Counted from the first letter of the stretch, positions 1 to 64,000 are shown. The stretch is DNA of 64,000 nucleotides from a virus (IMGVR_UViG_3300032316_000223:2487-66486); one strand, 5' to 3'. Numbers and translations are program-made. The notes: generated by a model from the sequence alone, not told the origin.

Positions 1-20
1 AAATATAGAATAAATCCTAG

Positions 21-116
21 TGAGCCTCTGAGCCTAGCAAATAACCCCCTAAAGGGTGAGCCTAGCAAATAAGAGCAAATAACCTAGGTCAGCAAAAAGG
101 TTAGCAAATCGCTAAC
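21..116 (+). repeat. AGCAAA(TAA)-core direct repeats upstream of the first small gene
   Basis: TGAGCCTAGCAAATAA at 29-44 and 57-72; GAGCAAATAA 73-82; AGCAAA 91-96; TTAGCAAAT 101-109; hairpin GTTAGC-AAATC-GCTAAC 100-116. Confidence 0.7.
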
Positions 117-141
117 TAAACTAAAAGAAAGGTGGTCTCAA

Positions 142-369
142 ATGACTACATTAAATAACTACTATAACGAAATTCGTTCTGATATTGCTAAGGACTTTGG
201 TCTAGAGGCAGGTGGCTATGCGCCACAACCTAAGATGATACCTATCAGAATTGCTGCTCGCATTAACTATAAGTATCCTCCTACCTATGAGGGTAGAAAA
301 GTTATTCTCAACCCTATGGCGGTGCGTATTGCTAAGCGATACCTATCACTATCTAAGGTAGGTGAATAA
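142..369 (+). CDS. hypothetical early-type protein (75 aa)
   Basis: ORF with SD-like AAAGGTGG upstream; first of four coupled small ORFs. Confidence 0.7.
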   Translation: MTTLNNYYNEIRSDIAKDFGLEAGGYAPQPKMIPIRIAARINYKYPPTYEGRKVILNPMAVRIAKRYLSLSKVGE

Positions 370-522
370 ATGACTATCACCTATACACTTTGGCAGGGTA
401 GCCAATTACTAGCAGTAAATCAAAAGGCTAACAAGCCAGAAGAAATACTTGCAGTTATTGCAGAACTAAATAAATTAGGTAAGGGTTTCACTTACAACAT
501 TAGAGAAGTAGAGGTTAAATAG
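370..522 (+). CDS. small hypothetical protein (50 aa, MTITYTLWQG...)
   Basis: Hand-translated; abuts the previous stop, with GGTG upstream. Confidence 0.65.
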   Translation: MTITYTLWQGSQLLAVNQKANKPEEILAVIAELNKLGKGFTYNIREVEVK

Positions 523-524
523 TT

Positions 525-677
525 ATGGAGTTCTACATTAACTTAGATTTTATTAGTATCTATGCTGATAGCATAGGACTACAGGTAGAGTTGCCTACAT
601 GGCTACTAATTGGCTCTATTGCATTAGTTTATTCTATTAAACTAATTAGAAACGAAAAGTCAGGGGAATCTAAATGA
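525..677 (+). CDS. small membrane protein (50 aa, MEFYINLDF...)
   Basis: Hand-translated; GAGG SD; hydrophobic stretch LPTWLLIGSIALVYSI. Confidence 0.6.
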   Translation: MEFYINLDFISIYADSIGLQVELPTWLLIGSIALVYSIKLIRNEKSGESK

Positions 678-847
678 AGGTAACACTAACAACCATGCAA
701 GGCAACACTCGCAACATTAACCTTATGACTAAGCAAGAGGTATTAGATTTTATAGAATTGTTTAAATCTACATTACACAAAAATCAAAGAGTTAAGGTAA
801 CTTGTGATCTATTAAGCATAGATGGTTATCTACAGGGGCAGGCCTAG
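674..847 (+). CDS. small hypothetical protein (57 aa, MKVTLTTMQG...)
   Basis: ATGA overlap with previous ORF; AGGGG SD; followed by hairpin. Confidence 0.65.
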   Translation: MKVTLTTMQGNTRNINLMTKQEVLDFIELFKSTLHKNQRVKVTCDLLSIDGYLQGQA

Positions 848-898
848 TAGGGGGCAACCCCTCTAGTGTGCTCACTATTTTTTTTATTTTTTATTTTT
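848..898 (+). terminator. putative rho-independent terminator
   Basis: AGGGG-GCAA-CCCCT hairpin, second hairpin TAGTG-TGCT-CACTA, then a long T tract. Confidence 0.6.
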
Positions 899-990
899 AA
901 AATTACATATCATACATCTAAGAAAAATATTCAGATTTTCTCAAAATAAAAATTTTTTCAGATTTTCAGGGGGTAGAGTATAATAAATAT

Positions 991-1149
991 ATGTGCCAAC
1001 ACTCCTATACATACACAGGTCCTGGGCTATGCCGATATTGTGGTTTGGACACACATGATCCTGACTGGAATAAAATAAATAAGGGGTATTCAGAGTATAG
1101 AAAAAAAGTTGGATTTTTCTTCAATAATAATGTCTGGTGGACAATCTAG
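991..1149 (+). CDS. small Cys/His protein (52 aa, MCQHSY...CRYCG), probably leaderless
   Basis: Hand-translated; TATAAT 6 nt upstream of ATG; CxH...CxxC motif. Confidence 0.55.
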   Translation: MCQHSYTYTGPGLCRYCGLDTHDPDWNKINKGYSEYRKKVGFFFNNNVWWTI

Positions 1150-1172
1150 CCACAATATGCTAGAATATATAT

Positions 1173-1313
1173 ATGCACTTACTTGGACTAGAAATTCGGA
1201 AAGACCGTAGAGAAAAACAATACTCTATGTTGTCTTGCTATGGTTGTGCTAAAATAATCTGGGTAGCAAAAGAAAACATTAGAGTCAGCAACTACTGTAC
1301 TTCATGCAAATGA
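1173..1313 (+). CDS. small zinc-ribbon protein (46 aa), probably leaderless
   Basis: CYGC...CTSC; TGCTAGAAT at 1158-1166. Confidence 0.55.
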   Translation: MHLLGLEIRKDRREKQYSMLSCYGCAKIIWVAKENIRVSNYCTSCK

Positions 1314-1362
1314 AACAACGAATAATAATCTCTATCATCATAATTGGTTTGGCAGCATTGAT

Positions 1363-1515
1363 ATGGCTATCTTAGACAACCTTGAGGCCTCTATGGCAGA
1401 TGACGACGGTATGCCAAGTAAAACAGTTAACGATATAATTAAAGAAATAATTGAAGATCCAGAGCACTATAAACTTATGGAACGATTAAAATATATGGAG
1501 GATCATGGAATCTGA
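1363..1515 (+). CDS. small acidic hypothetical protein (50 aa, MAILDNLE...)
   Basis: Hand-translated ORF in a packed cluster. Confidence 0.5.
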   Translation: MAILDNLEASMADDDGMPSKTVNDIIKEIIEDPEHYKLMERLKYMEDHGI

Positions 1516-1663
1516 ATCATTGGATAAACATACTGCAAAAGGTTTGAACATAGTAAACGAAACAAGTAAATCAACAAAGTGTTGTGACACATGTGCATGT
1601 GGTAATTCTGAAGAAGAAAAGTTTAATAAATTAATGGAGACTCAGTCTTCTTTTGAAGAGTAA
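1505..1663 (+). CDS. small hypothetical protein with CCxxCxC (52 aa)
   Basis: GGAGG SD upstream; stop abuts the stop of the convergent ORF. Confidence 0.55.
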   Translation: MESESLDKHTAKGLNIVNETSKSTKCCDTCACGNSEEEKFNKLMETQSSFEE

Positions 1664-1864
1664 TTACCACTTACCTAGAGGACACTTGGCTCTTTCTAAA
1701 ACAACTTTCATTTTCATAAAACATCCACACTTGCTGCATCTTTGCATTCTTTGTTGGAACTCAGGGCATGTATAACAAACACCCAATCTCTCTTTAGCCA
1801 CCTGTCTTGAAACTTTTGGAGAAGATCTGTCTAGCATATTCCAAGGTTTAACATCGTCACTCAT
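1664..1864 (-). CDS. small Cys-rich protein, DUF6171-like
   Basis: R-L-x-x-CxxC...CxxCGC...KCPxxKW pattern. Confidence 0.65.
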   Translation of the reverse strand: MSDDVKPWNMLDRSSPKVSRQVAKERLGVCYTCPEFQQRMQRCSKCGCFMKMKVVLERAKCPLGKW

Positions 1865-2326
1865 TTATTTTCCTTTCTTTGGATGATCTAATTCCATTTG
1901 TTTAGAAAACTCGCTATTTCCCAACCACCAACTTTGATCATCAATATACCATATTATACCAATACCTTTAGACATAGCATATTGGATAGCCCATGACAAA
2001 TATTGTACAGTGGGATCATTAGGAGCCTTTGATAAAACTATATATGAATTTCCACCAGTTTCTTTTAAATGCATAATTACTCCAGAAACTTCAGGTTTAA
2101 ACTCTTCTGGCATACTTTCTATTTCTAGCCAACCACAAGTAAAATTTTTACATGGTTCTTGTGGTCTATTTTCATAATCTTTACAGCCTTTGCCAATTTC
2201 AATAAAAAAACAAGGTTTGCCAGGATACATTTCATGTCCTCTTATATCTGCATGAAGCCAACCCTCACAACATTTTGTACAAGTTCCACATTCTTTTTTT
2301 ACAACCATTGGCAACAGAGTTTTCAT
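1865..2326 (-). CDS. CxxCxxCC (YkgJ-like) Zn/Fe-S cluster protein
   Basis: CGTCTKCC...C...C..Y..RP..C..F.C.W pattern; start re-set to ATG 2326, coupled to the upstream stop with GGAG SD. Confidence 0.75.
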   Translation of the reverse strand: MKTLLPMVVKKECGTCTKCCEGWLHADIRGHEMYPGKPCFFIEIGKGCKDYENRPQEPCKNFTCGWLEIESMPEEFKPEVSGVIMHLKETGGNSYIVLSKAPNDPTVQYLSWAIQYAMSKGIGIIWYIDDQSWWLGNSEFSKQMELDHPKKGK

Positions 2327-2327
2327 A

Positions 2328-2924
2328 TTACAGTATCTCCAATTTTGTCGGGGCACCAATAAGTGACTCATTAACACTGGTCCACAATTGTGACGACATA
2401 CTAGTATTAATTCTAGCAGACATACCAATAGACTCCATAACGTAGTTATATCCTCCAGACTTGGTTTCAACTTTGTTCCAAACCCCACTATCATATATTA
2501 AGGTTTGTGAAGGAAATACAAAAAGATAGTAAACCTTTTTTTCATTTTCGGCGGGGACAGAAGACCAATCCTGGTCGCTCTTAGCAAGACACACATAGTA
2601 ATCAGCACTATTATCCACTACGCTAGATATCATGGCATCTAAGGTTTGATATTTGCCTAGCCTGGATCCAGAAAAAGTTAGTGTGTTATTTGCGTATACA
2701 CCTGATTTAACGGAGAAACTTTCGCCTGACTCTAAAGACATGTCTACGCTGATACTATGGCTTCTATTAGGCTGCCAATCGTTTATATACCCTGCTTCTG
2801 TCAAAGTGTTAGCAATAAGTTCTTCTAGAAATTCACTTGTGCATGGAAGTCTATAAACTGAATGATGTATTTTTAGTTTACTTGTCAAACCTTCAATAAG
2901 GGTTTGTTTAATTTTATCTAGCAC
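2328..2924 (-). CDS. putative PD-(D/E)xK nuclease, restriction-endonuclease-like
   Basis: Helix with EFLEE, then VD...FSVKSG (D-x10-SxK) core; 198 aa; GTG start just downstream of a consensus promoter. Confidence 0.5.
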   Translation of the reverse strand: MLDKIKQTLIEGLTSKLKIHHSVYRLPCTSEFLEELIANTLTEAGYINDWQPNRSHSISVDMSLESGESFSVKSGVYANNTLTFSGSRLGKYQTLDAMISSVVDNSADYYVCLAKSDQDWSSVPAENEKKVYYLFVFPSQTLIYDSGVWNKVETKSGGYNYVMESIGMSARINTSMSSQLWTSVNESLIGAPTKLEIL

Positions 2925-2929
2925 ATCTA

Positions 2930-2958
2930 AGTATAACTCATATCGGGATATAAAGCAA
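2930..2958 (-). promoter_or_regulatory. sigma-A-type promoter TTGCTT-N17-TATACT for the minus-strand operon
   Basis: -35 at 2958-2953, -10 at 2935-2930, 5 nt before GTG (leaderless). Confidence 0.55.
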
Positions 2959-3093
2959 ACATAGATATTACATCCAGTTAGACATTATTGTGTGTGTCAC
3001 ACATGTTATGTCTTATAGTGGTTTGGTATTTCTATTTTCGGCTTTATTAATTCCCGCCGAAATTTAATCTTATATGATGATATAATTTACTTT

Positions 3094-3309
3094 ATGTCAC
3101 CGCAAGATTGGGCAGGATTAATATTAACAGGTTTAACAATTATAACAATTGTTGCTGGTGGAATCGGTTGGCTCGTAAAACATTATTTAAACGAACTTAA
3201 ACCAAATTCAGGCTCCAGTTTAAAAGATTCCGTTAATCGCTTAGAGGAAAAAACTGACAAATTATTTGACCTTTTGCTTGAACACTTTAAAGATCATTCT
3301 AAGAAATAA
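3094..3309 (+). CDS. single-TM membrane protein, DUF2746-like (lysis-associated in actinophages)
   Basis: N-terminal TM helix, ELKPNSGSSLKD motif, coiled-coil; TGATATAAT 7 nt upstream. Confidence 0.65.
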   Translation: MSPQDWAGLILTGLTIITIVAGGIGWLVKHYLNELKPNSGSSLKDSVNRLEEKTDKLFDLLLEHFKDHSKK

Positions 3310-3548
3310 TTTTCTTTATATATAATATATAAGATACTTTAAAAACCTTACTTGCTAGTTATTCTTTATTCTTTATATTTTTAAGTATACACTGTAATAC
3401 TCTGGTTTTTTACAGTTTATGCAGAAGTGATTATAACAATCGTATAACAATTTGTTTAATGTCTGGTTTATAACGTTTTGTTACTATTTATTCCTTTTAT
3501 AACGTTTTGTTATAATTTGTTATATTCTAATAATACAATGTTATAATT
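3310..3548. repeat. very AT-rich intergenic region with TTATAAC/GTTATAA repeats
   Basis: TTTATAACGTTTTGTTA at 3467-3483 and 3496-3512; further TATAAC at 3432 and 3443, GTTATA at 3519 and 3540. Confidence 0.65.
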
Positions 3549-3552
3549 TTTA

Positions 3553-3611
3553 CGCTGGCACCTAGATTCTAACCCCCACCCCACTGCGTCTAGGTGTCCA
3601 GTTTTTTATTT
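3553..3611 (+). ncRNA. candidate small hairpin RNA with C-rich loop (or terminator)
   Basis: TGTTATAAT 3539-3547; stem CTGGCACCTAGA/TCTAGGTGTCCAG; 22-nt loop containing CCCCCACCCC; U tract. Confidence 0.4.
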
Positions 3612-3613
3612 AA

Positions 3614-3622
3614 TGGTATAAT
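3614..3622 (+). promoter_or_regulatory. extended -10 promoter TGnTATAAT (fibre cassette 1; representative of the recurrent motif)
   Basis: Same motif at 3078, 3539, 4848, 5806, 10151, 10966, 14052, 18363, 23887, 26477, 31312, 45669, 55244 and 62168, each just upstream of a gene or the candidate sRNA. Confidence 0.75.
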
Positions 3623-3630
3623 CAATTATC

Positions 3631-4029
3631 ATGTGTGCTCCTACAGTAGAAAAATATGGCGCCTCGCCAGCAAATATTCAATGGACAGTAGTCCGTGGAG
3701 ACACAGCAACCCTGCTTGTAGAGTTTTTAGAAGACGATGAAGTAACACCATTTGACTGCGATGACTGGACATTTAGAGCAACCGCCTATGATCCAATGGG
3801 AAATGTATTAGATAACCTAACCGTAACTGTTGTTGATAATGAGGCAACTATTACTGCTCCCGCATCAGTTACAAAGGATTGGGGAACAGGCTATAGCCAA
3901 GTAGCAGCAGAGTTAAGATTTGACCTTGAAGTAATTATAGAAGGTGGTAGTGGGCCAAATGCAGATACAGTGTGGACACCAGTTATAGGAACTATTTGTG
4001 TTCTAAGTGATATGACTCCAGGTTTATAA
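3631..4029 (+). CDS. virion fibre adaptor beta-sandwich protein (BppU-N/LtfC-like), paralog 1
   Basis: PANIQWTVVRGD...D..W.F.A...FDLEV...VWT...GTI; similar to 4872 and 10169 ORFs. Confidence 0.55.
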   Translation: MCAPTVEKYGASPANIQWTVVRGDTATLLVEFLEDDEVTPFDCDDWTFRATAYDPMGNVLDNLTVTVVDNEATITAPASVTKDWGTGYSQVAAELRFDLEVIIEGGSGPNADTVWTPVIGTICVLSDMTPGL

Positions 4030-4118
4030 TGCCAATAGTAAAAGTTTCAAACCCTACACCCCTTCTTCCGCCAGTAATAAAAATTGGCAAAAAAATATTT
4101 AAGATCAAAATAAAGTAG
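4029..4118 (+). CDS. 29-aa basic peptide MPIVKVSNPTPLLPPVIKIGKKIFKIKIK
   Basis: TAATG-coupled to the upstream gene; fills the gap exactly. Confidence 0.5.
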   Translation: MPIVKVSNPTPLLPPVIKIGKKIFKIKIK

Positions 4119-4130
4119 TTAGGATAAGTC

Positions 4131-4847
4131 ATGGCTAAAAGCATGGACTTTCCACCAAAGAAAAAATATCTAGAAACAATCCAAGAGGTTAGAACGACAG
4201 AGTATATCGCTGTGCCTGGAGTTACTGGAGAAAAGGGCGAAGTTGGTCCTCCAGGTCCACCAGGAATACAAGGACCTAAAGGCGATAAGGGCGATAAAGG
4301 TGATCCAGGAAGACAAGGGCCACAAGGTGAACGTGGAGAACCAGGAAGAGCAGGGGATGGATACGACAGCCCATCTGGACAGTATCCTGGTTGGGCTTAT
4401 TATGCAAATAAAAGTATTCAAGAATATAGACTAGGTCCAGAAAGAGGCGAAGACGGTTGGGTAGATTTTTTCTTAGATATAGACGAATCAAAAACCATTG
4501 AAGCCTATTTGCCAAATAGATCAGTTTCATTGTTAAATCCAACAACAAGAAACATAAATTTAAAAACCTTAAAGGTTGGTTCAAAAGTAGACATTAGATA
4601 TGATTTTTCTTTAGAAACATATACTTCAAATACAGAGGTTTGGATAAGAACTCTTTTGAGAGATGAAGAAGTTTCTCCAATGGGCTATGTTGGATTACTT
4701 AAATATCAGTATCCATACGACATTTCATATTGTCAAACCATTTTTATCAATAGCGATAGAATTAAAAACTACGGAGGGCAACCTCAAATTAGAACTGACA
4801 ATGAAGGCTCTTTTATTTTAAAAGGTATATATGTATCAGTCTCTTAG
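4131..4847 (+). CDS. collagen triple-helix fibre protein with globular C-terminal domain
   Basis: About 16 Gly-X-Y triplets ([13 protein letters not shown]...). Confidence 0.8.
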
Positions 4848-4871
4848 TGGTATAATGTTACAGGAGGAATA

Positions 4872-5222
4872 ATGGCATTTCCAGGTTCTTATAATTTTAG
4901 TTACTATCGTGGTGATAGGTATGAGTTTGTAATCCGTCCAAAAACTGCAAATGGTGGCGCTTTTGATTTAACAGGCTATAACGCAAACTTTTTTGTTGCT
5001 ACCGCAAGAGGAGAGGGTCAAACTCAATACGAAATGCAGGCTGTCGTAGATGGCTCTGCCGACACAGTAACTTGCACAATCCTACCAGGTGCAGGAGAAG
5101 CGCTAACTGCTGGAAGTTATGTCTATGACGTTCAAATAGATTCTGGCGCAACATTAGTTTACACACTTTTAACGGGGACTGTAACAGTAGTAGATGATAT
5201 TACTGGAGCAGATGATTCATAA
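4872..5222 (+). CDS. virion fibre adaptor beta-sandwich protein, paralog 2
   Basis: YNFSYYRGD...FDLTGY...YVYDVQI...LLTGTVTV; AGGAGG SD. Confidence 0.6.
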   Translation: MAFPGSYNFSYYRGDRYEFVIRPKTANGGAFDLTGYNANFFVATARGEGQTQYEMQAVVDGSADTVTCTILPGAGEALTAGSYVYDVQIDSGATLVYTLLTGTVTVVDDITGADDS

Positions 5223-5797
5223 TGGTTGATGTACTACTTAATACTGACGATGTTGTTGTTATAGGGCCACCAGAATCAATTGACTTATTGGTTGATATTG
5301 GCCCACAGGGAGTTCGTGGTAGTAAGTTTATTGTCGGTTCTGGAGAGCCAAATGCACTAACAGCAAGTGGTGTTTTATTTGGAAATACTTTAATCTTAAA
5401 CGATATGTATATTAATACCGCTCCAGGAGAAAATTATGGATACATGTATCAGTATATTTCTCAGGCTGGTGCAAATACCTGGGTTCAAGTTTTAAAAGTA
5501 AGTCCAGCAATTTATTCATCTGTTAGAGCAGTCACATTTACATCTGGAGCAGGATCAACAACTATTCCTATATCAAACATTGTAACGGTTAGCGGTTCGC
5601 CACTTACCGCTTCAAATTTTAGTGTTCAGTTTCAAATTGAAGGGGCAAATCCAATTGCTTCATCAATGGAAATACCTGCTTTAGTAGGAGCAGGAACAAA
5701 CCTAGTAATAAATTTTGATGCAGTCCAATATAGCGGTGGTACTTGGTCAGCACTTACTGGAAGTAAAACGGTTCATCTGTTTATTTCTATAGTTTAA
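5222..5797 (+). CDS. virion fibre-associated structural protein
   Basis: GPQGVRGSKF...DMYINT...WV motif typical of fibre shaft domains; coupled to the upstream gene. Confidence 0.55.
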   Translation: MVDVLLNTDDVVVIGPPESIDLLVDIGPQGVRGSKFIVGSGEPNALTASGVLFGNTLILNDMYINTAPGENYGYMYQYISQAGANTWVQVLKVSPAIYSSVRAVTFTSGAGSTTIPISNIVTVSGSPLTASNFSVQFQIEGANPIASSMEIPALVGAGTNLVINFDAVQYSGGTWSALTGSKTVHLFISIV

Positions 5798-5831
5798 TAT
5801 AAAAATGGTATAATTTTAAAGAGGTGACCAC

Positions 5832-6311
5832 ATGGCTGTAGAAAATATAGGAAATTTAGTACCAACCAAAATTCCAGCATTAGCAGACGATGCTAATATT
5901 CAGGACGCACTAAAAGCATATCACTACGGCTCGTATGATTTTGATACTGCAGAAAGCAATTCAGCAAATCTTTTAAATCCATCAATTGCTTATACAATTA
6001 ATAATTTACAAAGCCAAATAACCACAAAGGCTGCGCTAGAGGTTGCAGCAAGAGATAGTTCAAGAGCAACGACAACTGCTCCTACTGCAGCAGCATTTAC
6101 AGCATTTTCTAATACAATTCCAGATGGATATATTTGGGTAGACAAAGATGCATCAGCACCAGTAGGATACATATCGGCAACATCTGTTTATACCGCAACG
6201 CAGCCAACTACTGGACTAGCAAATGGTGTTATTTGGATTAAAAAGGGATCAAGTCCTTTAGAGATGTATGTTTACAATGGCGATACTAGCGCATTTAATA
6301 GGGTGGTCTAA
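5832..6311 (+). CDS. fibre-associated protein
   Basis: Repeated P..G.IW.D/K fibre motifs; GAGGT SD. Confidence 0.55.
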   Translation: MAVENIGNLVPTKIPALADDANIQDALKAYHYGSYDFDTAESNSANLLNPSIAYTINNLQSQITTKAALEVAARDSSRATTTAPTAAAFTAFSNTIPDGYIWVDKDASAPVGYISATSVYTATQPTTGLANGVIWIKKGSSPLEMYVYNGDTSAFNRVV

Positions 6312-6736
6312 TGCCAACATTTAATACAGACGGTAAGCCAGGATATATTTATAATGTAGCAGACGATACATGGTATGAACTATCTGGCAAGACAGACACG
6401 TCTGGAACCTTTGAATGGGCTGGTCTACAAAGTTATTTATCTACTGTAACAATGCTTGAAGCGCTGGTTGCAAAAAAAGGTATAAATAATTATCTTAATC
6501 CAACAGCAAGAGATGCATCAATTACTTCACCAACCGCAGGATCAATATGTGTAATAAGACAAGATGGTAGTGGAAACGTAATAAACCAACTTCAATTTTA
6601 TAGTGGATCAACATGGGTTCCTTTTATTCCAGCACAAGCAGGGAAGGCTGGAAAAGTATTGCAAACAGATGGTATAATAACATCATGGCAAGACTCAAGT
6701 GGATTGCCAGATGTATTCTTATTAATGGGAGGATAA
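6311..6736 (+). CDS. fibre segment ending in FLLMGG
   Basis: ARDASITSPTAG...Y.GSTW; GKVLQTDG fibre motifs. Confidence 0.55.
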   Translation: MPTFNTDGKPGYIYNVADDTWYELSGKTDTSGTFEWAGLQSYLSTVTMLEALVAKKGINNYLNPTARDASITSPTAGSICVIRQDGSGNVINQLQFYSGSTWVPFIPAQAGKAGKVLQTDGIITSWQDSSGLPDVFLLMGG

Positions 6737-6739
6737 AAA

Positions 6740-7072
6740 ATGCCAACAGCCTATAAGGTTTTAGCACAATCAGCACCATCAGCAACGACAGAGACAACTC
6801 TTTACACAGTACCAGCAGGAACATCTGCTGTAGTTTCTACTATGGCAATTGCCAATCAAGCAGGTACTTCTGGAACATACAGAATTGCTGTACGTCCAGC
6901 AGCAGATGCTTCAACAGCACAGAAGCACTACATTGTTTATGGAGCAACAGTAGGAGCGTCAGATTCAATTATGTTAACTCTTGGAGTTACCCTTGCAGCA
7001 GGCGATTTAATTCGTGTCTATTCATCTTCTGCAAATATGTCTTTTTCAGCATTTGGTTCAGAACTTAGTTAA
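6740..7072 (+). CDS. small fibre connector protein (YKVLAQ...YTVPA...FGSE)
   Basis: 110-aa beta-rich protein between a fibre segment and a Gly-rich protein. Confidence 0.55.
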   Translation: MPTAYKVLAQSAPSATTETTLYTVPAGTSAVVSTMAIANQAGTSGTYRIAVRPAADASTAQKHYIVYGATVGASDSIMLTLGVTLAAGDLIRVYSSSANMSFSAFGSELS

Positions 7073-7102
7073 TTAAAATTTAAACAAAAGGAGTTTACCC
7101 CC

Positions 7103-8167
7103 ATGGCAGTTACAAGAGCAAGTAATTCTGGAACAACAGGATCAAAATCTAGAGATGCATCTGCAGGCGGAACAAAGGTAGCAGATGTACCAGAAGCGCC
7201 AATCATTGGGACAGCAGTATTAGTTGCAGGGGATCCTTCAGTAAATGTACCATTTACTATAAATCCAATTGGTGGAATTCCAACATCTTTTACCGCAACA
7301 TCAAGTCCTAGCGGGTTAACAGGAACAGCAGCATCTTCTCCCGTAACAGTTGCAAACCTAAATCCAGGAACAAGTTATACATTTACTGTAACAGGAACAA
7401 ACACAACAGGAACTAGTCCTGCATCTTCAGCATCAAATTCTGTAACTATTCCTCTTCCCGTTCCTCCAACTACACTTCAATACCTAGTAATTGCAGGTGG
7501 CGGATCAGGTGGAGGCCCAAATAACAACGGTGGCAGCCAAGGCGGAACATCTAGTTTTGGATCAATCACAACTGTTGGTGGGGGTGGAGGTGCAAGTTCT
7601 AACGGCGGTGGCGGTGGTGGCTGTGGCGGTGGTGGTGGTTATAGTTGTTACTTTGGTGAGAATTACTCAGGTGGTTCAGGTACTGCAAATCAAGGTTTTG
7701 ATGGTGGTGGTGGGTCTCGGTTCAGCCCTGGTAACGGTGGTGGCACAGGCTCACAAGGTGGAGCAGGTATTTCCTCTAGCATTACTGGCAACGCAGTAAC
7801 ATATGGACAATATGGTGGCTCCAATCCAGGTTTTGGTGGTCCCACTGGTGGATACAACGCCTGTGACACATCTGGCGGTGGAGGTGCAGGCGGTCTTAGA
7901 CGAAATGATGGAGGACCTTCAGGTAGAAACTCTGCTCAAGAGGCAACTTTTAACGTTTCAACAAACACAACATACAACGTCGTTGTCGGCTCGGGTGGTG
8001 TGAATAACTCATCTCCTGGAAATAATGCTGGTAAAGGTAAGGTCATCATGAGGCATGCTTCATCTGCAGCCACTGGAACTGTAACAGGAAGTCCTACTGT
8101 TACAATTGCAGCCCCATGGAAGATATATGAATGGACTGGAGACGGGAGCGTGCGCTGGAATGCCTAA
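7103..8167 (+). CDS. FN3 plus glycine-rich domain protein (putative receptor-binding fibre tip)
   Basis: FN3 signature (P.AP.I..A...L.PGTSYTFTV...N..GTS..S..SNSVT) then YLVIAGGG Gly-rich domain. Confidence 0.7.
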   Translation: MAVTRASNSGTTGSKSRDASAGGTKVADVPEAPIIGTAVLVAGDPSVNVPFTINPIGGIPTSFTATSSPSGLTGTAASSPVTVANLNPGTSYTFTVTGTNTTGTSPASSASNSVTIPLPVPPTTLQYLVIAGGGSGGGPNNNGGSQGGTSSFGSITTVGGGGGASSNGGGGGGCGGGGGYSCYFGENYSGGSGTANQGFDGGGGSRFSPGNGGGTGSQGGAGISSSITGNAVTYGQYGGSNPGFGGPTGGYNACDTSGGGGAGGLRRNDGGPSGRNSAQEATFNVSTNTTYNVVVGSGGVNNSSPGNNAGKGKVIMRHASSAATGTVTGSPTVTIAAPWKIYEWTGDGSVRWNA

Positions 8168-8543
8168 TTTTGCAGAACTTGATGAAAATAACGTAGTGAT
8201 AAATATACACTCTGTTCACGAAAATTCAGTAGATACTGAAAACGAAGAAGAATCTGGAATTGATTTTCTAGAGTCTCTACACGGTCACAGGAGATGGAAG
8301 AGATATTCATTTAATACAGCGCATGGTGTACATATGCAGGATGGAGTTCCATTTCGTAAAAATGCTGCTGCAATTGGTTACATTTATGACGAAGAACGTG
8401 ATGCCTTTATTCCACCAAAACCATTTGAGTCATGGACTTTAGACGAAGAAATCGGTGAGTGGCTTCCTCCAGTTGATCAGCCAGTGCCTCCTATGTATAG
8501 GTGGTCTGAAGCAGAATATGGCTGGATTCTTCTTAATCCTTAA
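8160..8543 (+). CDS. conserved phage protein accompanying Gly-rich fibres (chaperone-like)
   Basis: MPNFAELDENNVV...FRKN.A.IGY.YD..RDAFIPPKPFESW.L; start re-set to 8160. Confidence 0.6.
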   Translation: MPNFAELDENNVVINIHSVHENSVDTENEEESGIDFLESLHGHRRWKRYSFNTAHGVHMQDGVPFRKNAAAIGYIYDEERDAFIPPKPFESWTLDEEIGEWLPPVDQPVPPMYRWSEAEYGWILLNP

Positions 8544-8608
8544 ATAATATAAAGTTTAATATTTTTAAACTTGTCTTTTAAATGTGTATGTGTTAAACTA
8601 TTATATAC

Positions 8609-9430
8609 ATGACAAAGGATAAAAAATTGAACAAAAAATATTATTTGTTAACTGGTATGCCAAGAAGTGGAAACACACTTCTTTCTGCAATATTAAATCA
8701 AAACCCTAAATTTTATAGCAGTCCACTAAGTCCATTATCAGAGCAACTATTCCAAATTGAATCAAGTTTAAGTTCAGAAACTGGATTAAGAAATCAGGAA
8801 AATTCAAAAAGAACAATAGATACCCTTAATAAATATACTGATATATTTTATTCTGATGTAAACAAAGAGATTATTTTTGATAGGCAAAAAAATTGGACAA
8901 CGCCTAAAAACATGGAGTTAGTAACTAAATATATAAATCCAAAACCAAAAATAATATTTACAGTAAGAGACTATTTAGAGGTTATTGCCTCTACAGCAAT
9001 TTTAAGTGGCGACATTATTGAAAAAGAGATAAACTCCATGAATCTTTACATATCTCACGGTATGAATAAATATGACAAAATTGCAGAATACGTAAGTGCG
9101 TTAAATATGGCAATGGATATGACTATGCTGTCTTTAAGAACTGCCCTATCAAAAGAGTATAGGGATTTTGTTTATTTTGTAGAATATGATGATCTTGTAA
9201 ATAATACAAAAGAGACAGTAGATAAAATATACGACTTTTTAGAAGAAGAAAAATTTTCTCATGATTTGAATAATATTGAAAAAATTGAAACTGACAATGA
9301 GCATATTTTAGGTCACAACCCAATAACGCATATTGTGTATCCACAAATAACTCCTTCAAAAACTAAGCCAGAAGATATTTTTAGCGAATACATACTAAAA
9401 AAATATGCTAATATGAATATTTGGAGATAA
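8609..9430 (+). CDS. sulfotransferase family protein
   Basis: PAPS-binding loop GMPRSGNTLLSAILNQNP; VRD...S; VEYDDLV; own promoter TTGTCT-N17-TAAACT. Confidence 0.85.
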   Translation: MTKDKKLNKKYYLLTGMPRSGNTLLSAILNQNPKFYSSPLSPLSEQLFQIESSLSSETGLRNQENSKRTIDTLNKYTDIFYSDVNKEIIFDRQKNWTTPKNMELVTKYINPKPKIIFTVRDYLEVIASTAILSGDIIEKEINSMNLYISHGMNKYDKIAEYVSALNMAMDMTMLSLRTALSKEYRDFVYFVEYDDLVNNTKETVDKIYDFLEEEKFSHDLNNIEKIETDNEHILGHNPITHIVYPQITPSKTKPEDIFSEYILKKYANMNIWR

Positions 9431-9475
9431 AAAAATACCCCCAAAGGCATAAAGCCAAAGGGGGATTTTTTATTT
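9429..9475. terminator. bidirectional terminator between convergent genes
   Basis: A tract, CCCCC...GGC-loop-GCC...GGGGG, T tract. Confidence 0.65.
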
Positions 9476-9480
9476 AATTG

Positions 9481-10023
9481 TTATTTACATGGATATTTGT
9501 TGTACCAGTCCTTATACCGTGCTCCATTTATAGAAGTCCAAGAGGACCAGTCTTTTCCCCCTTTAGTCATATGTAGAGCAATCTGTGCATTCACTACTGG
9601 ATTTAGTAGTTCAGCGTTTGAGGTTAACTCAAATTTTTCTCTACGGTCTGGGCCCAATTCTCCAATCATATTGATCTGAAATACTCCATAAGAACTATCT
9701 CCAGTTTTTACATTGCCGTTGAAGGCAAGAGGACGCCCATTGGACTCTGCCTTGGCAATAGCACAAGCAGACCTTAAAGCCCTTCCTTCAAACCCAACAT
9801 GACGCAACATATCAACCAACTGCTCATCAGTTAAATTATGAGCATTTTCATACTTTTCTAATTTTTTGTCTTTAGAAACCAAAAAAGCCACCTGTTGGGT
9901 GGCAGATTTCACGGACTGTTTAATTAGTAAGTTATTTTCATTTGTTGCATTTGCGGTAGCCGAAAAAACGGTACTGCAAATAACCAACGTTAATACCCCT
10001 AGCCAAACATTTGCTTCTCTCAT
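9481..10023 (-). CDS. secreted/membrane-anchored lysozyme-like transglycosylase (SLT family)
   Basis: N-terminal signal/TM; AIAKAES catalytic Glu, GVFQIN, NPVVNAQIA, W..W; AGGAGGT SD supports start 10023; promoter TTGACC-N18-TATAAT at 10103-10074. Confidence 0.8.
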   Translation of the reverse strand: MREANVWLGVLTLVICSTVFSATANATNENNLLIKQSVKSATQQVAFLVSKDKKLEKYENAHNLTDEQLVDMLRHVGFEGRALRSACAIAKAESNGRPLAFNGNVKTGDSSYGVFQINMIGELGPDRREKFELTSNAELLNPVVNAQIALHMTKGGKDWSSWTSINGARYKDWYNKYPCK

Positions 10024-10168
10024 TGTAGAATACCTCCTAGAGAACAAATGCTACCTACTGGTAGCATGTATTAATTATAACACTAATTTGGCTCCTTGGT
10101 CAAGTTAAAGCAATAAGATATAAAAATATTTTAAATATTACATTAGTTAATGGTATAATGATATAACT

Positions 10169-10615
10169 ATGGCACAATATAGAAACCCCGATGAATCTGC
10201 AATTTCGCCTCAACCAACGGCTCCAGCAACATATAATCTTGGAAATATTCCACCACTAGTTAACTGGACAGTTGTTATCGGAGACAGTGCTTCTTTTAGA
10301 ATTTATGTAGAAGATGATCTTGGAAATGAATTAGATTATACAAATGATGAAAGTGGAGATATAACTGGTTGGGATATTAAAGCAGATTTTAGACGGTACT
10401 CAGATAATATCGGAACCGACCTAATATTTAGCATAACTCCATATGCAACAGTATTTGATGATCCAGGAGAATTCACAGTAACCATATCACCAGAACAATC
10501 TAAACAATTAAGAACTGGTGACGTATTTGATGTTCAATTAACCGACGCTAATCGTGTTTGGACGGTATGTCAAGGTGAAATGATCATGATAGGTGAAGTT
10601 ACAGATCAGAGTTGA
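10169..10615 (+). CDS. virion fibre adaptor beta-sandwich protein, paralog 3
   Basis: PPLVNWTVVIGDSASF...DITGW...FDVQL...VWTVCQG. Confidence 0.55.
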   Translation: MAQYRNPDESAISPQPTAPATYNLGNIPPLVNWTVVIGDSASFRIYVEDDLGNELDYTNDESGDITGWDIKADFRRYSDNIGTDLIFSITPYATVFDDPGEFTVTISPEQSKQLRTGDVFDVQLTDANRVWTVCQGEMIMIGEVTDQS

Positions 10616-10618
10616 TAA

Positions 10619-10960
10619 ATGGCTACTACAAGAATTAGCAATATATCAAACCCTGTTTCTATTCAAGATATAAAACCAACAAAAACCCTTTCCAACATAA
10701 AATCCTTTAACTCAACAGCATCTAATGTTGCTTTAGGTACAGTTCTTACTATTGCTACATTAACAAATACTGTCGTAATTTCTGATTTAATACCAATACC
10801 GTCAAACTTTCAAAAAGTAGACTATGCAAAAGTTATTACACCATCATCAGTTTTACCTTTTAGACTTACAATTACAAACGTTGGTATTGAGGGGTATGAT
10901 CCAGCAAATCCTCCTGGAATTGGTATTCAAATAATTGGTTTTTCTAATTATATTCTTTAA
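10619..10960 (+). CDS. fibre-associated hypothetical protein
   Basis: ORF in the fibre cassette; C-terminal PPGIGIQIIG. Confidence 0.5.
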   Translation: MATTRISNISNPVSIQDIKPTKTLSNIKSFNSTASNVALGTVLTIATLTNTVVISDLIPIPSNFQKVDYAKVITPSSVLPFRLTITNVGIEGYDPANPPGIGIQIIGFSNYIL

Positions 10961-10980
10961 CATAATGATATAATAGCCAC

Positions 10981-11427
10981 ATGGCAAAGATATCAACCAC
11001 CAACGTAAAGGCCCTGTTTCAGACAGGTGATAGACCAACTCAGGAAAACTATGTAGATTTAATTGATAGTACTTCTGCTAGGTCTACCGATCTTGGATCA
11101 GACGGCAATAATGAGTTAACAATTAATGGAATTGAAAACTCAACAGTATTTGATAGTTTTGCATCAAGTGAGTTTAGATCAATGAAATATATGATCTCAC
11201 TCAAGCATGTAGCAGGCGGTGCAAATAAGTACTCTGTTACAGAATTAACAATATTGAATGATGGATCAGATGTATCTGTTAGTCAATATGGCACTATTGA
11301 AAATGATGGGAATATTGGCACCATCTCTGTTTCAAAGGCTGGAGACACAGTTTCATTAACTGTGGTTCCTGTGGGGGGAAGTACACCTATAACTCTACGC
11401 TATTTGCGTATGGGATTAAAGGCCTAA
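10981..11427 (+). CDS. fibre anchor/connector protein
   Basis: N-terminal FQTGDRPTQENYVDLIDS; C-terminal domain (DSF...FRSMKY...EL...DG..V...YG.I) homologous to the C-terminus of the next gene. Confidence 0.6.
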   Translation: MAKISTTNVKALFQTGDRPTQENYVDLIDSTSARSTDLGSDGNNELTINGIENSTVFDSFASSEFRSMKYMISLKHVAGGANKYSVTELTILNDGSDVSVSQYGTIENDGNIGTISVSKAGDTVSLTVVPVGGSTPITLRYLRMGLKA

Positions 11428-11442
11428 CCAAGGAGATAAAAG

Positions 11443-13569
11443 ATGGCAACCGTAACAAAAGATTTTAGAGTAAAATCGGGACTGATAGTTGAGGGATCAA
11501 CTGCGACCGTTAATGGAAAGAACGTAATCACAGCAGGTGTTGTAGATGCTAAAGGTGATTTAATTGTAGGTAGTGCAGACGATGCAGTTGCTCGTTTAGC
11601 AATTGGCACAAATGGTCAAGTACTTACAGCAAACTCAGGCGCAACCTACGGTGTTCAGTGGTCTGACCCAGCAGCAGTTGGTGTATTTGATACACAAATC
11701 ACCTTTGAAGGTGCAACAGCAGATTCATTTGAAACAACTCTTACAGTAGTTGACCCAACAGCAGATCGTACAATTACACTTCCTAACGTAACAGGTACTG
11801 TAGTTACATCTGGTGATACTGGAACAGTTACAGCAACAATGCTTGCTTCAGATTCAGTAACAACAGCAAAAATTACAGATGCTAACGTAACAGAAGCAAA
11901 ACTTGCATCAAACTCAGTTACAAATGCTAAGATTGCAGATAGTGCTGTAAACACAGCAGAGATTGCAGATGGCGCAGTAACCACAGCAAAAATTACAGAC
12001 GCTAACGTAACCGCTGCTAAACTTGCTGCAGATTCAGTAGAGACAGCAAAGATTAAAGACGCTAACGTAACAGAAGCAAAACTTGCTTCAGACTCAGTAA
12101 CAAATGCTAAGATAGCAAATGATGCTGTAAATACAGCAGAGATTGCAAATCTTGCAGTAACCACAGCAAAGATTGCAGACCTAAACGTAACCACTGGCAA
12201 ACTTGCAGATGGCGCAGTAACTACAGCAAAAATTACAGATGCTAACGTAACTGCTGGTAAACTTGCTGCAGACTCTGTTGAAACAGCAAAAATTGTAGAT
12301 GGTGCAGTAACTTCAGCAAAGATTGCTAACGATACAATTGTAGATGCAGACATTAACTCTGCTGCTGCAATCGCTCAGTCTAAGATTGCAAACCTTACAA
12401 CAGATCTTGCTGCTAAGTTAGCACTCGCTGGTGGCACCATGACTGGCGCAATTGCAATGGGTACAAATAAGATTACAGGTCTTGGAGATCCAACATCTGC
12501 ACAAGATGCAGCAACAAAGGCTTATGTAGATTCAGCAGCACAAGGTATTGACTGGAAAGCATCAGTTCGTGCAGCAACAACTGCAGCAGTAACTCTCGCA
12601 TCTGGTCTAGAAAATGGAGATACTCTTGACGGAGTAACTCTTGCTACAGGTGACCGAGTTCTTGTTAAGAATCAAGCAACTGGTTCAGAAAACGGTATTT
12701 ATGTAGTTAAGGTATCTGGTGCTCCAGATCGTTCAACTGATGCAGATACAGGTGCTGAACTTACTTCAAATTTTGCGGTATTCGTAGAAGAAGGAACTGT
12801 AAACGCTGATCAAGGTTATACATTAACTAATAATGGTTCAATCACAGTTGGCACTACAGCGCTTACATTTACTCAGTTTACTGGTTTAGGACAAATTGTT
12901 GCGGGTACAGGATTAGACAAGAATGGAAACACTCTTGATATTGATTCAACTGTAGTCACACTTGATGGAACACAGACTCTTACAAACAAGACACTAACAT
13001 CACCAACACTGACAACTCCAAACCTTGGAACACCAAGTGCATTAACACTTACAAATGCAACTGATCTTCCAGTAGCAACTGGTATCTCAGGTCTTGGAAC
13101 TGGCGTAGCAACATTCCTTGCAACTCCATCTTCTTCAAACCTTGCAGCAGCATTAACTGATGAAGCAGGTTCTGGAACAGTGGCATTTACTACTAGCCCA
13201 ACTTTTGTTACACCAACTCTTGGTGCAGCAGCAGCGACAAGCATTGCTCTTCCAGATGCTCTTGTTGGTTCTGCTCTTGCTACCGCTTCAACTTCAGCAA
13301 CAACGATTGACACATGGTCAGTAAGCACTTATTCATCTGCAAAGTATATTGTTCAGATGAAAAAGGGTACTGATATTGAAGTAATTGAAGTTCTTGTCAC
13401 AGTTGATGGATCAAACAACGTTTATTTAACAGAGTATGCAGATGTAATCAGCAATGCTGAACTAGGAACAACTAACGCTGTTTACAGTGGTGGAAACGTT
13501 CTTCTTCAGGTAACTGGTGCAGCAGCAGATACTGCTGTTAAAGTACACAAGATTTATATTGAAGCATAA
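11443..13569 (+). CDS. long fibre protein with 10-aa AVTTAKIAD-type repeats
   Basis: FEGATAD.FETTL...DPTADRTITLP module, decapeptide repeats, DAATKAYVD, GDRVLVKNQ...ENGIY, TQTLTNKTL. Confidence 0.8.
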   Translation: MATVTKDFRVKSGLIVEGSTATVNGKNVITAGVVDAKGDLIVGSADDAVARLAIGTNGQVLTANSGATYGVQWSDPAAVGVFDTQITFEGATADSFETTLTVVDPTADRTITLPNVTGTVVTSGDTGTVTATMLASDSVTTAKITDANVTEAKLASNSVTNAKIADSAVNTAEIADGAVTTAKITDANVTAAKLAADSVETAKIKDANVTEAKLASDSVTNAKIANDAVNTAEIANLAVTTAKIADLNVTTGKLADGAVTTAKITDANVTAGKLAADSVETAKIVDGAVTSAKIANDTIVDADINSAAAIAQSKIANLTTDLAAKLALAGGTMTGAIAMGTNKITGLGDPTSAQDAATKAYVDSAAQGIDWKASVRAATTAAVTLASGLENGDTLDGVTLATGDRVLVKNQATGSENGIYVVKVSGAPDRSTDADTGAELTSNFAVFVEEGTVNADQGYTLTNNGSITVGTTALTFTQFTGLGQIVAGTGLDKNGNTLDIDSTVVTLDGTQTLTNKTLTSPTLTTPNLGTPSALTLTNATDLPVATGISGLGTGVATFLATPSSSNLAAALTDEAGSGTVAFTTSPTFVTPTLGAAAATSIALPDALVGSALATASTSATTIDTWSVSTYSSAKYIVQMKKGTDIEVIEVLVTVDGSNNVYLTEYADVISNAELGTTNAVYSGGNVLLQVTGAAADTAVKVHKIYIEA
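11845..12345 (+). repeat. imperfect 30-nt coding tandem repeats (xVTxAKIxDx / NVTxAKLAxD)
   Basis: Recurrent GTAACxACAGCAAAAATT and GCTAACGTAACxxxxGCxAAACTTGC units. Confidence 0.75.
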
Positions 13570-13587
13570 CTAGAATAGAGGTCGGAA

Positions 13588-14046
13588 GTGGCAACAGTAA
13601 ATAAAGACTTCAGAGTAAAGCACGGCATTATTGTAGCCGATGGCGGAACTTTTGGATCAACAGTCACAGTTGCCACTCCTACTCAAAACGCACATGCAGC
13701 AACAAAACTTTATGTAGATACTGCAGTAGGAACGCCACAACTTCCAGTTAGTGATACACAGCCAGTTTCTCCAGAAAATGGAGATTTGTGGTTTGACTCA
13801 GTGACAGAGCGTATTCACGTATACTATGGCAGTCAGTGGATTGCAATTGCTACCCTTGAAGATTCTGAAATATTACCAGACCATATTCATGACACAGCAA
13901 TTGATGGAACTGGATTAGTTGTAAGCAGATTTATTGATGCTGGGTTTTATTATGAACCTGGAGTTCTTGTAAGTGGTGGACTTTATAATACTGAAAGTTT
14001 TGAAGCAACGTATGACGGCGGGATAGCAACAGATAATTTTAATTAA
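13588..14046 (+). CDS. fibre connector protein
   Basis: N-terminus MATVNKDFRVKHG matches MATVTKDFRVKSG of 11443; HAATKLYVD, GDLWFDS, C-terminal DGG. Confidence 0.6.
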   Translation: MATVNKDFRVKHGIIVADGGTFGSTVTVATPTQNAHAATKLYVDTAVGTPQLPVSDTQPVSPENGDLWFDSVTERIHVYYGSQWIAIATLEDSEILPDHIHDTAIDGTGLVVSRFIDAGFYYEPGVLVSGGLYNTESFEATYDGGIATDNFN

Positions 14047-14084
14047 TTATCTGTTATAATATGACTAAGCATAAGGAGTAATAA

Positions 14085-16175
14085 ATGGCAACCAGATTGC
14101 AACAGCGCAGAGGAACTGCAGCGCAATGGATTTCTACAAATGCAGGAGCAGGACCAGTATTAAATGCTGGCGAAATAGGTTGGGAATCAGACACAAATAA
14201 ATTTAAAATTGGTGATGGTGTAAATAACTGGGCAAACCTAGATTACTTTGCAGACATCAACTCTACCGTTAACCCCGCTTTTGGTACAAGTATTACTTTT
14301 GAAGGCGCTACCGCAGATTCTTATGAAACCACACTTACAGTAACAGACCCAACTGCTGACCGCACAATTACTATTCCAAATACTAGCGGTACAATTATTA
14401 CAACTGGAAACCTTTCAGACATTACAGATATTGGTGTATTTACTTCAACAATCGTAATGGAAGGTTCTACAGCAGATGCTCACGAACTTACACTTTCTGC
14501 AGGAGATCCAACTGCTGACCGTACTATTACATTCCCTGATGCAACTGGAACAGTTCAACTTAGAGTAACTGATGTTTCAGATACTGAAATTGGATACCTT
14601 AATGGTGTAACTTCAGCAATCCAGACACAGTTGGACGCTAAGTCAACAGAGTCAAAAACAGAAACACTTACAAACAAGTCAATCTCTCTTGGTTCAAATA
14701 CAGTTACATCAACACTTGCTCAATTAAACACAGCAATTAGCGATGCTGATGTAGCCACACTTACTGGAACAGAAACGCTTACAAACAAAACCTTAACAAC
14801 TCCAGTAATCTCAAGTATTACAAACGGGGCTGCAACCCTTACCCTACCAACAAGCACAGGAACAATAGCATTAACAAGTGACATTGCAGCAGGTATTGTA
14901 ACTGAAACTGGAACTCAAACTCTTACAAATAAAACACTTACAAGTCCAGTAGTTTCAGGACTTACACTTTCAGATTCAGGAATTGTAATTGAAGGCTCAT
15001 CTGCAGATGCTCATGAAACTACTTTAACAGTTACAAATCCAACAGCAGACCGTACAATTACATTTCCAGATGCAACAGGAACAGTAGCACTTACAACTGA
15101 CATAACTGCTTCAAACCTTGCAAATGATTCAATAACAGCAGTAAAACTTGCAGGAGATTCAGTTACAACTTCAAAAATTCAAAATTTAGCAGTTGAAACA
15201 GGAAAAATTAATGACCTTGCAGTCACTACAGGAAAAATTGCAGAGGGTGCAGTAACATCAGCCAAGATTGCAGATGGAACTATTGTTGATGGAGACATTA
15301 ATGCAACAGCAGCAATTGCTCAGTCTAAGATTTCAGGTCTTACAACAGATCTTGGTCTTAAGGCCCCACTTGCAGCACCAGCACTAACTGGAGATGCAAC
15401 AGCAGTTAACTTAACAATATCTGGAAACTTAACTGTAAACGGAACTACAACAAATATTAACTCAACCAACCTAGTTGTTGAAGATAAGAATATTGTTCTT
15501 GGAGACACAGACACACCAACAGATACAACTGCAGATGGTGGCGGTATAACACTAAAGGGCTTAACAGATAAAACCTTCAACTGGGTAGACGCTACAGATG
15601 CTTGGACTTCATCAGAGCACATCAACCTTGCTTCTGGAAAAGCCATTTATTTAAACGGTACATTAGAAACTGCTGTAGCACAAACTCTTACAAATAAGAC
15701 AATTGCTCTTGGATCTAATACAGTTTCAGGAACTTTAGCACAATTTAATACAGCAGTTACAGATGCTGACTTTGCATCTTTAGCAGGTACTGAAACACTT
15801 ACAAATAAGTCTATTAGTTTGACAACAAATACTATTACAGGTACTTTTGCTGAATTTAATACTGCTGTTACAGATCATGATTTAGTATCTTTAACAAGCA
15901 CATCTACACTATCAAACAAAACACTAGCAAGTGCAGTAGCAACAACAGCACTTACACTTAATGCTACAGCAGAACTAAGACTTGCAGATACAGACTCAAG
16001 CCACTATGTTGGTTTTAAGGCTCCAGGAACTGTTTCAGCAAACAAGATTTGGACACTTCCAGCAGCAGACGGAGCAGCAGGACAAGTGTTGACAACAGAT
16101 GGTTCTGGAGTATTTTCTTTCTCTACTCCTGCAGCAGGTGCAGCATTTAGCGAATTAATGTTGATTGGTGCATAG
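14085..16175 (+). CDS. long fibre protein with Mtd-N-like N-terminal domain
   Basis: QQRRGTAAQW...PVL..GEIG.E.DT.KFKIGDG...W..L.Y; three EG.TAD..E..L...PTADRTIT.P modules; TETLTNK repeats. Confidence 0.8.
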   Translation: MATRLQQRRGTAAQWISTNAGAGPVLNAGEIGWESDTNKFKIGDGVNNWANLDYFADINSTVNPAFGTSITFEGATADSYETTLTVTDPTADRTITIPNTSGTIITTGNLSDITDIGVFTSTIVMEGSTADAHELTLSAGDPTADRTITFPDATGTVQLRVTDVSDTEIGYLNGVTSAIQTQLDAKSTESKTETLTNKSISLGSNTVTSTLAQLNTAISDADVATLTGTETLTNKTLTTPVISSITNGAATLTLPTSTGTIALTSDIAAGIVTETGTQTLTNKTLTSPVVSGLTLSDSGIVIEGSSADAHETTLTVTNPTADRTITFPDATGTVALTTDITASNLANDSITAVKLAGDSVTTSKIQNLAVETGKINDLAVTTGKIAEGAVTSAKIADGTIVDGDINATAAIAQSKISGLTTDLGLKAPLAAPALTGDATAVNLTISGNLTVNGTTTNINSTNLVVEDKNIVLGDTDTPTDTTADGGGITLKGLTDKTFNWVDATDAWTSSEHINLASGKAIYLNGTLETAVAQTLTNKTIALGSNTVSGTLAQFNTAVTDADFASLAGTETLTNKSISLTTNTITGTFAEFNTAVTDHDLVSLTSTSTLSNKTLASAVATTALTLNATAELRLADTDSSHYVGFKAPGTVSANKIWTLPAADGAAGQVLTTDGSGVFSFSTPAAGAAFSELMLIGA

Positions 16176-16216
16176 TACTTTATAAAATACAAAGCACTAA
16201 CTCTTAACTAGAGATT

Positions 16217-16249
16217 AACACGCCTTAAACAAGCGTGTTTTTCTTTTTA
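16217..16249 (+). terminator. rho-independent terminator
   Basis: AACACGC-cttaaacaa-GCGTGTT plus T tract. Confidence 0.65.
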
Positions 16250-16322
16250 ATTCTATGATATACTTAACACTGCTTTGGATTCTGCAAAGTACTTATAATA
16301 TTAATAGAAAGTTGGAACATAA

Positions 16323-18353
16323 GTGTCAGATATCTTTTCTTTTCGTTTGTCAGATGAGTTTGTAAATAAATATACTGAGGTACCAGCCCCATTTGGCTTT
16401 TCAGATGCTGGATCAAACTCTTTAGGTGAGATTACTTTTATACGTACCTATTCTCGTATGAAAGAAGACGGAACAAAAGAAAGATGGCATGAGGTTTGCA
16501 AGCGGGTAATTGAAGGAATGTATTCAGTACAAAAGAATCACGCTAAAGACAATAGACTTCCATGGAACGACAATAAGGCACAGAAGTCTGCTCAAGAAGC
16601 CTTTCAAAGAATGTTTGAATTAAAATGGACACCTCCAGGTCGTGGTCTATGGGCATTTGGCACTCCTATGACTATGGAGAAGCGTAACTCTGCTTCCCTT
16701 CAAAACTGTGCAATGGTTTCTACTCGTGATATTGATCGTAATGATCCTGGAGCATTATTTGCTTGGGTTATGGATGCTTTAATGTTGGGTATTGGTGTAG
16801 GCTTTGATACCGTCGGTCAAGACAAAGAAATGCCTATCTATGCTCCAACAGAGCCAGAAAATGTATGGGATATTCCAGATACTCGTGAGGGCTGGGTTGA
16901 TTCTGTAAGAATGCTCTTAAACTCATACCTACGCCCTAATCAGGCTATACAGAAGTTTAACTATGACCTTATCCGTCCTCTAGGTGCCCCTATAAAAGGC
17001 TTTGGAGGGGTTGCTAGCGGTCCAGAACCACTCATTGCACTACACAGTAAGATAGACAGGGTAATTGGCGGTAGACCAGGAGAAACACTTGATTCTCGTG
17101 CAATAGTAGACATTGTAAATCTTATTGGTACATGTGTTGTTTCTGGTAATGTTCGTCGTTCTGCTACTTTGGCTTTAGGAAATGCTGAAGATAAAGATTT
17201 TATTAATTTAAAAAATGCAGAGGTTTTTCCAGATAGAAACTCATTTGATTCAAAGAATCCAGGATGGGCTTGGATGTCTAATAATTCTATTTCTGCAGAA
17301 GTTGGAACAAAATATGAAGACTATGTTGACTTAATTGCAGACAATGGAGAGCCAGGATTTATTTGGCTAGATGTTGCTAGAGATTATGGAAGATTAGCGG
17401 ACGCTCCAGATTATAAAGATTCTCGTGTTATGGGATTCAATCCATGCGCTGAACAACCATTGGAAAGTTATGAATTATGCACACTTGTAGAAGTTCATCT
17501 AAATCGTCATGAAAATAAAGAAGACTTTTTACGTACATTAAAGTTTGCTTACTTATACGGCAAGACTGTTACGCTTATGCCAACACATTGGCAAACTACA
17601 AATGGAATCATGCAACGTAATCGTCGTATTGGAACATCACTTACGGGCATTGCATCTTTTGCAGATAAAAAAGGTATGCCGATTATTCGTGAGTGGATGG
17701 ACGAAGGTTATAAAAAGATTCGCTCATATGATCACACATACTCAGAATGGCTATGTGTACGTGAATCAATTCGTGTAACTACCGTCAAACCTTCAGGATC
17801 TGTTTCATTGTTATCTGGTGCAACACCAGGAGTCCATTGGGGTCCAGGAGGAGAGTTCTATCTTCGTGCTATAAGGTTTGGTAATACAGATCCAATGGTG
17901 CACCTATTTAAAGCAGCAGGGTATAAAATTGAAGATGACGTAGTATCAGCAAACACTTCAGTAGTATATTTCCCAGTAGCATCTGGACATCCTCGTTCTG
18001 AAAAGGATGTAAGTCTTTTTGAAAAGATTGGTTTGGCTGCTACCGCTCAAAAGTATTGGTCTGATAATGGAGTATCCGTAACTTTGTCATTTGACAAGGA
18101 GTCTGAGACCAAGCACATTGCTCCAGCATTACACATGCATGAAGGTCAATTAAAGGCAGTTTCATTTTTACCTATGGGTAATAAAACTTATCCACAGCAA
18201 CCATATACAAACATTACAAGAGAAGAGTATAACTCTTATGTTGGTAAAATTGGTAAAATTGATTGGTCTGCTATTTATGATGGCAAGGATAATCTTGATG
18301 CAGAGTCTGAAAAGTATTGCTCAACAGACGCTTGCGAAATCAAACTATATTAG
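16323..18353 (+). CDS. nrdJ: class II (adenosylcobalamin-dependent) ribonucleotide reductase
   Basis: RTYSR, PPGRGLW, LQNC, GNVRRSA, NPCAEQ.L...ELCTL, TTVKPSGSVSLL, C-terminal C...CE redox pair. Confidence 0.93.
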   Translation: MSDIFSFRLSDEFVNKYTEVPAPFGFSDAGSNSLGEITFIRTYSRMKEDGTKERWHEVCKRVIEGMYSVQKNHAKDNRLPWNDNKAQKSAQEAFQRMFELKWTPPGRGLWAFGTPMTMEKRNSASLQNCAMVSTRDIDRNDPGALFAWVMDALMLGIGVGFDTVGQDKEMPIYAPTEPENVWDIPDTREGWVDSVRMLLNSYLRPNQAIQKFNYDLIRPLGAPIKGFGGVASGPEPLIALHSKIDRVIGGRPGETLDSRAIVDIVNLIGTCVVSGNVRRSATLALGNAEDKDFINLKNAEVFPDRNSFDSKNPGWAWMSNNSISAEVGTKYEDYVDLIADNGEPGFIWLDVARDYGRLADAPDYKDSRVMGFNPCAEQPLESYELCTLVEVHLNRHENKEDFLRTLKFAYLYGKTVTLMPTHWQTTNGIMQRNRRIGTSLTGIASFADKKGMPIIREWMDEGYKKIRSYDHTYSEWLCVRESIRVTTVKPSGSVSLLSGATPGVHWGPGGEFYLRAIRFGNTDPMVHLFKAAGYKIEDDVVSANTSVVYFPVASGHPRSEKDVSLFEKIGLAATAQKYWSDNGVSVTLSFDKESETKHIAPALHMHEGQLKAVSFLPMGNKTYPQQPYTNITREEYNSYVGKIGKIDWSAIYDGKDNLDAESEKYCSTDACEIKLY

Positions 18354-18388
18354 TCTTCATCCTGCTATAATAAGGGGATAGGAGAAAT

Positions 18389-21300
18389 ATGTCTACCCCA
18401 TCAAATTTATATGCAGAAAAAGTATATTCTGAGCATCCACTAGTTTTGTGGGCATTAGACGACACCCTTGACTATAAAAGTTTAATTACTGAAGCGCAAC
18501 GCAATCTTACAACCTTGTGGGCAAAAACAAACTGCGTAGTTTCAGCATCAGCCGAAGATTTAGATGAACCATTTTTAGATAGTAGTTTGTCAAGAATTAG
18601 AGTTAACGTTCCATCAACAGAAACACTTGAATCATCAGTGATTAGCCCCAACATACTTAATATTAACACTCTTGCAGATCTTGGAACATTTACTGTTGGA
18701 TCATACTTTTACTCAAATAGCGTTTATTTGCAAAGTGTTTCTATAGGTTATGAATATACAGATCCAGCCACATCAACCATAGTTCAAAATTTAAAAACAT
18801 TTACTAGCACACTTTATCAAAAATGGGGATTTATTTCTGAAACTTTTGAAATTCCAAATGTTTCTGCACAATTACGAATTGTTGTTAAAATTAAAATTTT
18901 TGAAGGTTCAGGAACATCAGCAGAGAATGAGTTTTATATAAATGGCATTACTTTTGGGCAATGGAATGAAGAATTTAATACATACTCTTTAAATGGAATA
19001 ACAGAGACCACTGTGCCAGCAACAGTAAGCATCTATGGCGGATATGATGCAGTAGAGGCACAAGCATATGGAGTTGCAGAAGACTCTGGATACTATATTA
19101 CTGAAGGTGGTTTAAAGTGTAAAAATGCTGGCATTCCTTTAGTTTACGGTGCAAGCGGAGTAACAAGATTAGAACCAAATACTGACGCATCTTTAATTCT
19201 TCCAGGTAAAGGATTTTTAAATAAAAAGGGCCAGTATAACGACTACACAATTGAGTTCTGGGCAAGAATAGCAGTAAACACATCTACACCATTTAAAATA
19301 TTTGGACCAATATCGTCTGAAGATGGTTTGTATGTTGAAGATGGATTTTTAACATTAGTTATTGGCGATCAGTTTTCATCACACTTTGTTGGTGAGTGGT
19401 TTAGACCAATGCTTATTCATATTCGTTTAATTAAAGATTCTGCATCTTTATTGGTTAATGGTGAAGAGGTTTTATCATTATCTTTAGATACCACTAATCT
19501 AACTCTTCCAGAAGAACTTGACAATAGCGGAGACAATCAAGACTGGGTAGGATTCTATGCAAGCAATGCTGTGTACCCTTTTGAAATTGACTGCGTTGCT
19601 ATATATTCTTATCAGGTTCCAGTTACAGTTGCAAAGCGCAGGTGGGTTTATGGACAAGGAGTTATTTCTGCAGAGGGAATAAACTCATCTTATGGAGGAA
19701 CAACTGCCTTTATAGATTATCCATTTGCAAATTATACGGCTAACTATAATTATCCAGACTTTGCTGGTTGGGATCAAGGAAGTTTTGATAACCTAGCAAC
19801 TAGTCAAACAAATTTAAGAACCCCTGAGTATGCTTTGCCAGAAATATTCCTAGGCAATAAAACATTACAAGAACTGTATGATGCAAATAAAAACATACAA
19901 GATAACGAGTCTGGTCCTGTTATCAGCGATAAGTTTTTGTCTTTTAGACCTAATAATACTTGGAACTCTGTTGAGTCATATATTAATTTTTCAAGATTTA
20001 ACCTATTGTCAAGCGAAGTTGAAAGTTGTTACGGAGTATTTAGTTCTAACAACTTAGCATCAGATGAAATATTATTTAAAATATATAACCCTTTAAACAA
20101 TAACTATTTTACGATTCTTAAAGACGGAAACTTAATTAAATATTCCTTAACCTATAATGGAACCGCTCAACTGCTGTTTACCTCTACCGCAATAACGGCT
20201 AATAGTCTTTTTGCAGTTGGATTTAATATAAAAACATTATCAGAAAAATTTGGTAGTAACATGAGTTCTTTTTTTGGAAATCAAAGTTCTCTAAAGATGT
20301 ATGTGTGTGGAGATAACTCTGGAGACTACACTTTTACAGGAAGACTTTATTCTATTGGACTAGGAACAACTTTAAATTCTACAAAAATAACAAACTATAT
20401 TGACACAAACGGTTTTGTTGAATTAGACAAGGGGCAGCAGTTAATTAATCACACAGCCAGTTATACAGTCCTTCCTTCAGAAGCATATGAAAAGTATTTC
20501 TTGGATATAGGCATTGCAGGATACTGGCAAGATTACCTGCCTCTTTCTTACTTTGCTCAATTTGTAAAAAATAACAATGATGAAGAATTTTATGAAATAG
20601 ACTTTTTACAATTTAATTTAGGATATCCAACAACAACCACTCTAGAGCAAGAGTCTGGAACATCTTCTTCTTATTATAATACAGATGGCGCACAAATAAA
20701 AAGTTATGTAACATTTCAATATGTTGCAGATGGGGCAAACACACCAATTTCTTTTGCTAATGAAGAGCCAGCAAATGAATACAAGGTTCTTGACTTAAAT
20801 AACTATGAAAACTGGGAAACAACAAGGTTTGAAATTTTAAACAATACATTGATCTATCCAATTAAAACTATAGACTTTAATAAAATTGCAATTGTCTATA
20901 GTCTTGAATTTAACAGTCGTGGAGTTTTAACTAAGCCAATTCTATTAAACAAATTACAGTTGGCTTCTCAAGCATTTAATGATAACTCTTTTAATCCAAT
21001 AGGCACAAGATTTGGAGTAGATTTATTTCCATATAAAAAGAATGGAATTTATTTTGATTACAAATCTAAAAATCCGTTTAGCATATATAAAGAAAGCACC
21101 CCATACTTATATTTAACAAAAACATCTGGAATTGAAGTACGTGGTGAAATAAATATTCTAGAGAATCGTGGACTAAATCTTCCAATTAATAAAGAGTTAG
21201 CAACAGACTACAAGGTAAGCGCTATGCAGTTATGGCTAAGATATGATCAGGACGCATTTCCAACAACTGCAACAGAGATTTTTGAAATTAACCATAAAGG

Positions 21301-21853
21301 CGGAACCCTTAAGTTTTACCTACAAGCAAACAGTGCTGATCTAGACAGAGGTAGGATATTTGTTTTGAATCAAAACGGTGTTCCCTATAATGGTGTTGGA
21401 TTTTATTTAAATGGTAGTCTAGTAAGAGAGCCAGTTCTACCCCTTAAAGGATGGTCTTCAATAGGAATAGCATTTTTAACTTCTCTTGTTTATAATTCAT
21501 ATCTTGGAAGCATAAACTTGACGGGGCCAATATTATTTAACAACATTGCATACTATCAGGCAAACAGCCTACAAGAGGTTGAAAGCAGAACCCTAAGAAC
21601 TTGGTTCCAGGTATTGACAGATGGTATTACAACAAATGATTGGCAATTTTGGTCCAGTAACTTTACCTGGGATGGAATGTTAGTAATAGGATCATCAGAG
21701 TTCTACGGAATTAACCCCTCAGATATTTACAAGACATATATAGGCACAAATAAAATAATTGTTGATGACGGAGAAGGATTAGTCTATCAACCTGAAAAAT
21801 TAAATATATATGCAAGTACAGAGTGGTCAACCAACGTCTCTACACCAGTATAA
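18389..21853 (+). CDS. large virion structural protein with LamG/ConA-like domain
   Basis: HPLVLWALDD N-terminus; YTIEFW...IDCVAIY LamG-like segment; 1154 aa upstream of portal. Confidence 0.55.
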   Translation: MSTPSNLYAEKVYSEHPLVLWALDDTLDYKSLITEAQRNLTTLWAKTNCVVSASAEDLDEPFLDSSLSRIRVNVPSTETLESSVISPNILNINTLADLGTFTVGSYFYSNSVYLQSVSIGYEYTDPATSTIVQNLKTFTSTLYQKWGFISETFEIPNVSAQLRIVVKIKIFEGSGTSAENEFYINGITFGQWNEEFNTYSLNGITETTVPATVSIYGGYDAVEAQAYGVAEDSGYYITEGGLKCKNAGIPLVYGASGVTRLEPNTDASLILPGKGFLNKKGQYNDYTIEFWARIAVNTSTPFKIFGPISSEDGLYVEDGFLTLVIGDQFSSHFVGEWFRPMLIHIRLIKDSASLLVNGEEVLSLSLDTTNLTLPEELDNSGDNQDWVGFYASNAVYPFEIDCVAIYSYQVPVTVAKRRWVYGQGVISAEGINSSYGGTTAFIDYPFANYTANYNYPDFAGWDQGSFDNLATSQTNLRTPEYALPEIFLGNKTLQELYDANKNIQDNESGPVISDKFLSFRPNNTWNSVESYINFSRFNLLSSEVESCYGVFSSNNLASDEILFKIYNPLNNNYFTILKDGNLIKYSLTYNGTAQLLFTSTAITANSLFAVGFNIKTLSEKFGSNMSSFFGNQSSLKMYVCGDNSGDYTFTGRLYSIGLGTTLNSTKITNYIDTNGFVELDKGQQLINHTASYTVLPSEAYEKYFLDIGIAGYWQDYLPLSYFAQFVKNNNDEEFYEIDFLQFNLGYPTTTTLEQESGTSSSYYNTDGAQIKSYVTFQYVADGANTPISFANEEPANEYKVLDLNNYENWETTRFEILNNTLIYPIKTIDFNKIAIVYSLEFNSRGVLTKPILLNKLQLASQAFNDNSFNPIGTRFGVDLFPYKKNGIYFDYKSKNPFSIYKESTPYLYLTKTSGIEVRGEINILENRGLNLPINKELATDYKVSAMQLWLRYDQDAFPTTATEIFEINHKGGTLKFYLQANSADLDRGRIFVLNQNGVPYNGVGFYLNGSLVREPVLPLKGWSSIGIAFLTSLVYNSYLGSINLTGPILFNNIAYYQANSLQEVESRTLRTWFQVLTDGITTNDWQFWSSNFTWDGMLVIGSSEFYGINPSDIYKTYIGTNKIIVDDGEGLVYQPEKLNIYASTEWSTNVSTPV

Positions 21854-21865
21854 TCTGATATACTT

Positions 21866-22267
21866 ATGGTTATGGAATCCCTAATTAACCCAAAAACTGG
21901 TAAGCCTTATGTTAAAAATGTCCGTCGCCAGGTAATAGATAAGCATTATGACTGGGGTCTTTACGTATATAAGACATCCTCTGGTAAATGGTTTACAGAC
22001 GAAGAAGGATCAGTTCTAAATATACCTTCCGACCGTGGAGACATTTCAAAAATTGCAGAGTTAAAAAAAGTTGCAATACATTACGGAGATGATGGACTTG
22101 GCACAGCAGTATTTGTTCCAGGGCTAACTCAAGTTAGTGAAGAAGAGTATTCCGAACAAAAGGCAAGATTAAAAGAAGGATTAATTCCTTCAATGAATGA
22201 TTTAGGTGCCTGGCATGCAGCACAACAAACATTGGAAAAACATGGAAGAGGTGCAATGGATGAGTGA
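21866..22267 (+). CDS. hypothetical protein upstream of portal
   Basis: ORF with TGATATACT just upstream (ATG 21872 is a likely leaderless start). Confidence 0.6.
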   Translation: MVMESLINPKTGKPYVKNVRRQVIDKHYDWGLYVYKTSSGKWFTDEEGSVLNIPSDRGDISKIAELKKVAIHYGDDGLGTAVFVPGLTQVSEEEYSEQKARLKEGLIPSMNDLGAWHAAQQTLEKHGRGAMDE

Positions 22268-23864
22268 TCAAGAATATATCCGTGCAAGTCTTAATACAGA
22301 AGAAAAACAAGACAACATTTTTAAATCACATGACCCATTTAACAAAACTTGGGATGTTTTAAAAGATTATGTTGGGCTTGACCAAAACTTTCGTCGTAGA
22401 ACAACTCGTAATTTAACAAAATATGCTGCACCCGAATTCAATGAAGCATACTTAGACGCAGCAAACGCAACACCATCTGGAGTAAATGCTGGATCTAAAC
22501 AAATCAATCCTGGCACGGTATATAGGAATGGTTACGGACTATTTGACGTAATTACTCCTCCATACAACATGTACGAATTAGCCAACTTCTATGACACATC
22601 ATTTGCTAACCATGCTGCAATTGACGCCAAGGTAGAAAACATTGTAGGTCTTGGATATCGCTTTGATATATCGGATAGAACGTTGTTAAGGTTTGAAATG
22701 AACGAAGATGCAGGTGCGGTAGAACGTGCTCGTAATCGTATTGAAAGAGCCAAGATTCAGGTACGTGACTGGTTAGAAAATTTAAATGATGATGATAGTT
22801 TTACAAAAACAATGGAAAAAGTTTACACAGACCTTCAGGCAACAGGTAATGGATTCATTGAAGTAGGTAGAACAACTGCTGGAGAAATTGGCTATGTTGG
22901 CCACATTCCAGCAACAACTGTTCGTATACGACGTTTACGTGATGGTTTTGTGCAGATTATTGGTCAAAAGGTAGTTTACTTTAGAAACTTTGGAGCAAAA
23001 AATGCAAACCCTATGGGTACAGATCCACGCCCTAATGAAATAATTCATTTAAAAGAATACTCACCTTTAAATACATTTTACGGTATTCCAGATATTATTG
23101 CAGCAATGCCATCTCTTATTGGAGATCAACTTGCTTCTCAATATAACATTGACTACTTTGAAAATAAGGCTGTTCCAAGATATGTTGTAACCTTAAAAGG
23201 TGCAAAACTTTCAGGTGATGCTGAAGATAAAATGTTTAGATTTTTACAGACTGGCCTTAAGGCTCAATCACACAGAACCCTTTATATTCCGCTTCCTGGA
23301 GACACAGAAGGAAATAAGGTTGAATTTAAGATGGAACCAATTGAAAACGGTATCCAGGATGGCTCATTTAAAGAGTATCGCAAACAAAACCGTGATGATA
23401 TTTTAATTGCCCATCAAGTTCCTATTTCAAAACTAGGTGGTGCAGATTCTGGAGGCGTTGCAGCAGCGCTTTCTCAAGACCGTACATTTAAAGAACAGGT
23501 ATCTCGTCCAGCGCAGAGACATTTGGAAAAGGTTGTAAACAAAATCATAAGAGAAAAAACAGACATTCTTGAACTTAGGTTTAACGAACTAACCCTAACT
23601 GATGAAATTGCACAATCTCAAATTCTTGAAAGATATGTAAAGACTCAGGTTATGACTCCAAATGAGGCTCGTGAAATGTTAGACTTGCCATTAAGAGCAG
23701 ATGGAGATACGCCATTTGTTATGTCTCCAAGACAAGCAACCGATGCTAGAGCAAATTTAGCAGGGGATCGTCAAAGAGATTCAGAAAGAACAAATAACAA
23801 TTCTGATTCGCCAACTACTATATCTGGACGTAATGCACAAGGTGAGGGTAGATCGTCTCAATAA
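22260..23864 (+). CDS. portal protein
   Basis: GNGFIEV, EIIH.KEYSP...YGIP, YFENKAVP, MTPNEARE; start re-set to 22260 (GAGGT SD). Confidence 0.9.
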   Translation: MSDQEYIRASLNTEEKQDNIFKSHDPFNKTWDVLKDYVGLDQNFRRRTTRNLTKYAAPEFNEAYLDAANATPSGVNAGSKQINPGTVYRNGYGLFDVITPPYNMYELANFYDTSFANHAAIDAKVENIVGLGYRFDISDRTLLRFEMNEDAGAVERARNRIERAKIQVRDWLENLNDDDSFTKTMEKVYTDLQATGNGFIEVGRTTAGEIGYVGHIPATTVRIRRLRDGFVQIIGQKVVYFRNFGAKNANPMGTDPRPNEIIHLKEYSPLNTFYGIPDIIAAMPSLIGDQLASQYNIDYFENKAVPRYVVTLKGAKLSGDAEDKMFRFLQTGLKAQSHRTLYIPLPGDTEGNKVEFKMEPIENGIQDGSFKEYRKQNRDDILIAHQVPISKLGGADSGGVAAALSQDRTFKEQVSRPAQRHLEKVVNKIIREKTDILELRFNELTLTDEIAQSQILERYVKTQVMTPNEAREMLDLPLRADGDTPFVMSPRQATDARANLAGDRQRDSERTNNNSDSPTTISGRNAQGEGRSSQ

Positions 23865-23886
23865 TTGAGAAATTCCTTCAAAGCGG

Positions 23887-23895
23887 TGCTATAAT
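23887..23895 (+). promoter_or_regulatory. extended -10 promoter for protease/capsid
   Basis: TGCTATAAT 9 nt before ATG 23905, no SD. Confidence 0.7.
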
Positions 23896-23904
23896 TATAA
23901 CGTT

Positions 23905-25236
23905 ATGTTAATAAACAAGGCTCATTGGGAAACTAAAGGTGACAGTGTTCGCCTTTCAATGCCCATTGGAAAAGTAGATGTTGAGCGCCGTATGGTCTCT
24001 GGTTTTGCAACCCTAGACAACGTTGATCGTCAAAATGACATTGTAACAACAGAATCTAGTATAAACGCTTTTAAGAATTTCCGTGGTAACCTTCGTGAAA
24101 TGCATCAACCAAGTGCTGTTGGTAAAATTGTTTCTTTTAAAGAAGATAAGTATTTTGATCCAAGTACTAAAAAGTTTTATAGCGGAGTTTATGTTTCTGC
24201 TTACGTTTCCAAAGGTGCACAGAATGCATGGGAAAAAGTTTTAGACGGAACCTATACTGGTTTTTCAATAGGTGGAAACATTAAAGAATGGGATGACGCT
24301 TACGACGAGAAAATAGATAAGACAATTCGTGTAATTAAAACTTATGAGTTGTCAGAACTTTCTCTTGTAGATAATCCAGCAAATCAATTTGCAAACATAG
24401 TTTCTATTGAAAAAATTAATGGGCAAAACGTAGTTGATGGATATCTATCAAAAACAGAAATTGAAAATGTATTTTGGGACTCAGAAAACGGTATTGTCAT
24501 GGTATCTGATTCTGACTCTGCAACAAGTCCAGTAAATGGTAATGCAATGCAAAACATTGGTTTTATAGAAAAGAATGATAAAGATACTGAAAAACTAATA
24601 AAATTCTTAGTTGATAGTGCTAAAGGCATTAATACAATTAAGATTACTAAGGAGGTAAATCTAATGACAGAATCAACAAACACAGTTTCAGAAACTGTAG
24701 TTGAAAATGCAGAGGTTGCTCCAGAGGCACAAGCAGCAGAGGTAGTAGCAGAAGCAACAGCAATTGTTGCAGAAGCAGTAGAAACCCCTGCAGTCGCTGA
24801 AGAAGCACCAGCAGTTGAAGAACTTGCTCTTGCTAAATCAGATGACGCTAGTGCAGAATCTTCTGTTGCAAAAGCAGCAGTTGAAGTAGAGACTGTGGTG
24901 GAAAAATCCGTTGCAGATGTTAAAGAAGAAGTTGCTAAAGCGGTTTCAGAAATTAATAATTCTCTTACTAATGCCTTTGGCGATCTTGCTGCAACTATCA
25001 AATCTCTTAACGAGAAGGTAACAGCAGTAACAAAATCTCTTGAATCGGTAACATCTGATGTTAATGGAATCAAGAACAACTTTAACGAGTTTGGCAAGCG
25101 AGTAGATCTTGTAGAACAAGACACTGCTTTCCGCAAGTCTGGCGATCTAGGCGAGATCGTACAGGAATCACCACAAGTGATTCATAAAACCCTATGGGGC
25201 GGTCGTTTCCTCACAAATGCCGACCTATTTAACTAA
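23905..25236 (+). CDS. prohead (capsid maturation) protease fused to scaffold
   Basis: HK97-type protease motifs D.Q.DIV, REMH, GFSIGG, ELSLVD.PAN; Ala/Glu-rich coiled-coil C-terminus. Confidence 0.88.
   Translation: MLINKAHWETKGDSVRLSMPIGKVDVERRMVSGFATLDNVDRQNDIVTTESSINAFKNFRGNLREMHQPSAVGKIVSFKEDKYFDPSTKKFYSGVYVSAYVSKGAQNAWEKVLDGTYTGFSIGGNIKEWDDAYDEKIDKTIRVIKTYELSELSLVDNPANQFANIVSIEKINGQNVVDGYLSKTEIENVFWDSENGIVMVSDSDSATSPVNGNAMQNIGFIEKNDKDTEKLIKFLVDSAKGINTIKITKEVNLMTESTNTVSETVVENAEVAPEAQAAEVVAEATAIVAEAVETPAVAEEAPAVEELALAKSDDASAESSVAKAAVEVETVVEKSVADVKEEVAKAVSEINNSLTNAFGDLAATIKSLNEKVTAVTKSLESVTSDVNGIKNNFNEFGKRVDLVEQDTAFRKSGDLGEIVQESPQVIHKTLWGGRFLTNADLFN
24664..25236 (+). CDS. nested in-frame scaffolding protein (internal start)
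   Basis: TAAGGAGGT 7 nt before in-frame ATG 24664, at the start of the acidic/coiled-coil region. Confidence 0.55.
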   Translation: MTESTNTVSETVVENAEVAPEAQAAEVVAEATAIVAEAVETPAVAEEAPAVEELALAKSDDASAESSVAKAAVEVETVVEKSVADVKEEVAKAVSEINNSLTNAFGDLAATIKSLNEKVTAVTKSLESVTSDVNGIKNNFNEFGKRVDLVEQDTAFRKSGDLGEIVQESPQVIHKTLWGGRFLTNADLFN

Positions 25237-25265
25237 GGTAAAAAATCACTAGGAGGTGAAAAATA

Positions 25266-26414
25266 ATGTCGGAACAAAACACAAACATAGAAAAAAACTA
25301 TCCAGGTTCAGGTGGCTCAGGAGCAGAACTTAACTCTCAAGGCGCACTAGTATCTGGTGGTGTTGGAAGTGCTACTGGTCTGAATGCTGCAGGAGGATCT
25401 GTAGGTTCACAACTTGGTAACACTGCTACTGCTGGCTTTGGTGTAACAACTGGAGATAACGCAGTTAATCCAACAGGTAACGCAGGAGGTATTCTTGCAC
25501 CTGAACAAGCACAACGTTTTATTGATTACGTATGGGATGCAACTGTCCTTGCTAAAGATGGCCGTCGTGTCACCATGAGAGCAAACACCATGGAAATTGA
25601 AAAAGTCAACGTTGGAGAACGTGTAATTCGTGCAGCATCACAAGGCTCACCAAACTACACAAACACTGGCGCTAGATTTACAAAAGTTGAACTAACAACA
25701 AAAAAGATTCGTCTTGATTGGGAAGTAGCAACTGAAGCACTTGAAGACAATATTGAAGGCGGAGCATTGGAAGATCGTCTAGTACGATTAATGACCAACG
25801 CATTCGGTAACGATATTGAAGATCTTGCTATCAACGGTGATGGAGCAACAGGAGACTTCTTGTCCATCATGTCTGGTTTCGTAAAGCAAACTCGTGGAAC
25901 AGTAGGAAATGCTGCTCACGAATATGCTGCAACAGTATCAGACAACAATTTTACTACATCAGTAATGCAAGGCTTGCTATTAGCAATGCCTCGTAAGTAC
26001 CGTGCACTTAAGAGCAATCTTAAATTCTACGCAGGTACTGATGCTTTTGCTGGTATTGTTCGTAACAACGGTACACTTGCTGATGCAGTTGCAGAAGCAT
26101 TTGCTAATCGTCCAGGAAGCACTGAAGCAAATCGTCAGCAATTCCTTGATGGTGGCGCACAAACACTTGGTAACTCACGCACAACTCGTGTACTAGGTGT
26201 AGATGTTCTTGAAGTTCCTTACTACCCAGCAGGTTATGTTGACTTAACATTCCCTTCTAACCGTGTATGGGGTTTCCAGAGAGACATCACTGTAAACCGT
26301 GAATACAAGCCAAAGAAAGACACAATTGAATACACAGTATTCGTACGATTTGGTCTTGCTTGGGAAGAACTAGATGCAGTCGCTTATGTTGACGCAGATA
26401 GTGCTGATTCCTAA
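25266..26414 (+). CDS. major capsid protein (HK97 fold)
   Basis: GGIL.PEQ..RFID, EALEDNIEG, DIEDLAINGD, YTVFVRFG; strong AGGAGGT SD; follows the protease. Confidence 0.9.
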   Translation: MSEQNTNIEKNYPGSGGSGAELNSQGALVSGGVGSATGLNAAGGSVGSQLGNTATAGFGVTTGDNAVNPTGNAGGILAPEQAQRFIDYVWDATVLAKDGRRVTMRANTMEIEKVNVGERVIRAASQGSPNYTNTGARFTKVELTTKKIRLDWEVATEALEDNIEGGALEDRLVRLMTNAFGNDIEDLAINGDGATGDFLSIMSGFVKQTRGTVGNAAHEYAATVSDNNFTTSVMQGLLLAMPRKYRALKSNLKFYAGTDAFAGIVRNNGTLADAVAEAFANRPGSTEANRQQFLDGGAQTLGNSRTTRVLGVDVLEVPYYPAGYVDLTFPSNRVWGFQRDITVNREYKPKKDTIEYTVFVRFGLAWEELDAVAYVDADSADS

Positions 26415-26433
26415 AATATAGTCATCACGTACT

Positions 26434-26473
26434 AGGGAGGACGGCATAAAAACCGTCCTCCTTATTGTCTTTC
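26434..26473 (+). terminator. terminator after capsid gene
   Basis: GGAGGACGG-cataaaaa-CCGTCCTCC plus T-rich tail. Confidence 0.75.
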
Positions 26474-26490
26474 TGATGGTATAATTACAA

Positions 26491-26865
26491 GTGAACACAG
26501 GAGAAAAAATGAATCTAACAATGGATCAATTAAAAGATAAGACAGTCATGGCCCTAAAGGCATACGCAAAGAAAAATAACATAGAGTTGTTTGAATCAAA
26601 CACAAAACTTGAAATTTTAGAAATTTTGGCTAGTTGGATTCCGCCAGAAGTAAAAGAAGAAACTGCAGAAAAAGCAGGTAAAAATAAAGACTTAACAAAC
26701 AAAATAGCATTACACTCAGGCAGGAATCTTCATATGGAAGGTTTGGGAGCATTGAGCGTGGGGTATAACATAGTCTCAAAGGAGGCATCGGAAAAGTGGC
26801 TTACTCACAGGTTAGTACGAATAGCACAACCTGAAGAAGTAGCATCTTATTACGCTAAAGCATAA
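26491..26865 (+). CDS. hypothetical protein with Rho-N/HeH-like N-terminus
   Basis: LKDKTVMALKAYAKKNNI....TK.EIL pattern; alternative start ATG 26509. Confidence 0.55.
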   Translation: MNTGEKMNLTMDQLKDKTVMALKAYAKKNNIELFESNTKLEILEILASWIPPEVKEETAEKAGKNKDLTNKIALHSGRNLHMEGLGALSVGYNIVSKEASEKWLTHRLVRIAQPEEVASYYAKA

Positions 26866-27866
26866 TGTCAATAATTCTCCGTCTACCACCATATCCTTTA
26901 ACTGTTAAGTATACAGTTCCAGATGCCAATGCCAAGTATGTCATAGTTATTGAAGATGTTGCAGAGCAATCAGAAGTTGCCGCTTATAGGACATCAAATG
27001 CTAGCAAGCAAGTTAGTTATACCTTAGATGATGATTTTATTAAATACGATAAATCATATGCTTTGACAATCTATGAAGATTTAGAAGAAAGTGGCATGGT
27101 TGTAGCAGATCGTGGAGATATAGTTGTTGAAGATAATCTAGAAGTAAAACGTCCATACGTAGACCCTACACTTTTAGCAGCAGCAAACAATCAAACATCT
27201 GCAACAGAGATTGCTAAATATGTAGAGTATGAAAATTTAGCAAGAACGATCATTGATTCAATAACTGGTGGTTTTTACTATGAGCGTGAATTTGTTGAAA
27301 TTGTTGGGCAAGAGGTAGATTATATTCCGCTTTGGAAAAAAGTACATAAAATATTAAGAGTATACGAAAACACAGAACTAGTTTATGACATATACAATCC
27401 AGACGGCCCAACTGTGGGAGATTACACATACGTAATTACTAAAGATAAAACCGCACTTACAAAAGACCCAACAGCATCAGAGGGTGCAATAAATAGAGCA
27501 GAACAACGACCATCAAGAATTCCAATTGGTACGTCAGATTCTTTTTCACTTTTTGATACAGAAGACAGTGGAAACACTATGACCGTAACCCCTGGGGTAG
27601 CATTCCCAACTGGAATAGATCTTATACTATTGTTAGAAACTGGATACAAAGTAGTACCTATTGATATTCAAGATGCGACAAAACTATTGGTTGAAGATAT
27701 TAGATGTGGTAAATTAGATTATTACAAGAGATATATCAAGAACTACAGCACTGATCAATTTAAAATTGAATACGATAAAAGAATGATTGAGGGTACTGGA
27801 AATATTATTGTAGACAAGATTTTGTCTAAGTATATTAATAATATTGTTCGTCCTGGAGTGTTGTAA
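26865..27866 (+). CDS. head-to-tail adaptor
   Basis: Position; ARTIIDSITG, GY..VP.DIQDA, GTGN.IVD.IL.KY. Confidence 0.65.
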   Translation: MSIILRLPPYPLTVKYTVPDANAKYVIVIEDVAEQSEVAAYRTSNASKQVSYTLDDDFIKYDKSYALTIYEDLEESGMVVADRGDIVVEDNLEVKRPYVDPTLLAAANNQTSATEIAKYVEYENLARTIIDSITGGFYYEREFVEIVGQEVDYIPLWKKVHKILRVYENTELVYDIYNPDGPTVGDYTYVITKDKTALTKDPTASEGAINRAEQRPSRIPIGTSDSFSLFDTEDSGNTMTVTPGVAFPTGIDLILLLETGYKVVPIDIQDATKLLVEDIRCGKLDYYKRYIKNYSTDQFKIEYDKRMIEGTGNIIVDKILSKYINNIVRPGVL

Positions 27867-28315
27867 TGGATTCATGCGAAGTCACAGACTTTATGTTTCC
27901 AATGAAGGCTGATATCTACTTTCCTATTCTTGCACAAGGTGGTTACGGACAACCTACAAAAAACTGGGTATACGATAGAACAATTACTTGTAATGCTACA
28001 TCTGTAGGTGGGCTAGGATCAGAAGATGTAAAGCCAGAAAATTTTTTAAAATATGAAAACAAACTTATTTCAAGAACAAAAGAAGACCCAAGACTTTCTT
28101 CAAACAATGCAAATAACGCAACAACAAACATACTTATAGCAAATATTAGGGATGCATCCGACAATATTATTTACAAAGAAACAGCAGGAGTAAGATCGGG
28201 CAAGGGAACAATTTACGAAGTAGCAACAGTTGAACCGTTTACTGGCCCATTCGGATATACAGAATATTATAAAATGTTATGGCGCAGGGCTGAAAATCAG
28301 ACTGTAGGTGATTAG
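27866..28315 (+). CDS. head-to-tail stopper (putative)
   Basis: Position and size; beta-rich with Q..YG. Confidence 0.55.
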   Translation: MDSCEVTDFMFPMKADIYFPILAQGGYGQPTKNWVYDRTITCNATSVGGLGSEDVKPENFLKYENKLISRTKEDPRLSSNNANNATTNILIANIRDASDNIIYKETAGVRSGKGTIYEVATVEPFTGPFGYTEYYKMLWRRAENQTVGD

Positions 28316-28992
28316 TGATAGCAAGAACAAACACAGCATCTTTCACTAAACAAATGAATAATATAATTAATTATTCTTTTGGGTTTTTAGAAGGTGTTGA
28401 TCGTGGTAAAAAAATATTTTTTGATAAATTAGGTACAGGGGCTATTCAAGCGTTGGCACAATATGTTGATGTGCAGGCCAGAGCAAATCCAAGAGCACTA
28501 CATCACGTTTATGAATGGAATCAAGTTGGCAGTCCAAGTGCAAGACTATTCAATTTATCATACACAGTTAGTAATTTAGGACTTTCTGTTAAGTCTACGT
28601 TTAGACAATCAAGAAGTGTTTCTGAAAATATGACTACGCCGTTTTACAATAAAGCAAAAATTATGGAAGAGGGCATTCCAGTAACAATTAGACCAACAAA
28701 ATCTAAAGTGTTAAAATTTAATGGACCTAATGGAGAAGTATTTACAAGTAGACCAGTCAAAGTTGAAAACCCAGGAGGAGATCTTGTTCTTGGTGGTTTT
28801 GAATCTACATTTGATGAGTTTATGACTAGATATTTTAAACAATCTTTTTTGAGAGCATCTGGAGTTTATGACTATATCAAAAAACCAACACTATATAAGA
28901 AAAACTTTAAGGCTGGTTCAGTTGCGGGTAGAAGTAAAGGAATTGACACAGGATTTAAGTGGATAACTAATGCAACAATTGGGGTAGAATAA
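28315..28992 (+). CDS. neck/tail completion protein (putative)
   Basis: Position; LHHVYEW, FYNKA.IME.G.PVTI.P. Confidence 0.55.
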   Translation: MIARTNTASFTKQMNNIINYSFGFLEGVDRGKKIFFDKLGTGAIQALAQYVDVQARANPRALHHVYEWNQVGSPSARLFNLSYTVSNLGLSVKSTFRQSRSVSENMTTPFYNKAKIMEEGIPVTIRPTKSKVLKFNGPNGEVFTSRPVKVENPGGDLVLGGFESTFDEFMTRYFKQSFLRASGVYDYIKKPTLYKKNFKAGSVAGRSKGIDTGFKWITNATIGVE

Positions 28993-28996
28993 GACT

Positions 28997-29797
28997 ATGG
29001 CTATACTAACTGATACTGGATTTCCACCAACCTTTTTAAACCAATATATTTTGTCTGAGTTAAAACACTATGAACTTATAGCAGCAGCAGAAGAATTAAG
29101 TCCAATGGTTCCAGCACAGTTTCCAACAAACATTGAAGACTTGTATAACGATAGTATTCAAATTAGACAAACAGAAAGTCCCCTTTTAATTGTTTACGAT
29201 AGACTAATGAGATTTAGGCCTACTCCGTTTTATTTACAAAAAAGAGAGCAACTGATATATTTTATTTATTCTACAGACGTTAGTAAGTTGATAGACTGTG
29301 TTCGTGTTATATCTAGTGCCCTTGATCGTGAAGATTCTTCAGCAGAAGACATAAACTCTTACAATTTTCTTAATCCAACCCTAAGCACTCCACCAGTAAC
29401 AATATCTACTAAAGCCATATCAAACAAAGCACTTACAAGCAAATTTGCCACAGTAACAACATCTACTACCCATGGCTTTGTAGCAGGGGACGCTGTGACA
29501 ATCACAGGGGTAGACAATACATTTAATGGTACCTATTTTATTAAAAGCGTTCCATCAGCGACAACATTTAAATTTTACAAAAATGCAGCAAATATTGGCT
29601 CTATTGCAGCATCTGGATCTGTTTCAAAACAAGCCTATACCCCATTTAATATTTTGTTCCACAGTACGAGGGTATACCAGGCAGACGAAAGCAGAGACGT
29701 AGCAGAACTGGCCTCAGCAAGAACCCTCTTTGTAAACAAACTAATTGTTGAATATGACTATCATATTGCGGTTGACTCTGATTCTAGGTATACATAA
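28997..29797 (+). CDS. tail terminator (putative) with inserted beta-domain
   Basis: Position before major tail protein; insertion ATVTT...HGFVAGD.VTITG...FNGTY.I.SVPS.TTF. Confidence 0.55.
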   Translation: MAILTDTGFPPTFLNQYILSELKHYELIAAAEELSPMVPAQFPTNIEDLYNDSIQIRQTESPLLIVYDRLMRFRPTPFYLQKREQLIYFIYSTDVSKLIDCVRVISSALDREDSSAEDINSYNFLNPTLSTPPVTISTKAISNKALTSKFATVTTSTTHGFVAGDAVTITGVDNTFNGTYFIKSVPSATTFKFYKNAANIGSIAASGSVSKQAYTPFNILFHSTRVYQADESRDVAELASARTLFVNKLIVEYDYHIAVDSDSRYT

Positions 29798-29871
29798 AAA
29801 GAGGTATAATTGGCTTTAGAGGAAACACGCCAAACAACTTAATAAATACTTTATGAAAGAGGTGAAATAAT

Positions 29872-30513
29872 ATGCCATATAGCCGTGGTACGTCAAACAA
29901 CGTTATTGTGGGTGCAGCAGCATTCTTCATTAACGATGATACGTTAAACCCATCAACTTTAGCATCTAGAGCAGTAATTGATTCAAGCGAGTCTTACAAG
30001 ACTACACTTTCAAATGCCGCTACTTACACTAACGTTGGTTACACAATGAACGGTCTTGAATTACAGTTCCAACCAGACTTCGGTGAAGTTCAGGTAGATC
30101 AAATTCTTGACGTTGCAAGACTATACAAGCAAGGTATGCAAGTAAATCTTGCTACCGCTTTTGCTGAAGCAACTTTAGAAAACTTGCTTGTAGCATTAGC
30201 ATACTCTGATGCTAGACTTACAGGAAATAAAAATGCATCTACAGGTCAGACATTGAACCTGAGTGCAGGAGACATTGGAGATGTTCCAGTAGAACGAGGA
30301 ATCGTTGCTGTTGGTCCAGGATCTGGTGACCCAGCAACATTTGAGGATAAAGAACGCATCTATGCAGCATATCGTGCTCTTTCAATTGAGAACGTAACTG
30401 TATCAGCAAAGCGTGACGAGCCTTCAATGTTTGAGGTTTCATTCCGTCTTCTTCCTGAAGATACTTCAGGTTCATACGGTAAGATCATTGATCGTACCTT
30501 TGGACAATCATAA
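29872..30513 (+). CDS. major tail (tube) protein
   Basis: VGYT.NGLEL..QPDFGEV.VDQ.LD, AEATLENL, F.V.FRLLP; followed by terminator. Confidence 0.85.
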   Translation: MPYSRGTSNNVIVGAAAFFINDDTLNPSTLASRAVIDSSESYKTTLSNAATYTNVGYTMNGLELQFQPDFGEVQVDQILDVARLYKQGMQVNLATAFAEATLENLLVALAYSDARLTGNKNASTGQTLNLSAGDIGDVPVERGIVAVGPGSGDPATFEDKERIYAAYRALSIENVTVSAKRDEPSMFEVSFRLLPEDTSGSYGKIIDRTFGQS

Positions 30514-30533
30514 TCTAAATTTAGATTAACTCA

Positions 30534-30567
30534 AGACCCACCTTTAATTAGGTGGGTTTTTTGTTTT
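30534..30567 (+). terminator. terminator after major tail gene
   Basis: AGACCCACCT-ttaatt-AGGTGGGTTT plus T tract. Confidence 0.8.
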
Positions 30568-30590
30568 GCCTGTGATAGAATAGAAAGATT

Positions 30591-31286
30591 ATGGCAACAA
30601 CCGTTTATAAAAATAAGATAATTAAACTCGTTGATGGTACAGAACTAGAGATCGTTCCATTAAAAATAAAATATTTACGTGAGTTTATGGAGGCATTTGA
30701 GTACGTTAAAACTGCCAAAAATGATGATGAAGCCATAGATTTTTTAGTTGAGTGTGTAAGAATTACAATGAAACAATATTATCCAGATATAAAATTAACA
30801 AAATCTGATGTAGAAGATAGCCTAGATATGCCAACTATATACACAGTATTAGATATTTCTGCGGGTATAAAAATTAATCAAAAATCTGAAGAAACAGTAA
30901 AGGACCAAGCAACAGACAGTGGATCAAGTTGGTCAGATTTAGACCTTGCCAAGATTGAGTCTGAGGTATTTTTATTGGGTATATGGAAAGATTATCGTGA
31001 ACTAGAAGAATCCTTATCTATGCCAGAATTAATTGCAACTCTTTCAAGTCGTAGAGAACTTGATTATCAAGAAAAAAAATTCTTGGCTGCAATTCAGGGA
31101 GTAGATTTAGATGCTCAGTCTGGAGAATCAAAAGGGCAAAAAGAATGGGAAGATATGAAGGCTAGAGTATTTAGTCAAGGCAAAGCAAAAGACGGTAATG
31201 ACATTTTGGCTCTTCAAGGACAAAATGCCAGAAGTGCAGGGTTTGGCATTGGCTATGGTCTAGATTACGAAGATTTAACAAAATAA
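30591..31286 (+). CDS. tail assembly chaperone, long in-frame G-T fusion form
   Basis: N-half paralogous to 31345 ORF; C-half W..LDLA..E.EVFLLG.WK....LEESLS.PEL. Confidence 0.7.
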   Translation: MATTVYKNKIIKLVDGTELEIVPLKIKYLREFMEAFEYVKTAKNDDEAIDFLVECVRITMKQYYPDIKLTKSDVEDSLDMPTIYTVLDISAGIKINQKSEETVKDQATDSGSSWSDLDLAKIESEVFLLGIWKDYRELEESLSMPELIATLSSRRELDYQEKKFLAAIQGVDLDAQSGESKGQKEWEDMKARVFSQGKAKDGNDILALQGQNARSAGFGIGYGLDYEDLTK

Positions 31287-31311
31287 AATAATAAAAAAAT
31301 AAGGGCTAGCA

Positions 31312-31320
31312 TGCTATAAT
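31312..31320 (+). promoter_or_regulatory. extended -10 promoter for short chaperone/tape measure
   Basis: TGCTATAAT followed by leader with AGGAGG. Confidence 0.7.
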
Positions 31321-31344
31321 TAACATAACCTATAGGAGGAAATA

Positions 31345-31674
31345 ATGACAACAACTACGTATGAGGAAAACACTCTTACATTGATTGATGGCACAAAGGT
31401 TACAGTACGTCCTCTAAAAATCTCTCTACTTCGTCCATTTATGAAGAAGTTTGAGGGTGTGGGAGCAGTGGCGGAAGATAACGGCAAGTCTATGGACATT
31501 CTTATGGAGTGTGTGCAGATTGCAATGAAACAGTACAAGCCAGAACTCTCAGAAGACGTAAAAAAACTAGAGGAGAATATTGATCTCCCAACTGTTTACA
31601 AGATCGTAGAAGCAGCATCAGGTATTAAACTTGCTGAAGTTTCAGACGTTCTTGGCGTAACTATGGCTGAATAA
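31345..31674 (+). CDS. tail assembly chaperone, short G form
   Basis: L.DGT....PLKI..LR.FM..FE...ECV.I.MKQY.P...E...D.PT.Y......GIK shared with the previous gene; own promoter and AGGAGG SD. Confidence 0.75.
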   Translation: MTTTTYEENTLTLIDGTKVTVRPLKISLLRPFMKKFEGVGAVAEDNGKSMDILMECVQIAMKQYKPELSEDVKKLEENIDLPTVYKIVEAASGIKLAEVSDVLGVTMAE

Positions 31675-31695
31675 TTAAAAGAGGTGTGAAACTAA

Positions 31696-34600
31696 ATGGC
31701 TGATGTTAATGCTAATATTGACATTAATATTGATTCGTCTAATGCATTATCACAGTTAAAAGCATTACAACGTCAGATATCTCAGTTTCACACCTCAATA
31801 GCCAAATCAAGTGAGGCAGCAGCCCTTGCTCAAAAGGGTCTACAAAAAAATCTTTTAAATAGCATTAACTCTATTGGTGCGTTTAGCGCCGAAATGCGAA
31901 CAGTTAAAACATCTGCAGAATCTTTCACTGATTCATTAGAAAAAAATAAATTTTCAATGCGGGAATACTTCCGCTATGCAGGAGCATCTACAAAAACATT
32001 TGGCAAACTTTTTAAATCAGAGTTTGAAACAATTGGCAGGGTAGCAGAAGAAAGAGTTAAGAGACTTCAAACCCAGTATATTAAAATGGGTCGTGATACC
32101 AACGGTGCAATGAAGGCAATGGCTATCATGCCTACACAGTTGGATATGGGTGATTACAATACCAAGATTCAAGTAGCAGCACAGAAACAAGCACTATTTA
32201 ATCAATTAATGAAACAAGGCTCTACCAATCTATTAAACTTTGGTAAGAATACACAATGGGCTGGTCGTCAGTTAATGGTTGGCTTTACCCTACCATTAAT
32301 GCTTGTAGGCTCAGCAGCAACAAAAACCTTTATGGAAATGGAAGCCCAAGCGCTTAGATTTAGAAAGGTTTATGGAGATTTATTTACACCACAATCTGAA
32401 ACTAAAGAAGCACTAGCAAACATTACAGAACTAGGAAAACAGTTTACAAAGTATGGCGTTTCTGTTTCTCAAACAGTTGGTTTGGCAGCAGAGGCTGCAG
32501 CAGCAGGTTTTCAAGGTTTAGATTTACAACGTCAAACAGCACAAGCCACACGCCTTTCTATTCTTGGTCAAGTTGAAAGTCAAAAGGCTCTTGAAACAAC
32601 TATATCATTGCAAAATGCTTTTGGTATGTCATCCGACAAACTTGCAGAATCAATTGATTTTCTTAACGCAGTAGAAAACCAAACAGTCGTATCCCTTGAC
32701 GATATTACTACAGCAATTCCAAAGGTAGCACCAGTTATTCAGCAACTAGGTGGAGATGTAAAAGATTTAACATTCTTCATGGCTGCTATGAAAGAAGGCG
32801 GAATTAATGCATCAGAAGGTGCAAACGCACTTAAGTCTGGTCTTGCAGCATTGATTAATCCAACTAAAAAAGCATCTGACATGCTTGCAGGGTTTGGAAT
32901 TAATGCAACTGCAATTGTTGAAAAAAATAAAGGTAACTTAAAAGCAACAGTTGTAGAATTTGCTAGCGCTTTAAATGCTTTAGATCCACTTGCTAGAGCA
33001 AGAGCAATTGAGCAAATGTTTGGTAAATTCCAATTTGCTCGTCTATCAACGTTATTTGCTAACGTAGCAAAAGATGGTAATCAGGCTGCTCGTGTTCTTG
33101 CTTTAGCAAATTCATCAGTAGAAGAATTGTCAGCCCTGTCTGAACAAGAATTAGGAATGACTGCAGACTCTGCAATGAATAAATTTAAAAAGAGTGTTGA
33201 AGATCTTAAGTTTGCCCTTGTTCCAGTGGGAGAGGCTTTCTTGGAGGCACTTACACCAGTTATTGAATTTGTTGGTGGAATTCTTGAAAAGTTTTCCAAC
33301 CTTTCAGACGGAACTAAAAAATTAATTACATTATTAACAGTAGGGATTGGTGCAGTAGGACCTGTACTACTTATGACATTTGGTTTGCTTGCAAATGGTG
33401 TCGCAAATATAATTAAACTATTCTTAACATTACGTGGAGGGTATCAAAGATTAACTGGTCAATCACAAATGCTGGGAGAACAAACCCAGTATATGACCAT
33501 GGAGCAGTTAGATGCAGCAGCAGCAGCACACTCACTTAATCAAACACACGCAAACTTAACACAAACATTTACTGCTGAAGTAGCCCAAATAAATAAACTT
33601 ATAGCAGCATATACATCAGCAGCAGGAGCAGCAAGAAACTTTGCAATGAATAATCCTGGAATGATGATGCCAGGAAGAGGTGCTAGAAGGTTTGCAGATG
33701 GTATTTTAAGTGTTCCAGGACCAAAGGGAGCAGGCGATGTAGTTCCAGCAATGCTATCTCCAGGAGAAGCAGTTATCCCAACAGATATGGCAAAGAAGTA
33801 TGCGCCATTAATTAATGGAATGATTGCAGACAACATACCTGGATATAAATTTGGTAAAGGTTTTAAGAATGCAACAATGTTTTTACCAGAATCAATTAAT
33901 ACACTTATGGGGCAGTTAACTGGAAGAGGCGCTGCAACTGGAGATGTTACTAAATATTTAGATCAAGCAGGCGGAGCGTCAATGGCTCCACTAGTTGCTG
34001 TAATTGCAAGAGAAATTAAAGTTGGTCTTAATAACCCTAAATTTAAACAAGAATGGTCTGCCATAGCAGATCTTTTTGCACAAACAGCAACAGATGCATT
34101 AAATCAATCTGGAAGAGAATTTATTAAAGATGCAGATCTTGAAGAAATAGTTGTACCAGCACTTCGTGAAGCAGCAAAAGGAATACAAATTGCTGGAAAA
34201 GATATTGATGTTGCACTTGAAAATGCTATTAGTCAAATTAGAACAGTTGGTCCAGTAGGCGTAGGGTCTGGATCTTCAGGTGGAATTGGAAGAACAACCT
34301 TTGCAGGATCATACAGAGGAGCAAGAACTGCAGCACAAAAGTTTGCTGCAGAAGAAAATCCAGCAGCATTTAGACAAACAGAGCGACTATCTCAAAGTAG
34401 AGGAAAAACTGTTAGGTCATTCCAAACATTAAATCCAATGTTAGATAAATGGGAAGTTGCAACAATGTCCCATATTACAACATCAGTTACTGCAAGTGCA
34501 GAAGAATTAACAAAACAGATGACTCCATATCTTGGAGATGTTGGAGAAAAAATAACCAAGGCAATTACAAAAGATATTGCAAAAGGAGCAATTCAAGAAG

Positions 34601-37600
34601 CAAGAGTGGTGCGACAGCCTTTTGCAAACTCACCACAATTTGAGCCAAAAATGGACCTTAGTAGAGGTGGATCATATAGAGGAACAATTAGTGATTTTGT
34701 AACTCAACAAACCATAAGAAAAAATGAAGAACACGCAAAACGTTTAGCAGATGCAGCAATTGCATCAACAGCAAAAGCAGCGGGAACTCAGTCACCATCT
34801 AGAAAAACCATTCCAATTGGCGAAGATATTGCTCGTGGCCTTGAAGTTGGAATGGAAAATAGACAAGATGATGTCGCATTAGCAGGTTCTCAATTAGGTC
34901 AGGCTGCTACAGGTGGGGCTGGCAGGGGATCCAGAAGAGTCGCATCTAGACCACAAGGTGCTCCAGGATCTGTAGCAGGTAATGCACCTAGAGTAGGAGT
35001 TCCACTTTCCACTTTAAATGCAGCATACGAAGAAAATGCAATGAGAGATGCATTAAGAAAACAACAGCAAAAGATAGCAATTACTAATCAAAGAATGAAC
35101 TCATTAAACAAAGCGTTTATGAGTGGTACCTTTGCCCTATCTGCGTTGTCAGGTGTTGCCTCTATGGCTGGTGGAAATCTAGGAAAATTCTCAGAAATAT
35201 TATTTCAAATAACTGGGCCATTGTTTGCTTTATCTTCTGTCATTCAACTGCTAACTGGAAATAAAATAATTTCACTTATTTCAAAATTTAAAGTTGGCTT
35301 TGGACTTGCAGGTATTGGTTTGATGGTAGGTGTTGGAATTATAAAACTTGCCAATGATGCAAGAAAGAAAGAATTAGAATATATCTACGGTCTTTCAAAT
35401 GCAATGAAAACTACTACAGAGCAAGTTAAAACATTGGGTGATTTCTTTGGAGTAGTTCCTACAAAACTTCCATTTGAAAATAGAAATAGAGAAATTGTTT
35501 CAAAAGATACAAGAACTGCAAGAGACAGACTAAGAGCAGACGAATCATTTAAAAAGCAATTTGCTCCTACTATTAAGACATTATCTAAGTCTACTGCACA
35601 AGAAGCACAATTAGCCTTTACAACTTTGGCTCTTAATCTTAAGGCACAAGGTTTTGCCAATGAGCAGGTTCAAACAATTGTTGACGCTCTTCGTGAAGAA
35701 GCAGGTAAGACAGAAGTTAAGTTAGATGTTAAATCACTTAATTTTTCAACAGAATCAATCAAAGAATTGCAAGATCAAATTAAACCACTACTTGAAAATT
35801 TAGGAAAACAATTAAATAGTGGTGGTATGCAAACAAAATTTATACGTGGATACGGAACGGCTGCCAGTGAGACATATATAGAATTTACAAAAGATGCAAA
35901 AAAAGCCTTATCTGAACTTAGCACTTTTATTTCAGAAACATCAAACTCTGCTGCTGGAATGTTTAGACTTGGACTTATTAGTGGAGAACAGTTTGAATCA
36001 ACTTTGCTGTCTACCCTTAATACAATGAATGGCCTTGATGAAACATCAAGAAGAGTTGCCTTATTGGAAGTATTTAAAAAACTTGATCTTGACGCAAAAC
36101 CATTTTTATCAACACTGTATACAGTAAAACAACAAATGATGCTGATTGCCCTACTAAGTTCTGGAGTTCTTAGTAAAGACAGCCCAATATTAAAAGCCCT
36201 TTCTTCTTCAGATGGAAAAACAAAAATGAGAGGAATTAATCGTTTAAGAGTAGCGTACGAGAATCTTTTTGGAGCAATAAATAAAGTAAATGAAGAAGAT
36301 GCAAAAGGTGGCGGTGGCGGTGGTGGTGGTAAAGGCAAACCAAATGCACTTCAAGAAAGAATTAAAGCCCTTCAAAATCAAACCAAGGCCTATATCATAC
36401 TGCGTAATGCAAAAATTGATGAAGCAACTGCAACAGAACTATCAAATGACGCAGAAATAGCATCTTTGGTTATTGCAAATAACAAGGGTGCATCATTAGA
36501 AAAAATTATTAAATTAATTAAAGAATACAAAGCAGCAATAAAAGGACAAGCAGATGCTGAATTAAAATATATGGAAAAGCCAAACTTGTTTAAAAAACAG
36601 TTAGAGCGATATCAGGCACAAGCAGATCTTAGAGATAAAATAATTGACATTCAGTTTGCACCTAAGATAAAAGCAGAAAATGATGCTTTAAAAACTCAAG
36701 AACAAAATTTACAAAAAGTTAATGATGAAATTCAAAAAATTACAGATTCTCAAATTAAACCAATACAAGATATAATTGATGCAAATAATTTTACTCTTGA
36801 ATCAATATCTTTACAAGAAGATGCAATTAATGAAAAATATAATACACAGATAGAGGCTTTAGATAAAATTGCAACCATTAATCAGGATATTGCAAATATT
36901 CAAAAACAAAGACTTTCTATTGCTGATGCACTTACTCGTGGAGATATATCTGCTGCTGCACAACTTGTTCAAGAGGCAAGAGCAGAAAATGCATCCTCTG
37001 CCGTAACTGGACAAAAAGAGGCTTTGACAAATACTCGTGATGCTCAAATTAAAGCACTTGGAAGAGTTGCAATTGAAAAACAAAACAAAGAACTTCAATT
37101 ACAGATTAATACAATTGAAAGAGGATCTCTGTTAACTCTGCAACAAAAGAAAGATACAATTGAAAATACAATTGATTCAATTAATAGAAATATTCAAGCA
37201 TTAAATTCTGAAGTTGATAGCCTAAAAAGTTCTGCTTTCTATGCTGGAAAAACCAGAGAAGAGATTGATAGTCTTGCTGGACTTATTGAAGCAGCAGAAA
37301 AAGCAGGCATTCCGTTTAATGAATCACTTTTAACTCAAGCAGGATCTGCAGCAGCGCTTGCTAAAGCATTAGGTGATGCGGTAACAAATCAAAAAAATCT
37401 AGCAAGTCTTTCAGGGTTATCAGGAGGATCAGGCACAGGCACAGGTACGGGCACAGGCACAGGTACAGGTGGGTCATCAACTTATGTAGGCGGTACTAAA
37501 GTAGATATACCTTCAACAGGTTCAACCGTAACAGTTAAATCTGGCAACACCCTAAGTGGTATTGCAGCAAAAGCAGGAGTAAAACTTGCAGATGTAATAA

Positions 37601-38034
37601 AAGCCAACCCACAAATTTCAAATCCAAATTTAATTAGACCAGGCCAAGTAATTAAGATACCAGGAAAAATGTATGGTGGTTCAATTTCAAAATACATGGC
37701 ATTTGGCGGTAGAGCAATGGGATCAGATACCGTACCAACAATGCTAACTCCTGGAGAGTTTGTCATGAATAAGGCAGCGTCAAAAGCATATGGACCATTG
37801 CTTGAAAGAATAAATGAATCCAAGTATCCTGGAATGCTTGGTGATATGGGTACAACCCAAGTTCCAATAAATAACATTTCAACATCTGTAAGCGATAACT
37901 CAACGGCAGTGTATAATTATAATTTAGGATTCAGTATTAATAGCGCTAATGGAAATGCTAAAGATATTGCTAATGCGGTAATGAGAGAAATCAAAAATGT
38001 TGATTCACAAAGAATTAGAGGACAAAGGCGATAA
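31696..38034 (+). CDS. tape measure protein with C-terminal LysM domain
   Basis: 2112 aa helical; TP901-type core (G.NTQWAGRQL.VG.T.P, LNAVENQT, EGANALKS); LysM VKSGNTLSGIA...N.NLIRPGQ.I.IP. Confidence 0.92.
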   Translation: MADVNANIDINIDSSNALSQLKALQRQISQFHTSIAKSSEAAALAQKGLQKNLLNSINSIGAFSAEMRTVKTSAESFTDSLEKNKFSMREYFRYAGASTKTFGKLFKSEFETIGRVAEERVKRLQTQYIKMGRDTNGAMKAMAIMPTQLDMGDYNTKIQVAAQKQALFNQLMKQGSTNLLNFGKNTQWAGRQLMVGFTLPLMLVGSAATKTFMEMEAQALRFRKVYGDLFTPQSETKEALANITELGKQFTKYGVSVSQTVGLAAEAAAAGFQGLDLQRQTAQATRLSILGQVESQKALETTISLQNAFGMSSDKLAESIDFLNAVENQTVVSLDDITTAIPKVAPVIQQLGGDVKDLTFFMAAMKEGGINASEGANALKSGLAALINPTKKASDMLAGFGINATAIVEKNKGNLKATVVEFASALNALDPLARARAIEQMFGKFQFARLSTLFANVAKDGNQAARVLALANSSVEELSALSEQELGMTADSAMNKFKKSVEDLKFALVPVGEAFLEALTPVIEFVGGILEKFSNLSDGTKKLITLLTVGIGAVGPVLLMTFGLLANGVANIIKLFLTLRGGYQRLTGQSQMLGEQTQYMTMEQLDAAAAAHSLNQTHANLTQTFTAEVAQINKLIAAYTSAAGAARNFAMNNPGMMMPGRGARRFADGILSVPGPKGAGDVVPAMLSPGEAVIPTDMAKKYAPLINGMIADNIPGYKFGKGFKNATMFLPESINTLMGQLTGRGAATGDVTKYLDQAGGASMAPLVAVIAREIKVGLNNPKFKQEWSAIADLFAQTATDALNQSGREFIKDADLEEIVVPALREAAKGIQIAGKDIDVALENAISQIRTVGPVGVGSGSSGGIGRTTFAGSYRGARTAAQKFAAEENPAAFRQTERLSQSRGKTVRSFQTLNPMLDKWEVATMSHITTSVTASAEELTKQMTPYLGDVGEKITKAITKDIAKGAIQEARVVRQPFANSPQFEPKMDLSRGGSYRGTISDFVTQQTIRKNEEHAKRLADAAIASTAKAAGTQSPSRKTIPIGEDIARGLEVGMENRQDDVALAGSQLGQAATGGAGRGSRRVASRPQGAPGSVAGNAPRVGVPLSTLNAAYEENAMRDALRKQQQKIAITNQRMNSLNKAFMSGTFALSALSGVASMAGGNLGKFSEILFQITGPLFALSSVIQLLTGNKIISLISKFKVGFGLAGIGLMVGVGIIKLANDARKKELEYIYGLSNAMKTTTEQVKTLGDFFGVVPTKLPFENRNREIVSKDTRTARDRLRADESFKKQFAPTIKTLSKSTAQEAQLAFTTLALNLKAQGFANEQVQTIVDALREEAGKTEVKLDVKSLNFSTESIKELQDQIKPLLENLGKQLNSGGMQTKFIRGYGTAASETYIEFTKDAKKALSELSTFISETSNSAAGMFRLGLISGEQFESTLLSTLNTMNGLDETSRRVALLEVFKKLDLDAKPFLSTLYTVKQQMMLIALLSSGVLSKDSPILKALSSSDGKTKMRGINRLRVAYENLFGAINKVNEEDAKGGGGGGGGKGKPNALQERIKALQNQTKAYIILRNAKIDEATATELSNDAEIASLVIANNKGASLEKIIKLIKEYKAAIKGQADAELKYMEKPNLFKKQLERYQAQADLRDKIIDIQFAPKIKAENDALKTQEQNLQKVNDEIQKITDSQIKPIQDIIDANNFTLESISLQEDAINEKYNTQIEALDKIATINQDIANIQKQRLSIADALTRGDISAAAQLVQEARAENASSAVTGQKEALTNTRDAQIKALGRVAIEKQNKELQLQINTIERGSLLTLQQKKDTIENTIDSINRNIQALNSEVDSLKSSAFYAGKTREEIDSLAGLIEAAEKAGIPFNESLLTQAGSAAALAKALGDAVTNQKNLASLSGLSGGSGTGTGTGTGTGTGGSSTYVGGTKVDIPSTGSTVTVKSGNTLSGIAAKAGVKLADVIKANPQISNPNLIRPGQVIKIPGKMYGGSISKYMAFGGRAMGSDTVPTMLTPGEFVMNKAASKAYGPLLERINESKYPGMLGDMGTTQVPINNISTSVSDNSTAVYNYNLGFSINSANGNAKDIANAVMREIKNVDSQRIRGQRR

Positions 38035-38669
38035 TGGCTACTAGTGCTTATTTAACGGGTAGACGAAGGTACACCAGACCGCAGGGTATATTATGGGCAA
38101 ACAACGCTGGAACCCTCTCTAATGGCCTATACGTGCCTACTGGAGTGGAGGTAGGGGCATCTACAACAGAAACAGATCCAGATTTATTAGATCAGTTTAT
38201 TATTTTATCTGATCATAATAGGGGGGATATGCAATTTAATACCCAAAGAATTGAGCAACGCCAAAGAACGATTAATGGTCGCATGCGTTCATATCATATT
38301 GCAGATAAGTTAACTATGTCCGTGTCTTGGAACATGCTGCCTTCAAGAGGGTATTCAGGATTGCCTAACTTTAACTCAACAACAGGAGTATCACCAAGTG
38401 AAGGATCTACAACAGAGTACACAGCAGACGGTGGTGCAGGTGGAGTAGAACTTCTTGATTGGTATGAAACACATCAAGGTCCGTTTTTTATGTACCTTGC
38501 TTATGATAAATATACAAACCTAGAAGGACAAACTTATGAATACAATGGTTTAAATAGATATAATCAAATTATTGAAGTTTACTTTGCAGACTTTAATTAT
38601 TCAGTTGTAAAGCGTGGGGCAACAAATCATGATCTTTGGAACATATCGGCAACACTGGAAGAAGTCTAA
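38034..38669 (+). CDS. distal tail/minor tail protein
   Basis: Directly after tape measure; LSDHNR, RTING.MRSYH.ADK, LEEV end. Confidence 0.7.
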   Translation: MATSAYLTGRRRYTRPQGILWANNAGTLSNGLYVPTGVEVGASTTETDPDLLDQFIILSDHNRGDMQFNTQRIEQRQRTINGRMRSYHIADKLTMSVSWNMLPSRGYSGLPNFNSTTGVSPSEGSTTEYTADGGAGGVELLDWYETHQGPFFMYLAYDKYTNLEGQTYEYNGLNRYNQIIEVYFADFNYSVVKRGATNHDLWNISATLEEV

Positions 38670-41600
38670 ATGTTTGAAAGTGCTGAACTAAAAAACCACT
38701 TTGAAACATCTGCAACAATACAGACAGAGTCATTAGTTCTGGCTGAATGGAACATGAATATGCCAGACAATATATTTAAACTTGGTAATTACAGATATAG
38801 ATCCCAGGAACAAAATTCTCAATTCTTAACACTGCCTAATACATTTGATAGCGCAGACGCTGGATTATTTTATACTGGAGCAACAGATGCAGATGTTGTT
38901 GTTGATGGAGGGTTTGAAAATGATGGAACACCACAAACCTTCAAATCCATAAAAGAAAAAAATAAACTTTTATATTCATTAGAAGATTGCATAAAGCCAT
39001 TTAGACCTAGATCTGGTATTAATAAAGCAGTTGCTTTTAAGGGTAAGTTTTTATCAAATTCTGGAAGTGATCTTGCTAGAAGGCCAAGATATTATATGGC
39101 ATCACGATATGATCAATTTAAATACTTCACATCTTTTAGAACTGAGAATGGTGTTGAAAGAGGTATTGCTAAAAATATAGTTAACGGCAATTACTATATA
39201 GACGATACTGCACCATTTGTAGTTTATAAAAAAAATGTACCAGCAAACAGAATCATTGTAAAAATGCAGACCAATGTTGGAGACGTAGACCTAGGAGACT
39301 TTACTGATATTTCTAGAACTTTTTCAGATCCCTTTTTTGGTAACGTAAATAAAACAACGCCAACAAGGTGGAAGGTTCAATATCTTGAAGGAAATAATTG
39401 GGCAGATGCCTATGTGTTTACTGAAAACGATGTACGTGAAGATGGGTCCCCAATCATTGCTCATGACGGATATGTTGAATTACAATATAGATTAAAAAAT
39501 ATTCCAGATAATTTTAAAGACAGTTTTGTTTTTGCAGAAACCTTTTCTTCATCTACACTACTACCAAATGAATCAATAAACGGATATGCATATTTAGTTA
39601 TTTCAAATGCAGGAGATGTTGGAACTTATTATGTTTGGAACAGCACCACTGAAACGTATGATACATTTACTCCCGTTTATGGATGGGTACTAGGAAGTGA
39701 ACAAATTGACAATAAGACAACATTTGTTACAGATCTAACAAATCCATCATCATTTCAAGAAACAACAAATGGGCAAATTATTTATAGAGAGTTTCAAAAT
39801 GTTCGTGGACTAAGAATCGTAGTAGAAAAAATGAACAAGTTTGATTCTACCTTTGATTTAATTGAAATGTCTCCAAGATTAGTTGCTAATATATCGGATA
39901 AGACAATAGATTATAGCGTTAAAAAAATTCTTTCAGATCTTGGAACATCTGCTTTACCAGTAGGACAATTACTCGCTTCAACTGGAAGCATATCTTTATT
40001 TGATGATGATCAAGCCTTTAATGATAATAACACAACTAGCATAATTAGTGATTATGTTGATAAAAATATTAAATTTAATTTTTATGAAAAAATATTAAAT
40101 GTAAGTGGATTTGATTATTGGGTTCCGATCAAAACGCTTTATTCTGATGGATTTCCACAAGCAACCGTTACTGCTGGTACATTAGAAATATCTTTAAGAG
40201 ACTTTTATTTCTTTTTAGAATCTATGCCTGCCCCTAGAATGTTAGTAACAGAGGTATCGCTTAGTTATGCAATTAGTTTAATTCTTGATTATATTGGGTT
40301 TAGCAATTACGCATTTTATAGAACAACGAACGAACCAGACCCAATCATTCCATATTTTTTTATTGCTCCAGATCAAACGGTAGCAGAAGTGTTAAATCAA
40401 CTTGCAGTGTCTACACAAACAGCAATGTTTTTTGATGAATATAACAATTTTATTGTAATGAGCAAAAACTATATGCTCCCAGATATAGATGATAGAACTT
40501 CCAGCATGGTTCTGTCTGGGTCTAATAATCAATCTGTTAGCGGTATTATTGAAAACTTATCTTCTGGAACACTTCCAAATATTATTTCAATTGCATCTGA
40601 AGATAAAAAAGTTTATAATAACGGAAAGATTAATTATACAACTAGGTATATTCAAAGATCATACGGTTCTATTCGTCAAGCAAGTATGATTGATATAGAT
40701 AAAACTTGGATTTATAAACCAGCACTTTTATGGGAAGTATCTGGAACGGACTCAACTAAAACAATTAATGAGGTTGCGTCTAAACAGGGTAAATATGTTT
40801 TAGGAGCAATGCCGTTAAATTCTGACCTTACTATGTCTCCACCAAGTGTTGTTAATCGTAAAATAGTAAATAATGTTTTTGATCTTGGGGAAAACGTTTA
40901 TTGGCTTACAAGATATCAAGGATACTTTTATTCTAATGGAGAAGTCATTAGATATGACGCTGCACAGTTTAATGTTACCCTTGCAATTTGGTATCCCATA
41001 TTGTCAGACGGTATAAATTTAGATGAATCTAAACCAGAAATTGTTTTACCTGGAAGATTAGCGCCAACAAGCGTTATTGATAATTTAGACAAAAGAGTTG
41101 CAAATAGAGAAATTACAGAAGCACAAAAGGGTGAACAAATACAGGCATGGAGAGTTTCTCACAGACAGGGCAGTAGCAATGTGTGGATTACCAATAATCA
41201 AGAGTATCAAAACTTTTTTAAATCTTTGCCGTTTAACGGAAAAATATACCCAACTGGTTTAGTAAGAATTTATACAGTTCCATTTTACGAAGACATTGAT
41301 GGTGTTACTCGTTTACAGAATGGCGCAGTTTATGAGCATGGACGTGCTCAATTTGGAACAGCAATAACAAGTCATACTGCTGGAATAGACACATATTGGT
41401 CAAACAATTCCTATGTTAGAGGCTGTGATATGGAAACCCAATATTTATTTACAACTACTTTGCTTGAAGATATTTCTTTACCAGCAACTTCAATTGGAGC
41501 AGCAGGAGTCAATAACTCTAAAGCACAGCAGACATCAAGAGGCGGAACAATTAAAAACTTTATGTCTTCAAGTTACACAACGGAAACATCAGTTAACTCA

Positions 41601-43178
41601 ACCATATCTCCTAAAACTGGAACAATTCAGTCATCAGCGCTAGTAATGAATGGTCCAACTTTTGAAACAACTGAGACTCCAATTGATTTGGTTTCTTATG
41701 TTTACAAAGAATTAGATAATTCTTATAAACATTTTGGAACAAGAATGCGTATTATTGGAAAGATTGAAAATAATGAACGTCGTAGTCAAACACCAAATGG
41801 AAGCACAACATATTATCAAGTTGCTGGAGTTCAACCAGATCAAAACGTAAGCATTGGTGGTGGCTCAGGTGGTCTTGCAGTATTGCTTAATCCAACCACT
41901 AACAATGGATATTATTTTGAAATTGCTGCATTAACAGAAGATAATATAGAGTCATACTTAAAATTAGATAAAAATAATAAATCACAAATTTCTATTAACA
42001 ATGTTGTTTTTTATAAAATTAAAAAAGATGCTTCTAACAATAATGCAATTCCTGTAAAACTTTATGGCGGTCTAGCAAAAATTACAGTTGACGATGGTAG
42101 GTTTACTGGGCAGTATAGAATGTCTGGTGAAGAAAATCCAACGGTATATGATTTAGCGGTAGAGTATCAAGACATAGGAAAAATAAGAAGGTTCTATCTA
42201 TATATTAATAATCAGTTGATTAAAGTTGTAGACGATCCAGACCCACTTCCAATATACAATAATATGGCTCCATTTGTTCGTGGTTCATCCAGAGTTATGT
42301 TTGAAAACATTTATGCTTTGTCACAAAACTATTCTCAAAATAGCGTTTTTACAGTTGGAGAAACTTTATCTTCTGCTTTTGGAGATAATGAAATAAGTGC
42401 TAGCGAATCTTTAAGAAAATATGCAATGAGCGGTATGGTTCAAGCAACTTACCTATCTGGGATTAGTGCCCAGCAACCACCTAAGTACAATTTATATTTT
42501 GATGAATTTGGCTCAATAATGAGAGAATGTGCTTATTTTGATGTTAAATATGATCGTGCATACCCAGCACTTTATGCTAAACTATCACCAACATTTAATA
42601 ATATTAAAGGCTATGTCTCATCTGGTTTTTATGCAGACTCTTATGGTGCTGAGTTTTTAATATTTAATGCTACAGATACAGCATTAAATCTTGATGAAAC
42701 AAGCGGGAACTACTTAAGAATTCAAGGTGTTACATTTACACAAGACACTACACATGAGTTAACAGTTGACGAATACTTTAAAAAACGTAGCAATTTTTCT
42801 AACCCATTATTAACTGGATCTTCTCAAATTGTTTCTCCGCAAGTTGAAAAACAAAGGTTTGATGAAATTAAAAGAAGCAGAATGATTTATGGGAATAACG
42901 AGTTTACTTTAGACACTCCATATATACAGACCCAAGATGATGCAGAAAATTTAATGGGATGGATGATAGACAAACTTATGGTTCCTAAAAAATCAATTGG
43001 TTTAAAAATATTTGCAACTCCAACAATTCAACTTGGAGATATAGTAACAATTAACTATAAAGATTCTAATAACTTAGATTTAGTTACTTCAACTAATTCT
43101 AGGTTTATAATTTATAACATTGAGTATGCAAGAAAAATAAATGGTCCAGACATGACTATTTATTTGGCGGAGGTGTAA
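38670..43178 (+). CDS. large tail tip/hub protein
   Basis: 1502 aa; MFFDEYNNF, C-terminal P.IQLGDIVTI hub signature. Confidence 0.7.
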   Translation: MFESAELKNHFETSATIQTESLVLAEWNMNMPDNIFKLGNYRYRSQEQNSQFLTLPNTFDSADAGLFYTGATDADVVVDGGFENDGTPQTFKSIKEKNKLLYSLEDCIKPFRPRSGINKAVAFKGKFLSNSGSDLARRPRYYMASRYDQFKYFTSFRTENGVERGIAKNIVNGNYYIDDTAPFVVYKKNVPANRIIVKMQTNVGDVDLGDFTDISRTFSDPFFGNVNKTTPTRWKVQYLEGNNWADAYVFTENDVREDGSPIIAHDGYVELQYRLKNIPDNFKDSFVFAETFSSSTLLPNESINGYAYLVISNAGDVGTYYVWNSTTETYDTFTPVYGWVLGSEQIDNKTTFVTDLTNPSSFQETTNGQIIYREFQNVRGLRIVVEKMNKFDSTFDLIEMSPRLVANISDKTIDYSVKKILSDLGTSALPVGQLLASTGSISLFDDDQAFNDNNTTSIISDYVDKNIKFNFYEKILNVSGFDYWVPIKTLYSDGFPQATVTAGTLEISLRDFYFFLESMPAPRMLVTEVSLSYAISLILDYIGFSNYAFYRTTNEPDPIIPYFFIAPDQTVAEVLNQLAVSTQTAMFFDEYNNFIVMSKNYMLPDIDDRTSSMVLSGSNNQSVSGIIENLSSGTLPNIISIASEDKKVYNNGKINYTTRYIQRSYGSIRQASMIDIDKTWIYKPALLWEVSGTDSTKTINEVASKQGKYVLGAMPLNSDLTMSPPSVVNRKIVNNVFDLGENVYWLTRYQGYFYSNGEVIRYDAAQFNVTLAIWYPILSDGINLDESKPEIVLPGRLAPTSVIDNLDKRVANREITEAQKGEQIQAWRVSHRQGSSNVWITNNQEYQNFFKSLPFNGKIYPTGLVRIYTVPFYEDIDGVTRLQNGAVYEHGRAQFGTAITSHTAGIDTYWSNNSYVRGCDMETQYLFTTTLLEDISLPATSIGAAGVNNSKAQQTSRGGTIKNFMSSSYTTETSVNSTISPKTGTIQSSALVMNGPTFETTETPIDLVSYVYKELDNSYKHFGTRMRIIGKIENNERRSQTPNGSTTYYQVAGVQPDQNVSIGGGSGGLAVLLNPTTNNGYYFEIAALTEDNIESYLKLDKNNKSQISINNVVFYKIKKDASNNNAIPVKLYGGLAKITVDDGRFTGQYRMSGEENPTVYDLAVEYQDIGKIRRFYLYINNQLIKVVDDPDPLPIYNNMAPFVRGSSRVMFENIYALSQNYSQNSVFTVGETLSSAFGDNEISASESLRKYAMSGMVQATYLSGISAQQPPKYNLYFDEFGSIMRECAYFDVKYDRAYPALYAKLSPTFNNIKGYVSSGFYADSYGAEFLIFNATDTALNLDETSGNYLRIQGVTFTQDTTHELTVDEYFKKRSNFSNPLLTGSSQIVSPQVEKQRFDEIKRSRMIYGNNEFTLDTPYIQTQDDAENLMGWMIDKLMVPKKSIGLKIFATPTIQLGDIVTINYKDSNNLDLVTSTNSRFIIYNIEYARKINGPDMTIYLAEV

Positions 43179-43179
43179 G

Positions 43180-44094
43180 ATGGCAAAACCAGATCCAAAA
43201 AATCCAGATACTGCTGTACGTGCACAATCTGGAGATTCATTAAGCGCAATTGCAAAGGCTTATGATTTAACTCTTTCTGAAATTAAAGCATTAAATCCAA
43301 ATATTGTGAATGATGCAAAATATAATGGTGGAAAAACAATTTTTTCTAATACAAAAATTAATATTGCCCCAGCAAGTTCAGGTAAGATTACTATGGGAAA
43401 CCCAAATAACGGAATGTTTATTGGTCCTATCCCAACAGGAACTACTCGTACTGCAACTGGATATGTACCAGAAGTTAAGGAGCCATCAGGATATTCTCCA
43501 GGAGATTTTAGAAAAGCAGAAGAAAAATCTAATGAGCCTTTTTATCAATCACAAAATATACCAGATGTACCAGATGTTCCTGAAAAATTCTTTGGACTTA
43601 AAGTAAACCCAACACCACCAACCCCAACCTTAACAGCAACAGTTTTACCTCCACCACCACCAGTTAAAACTGCAACTTTAGATATTATATTGTTTGATGA
43701 AGAGTCCATCCCTACAGATGGAATGTTTGATCAAATATTTGAAAATATTGGCGGTCAAGAATTAATTAGTATAACAAGGTCTGACATTGTTAATGGACAA
43801 AAAATATCATATCAACCCATTAAAAACCTTTCAGCCATTCAACAAAGGTATAATCCAAACAATATTCTTAGCCTACAACAAACCGCAGACAAATTCTTTG
43901 CTGGATTTTCAATTAAACTAGAAGACAAGGTTCCACAAATTGGCAATGGGGCTAACGGAGAAAACGTATACCTTAACGCAACTGGAGACCTAATCATTGA
44001 GTTTATCAACATAAATGCTGATGAACAAATAGAAACACAGATTAGCGTAAGTGGTACAATATATGAAGCAGATCTTGGAGACTATACATCATGA
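43180..44094 (+). CDS. LysM-domain minor tail protein
   Basis: AQSGDSLSAIAKAYDLTLSEIKALNP; Pro-rich linker. Confidence 0.7.
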   Translation: MAKPDPKNPDTAVRAQSGDSLSAIAKAYDLTLSEIKALNPNIVNDAKYNGGKTIFSNTKINIAPASSGKITMGNPNNGMFIGPIPTGTTRTATGYVPEVKEPSGYSPGDFRKAEEKSNEPFYQSQNIPDVPDVPEKFFGLKVNPTPPTPTLTATVLPPPPPVKTATLDIILFDEESIPTDGMFDQIFENIGGQELISITRSDIVNGQKISYQPIKNLSAIQQRYNPNNILSLQQTADKFFAGFSIKLEDKVPQIGNGANGENVYLNATGDLIIEFININADEQIETQISVSGTIYEADLGDYTS

Positions 44095-45251
44095 TAACCA
44101 ATACTGGTAAATCTATTATTGCAAAGTATTTACTTGGCCAGGCTCCTGCCTATGCCTCTTATATTGCTATTGGCTGTGGTGCTACCCCGCTAGATACCGC
44201 CGATGAAATTGGCGATTATTCAACAAAAACAAATTTAGACTTTGAGATGTTTCGTGTTCCAATATCATCTAGAGGTTTTGTAAATGAAGACGGTGTAGAT
44301 AAAATTGTTTTAACAGCAGAACTACCAACAGAAGAAAGATATGAAATATCTGAAATTGGAATATATTCTGCAGGTTCCAACCCATCCGCTGGAGCATATG
44401 ATAGTAAAACAGTATTTGCGTTTACACAAACAGAAAACTGGCAGTATGTAACAACAGCAGCAGCAGTGGCAATTGACACAGAGTCTGCTGCGCTAGATGC
44501 TCCTATTTATAACAACATTATTGCTGTAACAGATCCAGTATTTCAAACAAGCGCAGATAATCCGATATTTTTTAAATCACCAAGAGTTGCAAGATATGAA
44601 AGACCAAGATTTTTAAATAATGTAATTATGATAAAAGGCAATGAGGCTGATCTTGATATTGAATCTGACAGTGGTCCAACACAAGATACTTTTGCAATAG
44701 GTGCAGGATCAAACTATATTAGATTAAGCGGTACAACAGTTGATTTTACAAAAAATTCTCCAACAGATCAATTAAGATTAGCATTCTCAATCGTAAACAG
44801 AGATGGAACATATGGGGCGGGAACTCAACCAGAAAGAGCAAGAGTTTTGGTTTCATTTGAAAATACAAGTGGAACAGAGTTTGCAAGACTTGAGGCAGAA
44901 GTTGCTGACGATAGTAGTGGTGGACAATACGATTTTGCTACAGAAAGATATTTTGTTGTAACAAAACAACTTCAACAACTATATAGAACCTCTGGATTTG
45001 ATTGGAATGCCGTTTCTGTAGTTAAAGTGTACGCATGCGTTATTGATGGAGTTAATCCCTCTGGTAATTATTATGTAGCCTTGGATGCTTTAAAACTAGA
45101 AAATGTTGCCACAGTAAACCCACTCTACGGATTAACAGGATATTCAGTAATTCAAACTGCAGGCGCAGCAACAATAGTTAAAAGTCCTAATACTAGCAAC
45201 TATGTTGAATTTAGATTTTCAGTGGATCTCTCTAGTGGAAACAATTCATAA
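44091..45251 (+). CDS. minor tail/baseplate protein
   Basis: MITNTGK.IIAKY...YIAIG.G, L.FE..R.P, ISEIGIY. Confidence 0.65.
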   Translation: MITNTGKSIIAKYLLGQAPAYASYIAIGCGATPLDTADEIGDYSTKTNLDFEMFRVPISSRGFVNEDGVDKIVLTAELPTEERYEISEIGIYSAGSNPSAGAYDSKTVFAFTQTENWQYVTTAAAVAIDTESAALDAPIYNNIIAVTDPVFQTSADNPIFFKSPRVARYERPRFLNNVIMIKGNEADLDIESDSGPTQDTFAIGAGSNYIRLSGTTVDFTKNSPTDQLRLAFSIVNRDGTYGAGTQPERARVLVSFENTSGTEFARLEAEVADDSSGGQYDFATERYFVVTKQLQQLYRTSGFDWNAVSVVKVYACVIDGVNPSGNYYVALDALKLENVATVNPLYGLTGYSVIQTAGAATIVKSPNTSNYVEFRFSVDLSSGNNS

Positions 45252-45676
45252 TGGCTGACGCAGGAATTAAAAGAGTTATAATTAAAAAATCATCTTTACC
45301 AGCAGTAGATAATAATAAAGTTGGATACGTTTTTAGATATAGGGTTGTTTCTGAAGATAAAAACAGAACTTCTCAATGGTCTCCAATAAACCTTGTATTA
45401 GACAACTCAATTACTAGTGTTACTGGAACAGTACAGGTTTCATCCTCAGTTATTAGTACAGTCTGGGGAGATGAATTAAATAGACCAAAATATGATGTTT
45501 TTGTTGGATTTGATGGTGCTACAGCAACCTATCATGGAACGACACCAATTCACTCATATCAATTTATTAAAACTGGAACCACAAATGTGCGTGTAATTAT
45601 TCAAGTTGAATCATCTGAGAAAACATTAAATGCCAATTTGCAAATATACAACTCTGGCTTAGTTTCTTTGGTATAA
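45251..45676 (+). CDS. minor tail protein (putative)
   Basis: RYRVVSEDKNRTSQWSP; position. Confidence 0.55.
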   Translation: MADAGIKRVIIKKSSLPAVDNNKVGYVFRYRVVSEDKNRTSQWSPINLVLDNSITSVTGTVQVSSSVISTVWGDELNRPKYDVFVGFDGATATYHGTTPIHSYQFIKTGTTNVRVIIQVESSEKTLNANLQIYNSGLVSLV

Positions 45677-45693
45677 TAAAATAGGAGGAATAA

Positions 45694-46134
45694 ATGGCAA
45701 AAGTACCACTACCAGAAAGAGGGCAACCTCTTGATGTTACATATTTATATCAATTGATTGAGGCTGTAAACGACCTCTCTACAAATGTTGCTTCTAAGCA
45801 AACAAGTAAGACAATTATTGATACCGCAAGTGCTGGTAAGGCAGAGGTTCAAACCTCTAATACAAGAATAGTAGGCGGTTTGGTTGAAGTTGCAAACAAC
45901 TCCACGGTTTCGGCGGGAAACGAAAGAACATTTACCTATGACTTTAAAGACTTTAAATATCCACCAATAGTATCAGCAACTCCAGTAAACACTGGACAAA
46001 CACCAGCAGGACAAAACGTAAATATTGTTTTAAAGAGCGTTACAGAAACAAGGGTAGAAGGTGTTGTAAGGTTTGGCGCATCTGGAGATTTATCTCTGTC
46101 AGTACACTTAGTCATTGTCGGTATACCAAATTAA
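45694..46134 (+). CDS. minor tail protein, gp53/H-lectin-like C-terminus (putative)
   Basis: PLPERGQPLD; FKYPPIVSATP...IVG; AGGAGG SD. Confidence 0.55.
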   Translation: MAKVPLPERGQPLDVTYLYQLIEAVNDLSTNVASKQTSKTIIDTASAGKAEVQTSNTRIVGGLVEVANNSTVSAGNERTFTYDFKDFKYPPIVSATPVNTGQTPAGQNVNIVLKSVTETRVEGVVRFGASGDLSLSVHLVIVGIPN

Positions 46135-46145
46135 AGATAATATTA

Positions 46146-46337
46146 ATGATTTATTGTAAAAAATGCAAAGGTAGAACTTTTGTTGATAGACAGTATAGCA
46201 GTGCTCAGCACATAGAGACATCCTGTATGGTATGTGGTATGAGAAAATTTTTTCATCCACCAACAGAAAGTGAAGAAGGAAGATGGTTACTAGCAAAGGA
46301 ATTATCCAGAGCGAAATCTACAATAACGAAACTGTAA
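46146..46337 (+). CDS. small zinc-ribbon protein
   Basis: CKKC...CMVCG. Confidence 0.6.
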   Translation: MIYCKKCKGRTFVDRQYSSAQHIETSCMVCGMRKFFHPPTESEEGRWLLAKELSRAKSTITKL

Positions 46338-46825
46338 TAAAAGGAAATAAAAAAATATGGTTTCTCAATGGAGATTTAGTAAGACTACATCACAGTTCAA
46401 GATCTACGGGAATGGTTTCTGTTTATAATATTACTAAAGATAGAATTGAAACTTGCTTAAGATCTGACTTTAGAAAAAATAGAGAACGTGCATATACTGT
46501 AACTGAGACTGCTAAATTAATTAATCGTCATAGAAAATATATGCCTAAATTAGTGAAGACTGGAGTGATACCAAAACCAGTTGGAGCAAGGATAAACGGA
46601 CAAAGAGGTTGGCAAATTAGGTCCTATTATTCAGAAAGCATGGTGAGGGACATACGTGCTATACTGGCTACTATACATATAGGACAACCAAGAAAAGATG
46701 GACTTATAACAAATAATATGACTCCTACAAGCCAAGAGTTGACACGGCGAATGGGGGACGGTATACTTACATATACAAAGACAGAAGATGGAAGATTTAT
46801 TCCTGTTTGGGCAGAAAACATTTAA
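46283..46825 (+). CDS. MerR/excisionase-like HTH DNA-binding protein
   Basis: YTVTETAKLINRH......V..GVIP.P......RSYYSE. Confidence 0.6.
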   Translation: MVTSKGIIQSEIYNNETVIKGNKKIWFLNGDLVRLHHSSRSTGMVSVYNITKDRIETCLRSDFRKNRERAYTVTETAKLINRHRKYMPKLVKTGVIPKPVGARINGQRGWQIRSYYSESMVRDIRAILATIHIGQPRKDGLITNNMTPTSQELTRRMGDGILTYTKTEDGRFIPVWAENI

Positions 46826-46844
46826 TAATAGAAACGGTGGGGTA

Positions 46845-47057
46845 ATGGAAAACGAAAATACAAAAGTATCAGTAGCACTTGGATATACACTTAATTTGGG
46901 TAACTTTCAGTCATTAAGGTTTGATTTTAACGTTACAGATAATGCACGAAATGGTGAAACAGTAGACCAGGCTTTTAGTCGTGTATATAAGTTTGTAGAA
47001 GATAAGTTAACGGAAAAAGTCAAAGAAGCCGAAACAGAGGCTGACAGTAGCAACTAA
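46845..47057 (+). CDS. conserved small phage protein (YTLNLGNFQSLR)
   Basis: Motif LGYTLNLGNFQS; start re-set to 46845 (GGTGGGG SD). Confidence 0.65.
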   Translation: MENENTKVSVALGYTLNLGNFQSLRFDFNVTDNARNGETVDQAFSRVYKFVEDKLTEKVKEAETEADSSN

Positions 47058-47365
47058 TGGCTGAACGCAAAGACCGTATGGCTTTGCTAAGTAGATATAA
47101 TAAGTTCCATCTACAAAGATATGAAGCCAAAAGTAACATAAATCTTAATGTTGAGCAATGGGCCTCCGATGCCCTTGTTGAGTCTTATGGTATTTCTCAA
47201 TGCTATGATTTATTAGATTATTATTTTAAAATAGCAGAAAATCCTACTTGGAATTATTTTGCATACAATGCAGAAAAAATTCTTAATGGTAAACTAGAAG
47301 TAGAACAAGACATTAAAGAACGAGAAGAGCGAAGAAAATTAGCAAGGAGGTGGATTAGTGAATAA
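47057..47365 (+). CDS. hypothetical protein upstream of helicase (possible loader)
   Basis: Coupled ORF overlapping dnaB. Confidence 0.6.
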   Translation: MAERKDRMALLSRYNKFHLQRYEAKSNINLNVEQWASDALVESYGISQCYDLLDYYFKIAENPTWNYFAYNAEKILNGKLEVEQDIKEREERRKLARRWISE

Positions 47366-48584
47366 TACAGAAGCAAAATTAATAACTGCAGTATTAAACG
47401 ATAAACAAGTCCACGTATTATTGCAAGCCAATGTTGACAACCTTTTAAGAACTCACAATGATGTGTGGGATTTTATTAGATTATACTCAGAAAACAATCA
47501 ATCAGTTCCACCAGTATCACTAGTTGTAGAAAAATTTAGAGACTTTGTGCCAGTAGAGGGTGTTGGTGCAACCAAGCATCACCTTGAAGAATTACAAACA
47601 GAATATTTAAATGATAGTCTTAAAGATATCTTACGCAATGCAGCATCTGAGGTTCAAAGCGGTAATGGTAACAATGCTCTTGAACATTTAATTACTAAGA
47701 CTTCAGAACTTAAAAAAAATACTGCTGCAATAAGAGATATTGAAGTTACAGACCTTGACTCTGCAGTTGCTTATTTTGAAAATGTAAAGAAAATGCAAGA
47801 TCTAGGACAGGTTGGAATTAAAACTGGCTTACCAGGTTTTGATAACTACCTACCTTCTGGAATTATGCCAGGGCAACTAGGGGTCTTTCTTGCATATCCA
47901 GGTATTGGAAAGTCTTGGTTGGCCCTGTACTTCGCTGTGCAGGCCTGGAAACAGGGTCGTAGTCCACTTGTCATAAGTCTTGAAATGTCTGAAACGGAAG
48001 TTCGTAACCGTGTATTTGCAATTATGGGTGAGGGCTTGTGGTCTCATCGCAAACTTAGTAATGGAGAAGTAGAGATTGATATGCTTAAAAAATGGCATGC
48101 CGATAAGTTGCAGGGTAAACCAGAGTTTCATATTATATCTAATGACAGTGGTGGAGAAGTAACTCCTTCAGTTATACGTGGAAAGATTGATCAATACAAG
48201 CCAGACTTTGTTGTAGTTGATTATTTACAATTAATGTCACCAAATCAAAAAGCAGATAACGAAACGGTACGTATGAAAAACCTTTCTCGTGAACTTAAAC
48301 TTATGTCTATTAGCGAAGAGGTTCCTATTATTGCTATCTCATCTGCCACACCAGATGATGCTAAAGATTTGTCAAGTGCCCCAACTTTGGGACAAACTGC
48401 TTGGTCAAGACAAATTGCTTATGATGCTGATTGGGTTATGGCTTTAGGTCGTGCTACGAATAGTGATATTATTGAATGTGTATTTAGAAAAAATAGAAAT
48501 GGTTTTATGGGGGACTTTTTAGTTCAAGTAGATTTTGATAGAGGATACTATCGTTACAAGGATTATGAGGATAAAAATGGTTAA
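47358..48584 (+). CDS. dnaB: replicative DnaB-like helicase
   Basis: AYPGIGKS Walker A, SLEM, VVVDYLQLM, YDAD, KNRNG. Confidence 0.92.
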   Translation: MNNTEAKLITAVLNDKQVHVLLQANVDNLLRTHNDVWDFIRLYSENNQSVPPVSLVVEKFRDFVPVEGVGATKHHLEELQTEYLNDSLKDILRNAASEVQSGNGNNALEHLITKTSELKKNTAAIRDIEVTDLDSAVAYFENVKKMQDLGQVGIKTGLPGFDNYLPSGIMPGQLGVFLAYPGIGKSWLALYFAVQAWKQGRSPLVISLEMSETEVRNRVFAIMGEGLWSHRKLSNGEVEIDMLKKWHADKLQGKPEFHIISNDSGGEVTPSVIRGKIDQYKPDFVVVDYLQLMSPNQKADNETVRMKNLSRELKLMSISEEVPIIAISSATPDDAKDLSSAPTLGQTAWSRQIAYDADWVMALGRATNSDIIECVFRKNRNGFMGDFLVQVDFDRGYYRYKDYEDKNG

Positions 48585-49500
48585 AGATTCTTATACTGCA
48601 GAACAAGTTAATCGTGTGCTAACTGGTGCTGGCATTGATATTGAGGCTGAGTATGGAACAGACTATATTATATTTTGTCCGTATCACAACAACAATAGAA
48701 CCCCTGCTGGCGAAGTATCAAAAGAGCATGGATTGTTTTTTTGTTTTGGATGTCAAACGACAAAGACTCTTGTTGAGTTTGTAATGTATATATCTAATAG
48801 AACCTACTTTGAGGCAATAAGATATATTAAAAGTAAAGAGCAAGAAACTAGCATTGAGACATCAGTCAACAAAGCATTGATAGATAAACCAGAGTTTGTA
48901 CAGTATGACGAACTATTAATTAAAAGATTAAATAATAATGCATTAGAGTCTCCAAGAGCAATTAGGTATTACGAAGGTAGGAAAATAACTAAAGACTCAA
49001 TGATAAAGTTTAATCTTGGTTATTCAGAAAAACAAGATTCGGTCACAATTCCAGTACATTCTCCAGACGGGATTTGTATTGGATTTGTTGCTAGAACAGT
49101 TGAAGGCAAAGAATTTAAAAATACACCTGGTTTGCCAAAAGGCAAGACATTGTTTAATTTACACAGAATAAAGACTTCAAGTATTGTTTATGTAGTAGAG
49201 TCTTCATTTGATGCAATTAGACTAGATCAAGTAGGATTCCCTGCGGTTGCTACGCTAGGGGCTAATGTTTCTGCAGCACAGATAAAACTATTAGAAAAGT
49301 ATTTTAATAGTATTGTTTTAATTGCAGATAACGATGATGCAGGAATAATAATGAGGGATAAGTTAATCCAAAGACTTGGACCTGTTGTTACTTCTGTTTA
49401 CATAGATAAAAAATATAAAGATATAGGCGACATGGATGATGATGCAATTAAAAAACTGGAGTTTCAGTTTGACAATTCTATTACCAATATGTTAAAATAG
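48577..49500 (+). CDS. dnaG: DNA primase (CHC2 zinc finger plus TOPRIM)
   Basis: CPYH...CFGC; VESSFDA; DNDDAG; start re-set to 48577. Confidence 0.9.
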   Translation: MVKDSYTAEQVNRVLTGAGIDIEAEYGTDYIIFCPYHNNNRTPAGEVSKEHGLFFCFGCQTTKTLVEFVMYISNRTYFEAIRYIKSKEQETSIETSVNKALIDKPEFVQYDELLIKRLNNNALESPRAIRYYEGRKITKDSMIKFNLGYSEKQDSVTIPVHSPDGICIGFVARTVEGKEFKNTPGLPKGKTLFNLHRIKTSSIVYVVESSFDAIRLDQVGFPAVATLGANVSAAQIKLLEKYFNSIVLIADNDDAGIIMRDKLIQRLGPVVTSVYIDKKYKDIGDMDDDAIKKLEFQFDNSITNMLK

Positions 49501-49527
49501 ATATAACACATAAGGAGAAAAAATAAT

Positions 49528-50184
49528 ATGACTATTGTAAAGGGACTAAAAAACATTAATGCCCTAGTTGACAAGCCAAAGTATGATGAAAACTCTCCAA
49601 AGGTAAGATGGTTAAAACTTGCCGATGGACAGTCTGCAAAAATTAGGTTCGTTGAAGAACTTGATGAAGACTCTGCAAACTATAGTGCAGATCGTGGATT
49701 AGCACTTGTTGTTAAAGAACACACAAATCCAAAAGACTACAAGCGCAAGGCTGTAGATACTATGGAATCAGAAGGCCGTGACTGGGCTGAAGAAATGCAT
49801 CGCAAGGATCCAAAGGCTGGCTGGAGAGCACGTCTTCGTTTTTATTGCAACGTACTTGTAGATGATGGCATTGAAGAGCCATACATAGCCATTTGGTCAA
49901 TGGGCGTAAGTAAGCAATCTGCATTTAACACTATTCGTGAATATGCTCTTGAAACAGGCAGTATCTCAAACATTTCATGGAAATTAAAGCGTAACGGTCA
50001 GGGTACTGAAACAAGTTACACACTTATTCCATCTGCACCAGACAAAGAGCCATTTGACTGGACAACACACAAGCCATACGCTCTTGAGTTAGCATTAAAG
50101 AAAATTCCTTATGCTGAACAAGAAGCATTCTATTTGGGGTTTGATACTCCATCCGTAACTTCATCAACCAACACAGATTGGTAA
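49528..50184 (+). CDS. single-stranded DNA-binding protein (gp32-like)
   Basis: L.DG....IRF, KRNGQGTETSY.L.P, acidic tail ending in W; promoter TTGACA-N18-TAAAAT. Confidence 0.7.
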   Translation: MTIVKGLKNINALVDKPKYDENSPKVRWLKLADGQSAKIRFVEELDEDSANYSADRGLALVVKEHTNPKDYKRKAVDTMESEGRDWAEEMHRKDPKAGWRARLRFYCNVLVDDGIEEPYIAIWSMGVSKQSAFNTIREYALETGSISNISWKLKRNGQGTETSYTLIPSAPDKEPFDWTTHKPYALELALKKIPYAEQEAFYLGFDTPSVTSSTNTDW

Positions 50185-50185
50185 T

Positions 50186-53100
50186 ATGAACTACGTAGGC
50201 TTACATGTTCATACTCACTACTCCCTATTTGACGGCATAGCAACTCCACAAGAGTATGTAGACCGTGCTAGCAAGTTGGGTATGAACGCTCTTGCAATTA
50301 CAGATCACGGTTCACTTTCTGGTCACAGAGAGTTTTACCGTTCTGCAAAAGAAAAGGGTATTAAGCCAATACTTGGTCTAGAAGGATACATGTGTGCAGA
50401 CATATCAGATAAAAGAGATAAGTCTGAAAGAACAGGTCAACAAGATCTTGTTTATAATCATATTATCCTTCTAGCCAAGAACCAAAAAGGTTTAGAAAAT
50501 CTTAACAAGATTAGCGAAATATCATGGACAGATGGATTCTTTAAAAAACCAAGGTTTGATTTTGAAATTCTTCAAAAATATAAAGAAGGAATAATTGTAA
50601 CATCTGCTTGTCCTAGCAGCGTTATTGTTAAAGCATTAGAAGAGCAGGAATTTGCAATTGCTAAAAAACATATTGAGTGGTTTAAAGATAACTTTGGTAG
50701 CGATTACTACATTGAAGTTATGCCACATAACACACCAGAAATAAATAAATACCTTGTTGATCTTGCCGATGAATTTAATATTAAAGCAGTAGTTACTCCA
50801 GATTGTCATCACGTTGATGAATCACAAAAACATATTCAAGAGTTTAAACTTTTAATGAATACTCACGCTAAGGTACAAAAAGATACTACATACGCAAAAT
50901 CTACAAAAATTGATTCCATGATGGAACGCCTTGACTATCTTTATGGGGAAGATCGTCAAATAACATTTAACAAATTTGACATTCATTTACTTTCTTATGA
51001 AGAAATTAAAGCAGCAATGGAAAAACAGGGTATTGATAGAGAAGACATATACTCAAACACACTATTGCTAGCAGAGACAGTAGAAGACTATGACATTAAA
51101 GATGGTCTTGATTTACTTCCAGTACAGTATAAAAATCCAGACCAAGAATTAGCAAACCTAGCCTTTGCTGCTCTAGAAGAAAAAAGATTAAACTCTAACT
51201 GGCTTGGTAATGATATTTACGAACAAAGGCTTGATGAAGAGTTATTTATTATTAGAGATAAAAAGTTTGCACCATATTTTTTAGTAGTTCAAAATATGAT
51301 TTCTTGGGCAAAGAAAGAAGGAATCTTAGTTGGTCCAGGACGTGGATCTTCTGCTGGCTCTTTGGTTTGTTATCTTCTAGGAATTACTGATATTGATCCA
51401 ATAGAGCATGGACTTTTGTTCTTCCGTTTTATTAATCCAGAACGTAATGACTTCCCTGATATTGATACAGATATTCAAGATACTCGTCGTGATGAAGTAA
51501 AGGATTATCTAGTTAGACAGTATAGGCACGTCGCATCTATTGCAACATTCCTTCAATTTAAAGACAAGGGGGTTGTGCGAGATGTTGCACGAGTTTTAGA
51601 TATTCCACTTACAGATGTTAACAAGGTCTTAAAACTTGTTGATACTTGGGATGAATATTGCACATCTAAAACTACACTATCGTTTAGAGAAAAATATCCA
51701 GAGGTAGAGATTTATGGAGAACAGTTACGTGGTCGTATTAGAGGTACTGGCATTCATGCTGCTGGTGTGGTTACTAGTAAGAATCCAATATTTAGGTATG
51801 CGCCATTGGAGACTCGCTCTTCTCCTGGATCCGATGATCGCATTCCTGTGGTTGGTGTTGATATGGAAGAGGCTGAAAAAATTGGTCTTATTAAAATTGA
51901 CGCATTAGGTCTTAAAACTTTAAGTGTAGTTAAAGACTGTATTGATATGATTAAAACAAATCATTATAAAGATATTGATCTTTTATCTATTGACATGGCA
52001 GATCCAAAGGTATATGAAATGCTTTCAGACGGACACACAAAAGGTGTATTTCAGTGTGAAGCAACTCCATACACGAACCTTTTAGTAAAAATGGGAGTAA
52101 AGAATTTTAATGAGTTGGCAGCATCAAATGCTCTAGTTCGTCCAGGCGCTATGAACACTATTGGTAAAGATTATATTGCTCGTAAGCACGGTAAGCAAAA
52201 CGTTTCCTATACCCACCAAGTTATGAAAGAATTTACAGATGACACATATGGGTGTATTCTTTATCAGGAACAAGTTATGCAGGCTTGCGTTTACCTTGGT
52301 GGGATGACAATGGCAGAGGCTGACAAGGTTCGTAAGATTATTGGAAAGAAAAAAGATGCAAAAGAGTTCAATATATTTCAAGATAGGTTTGTTGCTGGGG
52401 CGAGTAAGTACATATCTCCTAATAAAGCCTTGGACCTTTGGCACGACTTTGAAGAGCATGCGGGATACTCGTTTAACAAGAGCCACGCAGTTGCTTACTC
52501 TACTCTCTCGTATTGGACGGCGTGGTTAAAATATTACTATCCGCTTGAATTTATGTTTGCCCTTCTTAAAAATGAAAAAGATAAAGATGGTAGAACAGAG
52601 TATCTAATTGAAGCAAAGCGTATGGGCATATCAGTTAAACTGCCACATATTAATGATTCAGATTTAGATTTTAAAATTGAGGGCAAGGGAATTCGTTTTG
52701 GATTAACTGGTATTAAGTTTATTTCAAACAACATTGCACAAAAATATATTGATGCAAGACCATTTAATAGTTATAAACAACTTGAAGAGTTTACATTTAC
52801 AAAAGGTAATGGAGTAAACAGTAGAGCCTTAAATGCACTAAGATTAACTGGTGCTGCAACATTTTCTGATAATCCACGTAATGATGAAGATATAAAAGAA
52901 AATCTTTACGAGTATCTAAATCTTCCAGAGTTTAATATTTCTATTCCATCTCACTATTATGCATTTATTCAATCAATTGAAGATTTTGAAGAAAAAGGAT
53001 CTTTTATTTTAATGGGTATGGTTAAAGCAATTAAGAGAGGAAAAGGTTGGTCACGAGTTGAAATTCTAGACAAAACTGGAAGTGTTGGTATATTTGATGA

Positions 53101-53473
53101 AGAGTCAACAACTATTGAGACTGGTCGGACTTACTTGATTCTTGCTAATGATAATAGAATTGTTTCTGCAATTCCTGTTGATGAAATAAAAGGATCAACA
53201 AATGCACTTGTTAAGTTTTTGGGTTACAAGCAATTGCCTTATACAGAAGATGAGATGTTCGTTGTTTCATTTAAATCAAGAATAACAAAGGCTGGAAAGA
53301 AAATGGCTTCTTTAACCTTGGCAGATACTTCAAGAGACTTACACTCAGTAACAGTATTTCCTACTGCATTTCCAAAAGCATACATGCACATTGAAGAAGG
53401 CAAGTCGTATAAATTTAGTTTTGGTAAAACAAAAGATGGCACGGTAATTATGGAGGATGTAAATGTCAGTTAA
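50186..53473 (+). CDS. dnaE: DNA polymerase III alpha subunit
   Basis: PHP domain HVHTHYS..DG, TDHG; GRGSSAGSL; PDIDTD; GIHAAG; GYSFNKSHA; no intein evident. Confidence 0.95.
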   Translation: MNYVGLHVHTHYSLFDGIATPQEYVDRASKLGMNALAITDHGSLSGHREFYRSAKEKGIKPILGLEGYMCADISDKRDKSERTGQQDLVYNHIILLAKNQKGLENLNKISEISWTDGFFKKPRFDFEILQKYKEGIIVTSACPSSVIVKALEEQEFAIAKKHIEWFKDNFGSDYYIEVMPHNTPEINKYLVDLADEFNIKAVVTPDCHHVDESQKHIQEFKLLMNTHAKVQKDTTYAKSTKIDSMMERLDYLYGEDRQITFNKFDIHLLSYEEIKAAMEKQGIDREDIYSNTLLLAETVEDYDIKDGLDLLPVQYKNPDQELANLAFAALEEKRLNSNWLGNDIYEQRLDEELFIIRDKKFAPYFLVVQNMISWAKKEGILVGPGRGSSAGSLVCYLLGITDIDPIEHGLLFFRFINPERNDFPDIDTDIQDTRRDEVKDYLVRQYRHVASIATFLQFKDKGVVRDVARVLDIPLTDVNKVLKLVDTWDEYCTSKTTLSFREKYPEVEIYGEQLRGRIRGTGIHAAGVVTSKNPIFRYAPLETRSSPGSDDRIPVVGVDMEEAEKIGLIKIDALGLKTLSVVKDCIDMIKTNHYKDIDLLSIDMADPKVYEMLSDGHTKGVFQCEATPYTNLLVKMGVKNFNELAASNALVRPGAMNTIGKDYIARKHGKQNVSYTHQVMKEFTDDTYGCILYQEQVMQACVYLGGMTMAEADKVRKIIGKKKDAKEFNIFQDRFVAGASKYISPNKALDLWHDFEEHAGYSFNKSHAVAYSTLSYWTAWLKYYYPLEFMFALLKNEKDKDGRTEYLIEAKRMGISVKLPHINDSDLDFKIEGKGIRFGLTGIKFISNNIAQKYIDARPFNSYKQLEEFTFTKGNGVNSRALNALRLTGAATFSDNPRNDEDIKENLYEYLNLPEFNISIPSHYYAFIQSIEDFEEKGSFILMGMVKAIKRGKGWSRVEILDKTGSVGIFDEESTTIETGRTYLILANDNRIVSAIPVDEIKGSTNALVKFLGYKQLPYTEDEMFVVSFKSRITKAGKKMASLTLADTSRDLHSVTVFPTAFPKAYMHIEEGKSYKFSFGKTKDGTVIMEDVNVS

Positions 53474-54476
53474 TATACAAGATGTACTATCACAGTTAGA
53501 CCCAAGAATTAGAAAGCGTCTTGGCACAGGAGAAGGAATTAACTTTGAGTATCAACCAACTCCAAGTTTTGGATTAAACCGTGCACTAGGCGGGGGACTG
53601 CCATACGGTAGACAAGTACTTGTATGGGGAAGCAAGTCATCGGCTAAGTCATCCATGTGTTTACAGATGATTGCTTTAGCGCAAGCAGAAGGCAAGGTTT
53701 GTGCATGGATTGATTCTGAAATGTCCTATTCAGAAGACTGGGCTAAGTTGATGGGGGTAGATCCAACAAAACTAATTTACTCTCAAGCACGAACTATTAG
53801 CGACATGGTAGATGTTGGCGTTGGACTTATAAATGCTGGAGTTGATCTTATTGTTATTGATTCAATTACCTCAATGCTTCCTGCAATATATTTTGAAAAA
53901 GATTCAGATGAAATGAAAGCACTTGAAAATACAAAGCAAATTGGTGCAGAGTCTAGAGACTTTAGTAATGCCTGGAAAATGCTTAACTATGCTAACAATA
54001 AAATAAAGCCTACATTGCTTGTTCTTATTTCACAATCAAGAAATAATATCAATGCAATGTACACAAGCCAACAGCCTTCTGGTGGTCAGGCAACTAAGTT
54101 TTACTCATCTTGTGTAATTAAATTGTTTTCTTCTGAGTCAGAAAATCAAGCAATTAAAGGAAAGATTAAGGTTGGAGATAAATTAATTGAAGAAAAAATT
54201 GGTAGAAAGATTCGTTGGGAACTCCAGTTCTCTAAAACCTCTCCAGGGTTTCAATCTGGTGAGTATGATTTTTATTTTAGAGGTGACAATATTGGTATTG
54301 ATGCAATAGGAGATTTAGTTGATACTGCAGAATCAATGGGCTTGGTTAATAGAACTGGCGCATGGTATCAGTTAGATGATGGCACAAAGGTACAGGGCAG
54401 AGACGGTTTTATTGCTCGTGTTAAAGAAGATCTAGATTTACAAGAACAACTTAAGAAAAAAATAATTGATGCCTGA
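53463..54476 (+). CDS. recA: RecA-like recombinase
   Basis: LGGGLPYGR, WIDSE, IVIDSI, ISQ.R, SGG.A.KFYSS, GAWY. Confidence 0.88.
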   Translation: MSVNIQDVLSQLDPRIRKRLGTGEGINFEYQPTPSFGLNRALGGGLPYGRQVLVWGSKSSAKSSMCLQMIALAQAEGKVCAWIDSEMSYSEDWAKLMGVDPTKLIYSQARTISDMVDVGVGLINAGVDLIVIDSITSMLPAIYFEKDSDEMKALENTKQIGAESRDFSNAWKMLNYANNKIKPTLLVLISQSRNNINAMYTSQQPSGGQATKFYSSCVIKLFSSESENQAIKGKIKVGDKLIEEKIGRKIRWELQFSKTSPGFQSGEYDFYFRGDNIGIDAIGDLVDTAESMGLVNRTGAWYQLDDGTKVQGRDGFIARVKEDLDLQEQLKKKIIDA

Positions 54477-54657
54477 GCAAAATTTTACTGTATATCCTGG
54501 AAAATGGCCATGCAAGACTTGCCAAGAGGTTGTAACATCTTTAAGGTATTGGCCAGAAACTGGAAATGCTACATGGATGTGTACACAAAAACATATTTCA
54601 AAAGTTAATCTACTGCCTCCAACAAAGAAGGATTATGAGCGAAAAGAACGAAAGTAA
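54466..54657 (+). CDS. small zinc-finger protein
   Basis: CKTC...WMCTQKH. Confidence 0.55.
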   Translation: MMPEQNFTVYPGKWPCKTCQEVVTSLRYWPETGNATWMCTQKHISKVNLLPPTKKDYERKERK

Positions 54658-54934
54658 AAAAATAGGTGCTAAGCAGCATAAGAATTCTGGTAGAAATACA
54701 CAGAAGGGCGATGCTACTTGGAGGGGATTTGTTGTTGACTTTAAAGAAGCCAGCAAATCTTTTACATTAAACAAAGATGTATGGGCAAAGGCTGTTACTG
54801 ACTCTATTCAGGCAGGCAGAGATAAATCTCCAGCCATTGTTGTAATTCTTGGAGAAGGCAATACAAAGGTAAGACTTGCTATAATTGAAATGAGCATGCT
54901 AGAGCAATTAACAGAGGAGGAATATAATGTCTGA
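54635..54934 (+). CDS. PD-(D/E)xK Holliday junction resolvase-like protein
   Basis: E......NSGR...KGD......VDFKE; start re-set to 54635. Confidence 0.7.
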   Translation: MSEKNESKKIGAKQHKNSGRNTQKGDATWRGFVVDFKEASKSFTLNKDVWAKAVTDSIQAGRDKSPAIVVILGEGNTKVRLAIIEMSMLEQLTEEEYNV

Positions 54935-55241
54935 AACAGGAACACAGAAAACAACACTTGACATGGTAAATGGTTTAACAGAGATTGCAGATTATATGCA
55001 AGATGAAGAGTTAACCGTTGCTTTAACTATGATTGCAAAGATTATCATAAAGCCAGATATTCCCTTACAGGCTGCTAGTCTTGAAATCGTAAGACTACAG
55101 GCCATTGCAGCAAAGATGTCTTTTAAAGCCACCTGGATGGCTAATGTTGACAAATCTGACAGGGCAAAGAAAAATATATACTTTACAGCAGCACAAGCAA
55201 TAAACGATTTGGTTTCAGCACTTAAATACATAATGCGCTAA
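54927..55241 (+). CDS. hypothetical protein
   Basis: GAGGAGG SD; KKNIY...LV.ALKY. Confidence 0.6.
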   Translation: MSETGTQKTTLDMVNGLTEIADYMQDEELTVALTMIAKIIIKPDIPLQAASLEIVRLQAIAAKMSFKATWMANVDKSDRAKKNIYFTAAQAINDLVSALKYIMR

Positions 55242-55274
55242 CCTGCTATAATTAATATAAACAAAGGATGAAAC

Positions 55275-56138
55275 ATGGCTAAAAACTTACTAAAACAGAT
55301 TATGATTAAAGATATTAAAAAAAACCAAAGAAATAGCGAAGAAGATGAAAGTCTTGTTGAAGGTTTAGACGTTGCTATAAACGCTGGCTACCTTACTAAA
55401 ACAAAACCAAAGTTTACTAAGAAGACTAACTTCTCTGCATCTAATCTAACATATGGCTCAGGGGAGTGTCCAAGGTATTGGTCATTAGCCTTTGATGGTC
55501 AAATATTTTACGATAACTCAGATGCAATTGGTGTAGCAAATAGAACACAAGGAAGCCTTGGGCACGGAAGAATTCAGGAAGCAATAGAAGCCTCTGGGTT
55601 ACTTGCAGAAGATTTAGAGTTTGATCCAATACCAAGAAAGTATAACCAACAAACTCATCCAGCAATGGAGTTTAGAGTTAAGATTGATGATCCACCTTTT
55701 GACGGGTATGGAGATGTCATGCTTGATTACAAAGGTGAAAGACTTATTGGTGAAATTAAAACAGTAAGAAATGACGACTTTGAACATAAAAAATTAAGTA
55801 GAAAACCCAAAATGGGTCACCTAATGCAATTACTGATGTATATGAAGATTTGGAAAATTGGTAAGGGTGTAATGATTTATGAAAATAAAAACAATCATGA
55901 ATTACTTACTTTGCCCGTTGTAGTAAATGATCAGTATCGCACTTGGGTAGATGAGACATTTGAATGGATGAGAGTAGTTTACAAAAGTTGGCAAGATAAA
56001 CAATTGCCAGAAATTCCTTATCGTTCAAATTCAAGAATTTGCAAGTCGTGTCCTATTCAAAAAGCATGTGCTGAAGCAGGAGACGGAACAATTAAGATTA
56101 AACCTATGAAATTATTAAAGGACGAGAAAGATGAATAA
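55275..56138 (+). CDS. Cas4-like PD-(D/E)xK exonuclease with Fe-S cysteines
   Basis: CPR, G...H, D...EIKT, QL..YM, C..C.....C. Confidence 0.85.
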   Translation: MAKNLLKQIMIKDIKKNQRNSEEDESLVEGLDVAINAGYLTKTKPKFTKKTNFSASNLTYGSGECPRYWSLAFDGQIFYDNSDAIGVANRTQGSLGHGRIQEAIEASGLLAEDLEFDPIPRKYNQQTHPAMEFRVKIDDPPFDGYGDVMLDYKGERLIGEIKTVRNDDFEHKKLSRKPKMGHLMQLLMYMKIWKIGKGVMIYENKNNHELLTLPVVVNDQYRTWVDETFEWMRVVYKSWQDKQLPEIPYRSNSRICKSCPIQKACAEAGDGTIKIKPMKLLKDEKDE

Positions 56139-56140
56139 AT

Positions 56141-56431
56141 GTGAAACTATGTGAAAGGTGCGAGACCCAGTTTACACCAAAGGTAAGTTATCAAATTTAT
56201 TGTGGAGATATTTGTAGAGAAGAAGCCACCAAAATAAAGATAGCCGAAAGGTATCAAATAACTCGTAGACAAAGAAGAATAGGCAAGAAAAGACTTTGTA
56301 TTGGCGGTTGTAAAGAACAACTTTCAATATACAATGACTCTGGGTTTTGTTCTAATTGCAATATAAATAAAAAAGAAGTAGACAAGATGCTAAAACAACT
56401 AAAGGGATTCTTTGACTATGAACAAAAATAA
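56141..56431 (+). CDS. zinc-finger protein
   Basis: CERC...YC...C and C...C...CSNC. Confidence 0.65.
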   Translation: MKLCERCETQFTPKVSYQIYCGDICREEATKIKIAERYQITRRQRRIGKKRLCIGGCKEQLSIYNDSGFCSNCNINKKEVDKMLKQLKGFFDYEQK

Positions 56432-56990
56432 CCCAAAAACAATTTGTGCTATTGATGCAAGCACTAACAGTCTTGCTTTTGCTATTTTTAATGATAAGAC
56501 CCTGGGCAGTATCGGTAAAATTAATTTTAATGGAAAAACAAATTATGAAAAAGTAATGGACGCTTGTGCTAAGACAAGGGCATTCTTTGAACATTTTGGT
56601 GGATTTGAAGCAATTATAATTGAACATACCGTATTTATGAACAGTCCTAAAACTGCTGCAGATCTAGCATTAGTTCAGGGGGCACTATTAGGTGCTGCTG
56701 GACTAACTGGAACAAAAGTTATAGGAACTGTATCACCAATAACCTGGCAAAATTATTTAGGAAATAAAAGGTTAACCAAAGAAGAACAACTGGGAATTAG
56801 ATTAATGAACCCTGGAAAATCAGTTTCTTGGTACAAAACATACGAACGGCAAATAAGAAAAGAAAGGACCATAAAACTAATTGAAATTAATTATGATAAA
56901 ATTATTAACGACAATGACGTTGCTGATGCTTGTGGTATCGGCCATTGGGCTATTAATAACTGGAATAAAGCAATAGGGGAAGATAAATAA
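56412..56990 (+). CDS. ruvC: RuvC-like resolvase/nuclease
   Basis: AIDASTNSLAFA, IIIE, P..WQ, DNDVADA.GIG. Confidence 0.8.
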   Translation: MTMNKNNPKTICAIDASTNSLAFAIFNDKTLGSIGKINFNGKTNYEKVMDACAKTRAFFEHFGGFEAIIIEHTVFMNSPKTAADLALVQGALLGAAGLTGTKVIGTVSPITWQNYLGNKRLTKEEQLGIRLMNPGKSVSWYKTYERQIRKERTIKLIEINYDKIINDNDVADACGIGHWAINNWNKAIGEDK

Positions 56991-57634
56991 TGCCAGAGTT
57001 AAATGCAAACATACCGCCAATACATTGCTATGTAAGAGGTAACTATTTAAGAAACCATCAAGATAGTCACGATAAATATTTTGAATGTGTTATATTTGGT
57101 GTTTCAAGCATCAAGTCAAGAAGCCCACTATTCCATATTATGATGGAAGACGGAGGCCTGTGGTGGAGACTTCCTATATCTGCATTCTGTACAGAGCCAG
57201 GCGTTCCAGAAATTGATTTACATAATTTAGTGTTATGGAATTCATTTAGTCATCACGTTTCTGTAACTAAATTTGAAAATTTAACCAATCTTAGAATGTC
57301 ATATATTGATAGAACTAAAACTTTTATTAAGGGCACATACTTATTTACCCTTGATTGGCACAACCCTGATACAAATGTGTTAGATGATGGCTACTCAGAA
57401 AGTCCAGCAGATCATAAATGTGGGCACGTTATACAAAGAGATGACGGTAACTTTGCAATACAACCAAACAACAGAGTAAGAGTTTATGAACCATCATTTA
57501 CGCTCAAAAAGGAATACGTGATTGACAGGATAATTAATGAAAGAAAATATGATGTAGAAAATCAAGACAAGTGGATAATGGAAAACTCTGATAGGTTTAA
57601 CTACAATATTGATTTAAACGAAGTTGACAAATAA
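56990..57634 (+). CDS. conserved phage hypothetical protein
   Basis: LNANIPP..CYVR, WRLPISAF, YLFTLDW, HKC.H, QPNNR. Confidence 0.65.
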   Translation: MPELNANIPPIHCYVRGNYLRNHQDSHDKYFECVIFGVSSIKSRSPLFHIMMEDGGLWWRLPISAFCTEPGVPEIDLHNLVLWNSFSHHVSVTKFENLTNLRMSYIDRTKTFIKGTYLFTLDWHNPDTNVLDDGYSESPADHKCGHVIQRDDGNFAIQPNNRVRVYEPSFTLKKEYVIDRIINERKYDVENQDKWIMENSDRFNYNIDLNEVDK

Positions 57635-57638
57635 TCCT

Positions 57639-57794
57639 ATGGCTGCTAAACTATATACAAGCGAGGCTTGGCTACGTAAAAGATTTCTTATGGACAAAAA
57701 ATCTCCACAAGATATTGCTAAAGAGTGCGATGCTAGCGTTGAAACTATATATGTATACCTTGCAAAATTTGGATTAAGGAAGTCAAAAAGATGA
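57639..57794 (+). CDS. small HTH DNA-binding protein (51 aa)
   Basis: Hand-translated: WLRKRF....KSPQDIAKEC..S.ETIY..L.KFGL; ATGA overlap with the next gene. Confidence 0.65.
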   Translation: MAAKLYTSEAWLRKRFLMDKKSPQDIAKECDASVETIYVYLAKFGLRKSKR

Positions 57795-58126
57795 AACTAA
57801 AACCAGTTTATGAAGATGTTAAACATTTTAATTGTAACGATCTTTATCTTCGTTCCGTTGGAGCACCTTCGGGCAATTCAATTTGGAAAACATGTCACTC
57901 TATAGCACAGATGCTTATAGAAAAAAATATAGCGTATGGAGATTCTGCTCTTGATCCTGTAAGAATTTTTAGTAAGTCAGACCCAGCAGAACAACTTAAA
58001 GTTAGAATTGATGACAAGTTAAGTCGTTTAATGAAAGGTACAGACTACCCTGGAGATAATGACATTGATGATTTAATAGGATACTTAGTTTTATTAAAAA
58101 TAGCAAAGGAAAAAAATGTCAACTGA
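57791..58126 (+). CDS. nucleotide-modification-associated domain 1 (DUF1599)-like protein
   Basis: KN..YGDS, RI.DKL.R, DLIGY..L. Confidence 0.65.
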   Translation: MKLKPVYEDVKHFNCNDLYLRSVGAPSGNSIWKTCHSIAQMLIEKNIAYGDSALDPVRIFSKSDPAEQLKVRIDDKLSRLMKGTDYPGDNDIDDLIGYLVLLKIAKEKNVN

Positions 58127-58649
58127 ATCAGAACTAATTGAGCATCTTGATGAAGTTAATAAGGTAGTTACAGAATACCTTAAAGGGCAAGATCCAACAA
58201 AAATTTCTAAAGAATTGGATATTCCACGTACTCGTGTTGTTTCATTAATTAATGAGTGGAAGGTTATGGCATCTGCAAATGATGCAATTCGTGCACGGGC
58301 TAAAGAAGCCCTTGCGGGTGCTGATACTCATTATAGTAAACTAATCACGAAGGCTTATGAAGTTATTGATGAATCAAGTTTAACTAATAATCTTAGTGCA
58401 AAAACTCAGGCAATTAAGTTAGTTATGGATATTGAAAAATCTAGAATTGAAATGTTACAAAAAGCAGGGCTTTTAGAAAACAAAGAACTTGCAGAAGAAA
58501 TGGTTGAAATTGAAAGGCGACAAGAGGTTCTTGTTGAAATCTTAAGAGACATTGCTTCAACTCATCCAGAGGTTCGTGATTTAATTATGAAGCGTCTTTC
58601 TCAAATTGCTAAAGAGGGAGAGGTAATTACCATTGTCCAAGATGTTTAA
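58116..58649 (+). CDS. terminase small subunit (putative)
   Basis: N-terminal HTH plus helical coiled-coil, directly before TerL. Confidence 0.65.
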   Translation: MSTESELIEHLDEVNKVVTEYLKGQDPTKISKELDIPRTRVVSLINEWKVMASANDAIRARAKEALAGADTHYSKLITKAYEVIDESSLTNNLSAKTQAIKLVMDIEKSRIEMLQKAGLLENKELAEEMVEIERRQEVLVEILRDIASTHPEVRDLIMKRLSQIAKEGEVITIVQDV

Positions 58650-60417
58650 TGACTTCTTAGAAGTTTTAAAAGAAAATCAATTTGACGAAATTCCAGTAGA
58701 CGCAAAGACATTTGTTGAGTCTGCTGATTATCTTGGACAGCCACAACTATCCTTAATTCAGTATGAAATTGTAGAGGCAATGAGCCAGATTTATCGTAAA
58801 GAAGAATTACAAGAAATTTTTGGATCTGTTGCTGGCTCCCACTATTTTGATAAATATACAAAAAATGAAATTATTTTGCAACTTGGCAAGGGATCTGGAA
58901 AAGACTTTGTATCAACGGTAGCCTGTGCATACATAGTATACAAACTATTGTGTCTTAAAGATCCTGCTAGGTATTATGGAAAACCAAGCGGGGATGCAAT
59001 TGATATCATAAACGTAGCCATTAACGCACAACAAGCAAAGAACGTATTTTTTAAAGGATTTAAAACTAAGATAGAGAAATCACCATGGTTTGCAGGAAAG
59101 TATAACGCAAAGGCTGACAGTATTGAGTTTGATAAATCAATCACCGTTTACTCTGGACATTCAGAAAGAGAGTCGCATGAAGGTTTAAACTTGTTGCTTG
59201 CAGTTCTTGATGAAATTTCTGGTTTTGCATCTGAGGTTGGAACTGGTAATGAGCAAGGCAAGACTGCAGAAAATATTTATAAAGCATTTCGTGGGTCTGT
59301 AGATTCTCGTTTTCCAGATTTAGGAAAAGTAGTATTGCTTTCATTCCCCCGCTATCAAGGTGACTTTATTTCCAAAAGATATGAAGATGTCATTGCAGAA
59401 AAAGAAACCATTGAAAAGAAACATCTTTTTATTATGAATGAAGACTTGCCACACGATGATCCAAATAACCAATTTGAAATTTCATGGGACGAAGATACTA
59501 TTCTTTCTTACAAGGTTCCAAAAGTTTTAGCACTTAAAAAAACAACGTGGGATGTAAACCCTACTAGAAAAATAGATGATTTTAAATTAGCATTCTATAC
59601 AGATCTTGGTGATGCAATGATGCGGTTTGCATGTACACCAACATTTGCATCAGACGCATTCTTTAAAGATAAAGCAAAATTAGAAAAAGTAATGACATTA
59701 AGAAATCCAGTTGACAATTTTAGAAGGTTTGATGAATCATTTAAACCTGATCCAGAAAAGATATACTATATTCACGCTGACCTTGCACAAAAGCATGACA
59801 AGTGTGCTGTAGCAATTGCTCACGTAGATAAATGGGTAAACATTCAAGTTATTAAAGATTATGAGCAAGTAGCACCAATGGTTATTGTTGATGCAGTTGC
59901 CTGGTGGGAACCAAAAGCGGAAGGTCCAGTTAATTTATCAGAAGTAAAGCAATGGATAATTAATTTACGCAGACAAGGATTTAATATTGGGGTTGTTTCT
60001 TTTGACCGTTGGCAGTCATTTGATATTCAACAGGAATTAAAGGCAGTAGGAATCAAAACTGATACTGTTTCTGTTGCTAAAAAACACTACGAAGACTTAG
60101 CAATGATGGTATATGAAGAAAGAGTTGCAATACCAAGAATTCCTTTATTACTGGAAGAGATGTCAGAACTCAAAATTATGAAAAATACTAGGGTTGATCA
60201 CCCACGTAAAAAATCTAAGGACCTAGCAGATGCTGTATGTGGCGCTGTATTTGGAGCAATATCACATACACCTAAAGATTCTAACCATGAGATTGAGATT
60301 CATACTTGGTCTACTTCTGCACGACTTGCAGAGAAACAAAGGGATATGGTAGAATTAGACAACAAGGAAATGCCTAAAGATGTTAGAGATTTTCTTGATA
60401 GATTAAACATAATATAA
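58633..60417 (+). CDS. terminase large subunit
   Basis: GKGSGKD Walker A, VLDE Walker B, HADLA, FDRWQS, DHP...SKDLADA nuclease motifs. Confidence 0.9.
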   Translation: MSKMFNDFLEVLKENQFDEIPVDAKTFVESADYLGQPQLSLIQYEIVEAMSQIYRKEELQEIFGSVAGSHYFDKYTKNEIILQLGKGSGKDFVSTVACAYIVYKLLCLKDPARYYGKPSGDAIDIINVAINAQQAKNVFFKGFKTKIEKSPWFAGKYNAKADSIEFDKSITVYSGHSERESHEGLNLLLAVLDEISGFASEVGTGNEQGKTAENIYKAFRGSVDSRFPDLGKVVLLSFPRYQGDFISKRYEDVIAEKETIEKKHLFIMNEDLPHDDPNNQFEISWDEDTILSYKVPKVLALKKTTWDVNPTRKIDDFKLAFYTDLGDAMMRFACTPTFASDAFFKDKAKLEKVMTLRNPVDNFRRFDESFKPDPEKIYYIHADLAQKHDKCAVAIAHVDKWVNIQVIKDYEQVAPMVIVDAVAWWEPKAEGPVNLSEVKQWIINLRRQGFNIGVVSFDRWQSFDIQQELKAVGIKTDTVSVAKKHYEDLAMMVYEERVAIPRIPLLLEEMSELKIMKNTRVDHPRKKSKDLADAVCGAVFGAISHTPKDSNHEIEIHTWSTSARLAEKQRDMVELDNKEMPKDVRDFLDRLNII

Positions 60418-60433
60418 ATAAACAAGGAGAATA

Positions 60434-62110
60434 ATGAATTCATTTAAGAAAATTGCCCTAGGACTCGCTGCAGCCATGTCCTTTGGCGTATTATCTGCAC
60501 TTCCGACACATGCTACGGTGATTGCACCAACCTTGACAATTGATTCTGCTACAGACTCAATTCTCGTAGGTGAAACTGCAACAGCAGTAGTTTCGTTGTC
60601 ATATATTTCAGAAACATCAGCAGACACAGCAACTGTGCTATCTGCTATGTTTGCACAGCCTTCTACGGCTAACAAGTCTGCAACACTTACATTGCTTGAA
60701 ACAAATACAGCAACAGTGGTAATTGCAGGAGATAGTTTGACTGCAAATGTTAACTCAACAGTTAATACAACAGGATATGTAACAGCAAAGTTTACAGTTA
60801 CCTTGGCAGCGCCAACAGTTGCTGGAACATATGAGGCAAGAATTATTACAACTCGCCCATCAACTGGTCCATCAGTTATATGGACAATAACAGTTGGTGC
60901 TGGAGACACAGTTCCTTCTGCTTCAACAACAACTTCAATTCTTAACAGAGGCGAAGTAATTACTGCAACAGCAGATGATTCAGTATTTGCACCAAAGGTA
61001 GCAGCAGCAGATGCAGCAGCAGTTATTGTTATTGCACAAAAAAATGCATCAGGTAGAACAACTTCAGAATCACTTCTTGCTACAGTAACTGGATCAGGAT
61101 CAATTGGATATGGCACTAACGCTACAACAATGTCGGTTCTTGGTCGTGCACTTGTTATTCCTTCAGGAAATTACATTGGTGTATTTTCTGACGGTACAGC
61201 AGGAGTTGGAACAATTACAATTACAACCCTTACAGGTACAGTACTTGCAACAGAAAAGGTAACATTCTACGGAGATATTGCAACAATTGAAGCAACTGCC
61301 GTTAAGTCTGTTATTGCAGTTGGTGCAAATACAACTACCGTCAAAGCAGTTGCAAAGGATGCTTCTGGCGTAACAGTCGGAGCAGGAACTCTTTATGCAT
61401 ATTCGTCAGATGTAACAACAGTATCTGATTCAGCAACAGCAACAACAATTGTTAACGGTGAAGCCGTATTTACAATTACTGGTGTTAAGACTGGTGGAGC
61501 AGCAATTACAGTTAAGTCTGGAACAATTGCATCAGCACCAGTTTCTACTCGTGTAGAAGCAGCAGCAGCAACTGTAAAGATTTCATTTGATAAGGCTACA
61601 TACCTTCCAGGTGAGGCAGCAACAGTTAAAGTTCAAGTTCTTGATGCAGTAGGTCTTCCAGTTTCTGGTAAGACACACTCAGCACTATTTGCAACAGGTG
61701 GAATTACTTCTACTTATGCATTTGGTTCAGGATCTGAGGCACTTACAGCAACATCAGTTACAACTGATACAGATACAGCAAAGTCATATAAGGTATACAT
61801 GCCTTTGACTGAAAACACTGTAACACTTTCAGCAACTGGTGGTACATCCCTACCTCTAGCAGGACAGGTTGCAGTAACCGCATCAGCAACAGTTTCAAAT
61901 TCTTCTTCTAGCACAAACGCTACTCTTGCAGCATTAGTTGCACAGATTACCGCAATGCAGGGAATTTTTGATAGCCTAAAGGCAGAAGTTGCAACAGAAA
62001 AGGCTAAGTCAATTACTGATCGTGCTGCTTTTGTAAAGCAATACAATGTACTTGCTACAAAGTGGAACAAGAAAAATCCAAAGGCTAAAGTAAAACTTTT
62101 AACTAAGTAA
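60434..62110 (+). CDS. secreted Ala/Thr/Val-rich surface protein with Ig-like domains
   Basis: Signal peptide MNSFKKIALGLAAAMSFGVLSALPTHA; beta-rich repeats (FDKATY.PGE); basic coiled-coil C-terminus. Confidence 0.7.
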   Translation: MNSFKKIALGLAAAMSFGVLSALPTHATVIAPTLTIDSATDSILVGETATAVVSLSYISETSADTATVLSAMFAQPSTANKSATLTLLETNTATVVIAGDSLTANVNSTVNTTGYVTAKFTVTLAAPTVAGTYEARIITTRPSTGPSVIWTITVGAGDTVPSASTTTSILNRGEVITATADDSVFAPKVAAADAAAVIVIAQKNASGRTTSESLLATVTGSGSIGYGTNATTMSVLGRALVIPSGNYIGVFSDGTAGVGTITITTLTGTVLATEKVTFYGDIATIEATAVKSVIAVGANTTTVKAVAKDASGVTVGAGTLYAYSSDVTTVSDSATATTIVNGEAVFTITGVKTGGAAITVKSGTIASAPVSTRVEAAAATVKISFDKATYLPGEAATVKVQVLDAVGLPVSGKTHSALFATGGITSTYAFGSGSEALTATSVTTDTDTAKSYKVYMPLTENTVTLSATGGTSLPLAGQVAVTASATVSNSSSSTNATLAALVAQITAMQGIFDSLKAEVATEKAKSITDRAAFVKQYNVLATKWNKKNPKAKVKLLTK

Positions 62111-62123
62111 AACTTTATAAATT

Positions 62124-62157
62124 AGAGGGTTAGCCAAGTGCTAGCCCTCTTTTTTAT
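62124..62157 (+). terminator. rho-independent terminator
   Basis: AGAGGGTTAGC-caagt-GCTAGCCCTCT plus T tract. Confidence 0.8.
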
Positions 62158-62167
62158 TGGATAAAAA

Positions 62168-62176
62168 TGGTATAAT
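62168..62176 (+). promoter_or_regulatory. extended -10 promoter for the last surface-protein gene
   Basis: TGGTATAAT immediately after a terminator. Confidence 0.7.
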
Positions 62177-62211
62177 TGCTAATATAACTACACATTGGAG
62201 ATTATACATAA

Positions 62212-64000
62212 TTGATTAGCCTCAAGCGCAAAATACTATTGGCTTTGGGGGTAGGTCTATGTTTAACAATTTTTGGTATTATGGCGCCTAACGAGGCCTA
62301 TGCTACGGACAATCAAGAGCAGGTAGTTGTTAGCCCTGCCCAGCAAGCAGTTAATACAGCCCTTGCAACGGCTACTACAGAGGTTCAACAGGCTATTGCA
62401 GCCACAGATACTGCTACAGCCACCATAGCCGTAGCAGTTGCTGAAAGGGTAGAGGCTCAAGCAGCAGTAGACACATTAACAGCCACAGTAGCGGTAGCAC
62501 AATCAAATGTAGCCTTAGTAGACACAGCCACCGCAACAATTAATGCTATAGATTTATCTGTTACTTCAGTGGACCAAAGTTCACAATTAGTTCAAGATGC
62601 AAAAAATACAATTACAACAGCCCAAACCTCCATAAATAATATTGATACATCCACTGCACAGGTACAAATATCTGAGGCTACTGCAGCAAGAACTTTAGCA
62701 GTTACAGCACGAACAACTGCTCAAAACGAACTAACCCAAGCCAACATTGCAATTGATAATGCTCAAACAGCAGTAAATAATTTACAAGCCACTATTGGAA
62801 CTAGCACTAATGTCCTTGCTGGCGTAGACGATGCTGGCGTTAAAATGAATCTTCCATTCGGAATGCAAATGGGTGGAAATTTATATAACAATGTATTTGT
62901 TGGGTCTAATGCAACTATAACATTTGGTGTAAATGAAGGAGCAAATTATTATTCAACTCCAAATGCTCCATCTGTATCTATTGCTGGCTGGGATTGGACA
63001 ACCTGGAGCACAGGAACTGGAATTACATATGCAACTACTGGAACAAGTTTAGATATTGCATGGGACCTTCGCCCTTATCCACAACAAGATGCTTCAACAC
63101 AGATGGTTCAAGTAAGATTTAATGCAGATGTTAATCCAACAGATGGTGCCTGGATGGCAAGTGTAACTGCCAATGGACCAATCCCAAATGGCGCTAGGTT
63201 TAACGTAAGAGAAACAACTGGTGGCGTGGTAACGGCTATTGCTAACACAGATACTGCTACCGCTACTGTAGGGTTTGCTGGAACAATTAGTCAAGGCGCA
63301 GAATTTACTCCATATGTAGATCCAAATACAGAAACAGTTCAGGCAGAAGTTGACGCAGCAAACGCTACAATTGCACAATTAAACTCAAGCCTTACTCCAG
63401 TAGTTGCTCAAAATACTACAAATACATCAGCAATAAATGCTATTAATACAACATCTTTAACTAATACCGTAAACTCAGCGGTATCTAGTAAGACAAATTT
63501 ACAAACACAACTAAATACAAATGCTCAAGAGTTAATTACAGCAATTAGCACTAATATTCCTACTCCTGCTCCAATAATTTTAGAAACAGTTGTTCAGGGT
63601 ACAGTAGTTACCATAGCGCCAGAACTTCCAACAGGGTATACAGCAAATACTTGGTTTTATCAGGTAGAAACTGAAGATCCTAATGCAGAAAATCCATATG
63701 AGGGTGGTACCTATAATACAAGTGGCGCTCCAGAATCTATTGAATTAACTGGTTTGACAGAAGGCGCTACATATTCTATTAGAGTTGCTAACTGGTCAGG
63801 GCCTGTAAGTGAATATGCAGAAGTAGTTGTTTCTATACCCGCACCACAAGGTTCTAATTTAACTACTGGTGGTCCAGTTAATACAACTCCTGTAGATACA
63901 ACTCCAGTTAATACAACTCCTGTAGATACAACTCCAGTTAATACAACTCCTGTAGATACAACTCCAGTTAATACAACTCCTGTAGATACAGAACCTATAA
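62212..64000 (+). CDS. large secreted surface protein (coiled-coil, NIDO-like, FN3, Pro/Thr stalk), truncated by window end
   Basis: Hand-translated open frame from TTG 62212 (MISLKRKILLALGVGLCLTIFG...AYA); DDAG..MNLPF...G..Y..VFVGSNATITFG; LTGL..GATYSIRVA; missing from the ORF track because there is no stop. Confidence 0.75.
   Translation, partial: MISLKRKILLALGVGLCLTIFGIMAPNEAYATDNQEQVVVSPAQQAVNTALATATTEVQQAIAATDTATATIAVAVAERVEAQAAVDTLTATVAVAQSNVALVDTATATINAIDLSVTSVDQSSQLVQDAKNTITTAQTSINNIDTSTAQVQISEATAARTLAVTARTTAQNELTQANIAIDNAQTAVNNLQATIGTSTNVLAGVDDAGVKMNLPFGMQMGGNLYNNVFVGSNATITFGVNEGANYYSTPNAPSVSIAGWDWTTWSTGTGITYATTGTSLDIAWDLRPYPQQDASTQMVQVRFNADVNPTDGAWMASVTANGPIPNGARFNVRETTGGVVTAIANTDTATATVGFAGTISQGAEFTPYVDPNTETVQAEVDAANATIAQLNSSLTPVVAQNTTNTSAINAINTTSLTNTVNSAVSSKTNLQTQLNTNAQELITAISTNIPTPAPIILETVVQGTVVTIAPELPTGYTANTWFYQVETEDPNAENPYEGGTYNTSGAPESIELTGLTEGATYSIRVANWSGPVSEYAEVVVSIPAPQGSNLTTGGPVNTTPVDTTPVNTTPVDTTPVNTTPVDTTPVNTTPVDTEPI
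63874..63990 (+). repeat. perfect 30-bp tandem repeat (about 4 copies) encoding PVNTTPVDTT
   Basis: CCAGTTAATACAACTCCTGTAGATACAACT x3 plus 27 nt. Confidence 0.95.

Follow-up and report, generated by a model that had tools for sequence, protein, structure and literature searches.

The four palindromic words AGCT, TCGA, CCGG and CGCG are entirely absent from a 64,000-base stretch of viral DNA (the window, positions 1..64000), and likewise from both strands of the whole 66,486-base contig to which it belongs. These words are AluI, TaqI, HpaII/MspI and BstUI-type sites, and we consider it likely that their loss is restriction-site avoidance driven by strain-variable Type II restriction-modification systems of the host population. 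Both the selective agent, host Type II enzymes, and the host that has them are what we infer from the results below.

Word counts, null models and codon choice

The preliminary description of this DNA had claimed that the four words were missing, while GATC, GTAC, CATG, TGCA, ACGT, CTAG, GGCC and GCGC were present. Exact counts in the window bore out both statements, with 0 copies of each of the four and 41 to 463 copies of each of the others (GATC 187, GTAC 128, CATG 126, TGCA 463, ACGT 123, CTAG 168, GGCC 41 and GCGC 62). For the window, the numbers expected from base composition were 211, 211, 70 and 70 (AGCT, TCGA, CCGG and CGCG, in this order here and below), those from a first-order Markov model 286, 87, 36 and 23, and those from a second-order model 208, 45, 31 and 23. 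When synonymous codons were shuffled within genes, keeping proteins and codon usage (75 ORFs, 92% coding, n=300), the means were 237.5, 60.7, 37.1 and 23.0 against 0 observed and the minima 202, 46, 19 and 13, so that the lowest count reached by any word in the 300 shuffles was 13. Control words agreed with the same shuffle (GATC 192 observed against 189, TGCA 480 against 479, CATG 138 against 140), and among all 256 4-mers an observed/expected ratio below 0.5 was found for the four words only. Depletion thus went beyond composition, Markov and codon-preserving nulls alike. The preliminary description had maintained this for composition, from a uniform expectation of about 250 copies that was too high for the G+C-rich words, and its conclusion holds. 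A fifth word, GCSGC, was about ten-fold depleted and not eliminated, with 2 copies seen against 19.3 expected (Table 1).

Mutational or compositional bias, such as methylcytosine deamination or CpG depletion without any selection on words, would draw on the depletion of CG to 0.51 of expectation and on the presence of CG in three of the four words. However, AG is not depleted (1.04), and Markov models with di- and trinucleotide bias built in still expect 23 to 208 copies, so the CG or AG dinucleotide bias that the preliminary description had named as a way in which its claim could fail is not the explanation. Moreover, ACGT is well represented despite its CG, and AGCT has no CG. Where a relative retains AGCT, the replacements were AGCA, AACT, TGCT, AGTT and AGCC, which involve all four positions and not only C-to-T changes, and close relatives of equal composition hold the words at full density. 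As a sufficient cause, bias is refuted by the Markov and codon-shuffle nulls together with these relatives, and we regard it as extremely unlikely.

Within genes, the loss is one of synonymous, context-dependent codon choice. The alanine codon GCT was used at 0 of 548 Ala codons following an A-ending codon as compared with 482 of 1153 elsewhere, the isoleucine codon ATC at 0 of 180 Ile codons before GAx (109 of 1198 otherwise), and the proline codon CCG at 0 of 265 Pro codons before G (22 of 501 otherwise), in full accordance with the earlier remarks that GCT does not follow A-ending codons, that Ile-Asp is written ATTGAT and that CCG does not precede G. Similarly, TTC was found in 0 of 107 cases before GAx and in 105 of 670 otherwise, and CTN in 0 of 45 cases after xAG and in 825 of 1522 otherwise. 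The word-forming choice was 0 in all 13 codon-pair contexts examined, and no dipeptide obliges the use of a missing word. The non-coding DNA (5,317 bases) also had 0 copies of each word, against 15.2, 15.6, 3.9 and 4.1 expected from mononucleotide shuffles, of which 0, 0, 5 and 12 out of 500 reached zero.

The phage, its host and its relatives

The contig represents about 61% of a roughly 105-kb, low-G+C (36.5%) tailed actinophage from freshwater, which has its own DnaE, DnaB, primase, RecA and RNR genes (Table 1). The RNR gene is part of the phage backbone where codon choice avoids the words, and roughly one ORF in two is without a functional assignment. A 111-aa protein (window 57791-58126) is encoded by the second of two genes that are apparently confined to this contig (G000) and its relative G001. 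The phage is probably virulent; a profile search for tyrosine integrase gave no match in five genomes, three of them complete.

Table 1. Predicted genes and GCSGC sites, in window coordinates
Feature	Position	Strand	Basis or remark
Ribonucleotide reductase, probably B12-dependent class II	16323..18353	+	RNR_Alpha 3.1e-32, RNR-II insertion domain 7.5e-13
Portal protein	22206..23864	+	Phage_portal 3.4e-30
Capsid maturation protease	23905..25236	+	Similarity to large Streptomyces and Rhodococcus phages
Major capsid protein	25266..26414	+	phrog_1623 2.6e-70; basis for collecting relatives and for the tree
GCSGC site 1 (GCCGC)	26979..26983	+	Contig position 29465; one of two in the contig
GCSGC site 2 (GCCGC)	30016..30020	+	Contig position 32502; the other of two in the contig
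Probable tape measure, 2112 aa	31696..38034	+	Position and size only; synteny with Blueeyedbeauty tape measure
DnaB-type helicase and DnaG-type primase	47358..49500	+	Family matches
DnaE-type DNA polymerase III alpha	50186..53473	+	DNA_pol3_alpha 1.3e-72
RecA-type recombinase	53463..54476	+	Family match
Possible PD-(D/E)XK (Cas4-like) exonuclease	55275..56138	+	Sub-threshold match and synteny

Judged by protein similarity and gene order, the phage is a putative cousin of the large Streptomyces phages (family Stanwilliamsviridae), and the window shares the order of its structural and replication genes with a record of that family. The protease matched 139 records, all below 60% identity and for the most part from Streptomyces phages (47-54% identity over 53-73% of the length among the matches listed), and the WhiB of a relative was 41-47% identical, among the matches listed, to that of the same Streptomyces/Rhodococcus phages. 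At the nucleotide level, the capsid region had no match in the phage collection, where relatives were visible as protein matches only.

The host was assigned to the Actinomycetota, at the phylum level. WhiB was above the cut-off in all four relatives analysed (G001-G004), with Corynebacterium alone matching among 14 control genomes, and all 175 WhiB matches in the phage collection were phages of Actinomycetota; two cultured 'Ca. Planktophila' phages were not retrieved by this search. The window's own contig, being 61% complete, had a 14.3-bit WhiB match only, inside another ORF. Capsid relatives inside MAGs (7 records) were labelled Actinomycetota (3), Bacteroidota (2) and Pseudomonadota (2). 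The records were taken as mis-binned phage contigs, and host assignment by this route was rejected.

At least 597 environmental relatives of the capsid gene were found, and at 85 of these capsid loci each word was scored as eliminated, normal or unscorable. CCGG was eliminated at 64 and normal at none (21 unscorable), and CGCG was eliminated at 45 and normal at 2 (38 unscorable). The corresponding numbers were 71, 11 and 3 for AGCT, 20, 38 and 27 for TCGA, and 16, 46 and 23 for GGCC, while GTAC was eliminated at 4 loci and normal at 81. CCGG and CGCG are therefore gone almost throughout, while each of AGCT, TCGA, GGCC and GTAC is either wholly lost or fully kept, depending on the lineage. Whole genomes gave observed against expected counts of 0 and 249 for AGCT and 0 and 55 for TCGA in G001, and of 0 and 360 for AGCT, 0 and 129 for GGCC, 0 and 43 for CGCG and 68 and 109 for TCGA in G003. 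Mosaic signatures were also observed, as all 8 CCGG of G002 were confined to 78,056-88,607 and all 9 of G003 lay in one block spanning the genome ends; in G002, GGCC was absent from 29,504 to 66,238. The replacements at common AGCT positions differed, suggesting independent purges, although later neutral drift could give the same result. Parsimony counts of state changes were not relied on, as the genomes are mosaic and the capsid tree, built quickly from a single gene, left 25 of its 76 inner branches without support.

A technical artefact from library preparation or assembly has a practically negligible chance of accounting for these patterns. We found no support for it, and the absence recurs in 80 independently assembled contigs with sets differing by lineage, as well as in complete genomes with terminal repeats, while public freshwater bacterial assemblies carry the words at normal density.

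Candidate selective agents

Under avoidance of host restriction, the phage would escape by carrying no target sites at all, a synonymous codon being picked wherever neighbouring codons would spell a word and non-coding DNA being cleared of the words by substitutions. An orthodox Type II endonuclease would then find no site to cut, and a phage methyltransferase would be unnecessary. The set of purged words would then be a record of the enzymes met by the phage lineage, with a pressure against CCGG and CGCG common to nearly the whole group and a pressure against AGCT, TCGA, GGCC and GTAC that may be switched on and off from one close lineage to the next, and even from segment to segment within a genome. 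Strain-variable host restriction-modification, together with recombination among phages, could produce this on/off pattern, and differing all-or-none sets in close relatives are expected if the enzymes differ between host strains.

Profiles for methyltransferases gave no match for PF00145 in the window's contig (61% complete) or in G001-G005, nothing above the cut-off for PF01555 in the same six (one 13.9-bit match in G005), and none for PF02086 and PF02384 in five genomes (G000-G004). The preliminary description had proposed several 4-base cutters of the host as the cause. Palindromic words, their total loss, the undetected methyltransferase and the differing sets argue for this proposal, which is partly supported; in a candidate host order, enzyme families that would fit the avoided words were scarce or absent.

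In this order, 56 of the 301 genomes searched had C5 methyltransferases, for the most part at a single position of the chromosome, in a variable island next to an OGG-like gene. Their neighbours included several families of Type II endonucleases, among them HpaII-type and NgoPII-type enzymes and a protein whose C-terminal domain is that of NgoFVII, as well as unassigned genes; some had no recognisable endonuclease alongside. Enzymes matching avoided words were of the HpaII-type in 4 of the 301 genomes and of the NgoPII-type in 1, a TaqI-type endonuclease was found in none of the 301, and nothing recognisable was found for AGCT, CGCG or GTAC in this order. The same island also held a system with two MutH-type stretches that looks Sau3AI-like (GATC), a word that the phages do not avoid, as well as HinP1I-type (GCGC) and LlaMI/BcnI/MvaI-type (CCNGG and relatives) enzymes, which left no mark in the phages. 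Sampled genomes of the order had 45-48% G+C, as compared with the 36.5% of the phage, and did not themselves avoid the words (observed/expected 0.68-1.37). A phage-specific sulfotransferase, used as a query, had no homologue in the 301 genomes. 5-Methylcytosine is poorly detected by SMRT sequencing. For seven draft genomes of Actinobacteria, the available portion of a study of Lake Biwa gives counts of 0 for methylated motifs and for methyltransferases alike (PMC6329791).

The C5 methyltransferases, some of them without a neighbouring endonuclease, are also what would be expected if the phage avoided methylation. The words would then be targets of host or solitary methyltransferases, and sites open to methylation would be purged because Type IV or IIM nucleases of the next host would otherwise destroy the phage. 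Methyl-specific restriction is common in Streptomyces, and the Streptomyces cousin entirely lacks GATC. We consider this reading unlikely, as all-or-none loss is the prediction of a single Type II cut per genome. In addition, the available portion of a survey of phage genomes describes the link to modification-dependent enzymes as weak and ascribes it to overlapping Type II sites (PMC6286503).

The preliminary description had also offered a nuclease encoded by the phage itself. Such word-specific nucleases would be directed against host DNA, the phage being immune since its own genome is free of the words. Family searches left about half of the ORFs without a match, CGCG is nearly always absent in the group and could reflect a conserved phage factor, and the sampled candidate-order genomes, holding the words at normal density, would make good targets. 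However, no restriction-type nuclease turned up in the genome records of four to five relatives, and none was recognised, with Pfam or PHROGs, among the window ORFs scanned, a set without the tail ORFs of 2112 and 1502 aa (the two largest), a 225-aa ORF (28315-28992) and a 188-aa ORF on the minus strand (9481-10047). The genes specific to single genomes were sugar enzymes, tryptophan halogenases, a subtilase (protease) and an Endonuclease VII (Pfam Endonuclease_7). Hence no site-specific nuclease gene tracking an avoided word emerged from the window ORFs and lineage-specific genes scanned. Furthermore, the switching of six words among close relatives would require six exchangeable nucleases, and the leftover CCGG clusters in G002 and G003 would be self-lethal under a conserved CCGG nuclease.

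Two genes were considered as candidates and rejected. Of five TCGA-containing relatives, two have homologues of a 141-aa protein that was apparently confined to the TCGA-free G000 and G001. The possible Cas4-like exonuclease at 55275..56138 matched PDDEXK_1 with 20.9 bits, under the family cut-off of 22; the equivalent ORFs of G000-G004, about 276-294 aa long, have a weak Cys-motif match, and the syntenic gene of the Streptomyces phage is annotated as exonuclease/helicase. Since the exonuclease gene appears to be kept across relatives with different avoided sets, it is no candidate for a word-specific nuclease. With no restriction-type family in the scanned ORFs and the TCGA-linked gene also present in TCGA-containing relatives, a phage-encoded nuclease as the cause found no support, and we judge it very improbable. 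A narrower version, to which we give an equally slight chance, is that a conserved, unannotated phage nuclease shredding host DNA accounts for the group-wide absence of CGCG (and CCGG), with AGCT, TCGA, GGCC and GTAC still host-driven. If true, the phage would wield a restriction enzyme offensively and be protected by the lack of sites instead of by methylation.

Significance and comparison with known systems

Restriction-site avoidance itself is textbook knowledge, to which the present case adds a striking new example. Its extremity lies in about 360 expected sites of four 4-base words gone from 66 kb through codon choice. As the purged sets vary among close relatives and genome segments, avoidance of host restriction would leave a sequence-only record of the restriction enzymes in a host population that is abundant, largely uncultured and freshwater, a record that would also show phage modules moved between hosts. 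It predicts that host enzymes for AGCT, CCGG, CGCG, TCGA, GCSGC, GGCC and GTAC exist and are strain-variable. When lake virome DNA is digested with four matching 4-base cutters, the approximately 105-kb genomes should stay intact and so become enriched. The odd word usage may also help to explain composition-based binning into MAGs of three phyla.

Staphylococcus phage K, which is large and virulent, lacks GATC, a 4-base palindrome cut by its host's enzyme; unlike the phage described here, it has lost one or two words, and its host and enzyme are known. Further anti-restriction routes are the multispecific methyltransferases of Bacillus phages and the hypermodified bases of T-even phages. Another is the DNA mimic Ocr of T7, mentioned in the available portion of the survey by Rusinov et al. 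2018 (PMC6286503). The methyltransferases, the hypermodified bases and Ocr serve the same goal but need a dedicated gene, whereas here, with no methyltransferase found, the escape is written into the sequence itself.

As far as the available portion of that survey goes, it is orthodox Type II sites that phages avoid, the more so when they are non-temperate, and about one viral genome in ten shows complete or almost complete elimination (Rusinov et al. 2018, PMC6286503). Like the phages described there, the present one, which is probably non-temperate and in which no methyltransferase was detected, has lost palindromes that orthodox Type II enzymes typically cut. In contrast to them, four 4-base words are gone together, a fifth is depleted and six words switch in relatives; moreover, the usual case pairs an avoided word with an enzyme of a known host, and the present phage is uncultured. 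We found no title or abstract reporting word avoidance in freshwater actinophages or Stanwilliamsviridae, and the available portions of three actinophage papers (PMC10202952, PMC10914622 and PMC6802176) do not mention it.

The closest comparison is with Streptomyces phage Blueeyedbeauty (NC_048720.1, Stanwilliamsviridae), a 50-kb sequence of which had 0 copies of GATC against 161 expected, and 0 of CAGCTG, CTGCAG, GAGCTC and GTCGAC against 7 to 12 expected each. It differs in its soil host, in its 47% G+C and in avoiding GATC and 6-mers, while AGCT (227), TCGA (144), CCGG (96) and CGCG (58) occur at normal density in the 50 kb. Both phages have the same order of RNR, portal, protease, capsid, tape measure, helicase, primase, DnaE, RecA and Cas4-like exonuclease genes, and their proteases are about 48% identical. 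Blueeyedbeauty presents the same strategy, with other words, in a cultured phage whose host is known.

Absence of four palindromic words and the codon choice behind it

An exact count found no copy of AGCT, TCGA, CCGG or CGCG in the 64,000-base window or in the whole 66,486-base contig, confirming the absence that the preliminary description had noted by eye, and the eight other palindromic 4-mers that it had listed as present were all found in the window (GATC 187, GTAC 128, CATG 126, TGCA 463, ACGT 123, CTAG 168, GGCC 41 and GCGC 62 copies). Its uniform expectation of 250 copies was too crude at 36.5% G+C, but the conclusion was the same under better nulls. For AGCT, TCGA, CCGG and CGCG, respectively, the window was expected to hold 211, 211, 70 and 70 copies from base composition, 286, 87, 36 and 23 from a first-order Markov model, and 208, 45, 31 and 23 from a second-order model. 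Among the 256 4-mers, observed/expected under the second-order model was less than 0.5 for these four only, with TCCC following at 0.50. The dinucleotide CG was under-used (observed/expected 0.51), while AG was not (1.04). Since AG was not depleted and the second-order model still expected the words, dinucleotide bias, the refutation envisaged in the preliminary description, does not account for the depletion.

The codon-shuffled null that had been proposed as a check was performed by shuffling codons among synonymous positions separately within 75 ORFs, which cover 92% of the contig, so that the proteins and the codon usage of each gene were kept. In 300 shuffles, the means were 237.5±12.3 for AGCT, 60.7±6.4 for TCGA, 37.1±5.6 for CCGG and 23.0±4.1 for CGCG (minima 202, 46, 19 and 13, respectively), as compared with none observed. 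Control words matched the shuffles (GATC 192 vs 189, TGCA 480 vs 479, CATG 138 vs 140), and GTAC (130 vs 186) and ACGT (123 vs 161) were mildly low, by about 25–30%. The 5,317 non-coding bases also lacked all four words, where mononucleotide shuffles expected 15.2 AGCT, 15.6 TCGA, 3.9 CCGG and 4.1 CGCG. A fifth word, GCSGC, was depleted in the contig, not eliminated (2 copies vs 19.3 expected). The absence of the four words is thus real and far beyond chance.

Codon counts in the contig ORFs showed directly that word loss in genes is a matter of context-dependent synonymous codon choice. Alanine was encoded by GCT in 0/548 cases after an A-ending codon vs 482/1153 elsewhere, serine by AGC in 0/278 preceding a T-starting codon vs 139/1242, and leucine by CTN in 0/45 after xAG vs 825/1522. 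Preceding GAx, ATC (Ile), TTC (Phe) and GTC (Val) were used in 0/180, 0/107 and 0/180 cases, vs 109/1198, 105/670 and 74/1207 elsewhere; CCG (Pro) was used in 0/265 preceding G vs 22/501, and ACC (Thr) in 0/135 preceding GGx vs 183/1582. None of the four words is imposed by a dipeptide, and their removal therefore needed no protein change.

Word sets in relatives and their mosaicism

At least 597 capsid relatives were present in the viral contig collection, of which the best 80 were used together with seven more from MAGs, and all 16 palindromic 4-mers were counted per locus. The window and 84 of these 87 loci were scored, the other three having fewer than 340 capsid residues aligned. Elimination recurred in these related phages, as a census of the kind suggested earlier could reveal, with sets that differed by lineage. 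GTAC was eliminated in loci L014, L028, L063 and L069, all of which retained AGCT.

Word states at 85 capsid loci (eliminated, observed no more than 10% of a first-order expectation that was itself 4 or higher; normal, observed at least 35%; the rest unscored)
Word	Eliminated	Normal	Unscored
CCGG	64	0	21
CGCG	45	2	38
AGCT	71	11	3
TCGA	20	38	27
GGCC	16	46	23
GTAC	4	81	0

Whole genomes of three relatives agreed with the locus scores. Observed/expected counts were AGCT 0/249, TCGA 0/55, CCGG 0/17 and CGCG 2/19 in G001 (88,586 bases); AGCT 0/343, CGCG 0/56, CCGG 8/86 and TCGA 61/88 in G002 (109,757 bases); and AGCT 0/360, GGCC 0/129, CGCG 0/43, CCGG 9/56 and TCGA 68/109 in G003 (101,516 bases). 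Depletion of GCSGC went along with TCGA loss, with 18 copies vs 56.6 expected in 12 pooled TCGA-free loci and 2 vs 15.2 in G001, as compared with 45 vs 38.6 in five TCGA-containing loci.

On the capsid tree, at least eight state changes were required for AGCT, seven for GGCC, five for TCGA, three for GTAC, two for CGCG and none for CCGG, numbers that are indicative only because the tree is a quick, single-gene one in which 25 of the 76 inner branches lack support. Lineages with different word sets were 74–81% identical locus-wide, and the capsid genes of L010 (AGCT- and GGCC-free) and L014 (AGCT normal, GTAC-free) differed at 18% of 204 four-fold sites. The AGCT-containing state looks partly inherited, judging from positions shared with L028 (L063, 16/41 aligned sites; L065, 10/42; L064, 7/20; L069, 4/10; L021, 4/7), the share being low for L013 (1/22) and L057 (1/25). 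At 21 of 24 shared AGCT positions, AGCT-free lineages carried at least two different replacements, for example AACT vs AGTT, which would fit independent purges, although later drift could give the same pattern.

The relatives' genomes were mosaic in word signature. In the complete genomes G002 and G003, leftover CCGG was confined to one accessory-gene block per genome, from which AGCT and CGCG were absent too, suggesting that these blocks came from phages with another avoided set. The G003 block was rich in small lineage-specific genes, and G002 also contained a GGCC-free stretch.

Coordinates and properties of features in the window and in relatives
Feature	Sequence	Coordinates	Strand	Remarks
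Fibre-like gene cluster	window	4131-4847, 7103-8167, 11443-13569, 14085-16175	+	
Sulfotransferase gene	window	8609-9430	+	Sulfotransfer_3, 1.8e-14
ORF, 1154 aa	window	18389-21853	+	just upstream of portal gene; no Pfam or PHROGs match
ORF at contig end, at least 596 aa	window	62212-63999	+	contig ends inside it, within a tandem repeat, unit ~30 bases
Probable tape measure	window			2112 aa
Possible Cas4-like PD-(D/E)XK exonuclease	window			sub-threshold match, 20.9 bits (cut-off 22), and synteny
Tryptophan halogenase gene	G001	L101:8832-10433	-	E about 1e-101
Tryptophan halogenase gene	G001	L105:6149-7741	+	E about 1e-101
Block with all 8 CCGG	G002	78,056-88,607		
Block with all 9 CCGG	G003	100,245-101,132 and 695-11,573		across genome ends
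GGCC-free stretch	G002	29,504-66,238		

The phage and its genes

The window is a fragment of a tailed-phage genome, the contig being an estimated 61% complete; four relatives with terminal repeats measured 101.5 to 109.8 kb. It encodes ribonucleotide reductase, portal, capsid protease, major capsid protein, DnaB helicase, DnaG primase, a DnaE-type polymerase and RecA. No tRNA genes were found in the window, no tyrosine integrase in five genomes and no match in a DNA-level search of the phage collection. The gene order was the same as in Streptomyces phage Blueeyedbeauty (Stanwilliamsviridae), and the capsid protease shared, among the matches listed, 47–54% identity with its counterparts in large Streptomyces and Rhodococcus phages. 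WhiB scored above its family cut-off in all four relatives (G001–G004), and in only Corynebacterium among 14 control genomes; the 175 WhiB matches in the phage collection were all from phages of Actinomycetota. Passages of published work treat whiB as an actinophage marker (PMC6802176; PMC10202952). At phylum level, the WhiB results point to a host in Actinomycetota.

Because the window yielded no recognisable terminase, the 1154-aa ORF is a candidate for a very divergent large terminase, though it may be something else. The repeat at the contig end is probably the reason the assembly stopped. In the fibre-like cluster, one product has collagen repeats and another is an fn3 protein; a third matches numerous PHROGs tail-fibre families, and a fourth, of 696 aa, carries the Mtd (major tropism determinant) N-terminal domain. 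The sulfotransferase gene was found in this phage only, among four genomes compared, and a homologue search in 301 candidate-order genomes found none.

The preliminary description had offered as an alternative that the phage itself encodes a nuclease cutting the missing words, and about half of the phage ORFs lack an assigned function, which leaves room for one. Genes confined to a single genome among the four compared encoded an epimerase, glycosyltransferases, a nucleotidyl transferase, two tryptophan halogenases, a subtilase, glycine-rich proteins, an Endonuclease VII (Pfam Endonuclease_7) and proteins without matches. Two small genes (141 and 111 aa) were common only to the TCGA-free contig and G001 in that comparison, but the 141-aa protein was rejected as specific to TCGA loss, as homologues 45–47% identical occurred in two of five TCGA-containing relatives. 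A phage-encoded nuclease thus has no positive support among the lineage-specific genes examined. For methyltransferases, the PF00145 profile had no match and PF01555 nothing above its cut-off (one match at 13.9 bits) in the contig and G001–G005, and PF02086 and PF02384 each matched in 0/5 genomes. The G001 halogenase genes, accompanied by those for the epimerase, nucleotidyl transferase and glycosyltransferase, are unusual auxiliary genes.

Candidate hosts, restriction systems and comparison with known phages

Capsid relatives in seven public MAGs carried the labels Flavobacterium, Flavipsychrobacter, Polynucleobacter, Methylococcus, Aquiluna, Bifidobacterium and Actinomycetota. Because these conflict across three phyla, host assignment from MAG labels was rejected, most of the contigs probably being phage sequences mis-binned by composition. 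One MAG labelled Actinomycetota (G006, 1.3 Mb) belongs to an order of more than 300 species genomes, mostly 1.1–2.2 Mb, with 45–48% G+C in sampled genomes. This candidate host order is presumably 'Ca. Nanopelagicales', described in the abstract of PMC12817590 as having small genomes and low G+C. Its sampled genomes showed no under-use of the four words (observed/expected 0.68–1.37).

C5 methyltransferases occurred in 56 of 301 candidate-order genomes, mostly at about 420–510 kb in complete genomes, at a position adjoining a conserved OGG-like gene where gene content was unlike in each of eight genomes compared; this variable island held a different Type II system per genome (L136–L156). The adjoining endonuclease families, with the sites we take them to cut, were HpaII (CCGG), NgoPII (GGCC), HinP1I (GCGC), LlaMI/BcnI/MvaI (CCNGG/CCSGG/CCWGG) and EcoO109I (RGGNCCY), and further neighbours carried an NgoFVII C-terminal domain (GCSGC), a weak BsaWI-like match (WCCGGW), HNH domains or two MutH-type, Sau3AI-like stretches (GATC). 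Next to several C5 methyltransferases of the island lay genes that matched no family and may be endonucleases that escaped recognition. Going by these families, two of the six switching words, and perhaps GCSGC as well, have a cutting enzyme in that order; none was recognisable for AGCT, CGCG or GTAC beside its C5 methyltransferases. Its systems for GATC, GCGC and CCNGG left no trace in phage word usage. The method of the Lake Biwa methylome study is poor at detecting 5-methylcytosine. In that study, neither methylated motifs nor methyltransferases were reported for seven Actinobacteria draft genomes (PMC6329791).

The preliminary description had proposed host restriction as one of two causes of the absence, a reading favoured by the total loss and the lineage-variable sets and weakened by the rarity of HpaII-type (4/301) and NgoPII-type (1/301) enzymes in the candidate order and by the lack of any TaqI-type enzyme in the 301 genomes searched. 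Avoidance of restriction sites under selection by host site-specific nucleases, the agent that we infer, is the best explanation and a probable one, most likely through strain-variable Type II systems.

In the titles, abstracts and some passages searched, we found no report of word avoidance in freshwater actinophages or Stanwilliamsviridae. According to passages of one study, the sites that phages avoid are those of orthodox Type II systems, non-temperate phages show the stronger avoidance, and roughly one viral genome in ten has eliminated sites completely or almost so (PMC6286503). The present case is an unusually strong new example of this established phenomenon, and its main value is comparative: in this abundant, uncultured group of phages, the word sets, all-or-none in character, differ between lineages and between genome segments. 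The cultured cousin Blueeyedbeauty, for whose losses no paper was found in the literature searched, avoids words too: in 50 kb of its genome (record positions 10,001–60,000), GATC was absent vs 161 expected, and CAGCTG, CTGCAG, GAGCTC and GTCGAC were each absent vs 7–12 expected. In contrast to the window, its G+C is 47% and its AGCT, TCGA, CCGG and CGCG occur at normal density.
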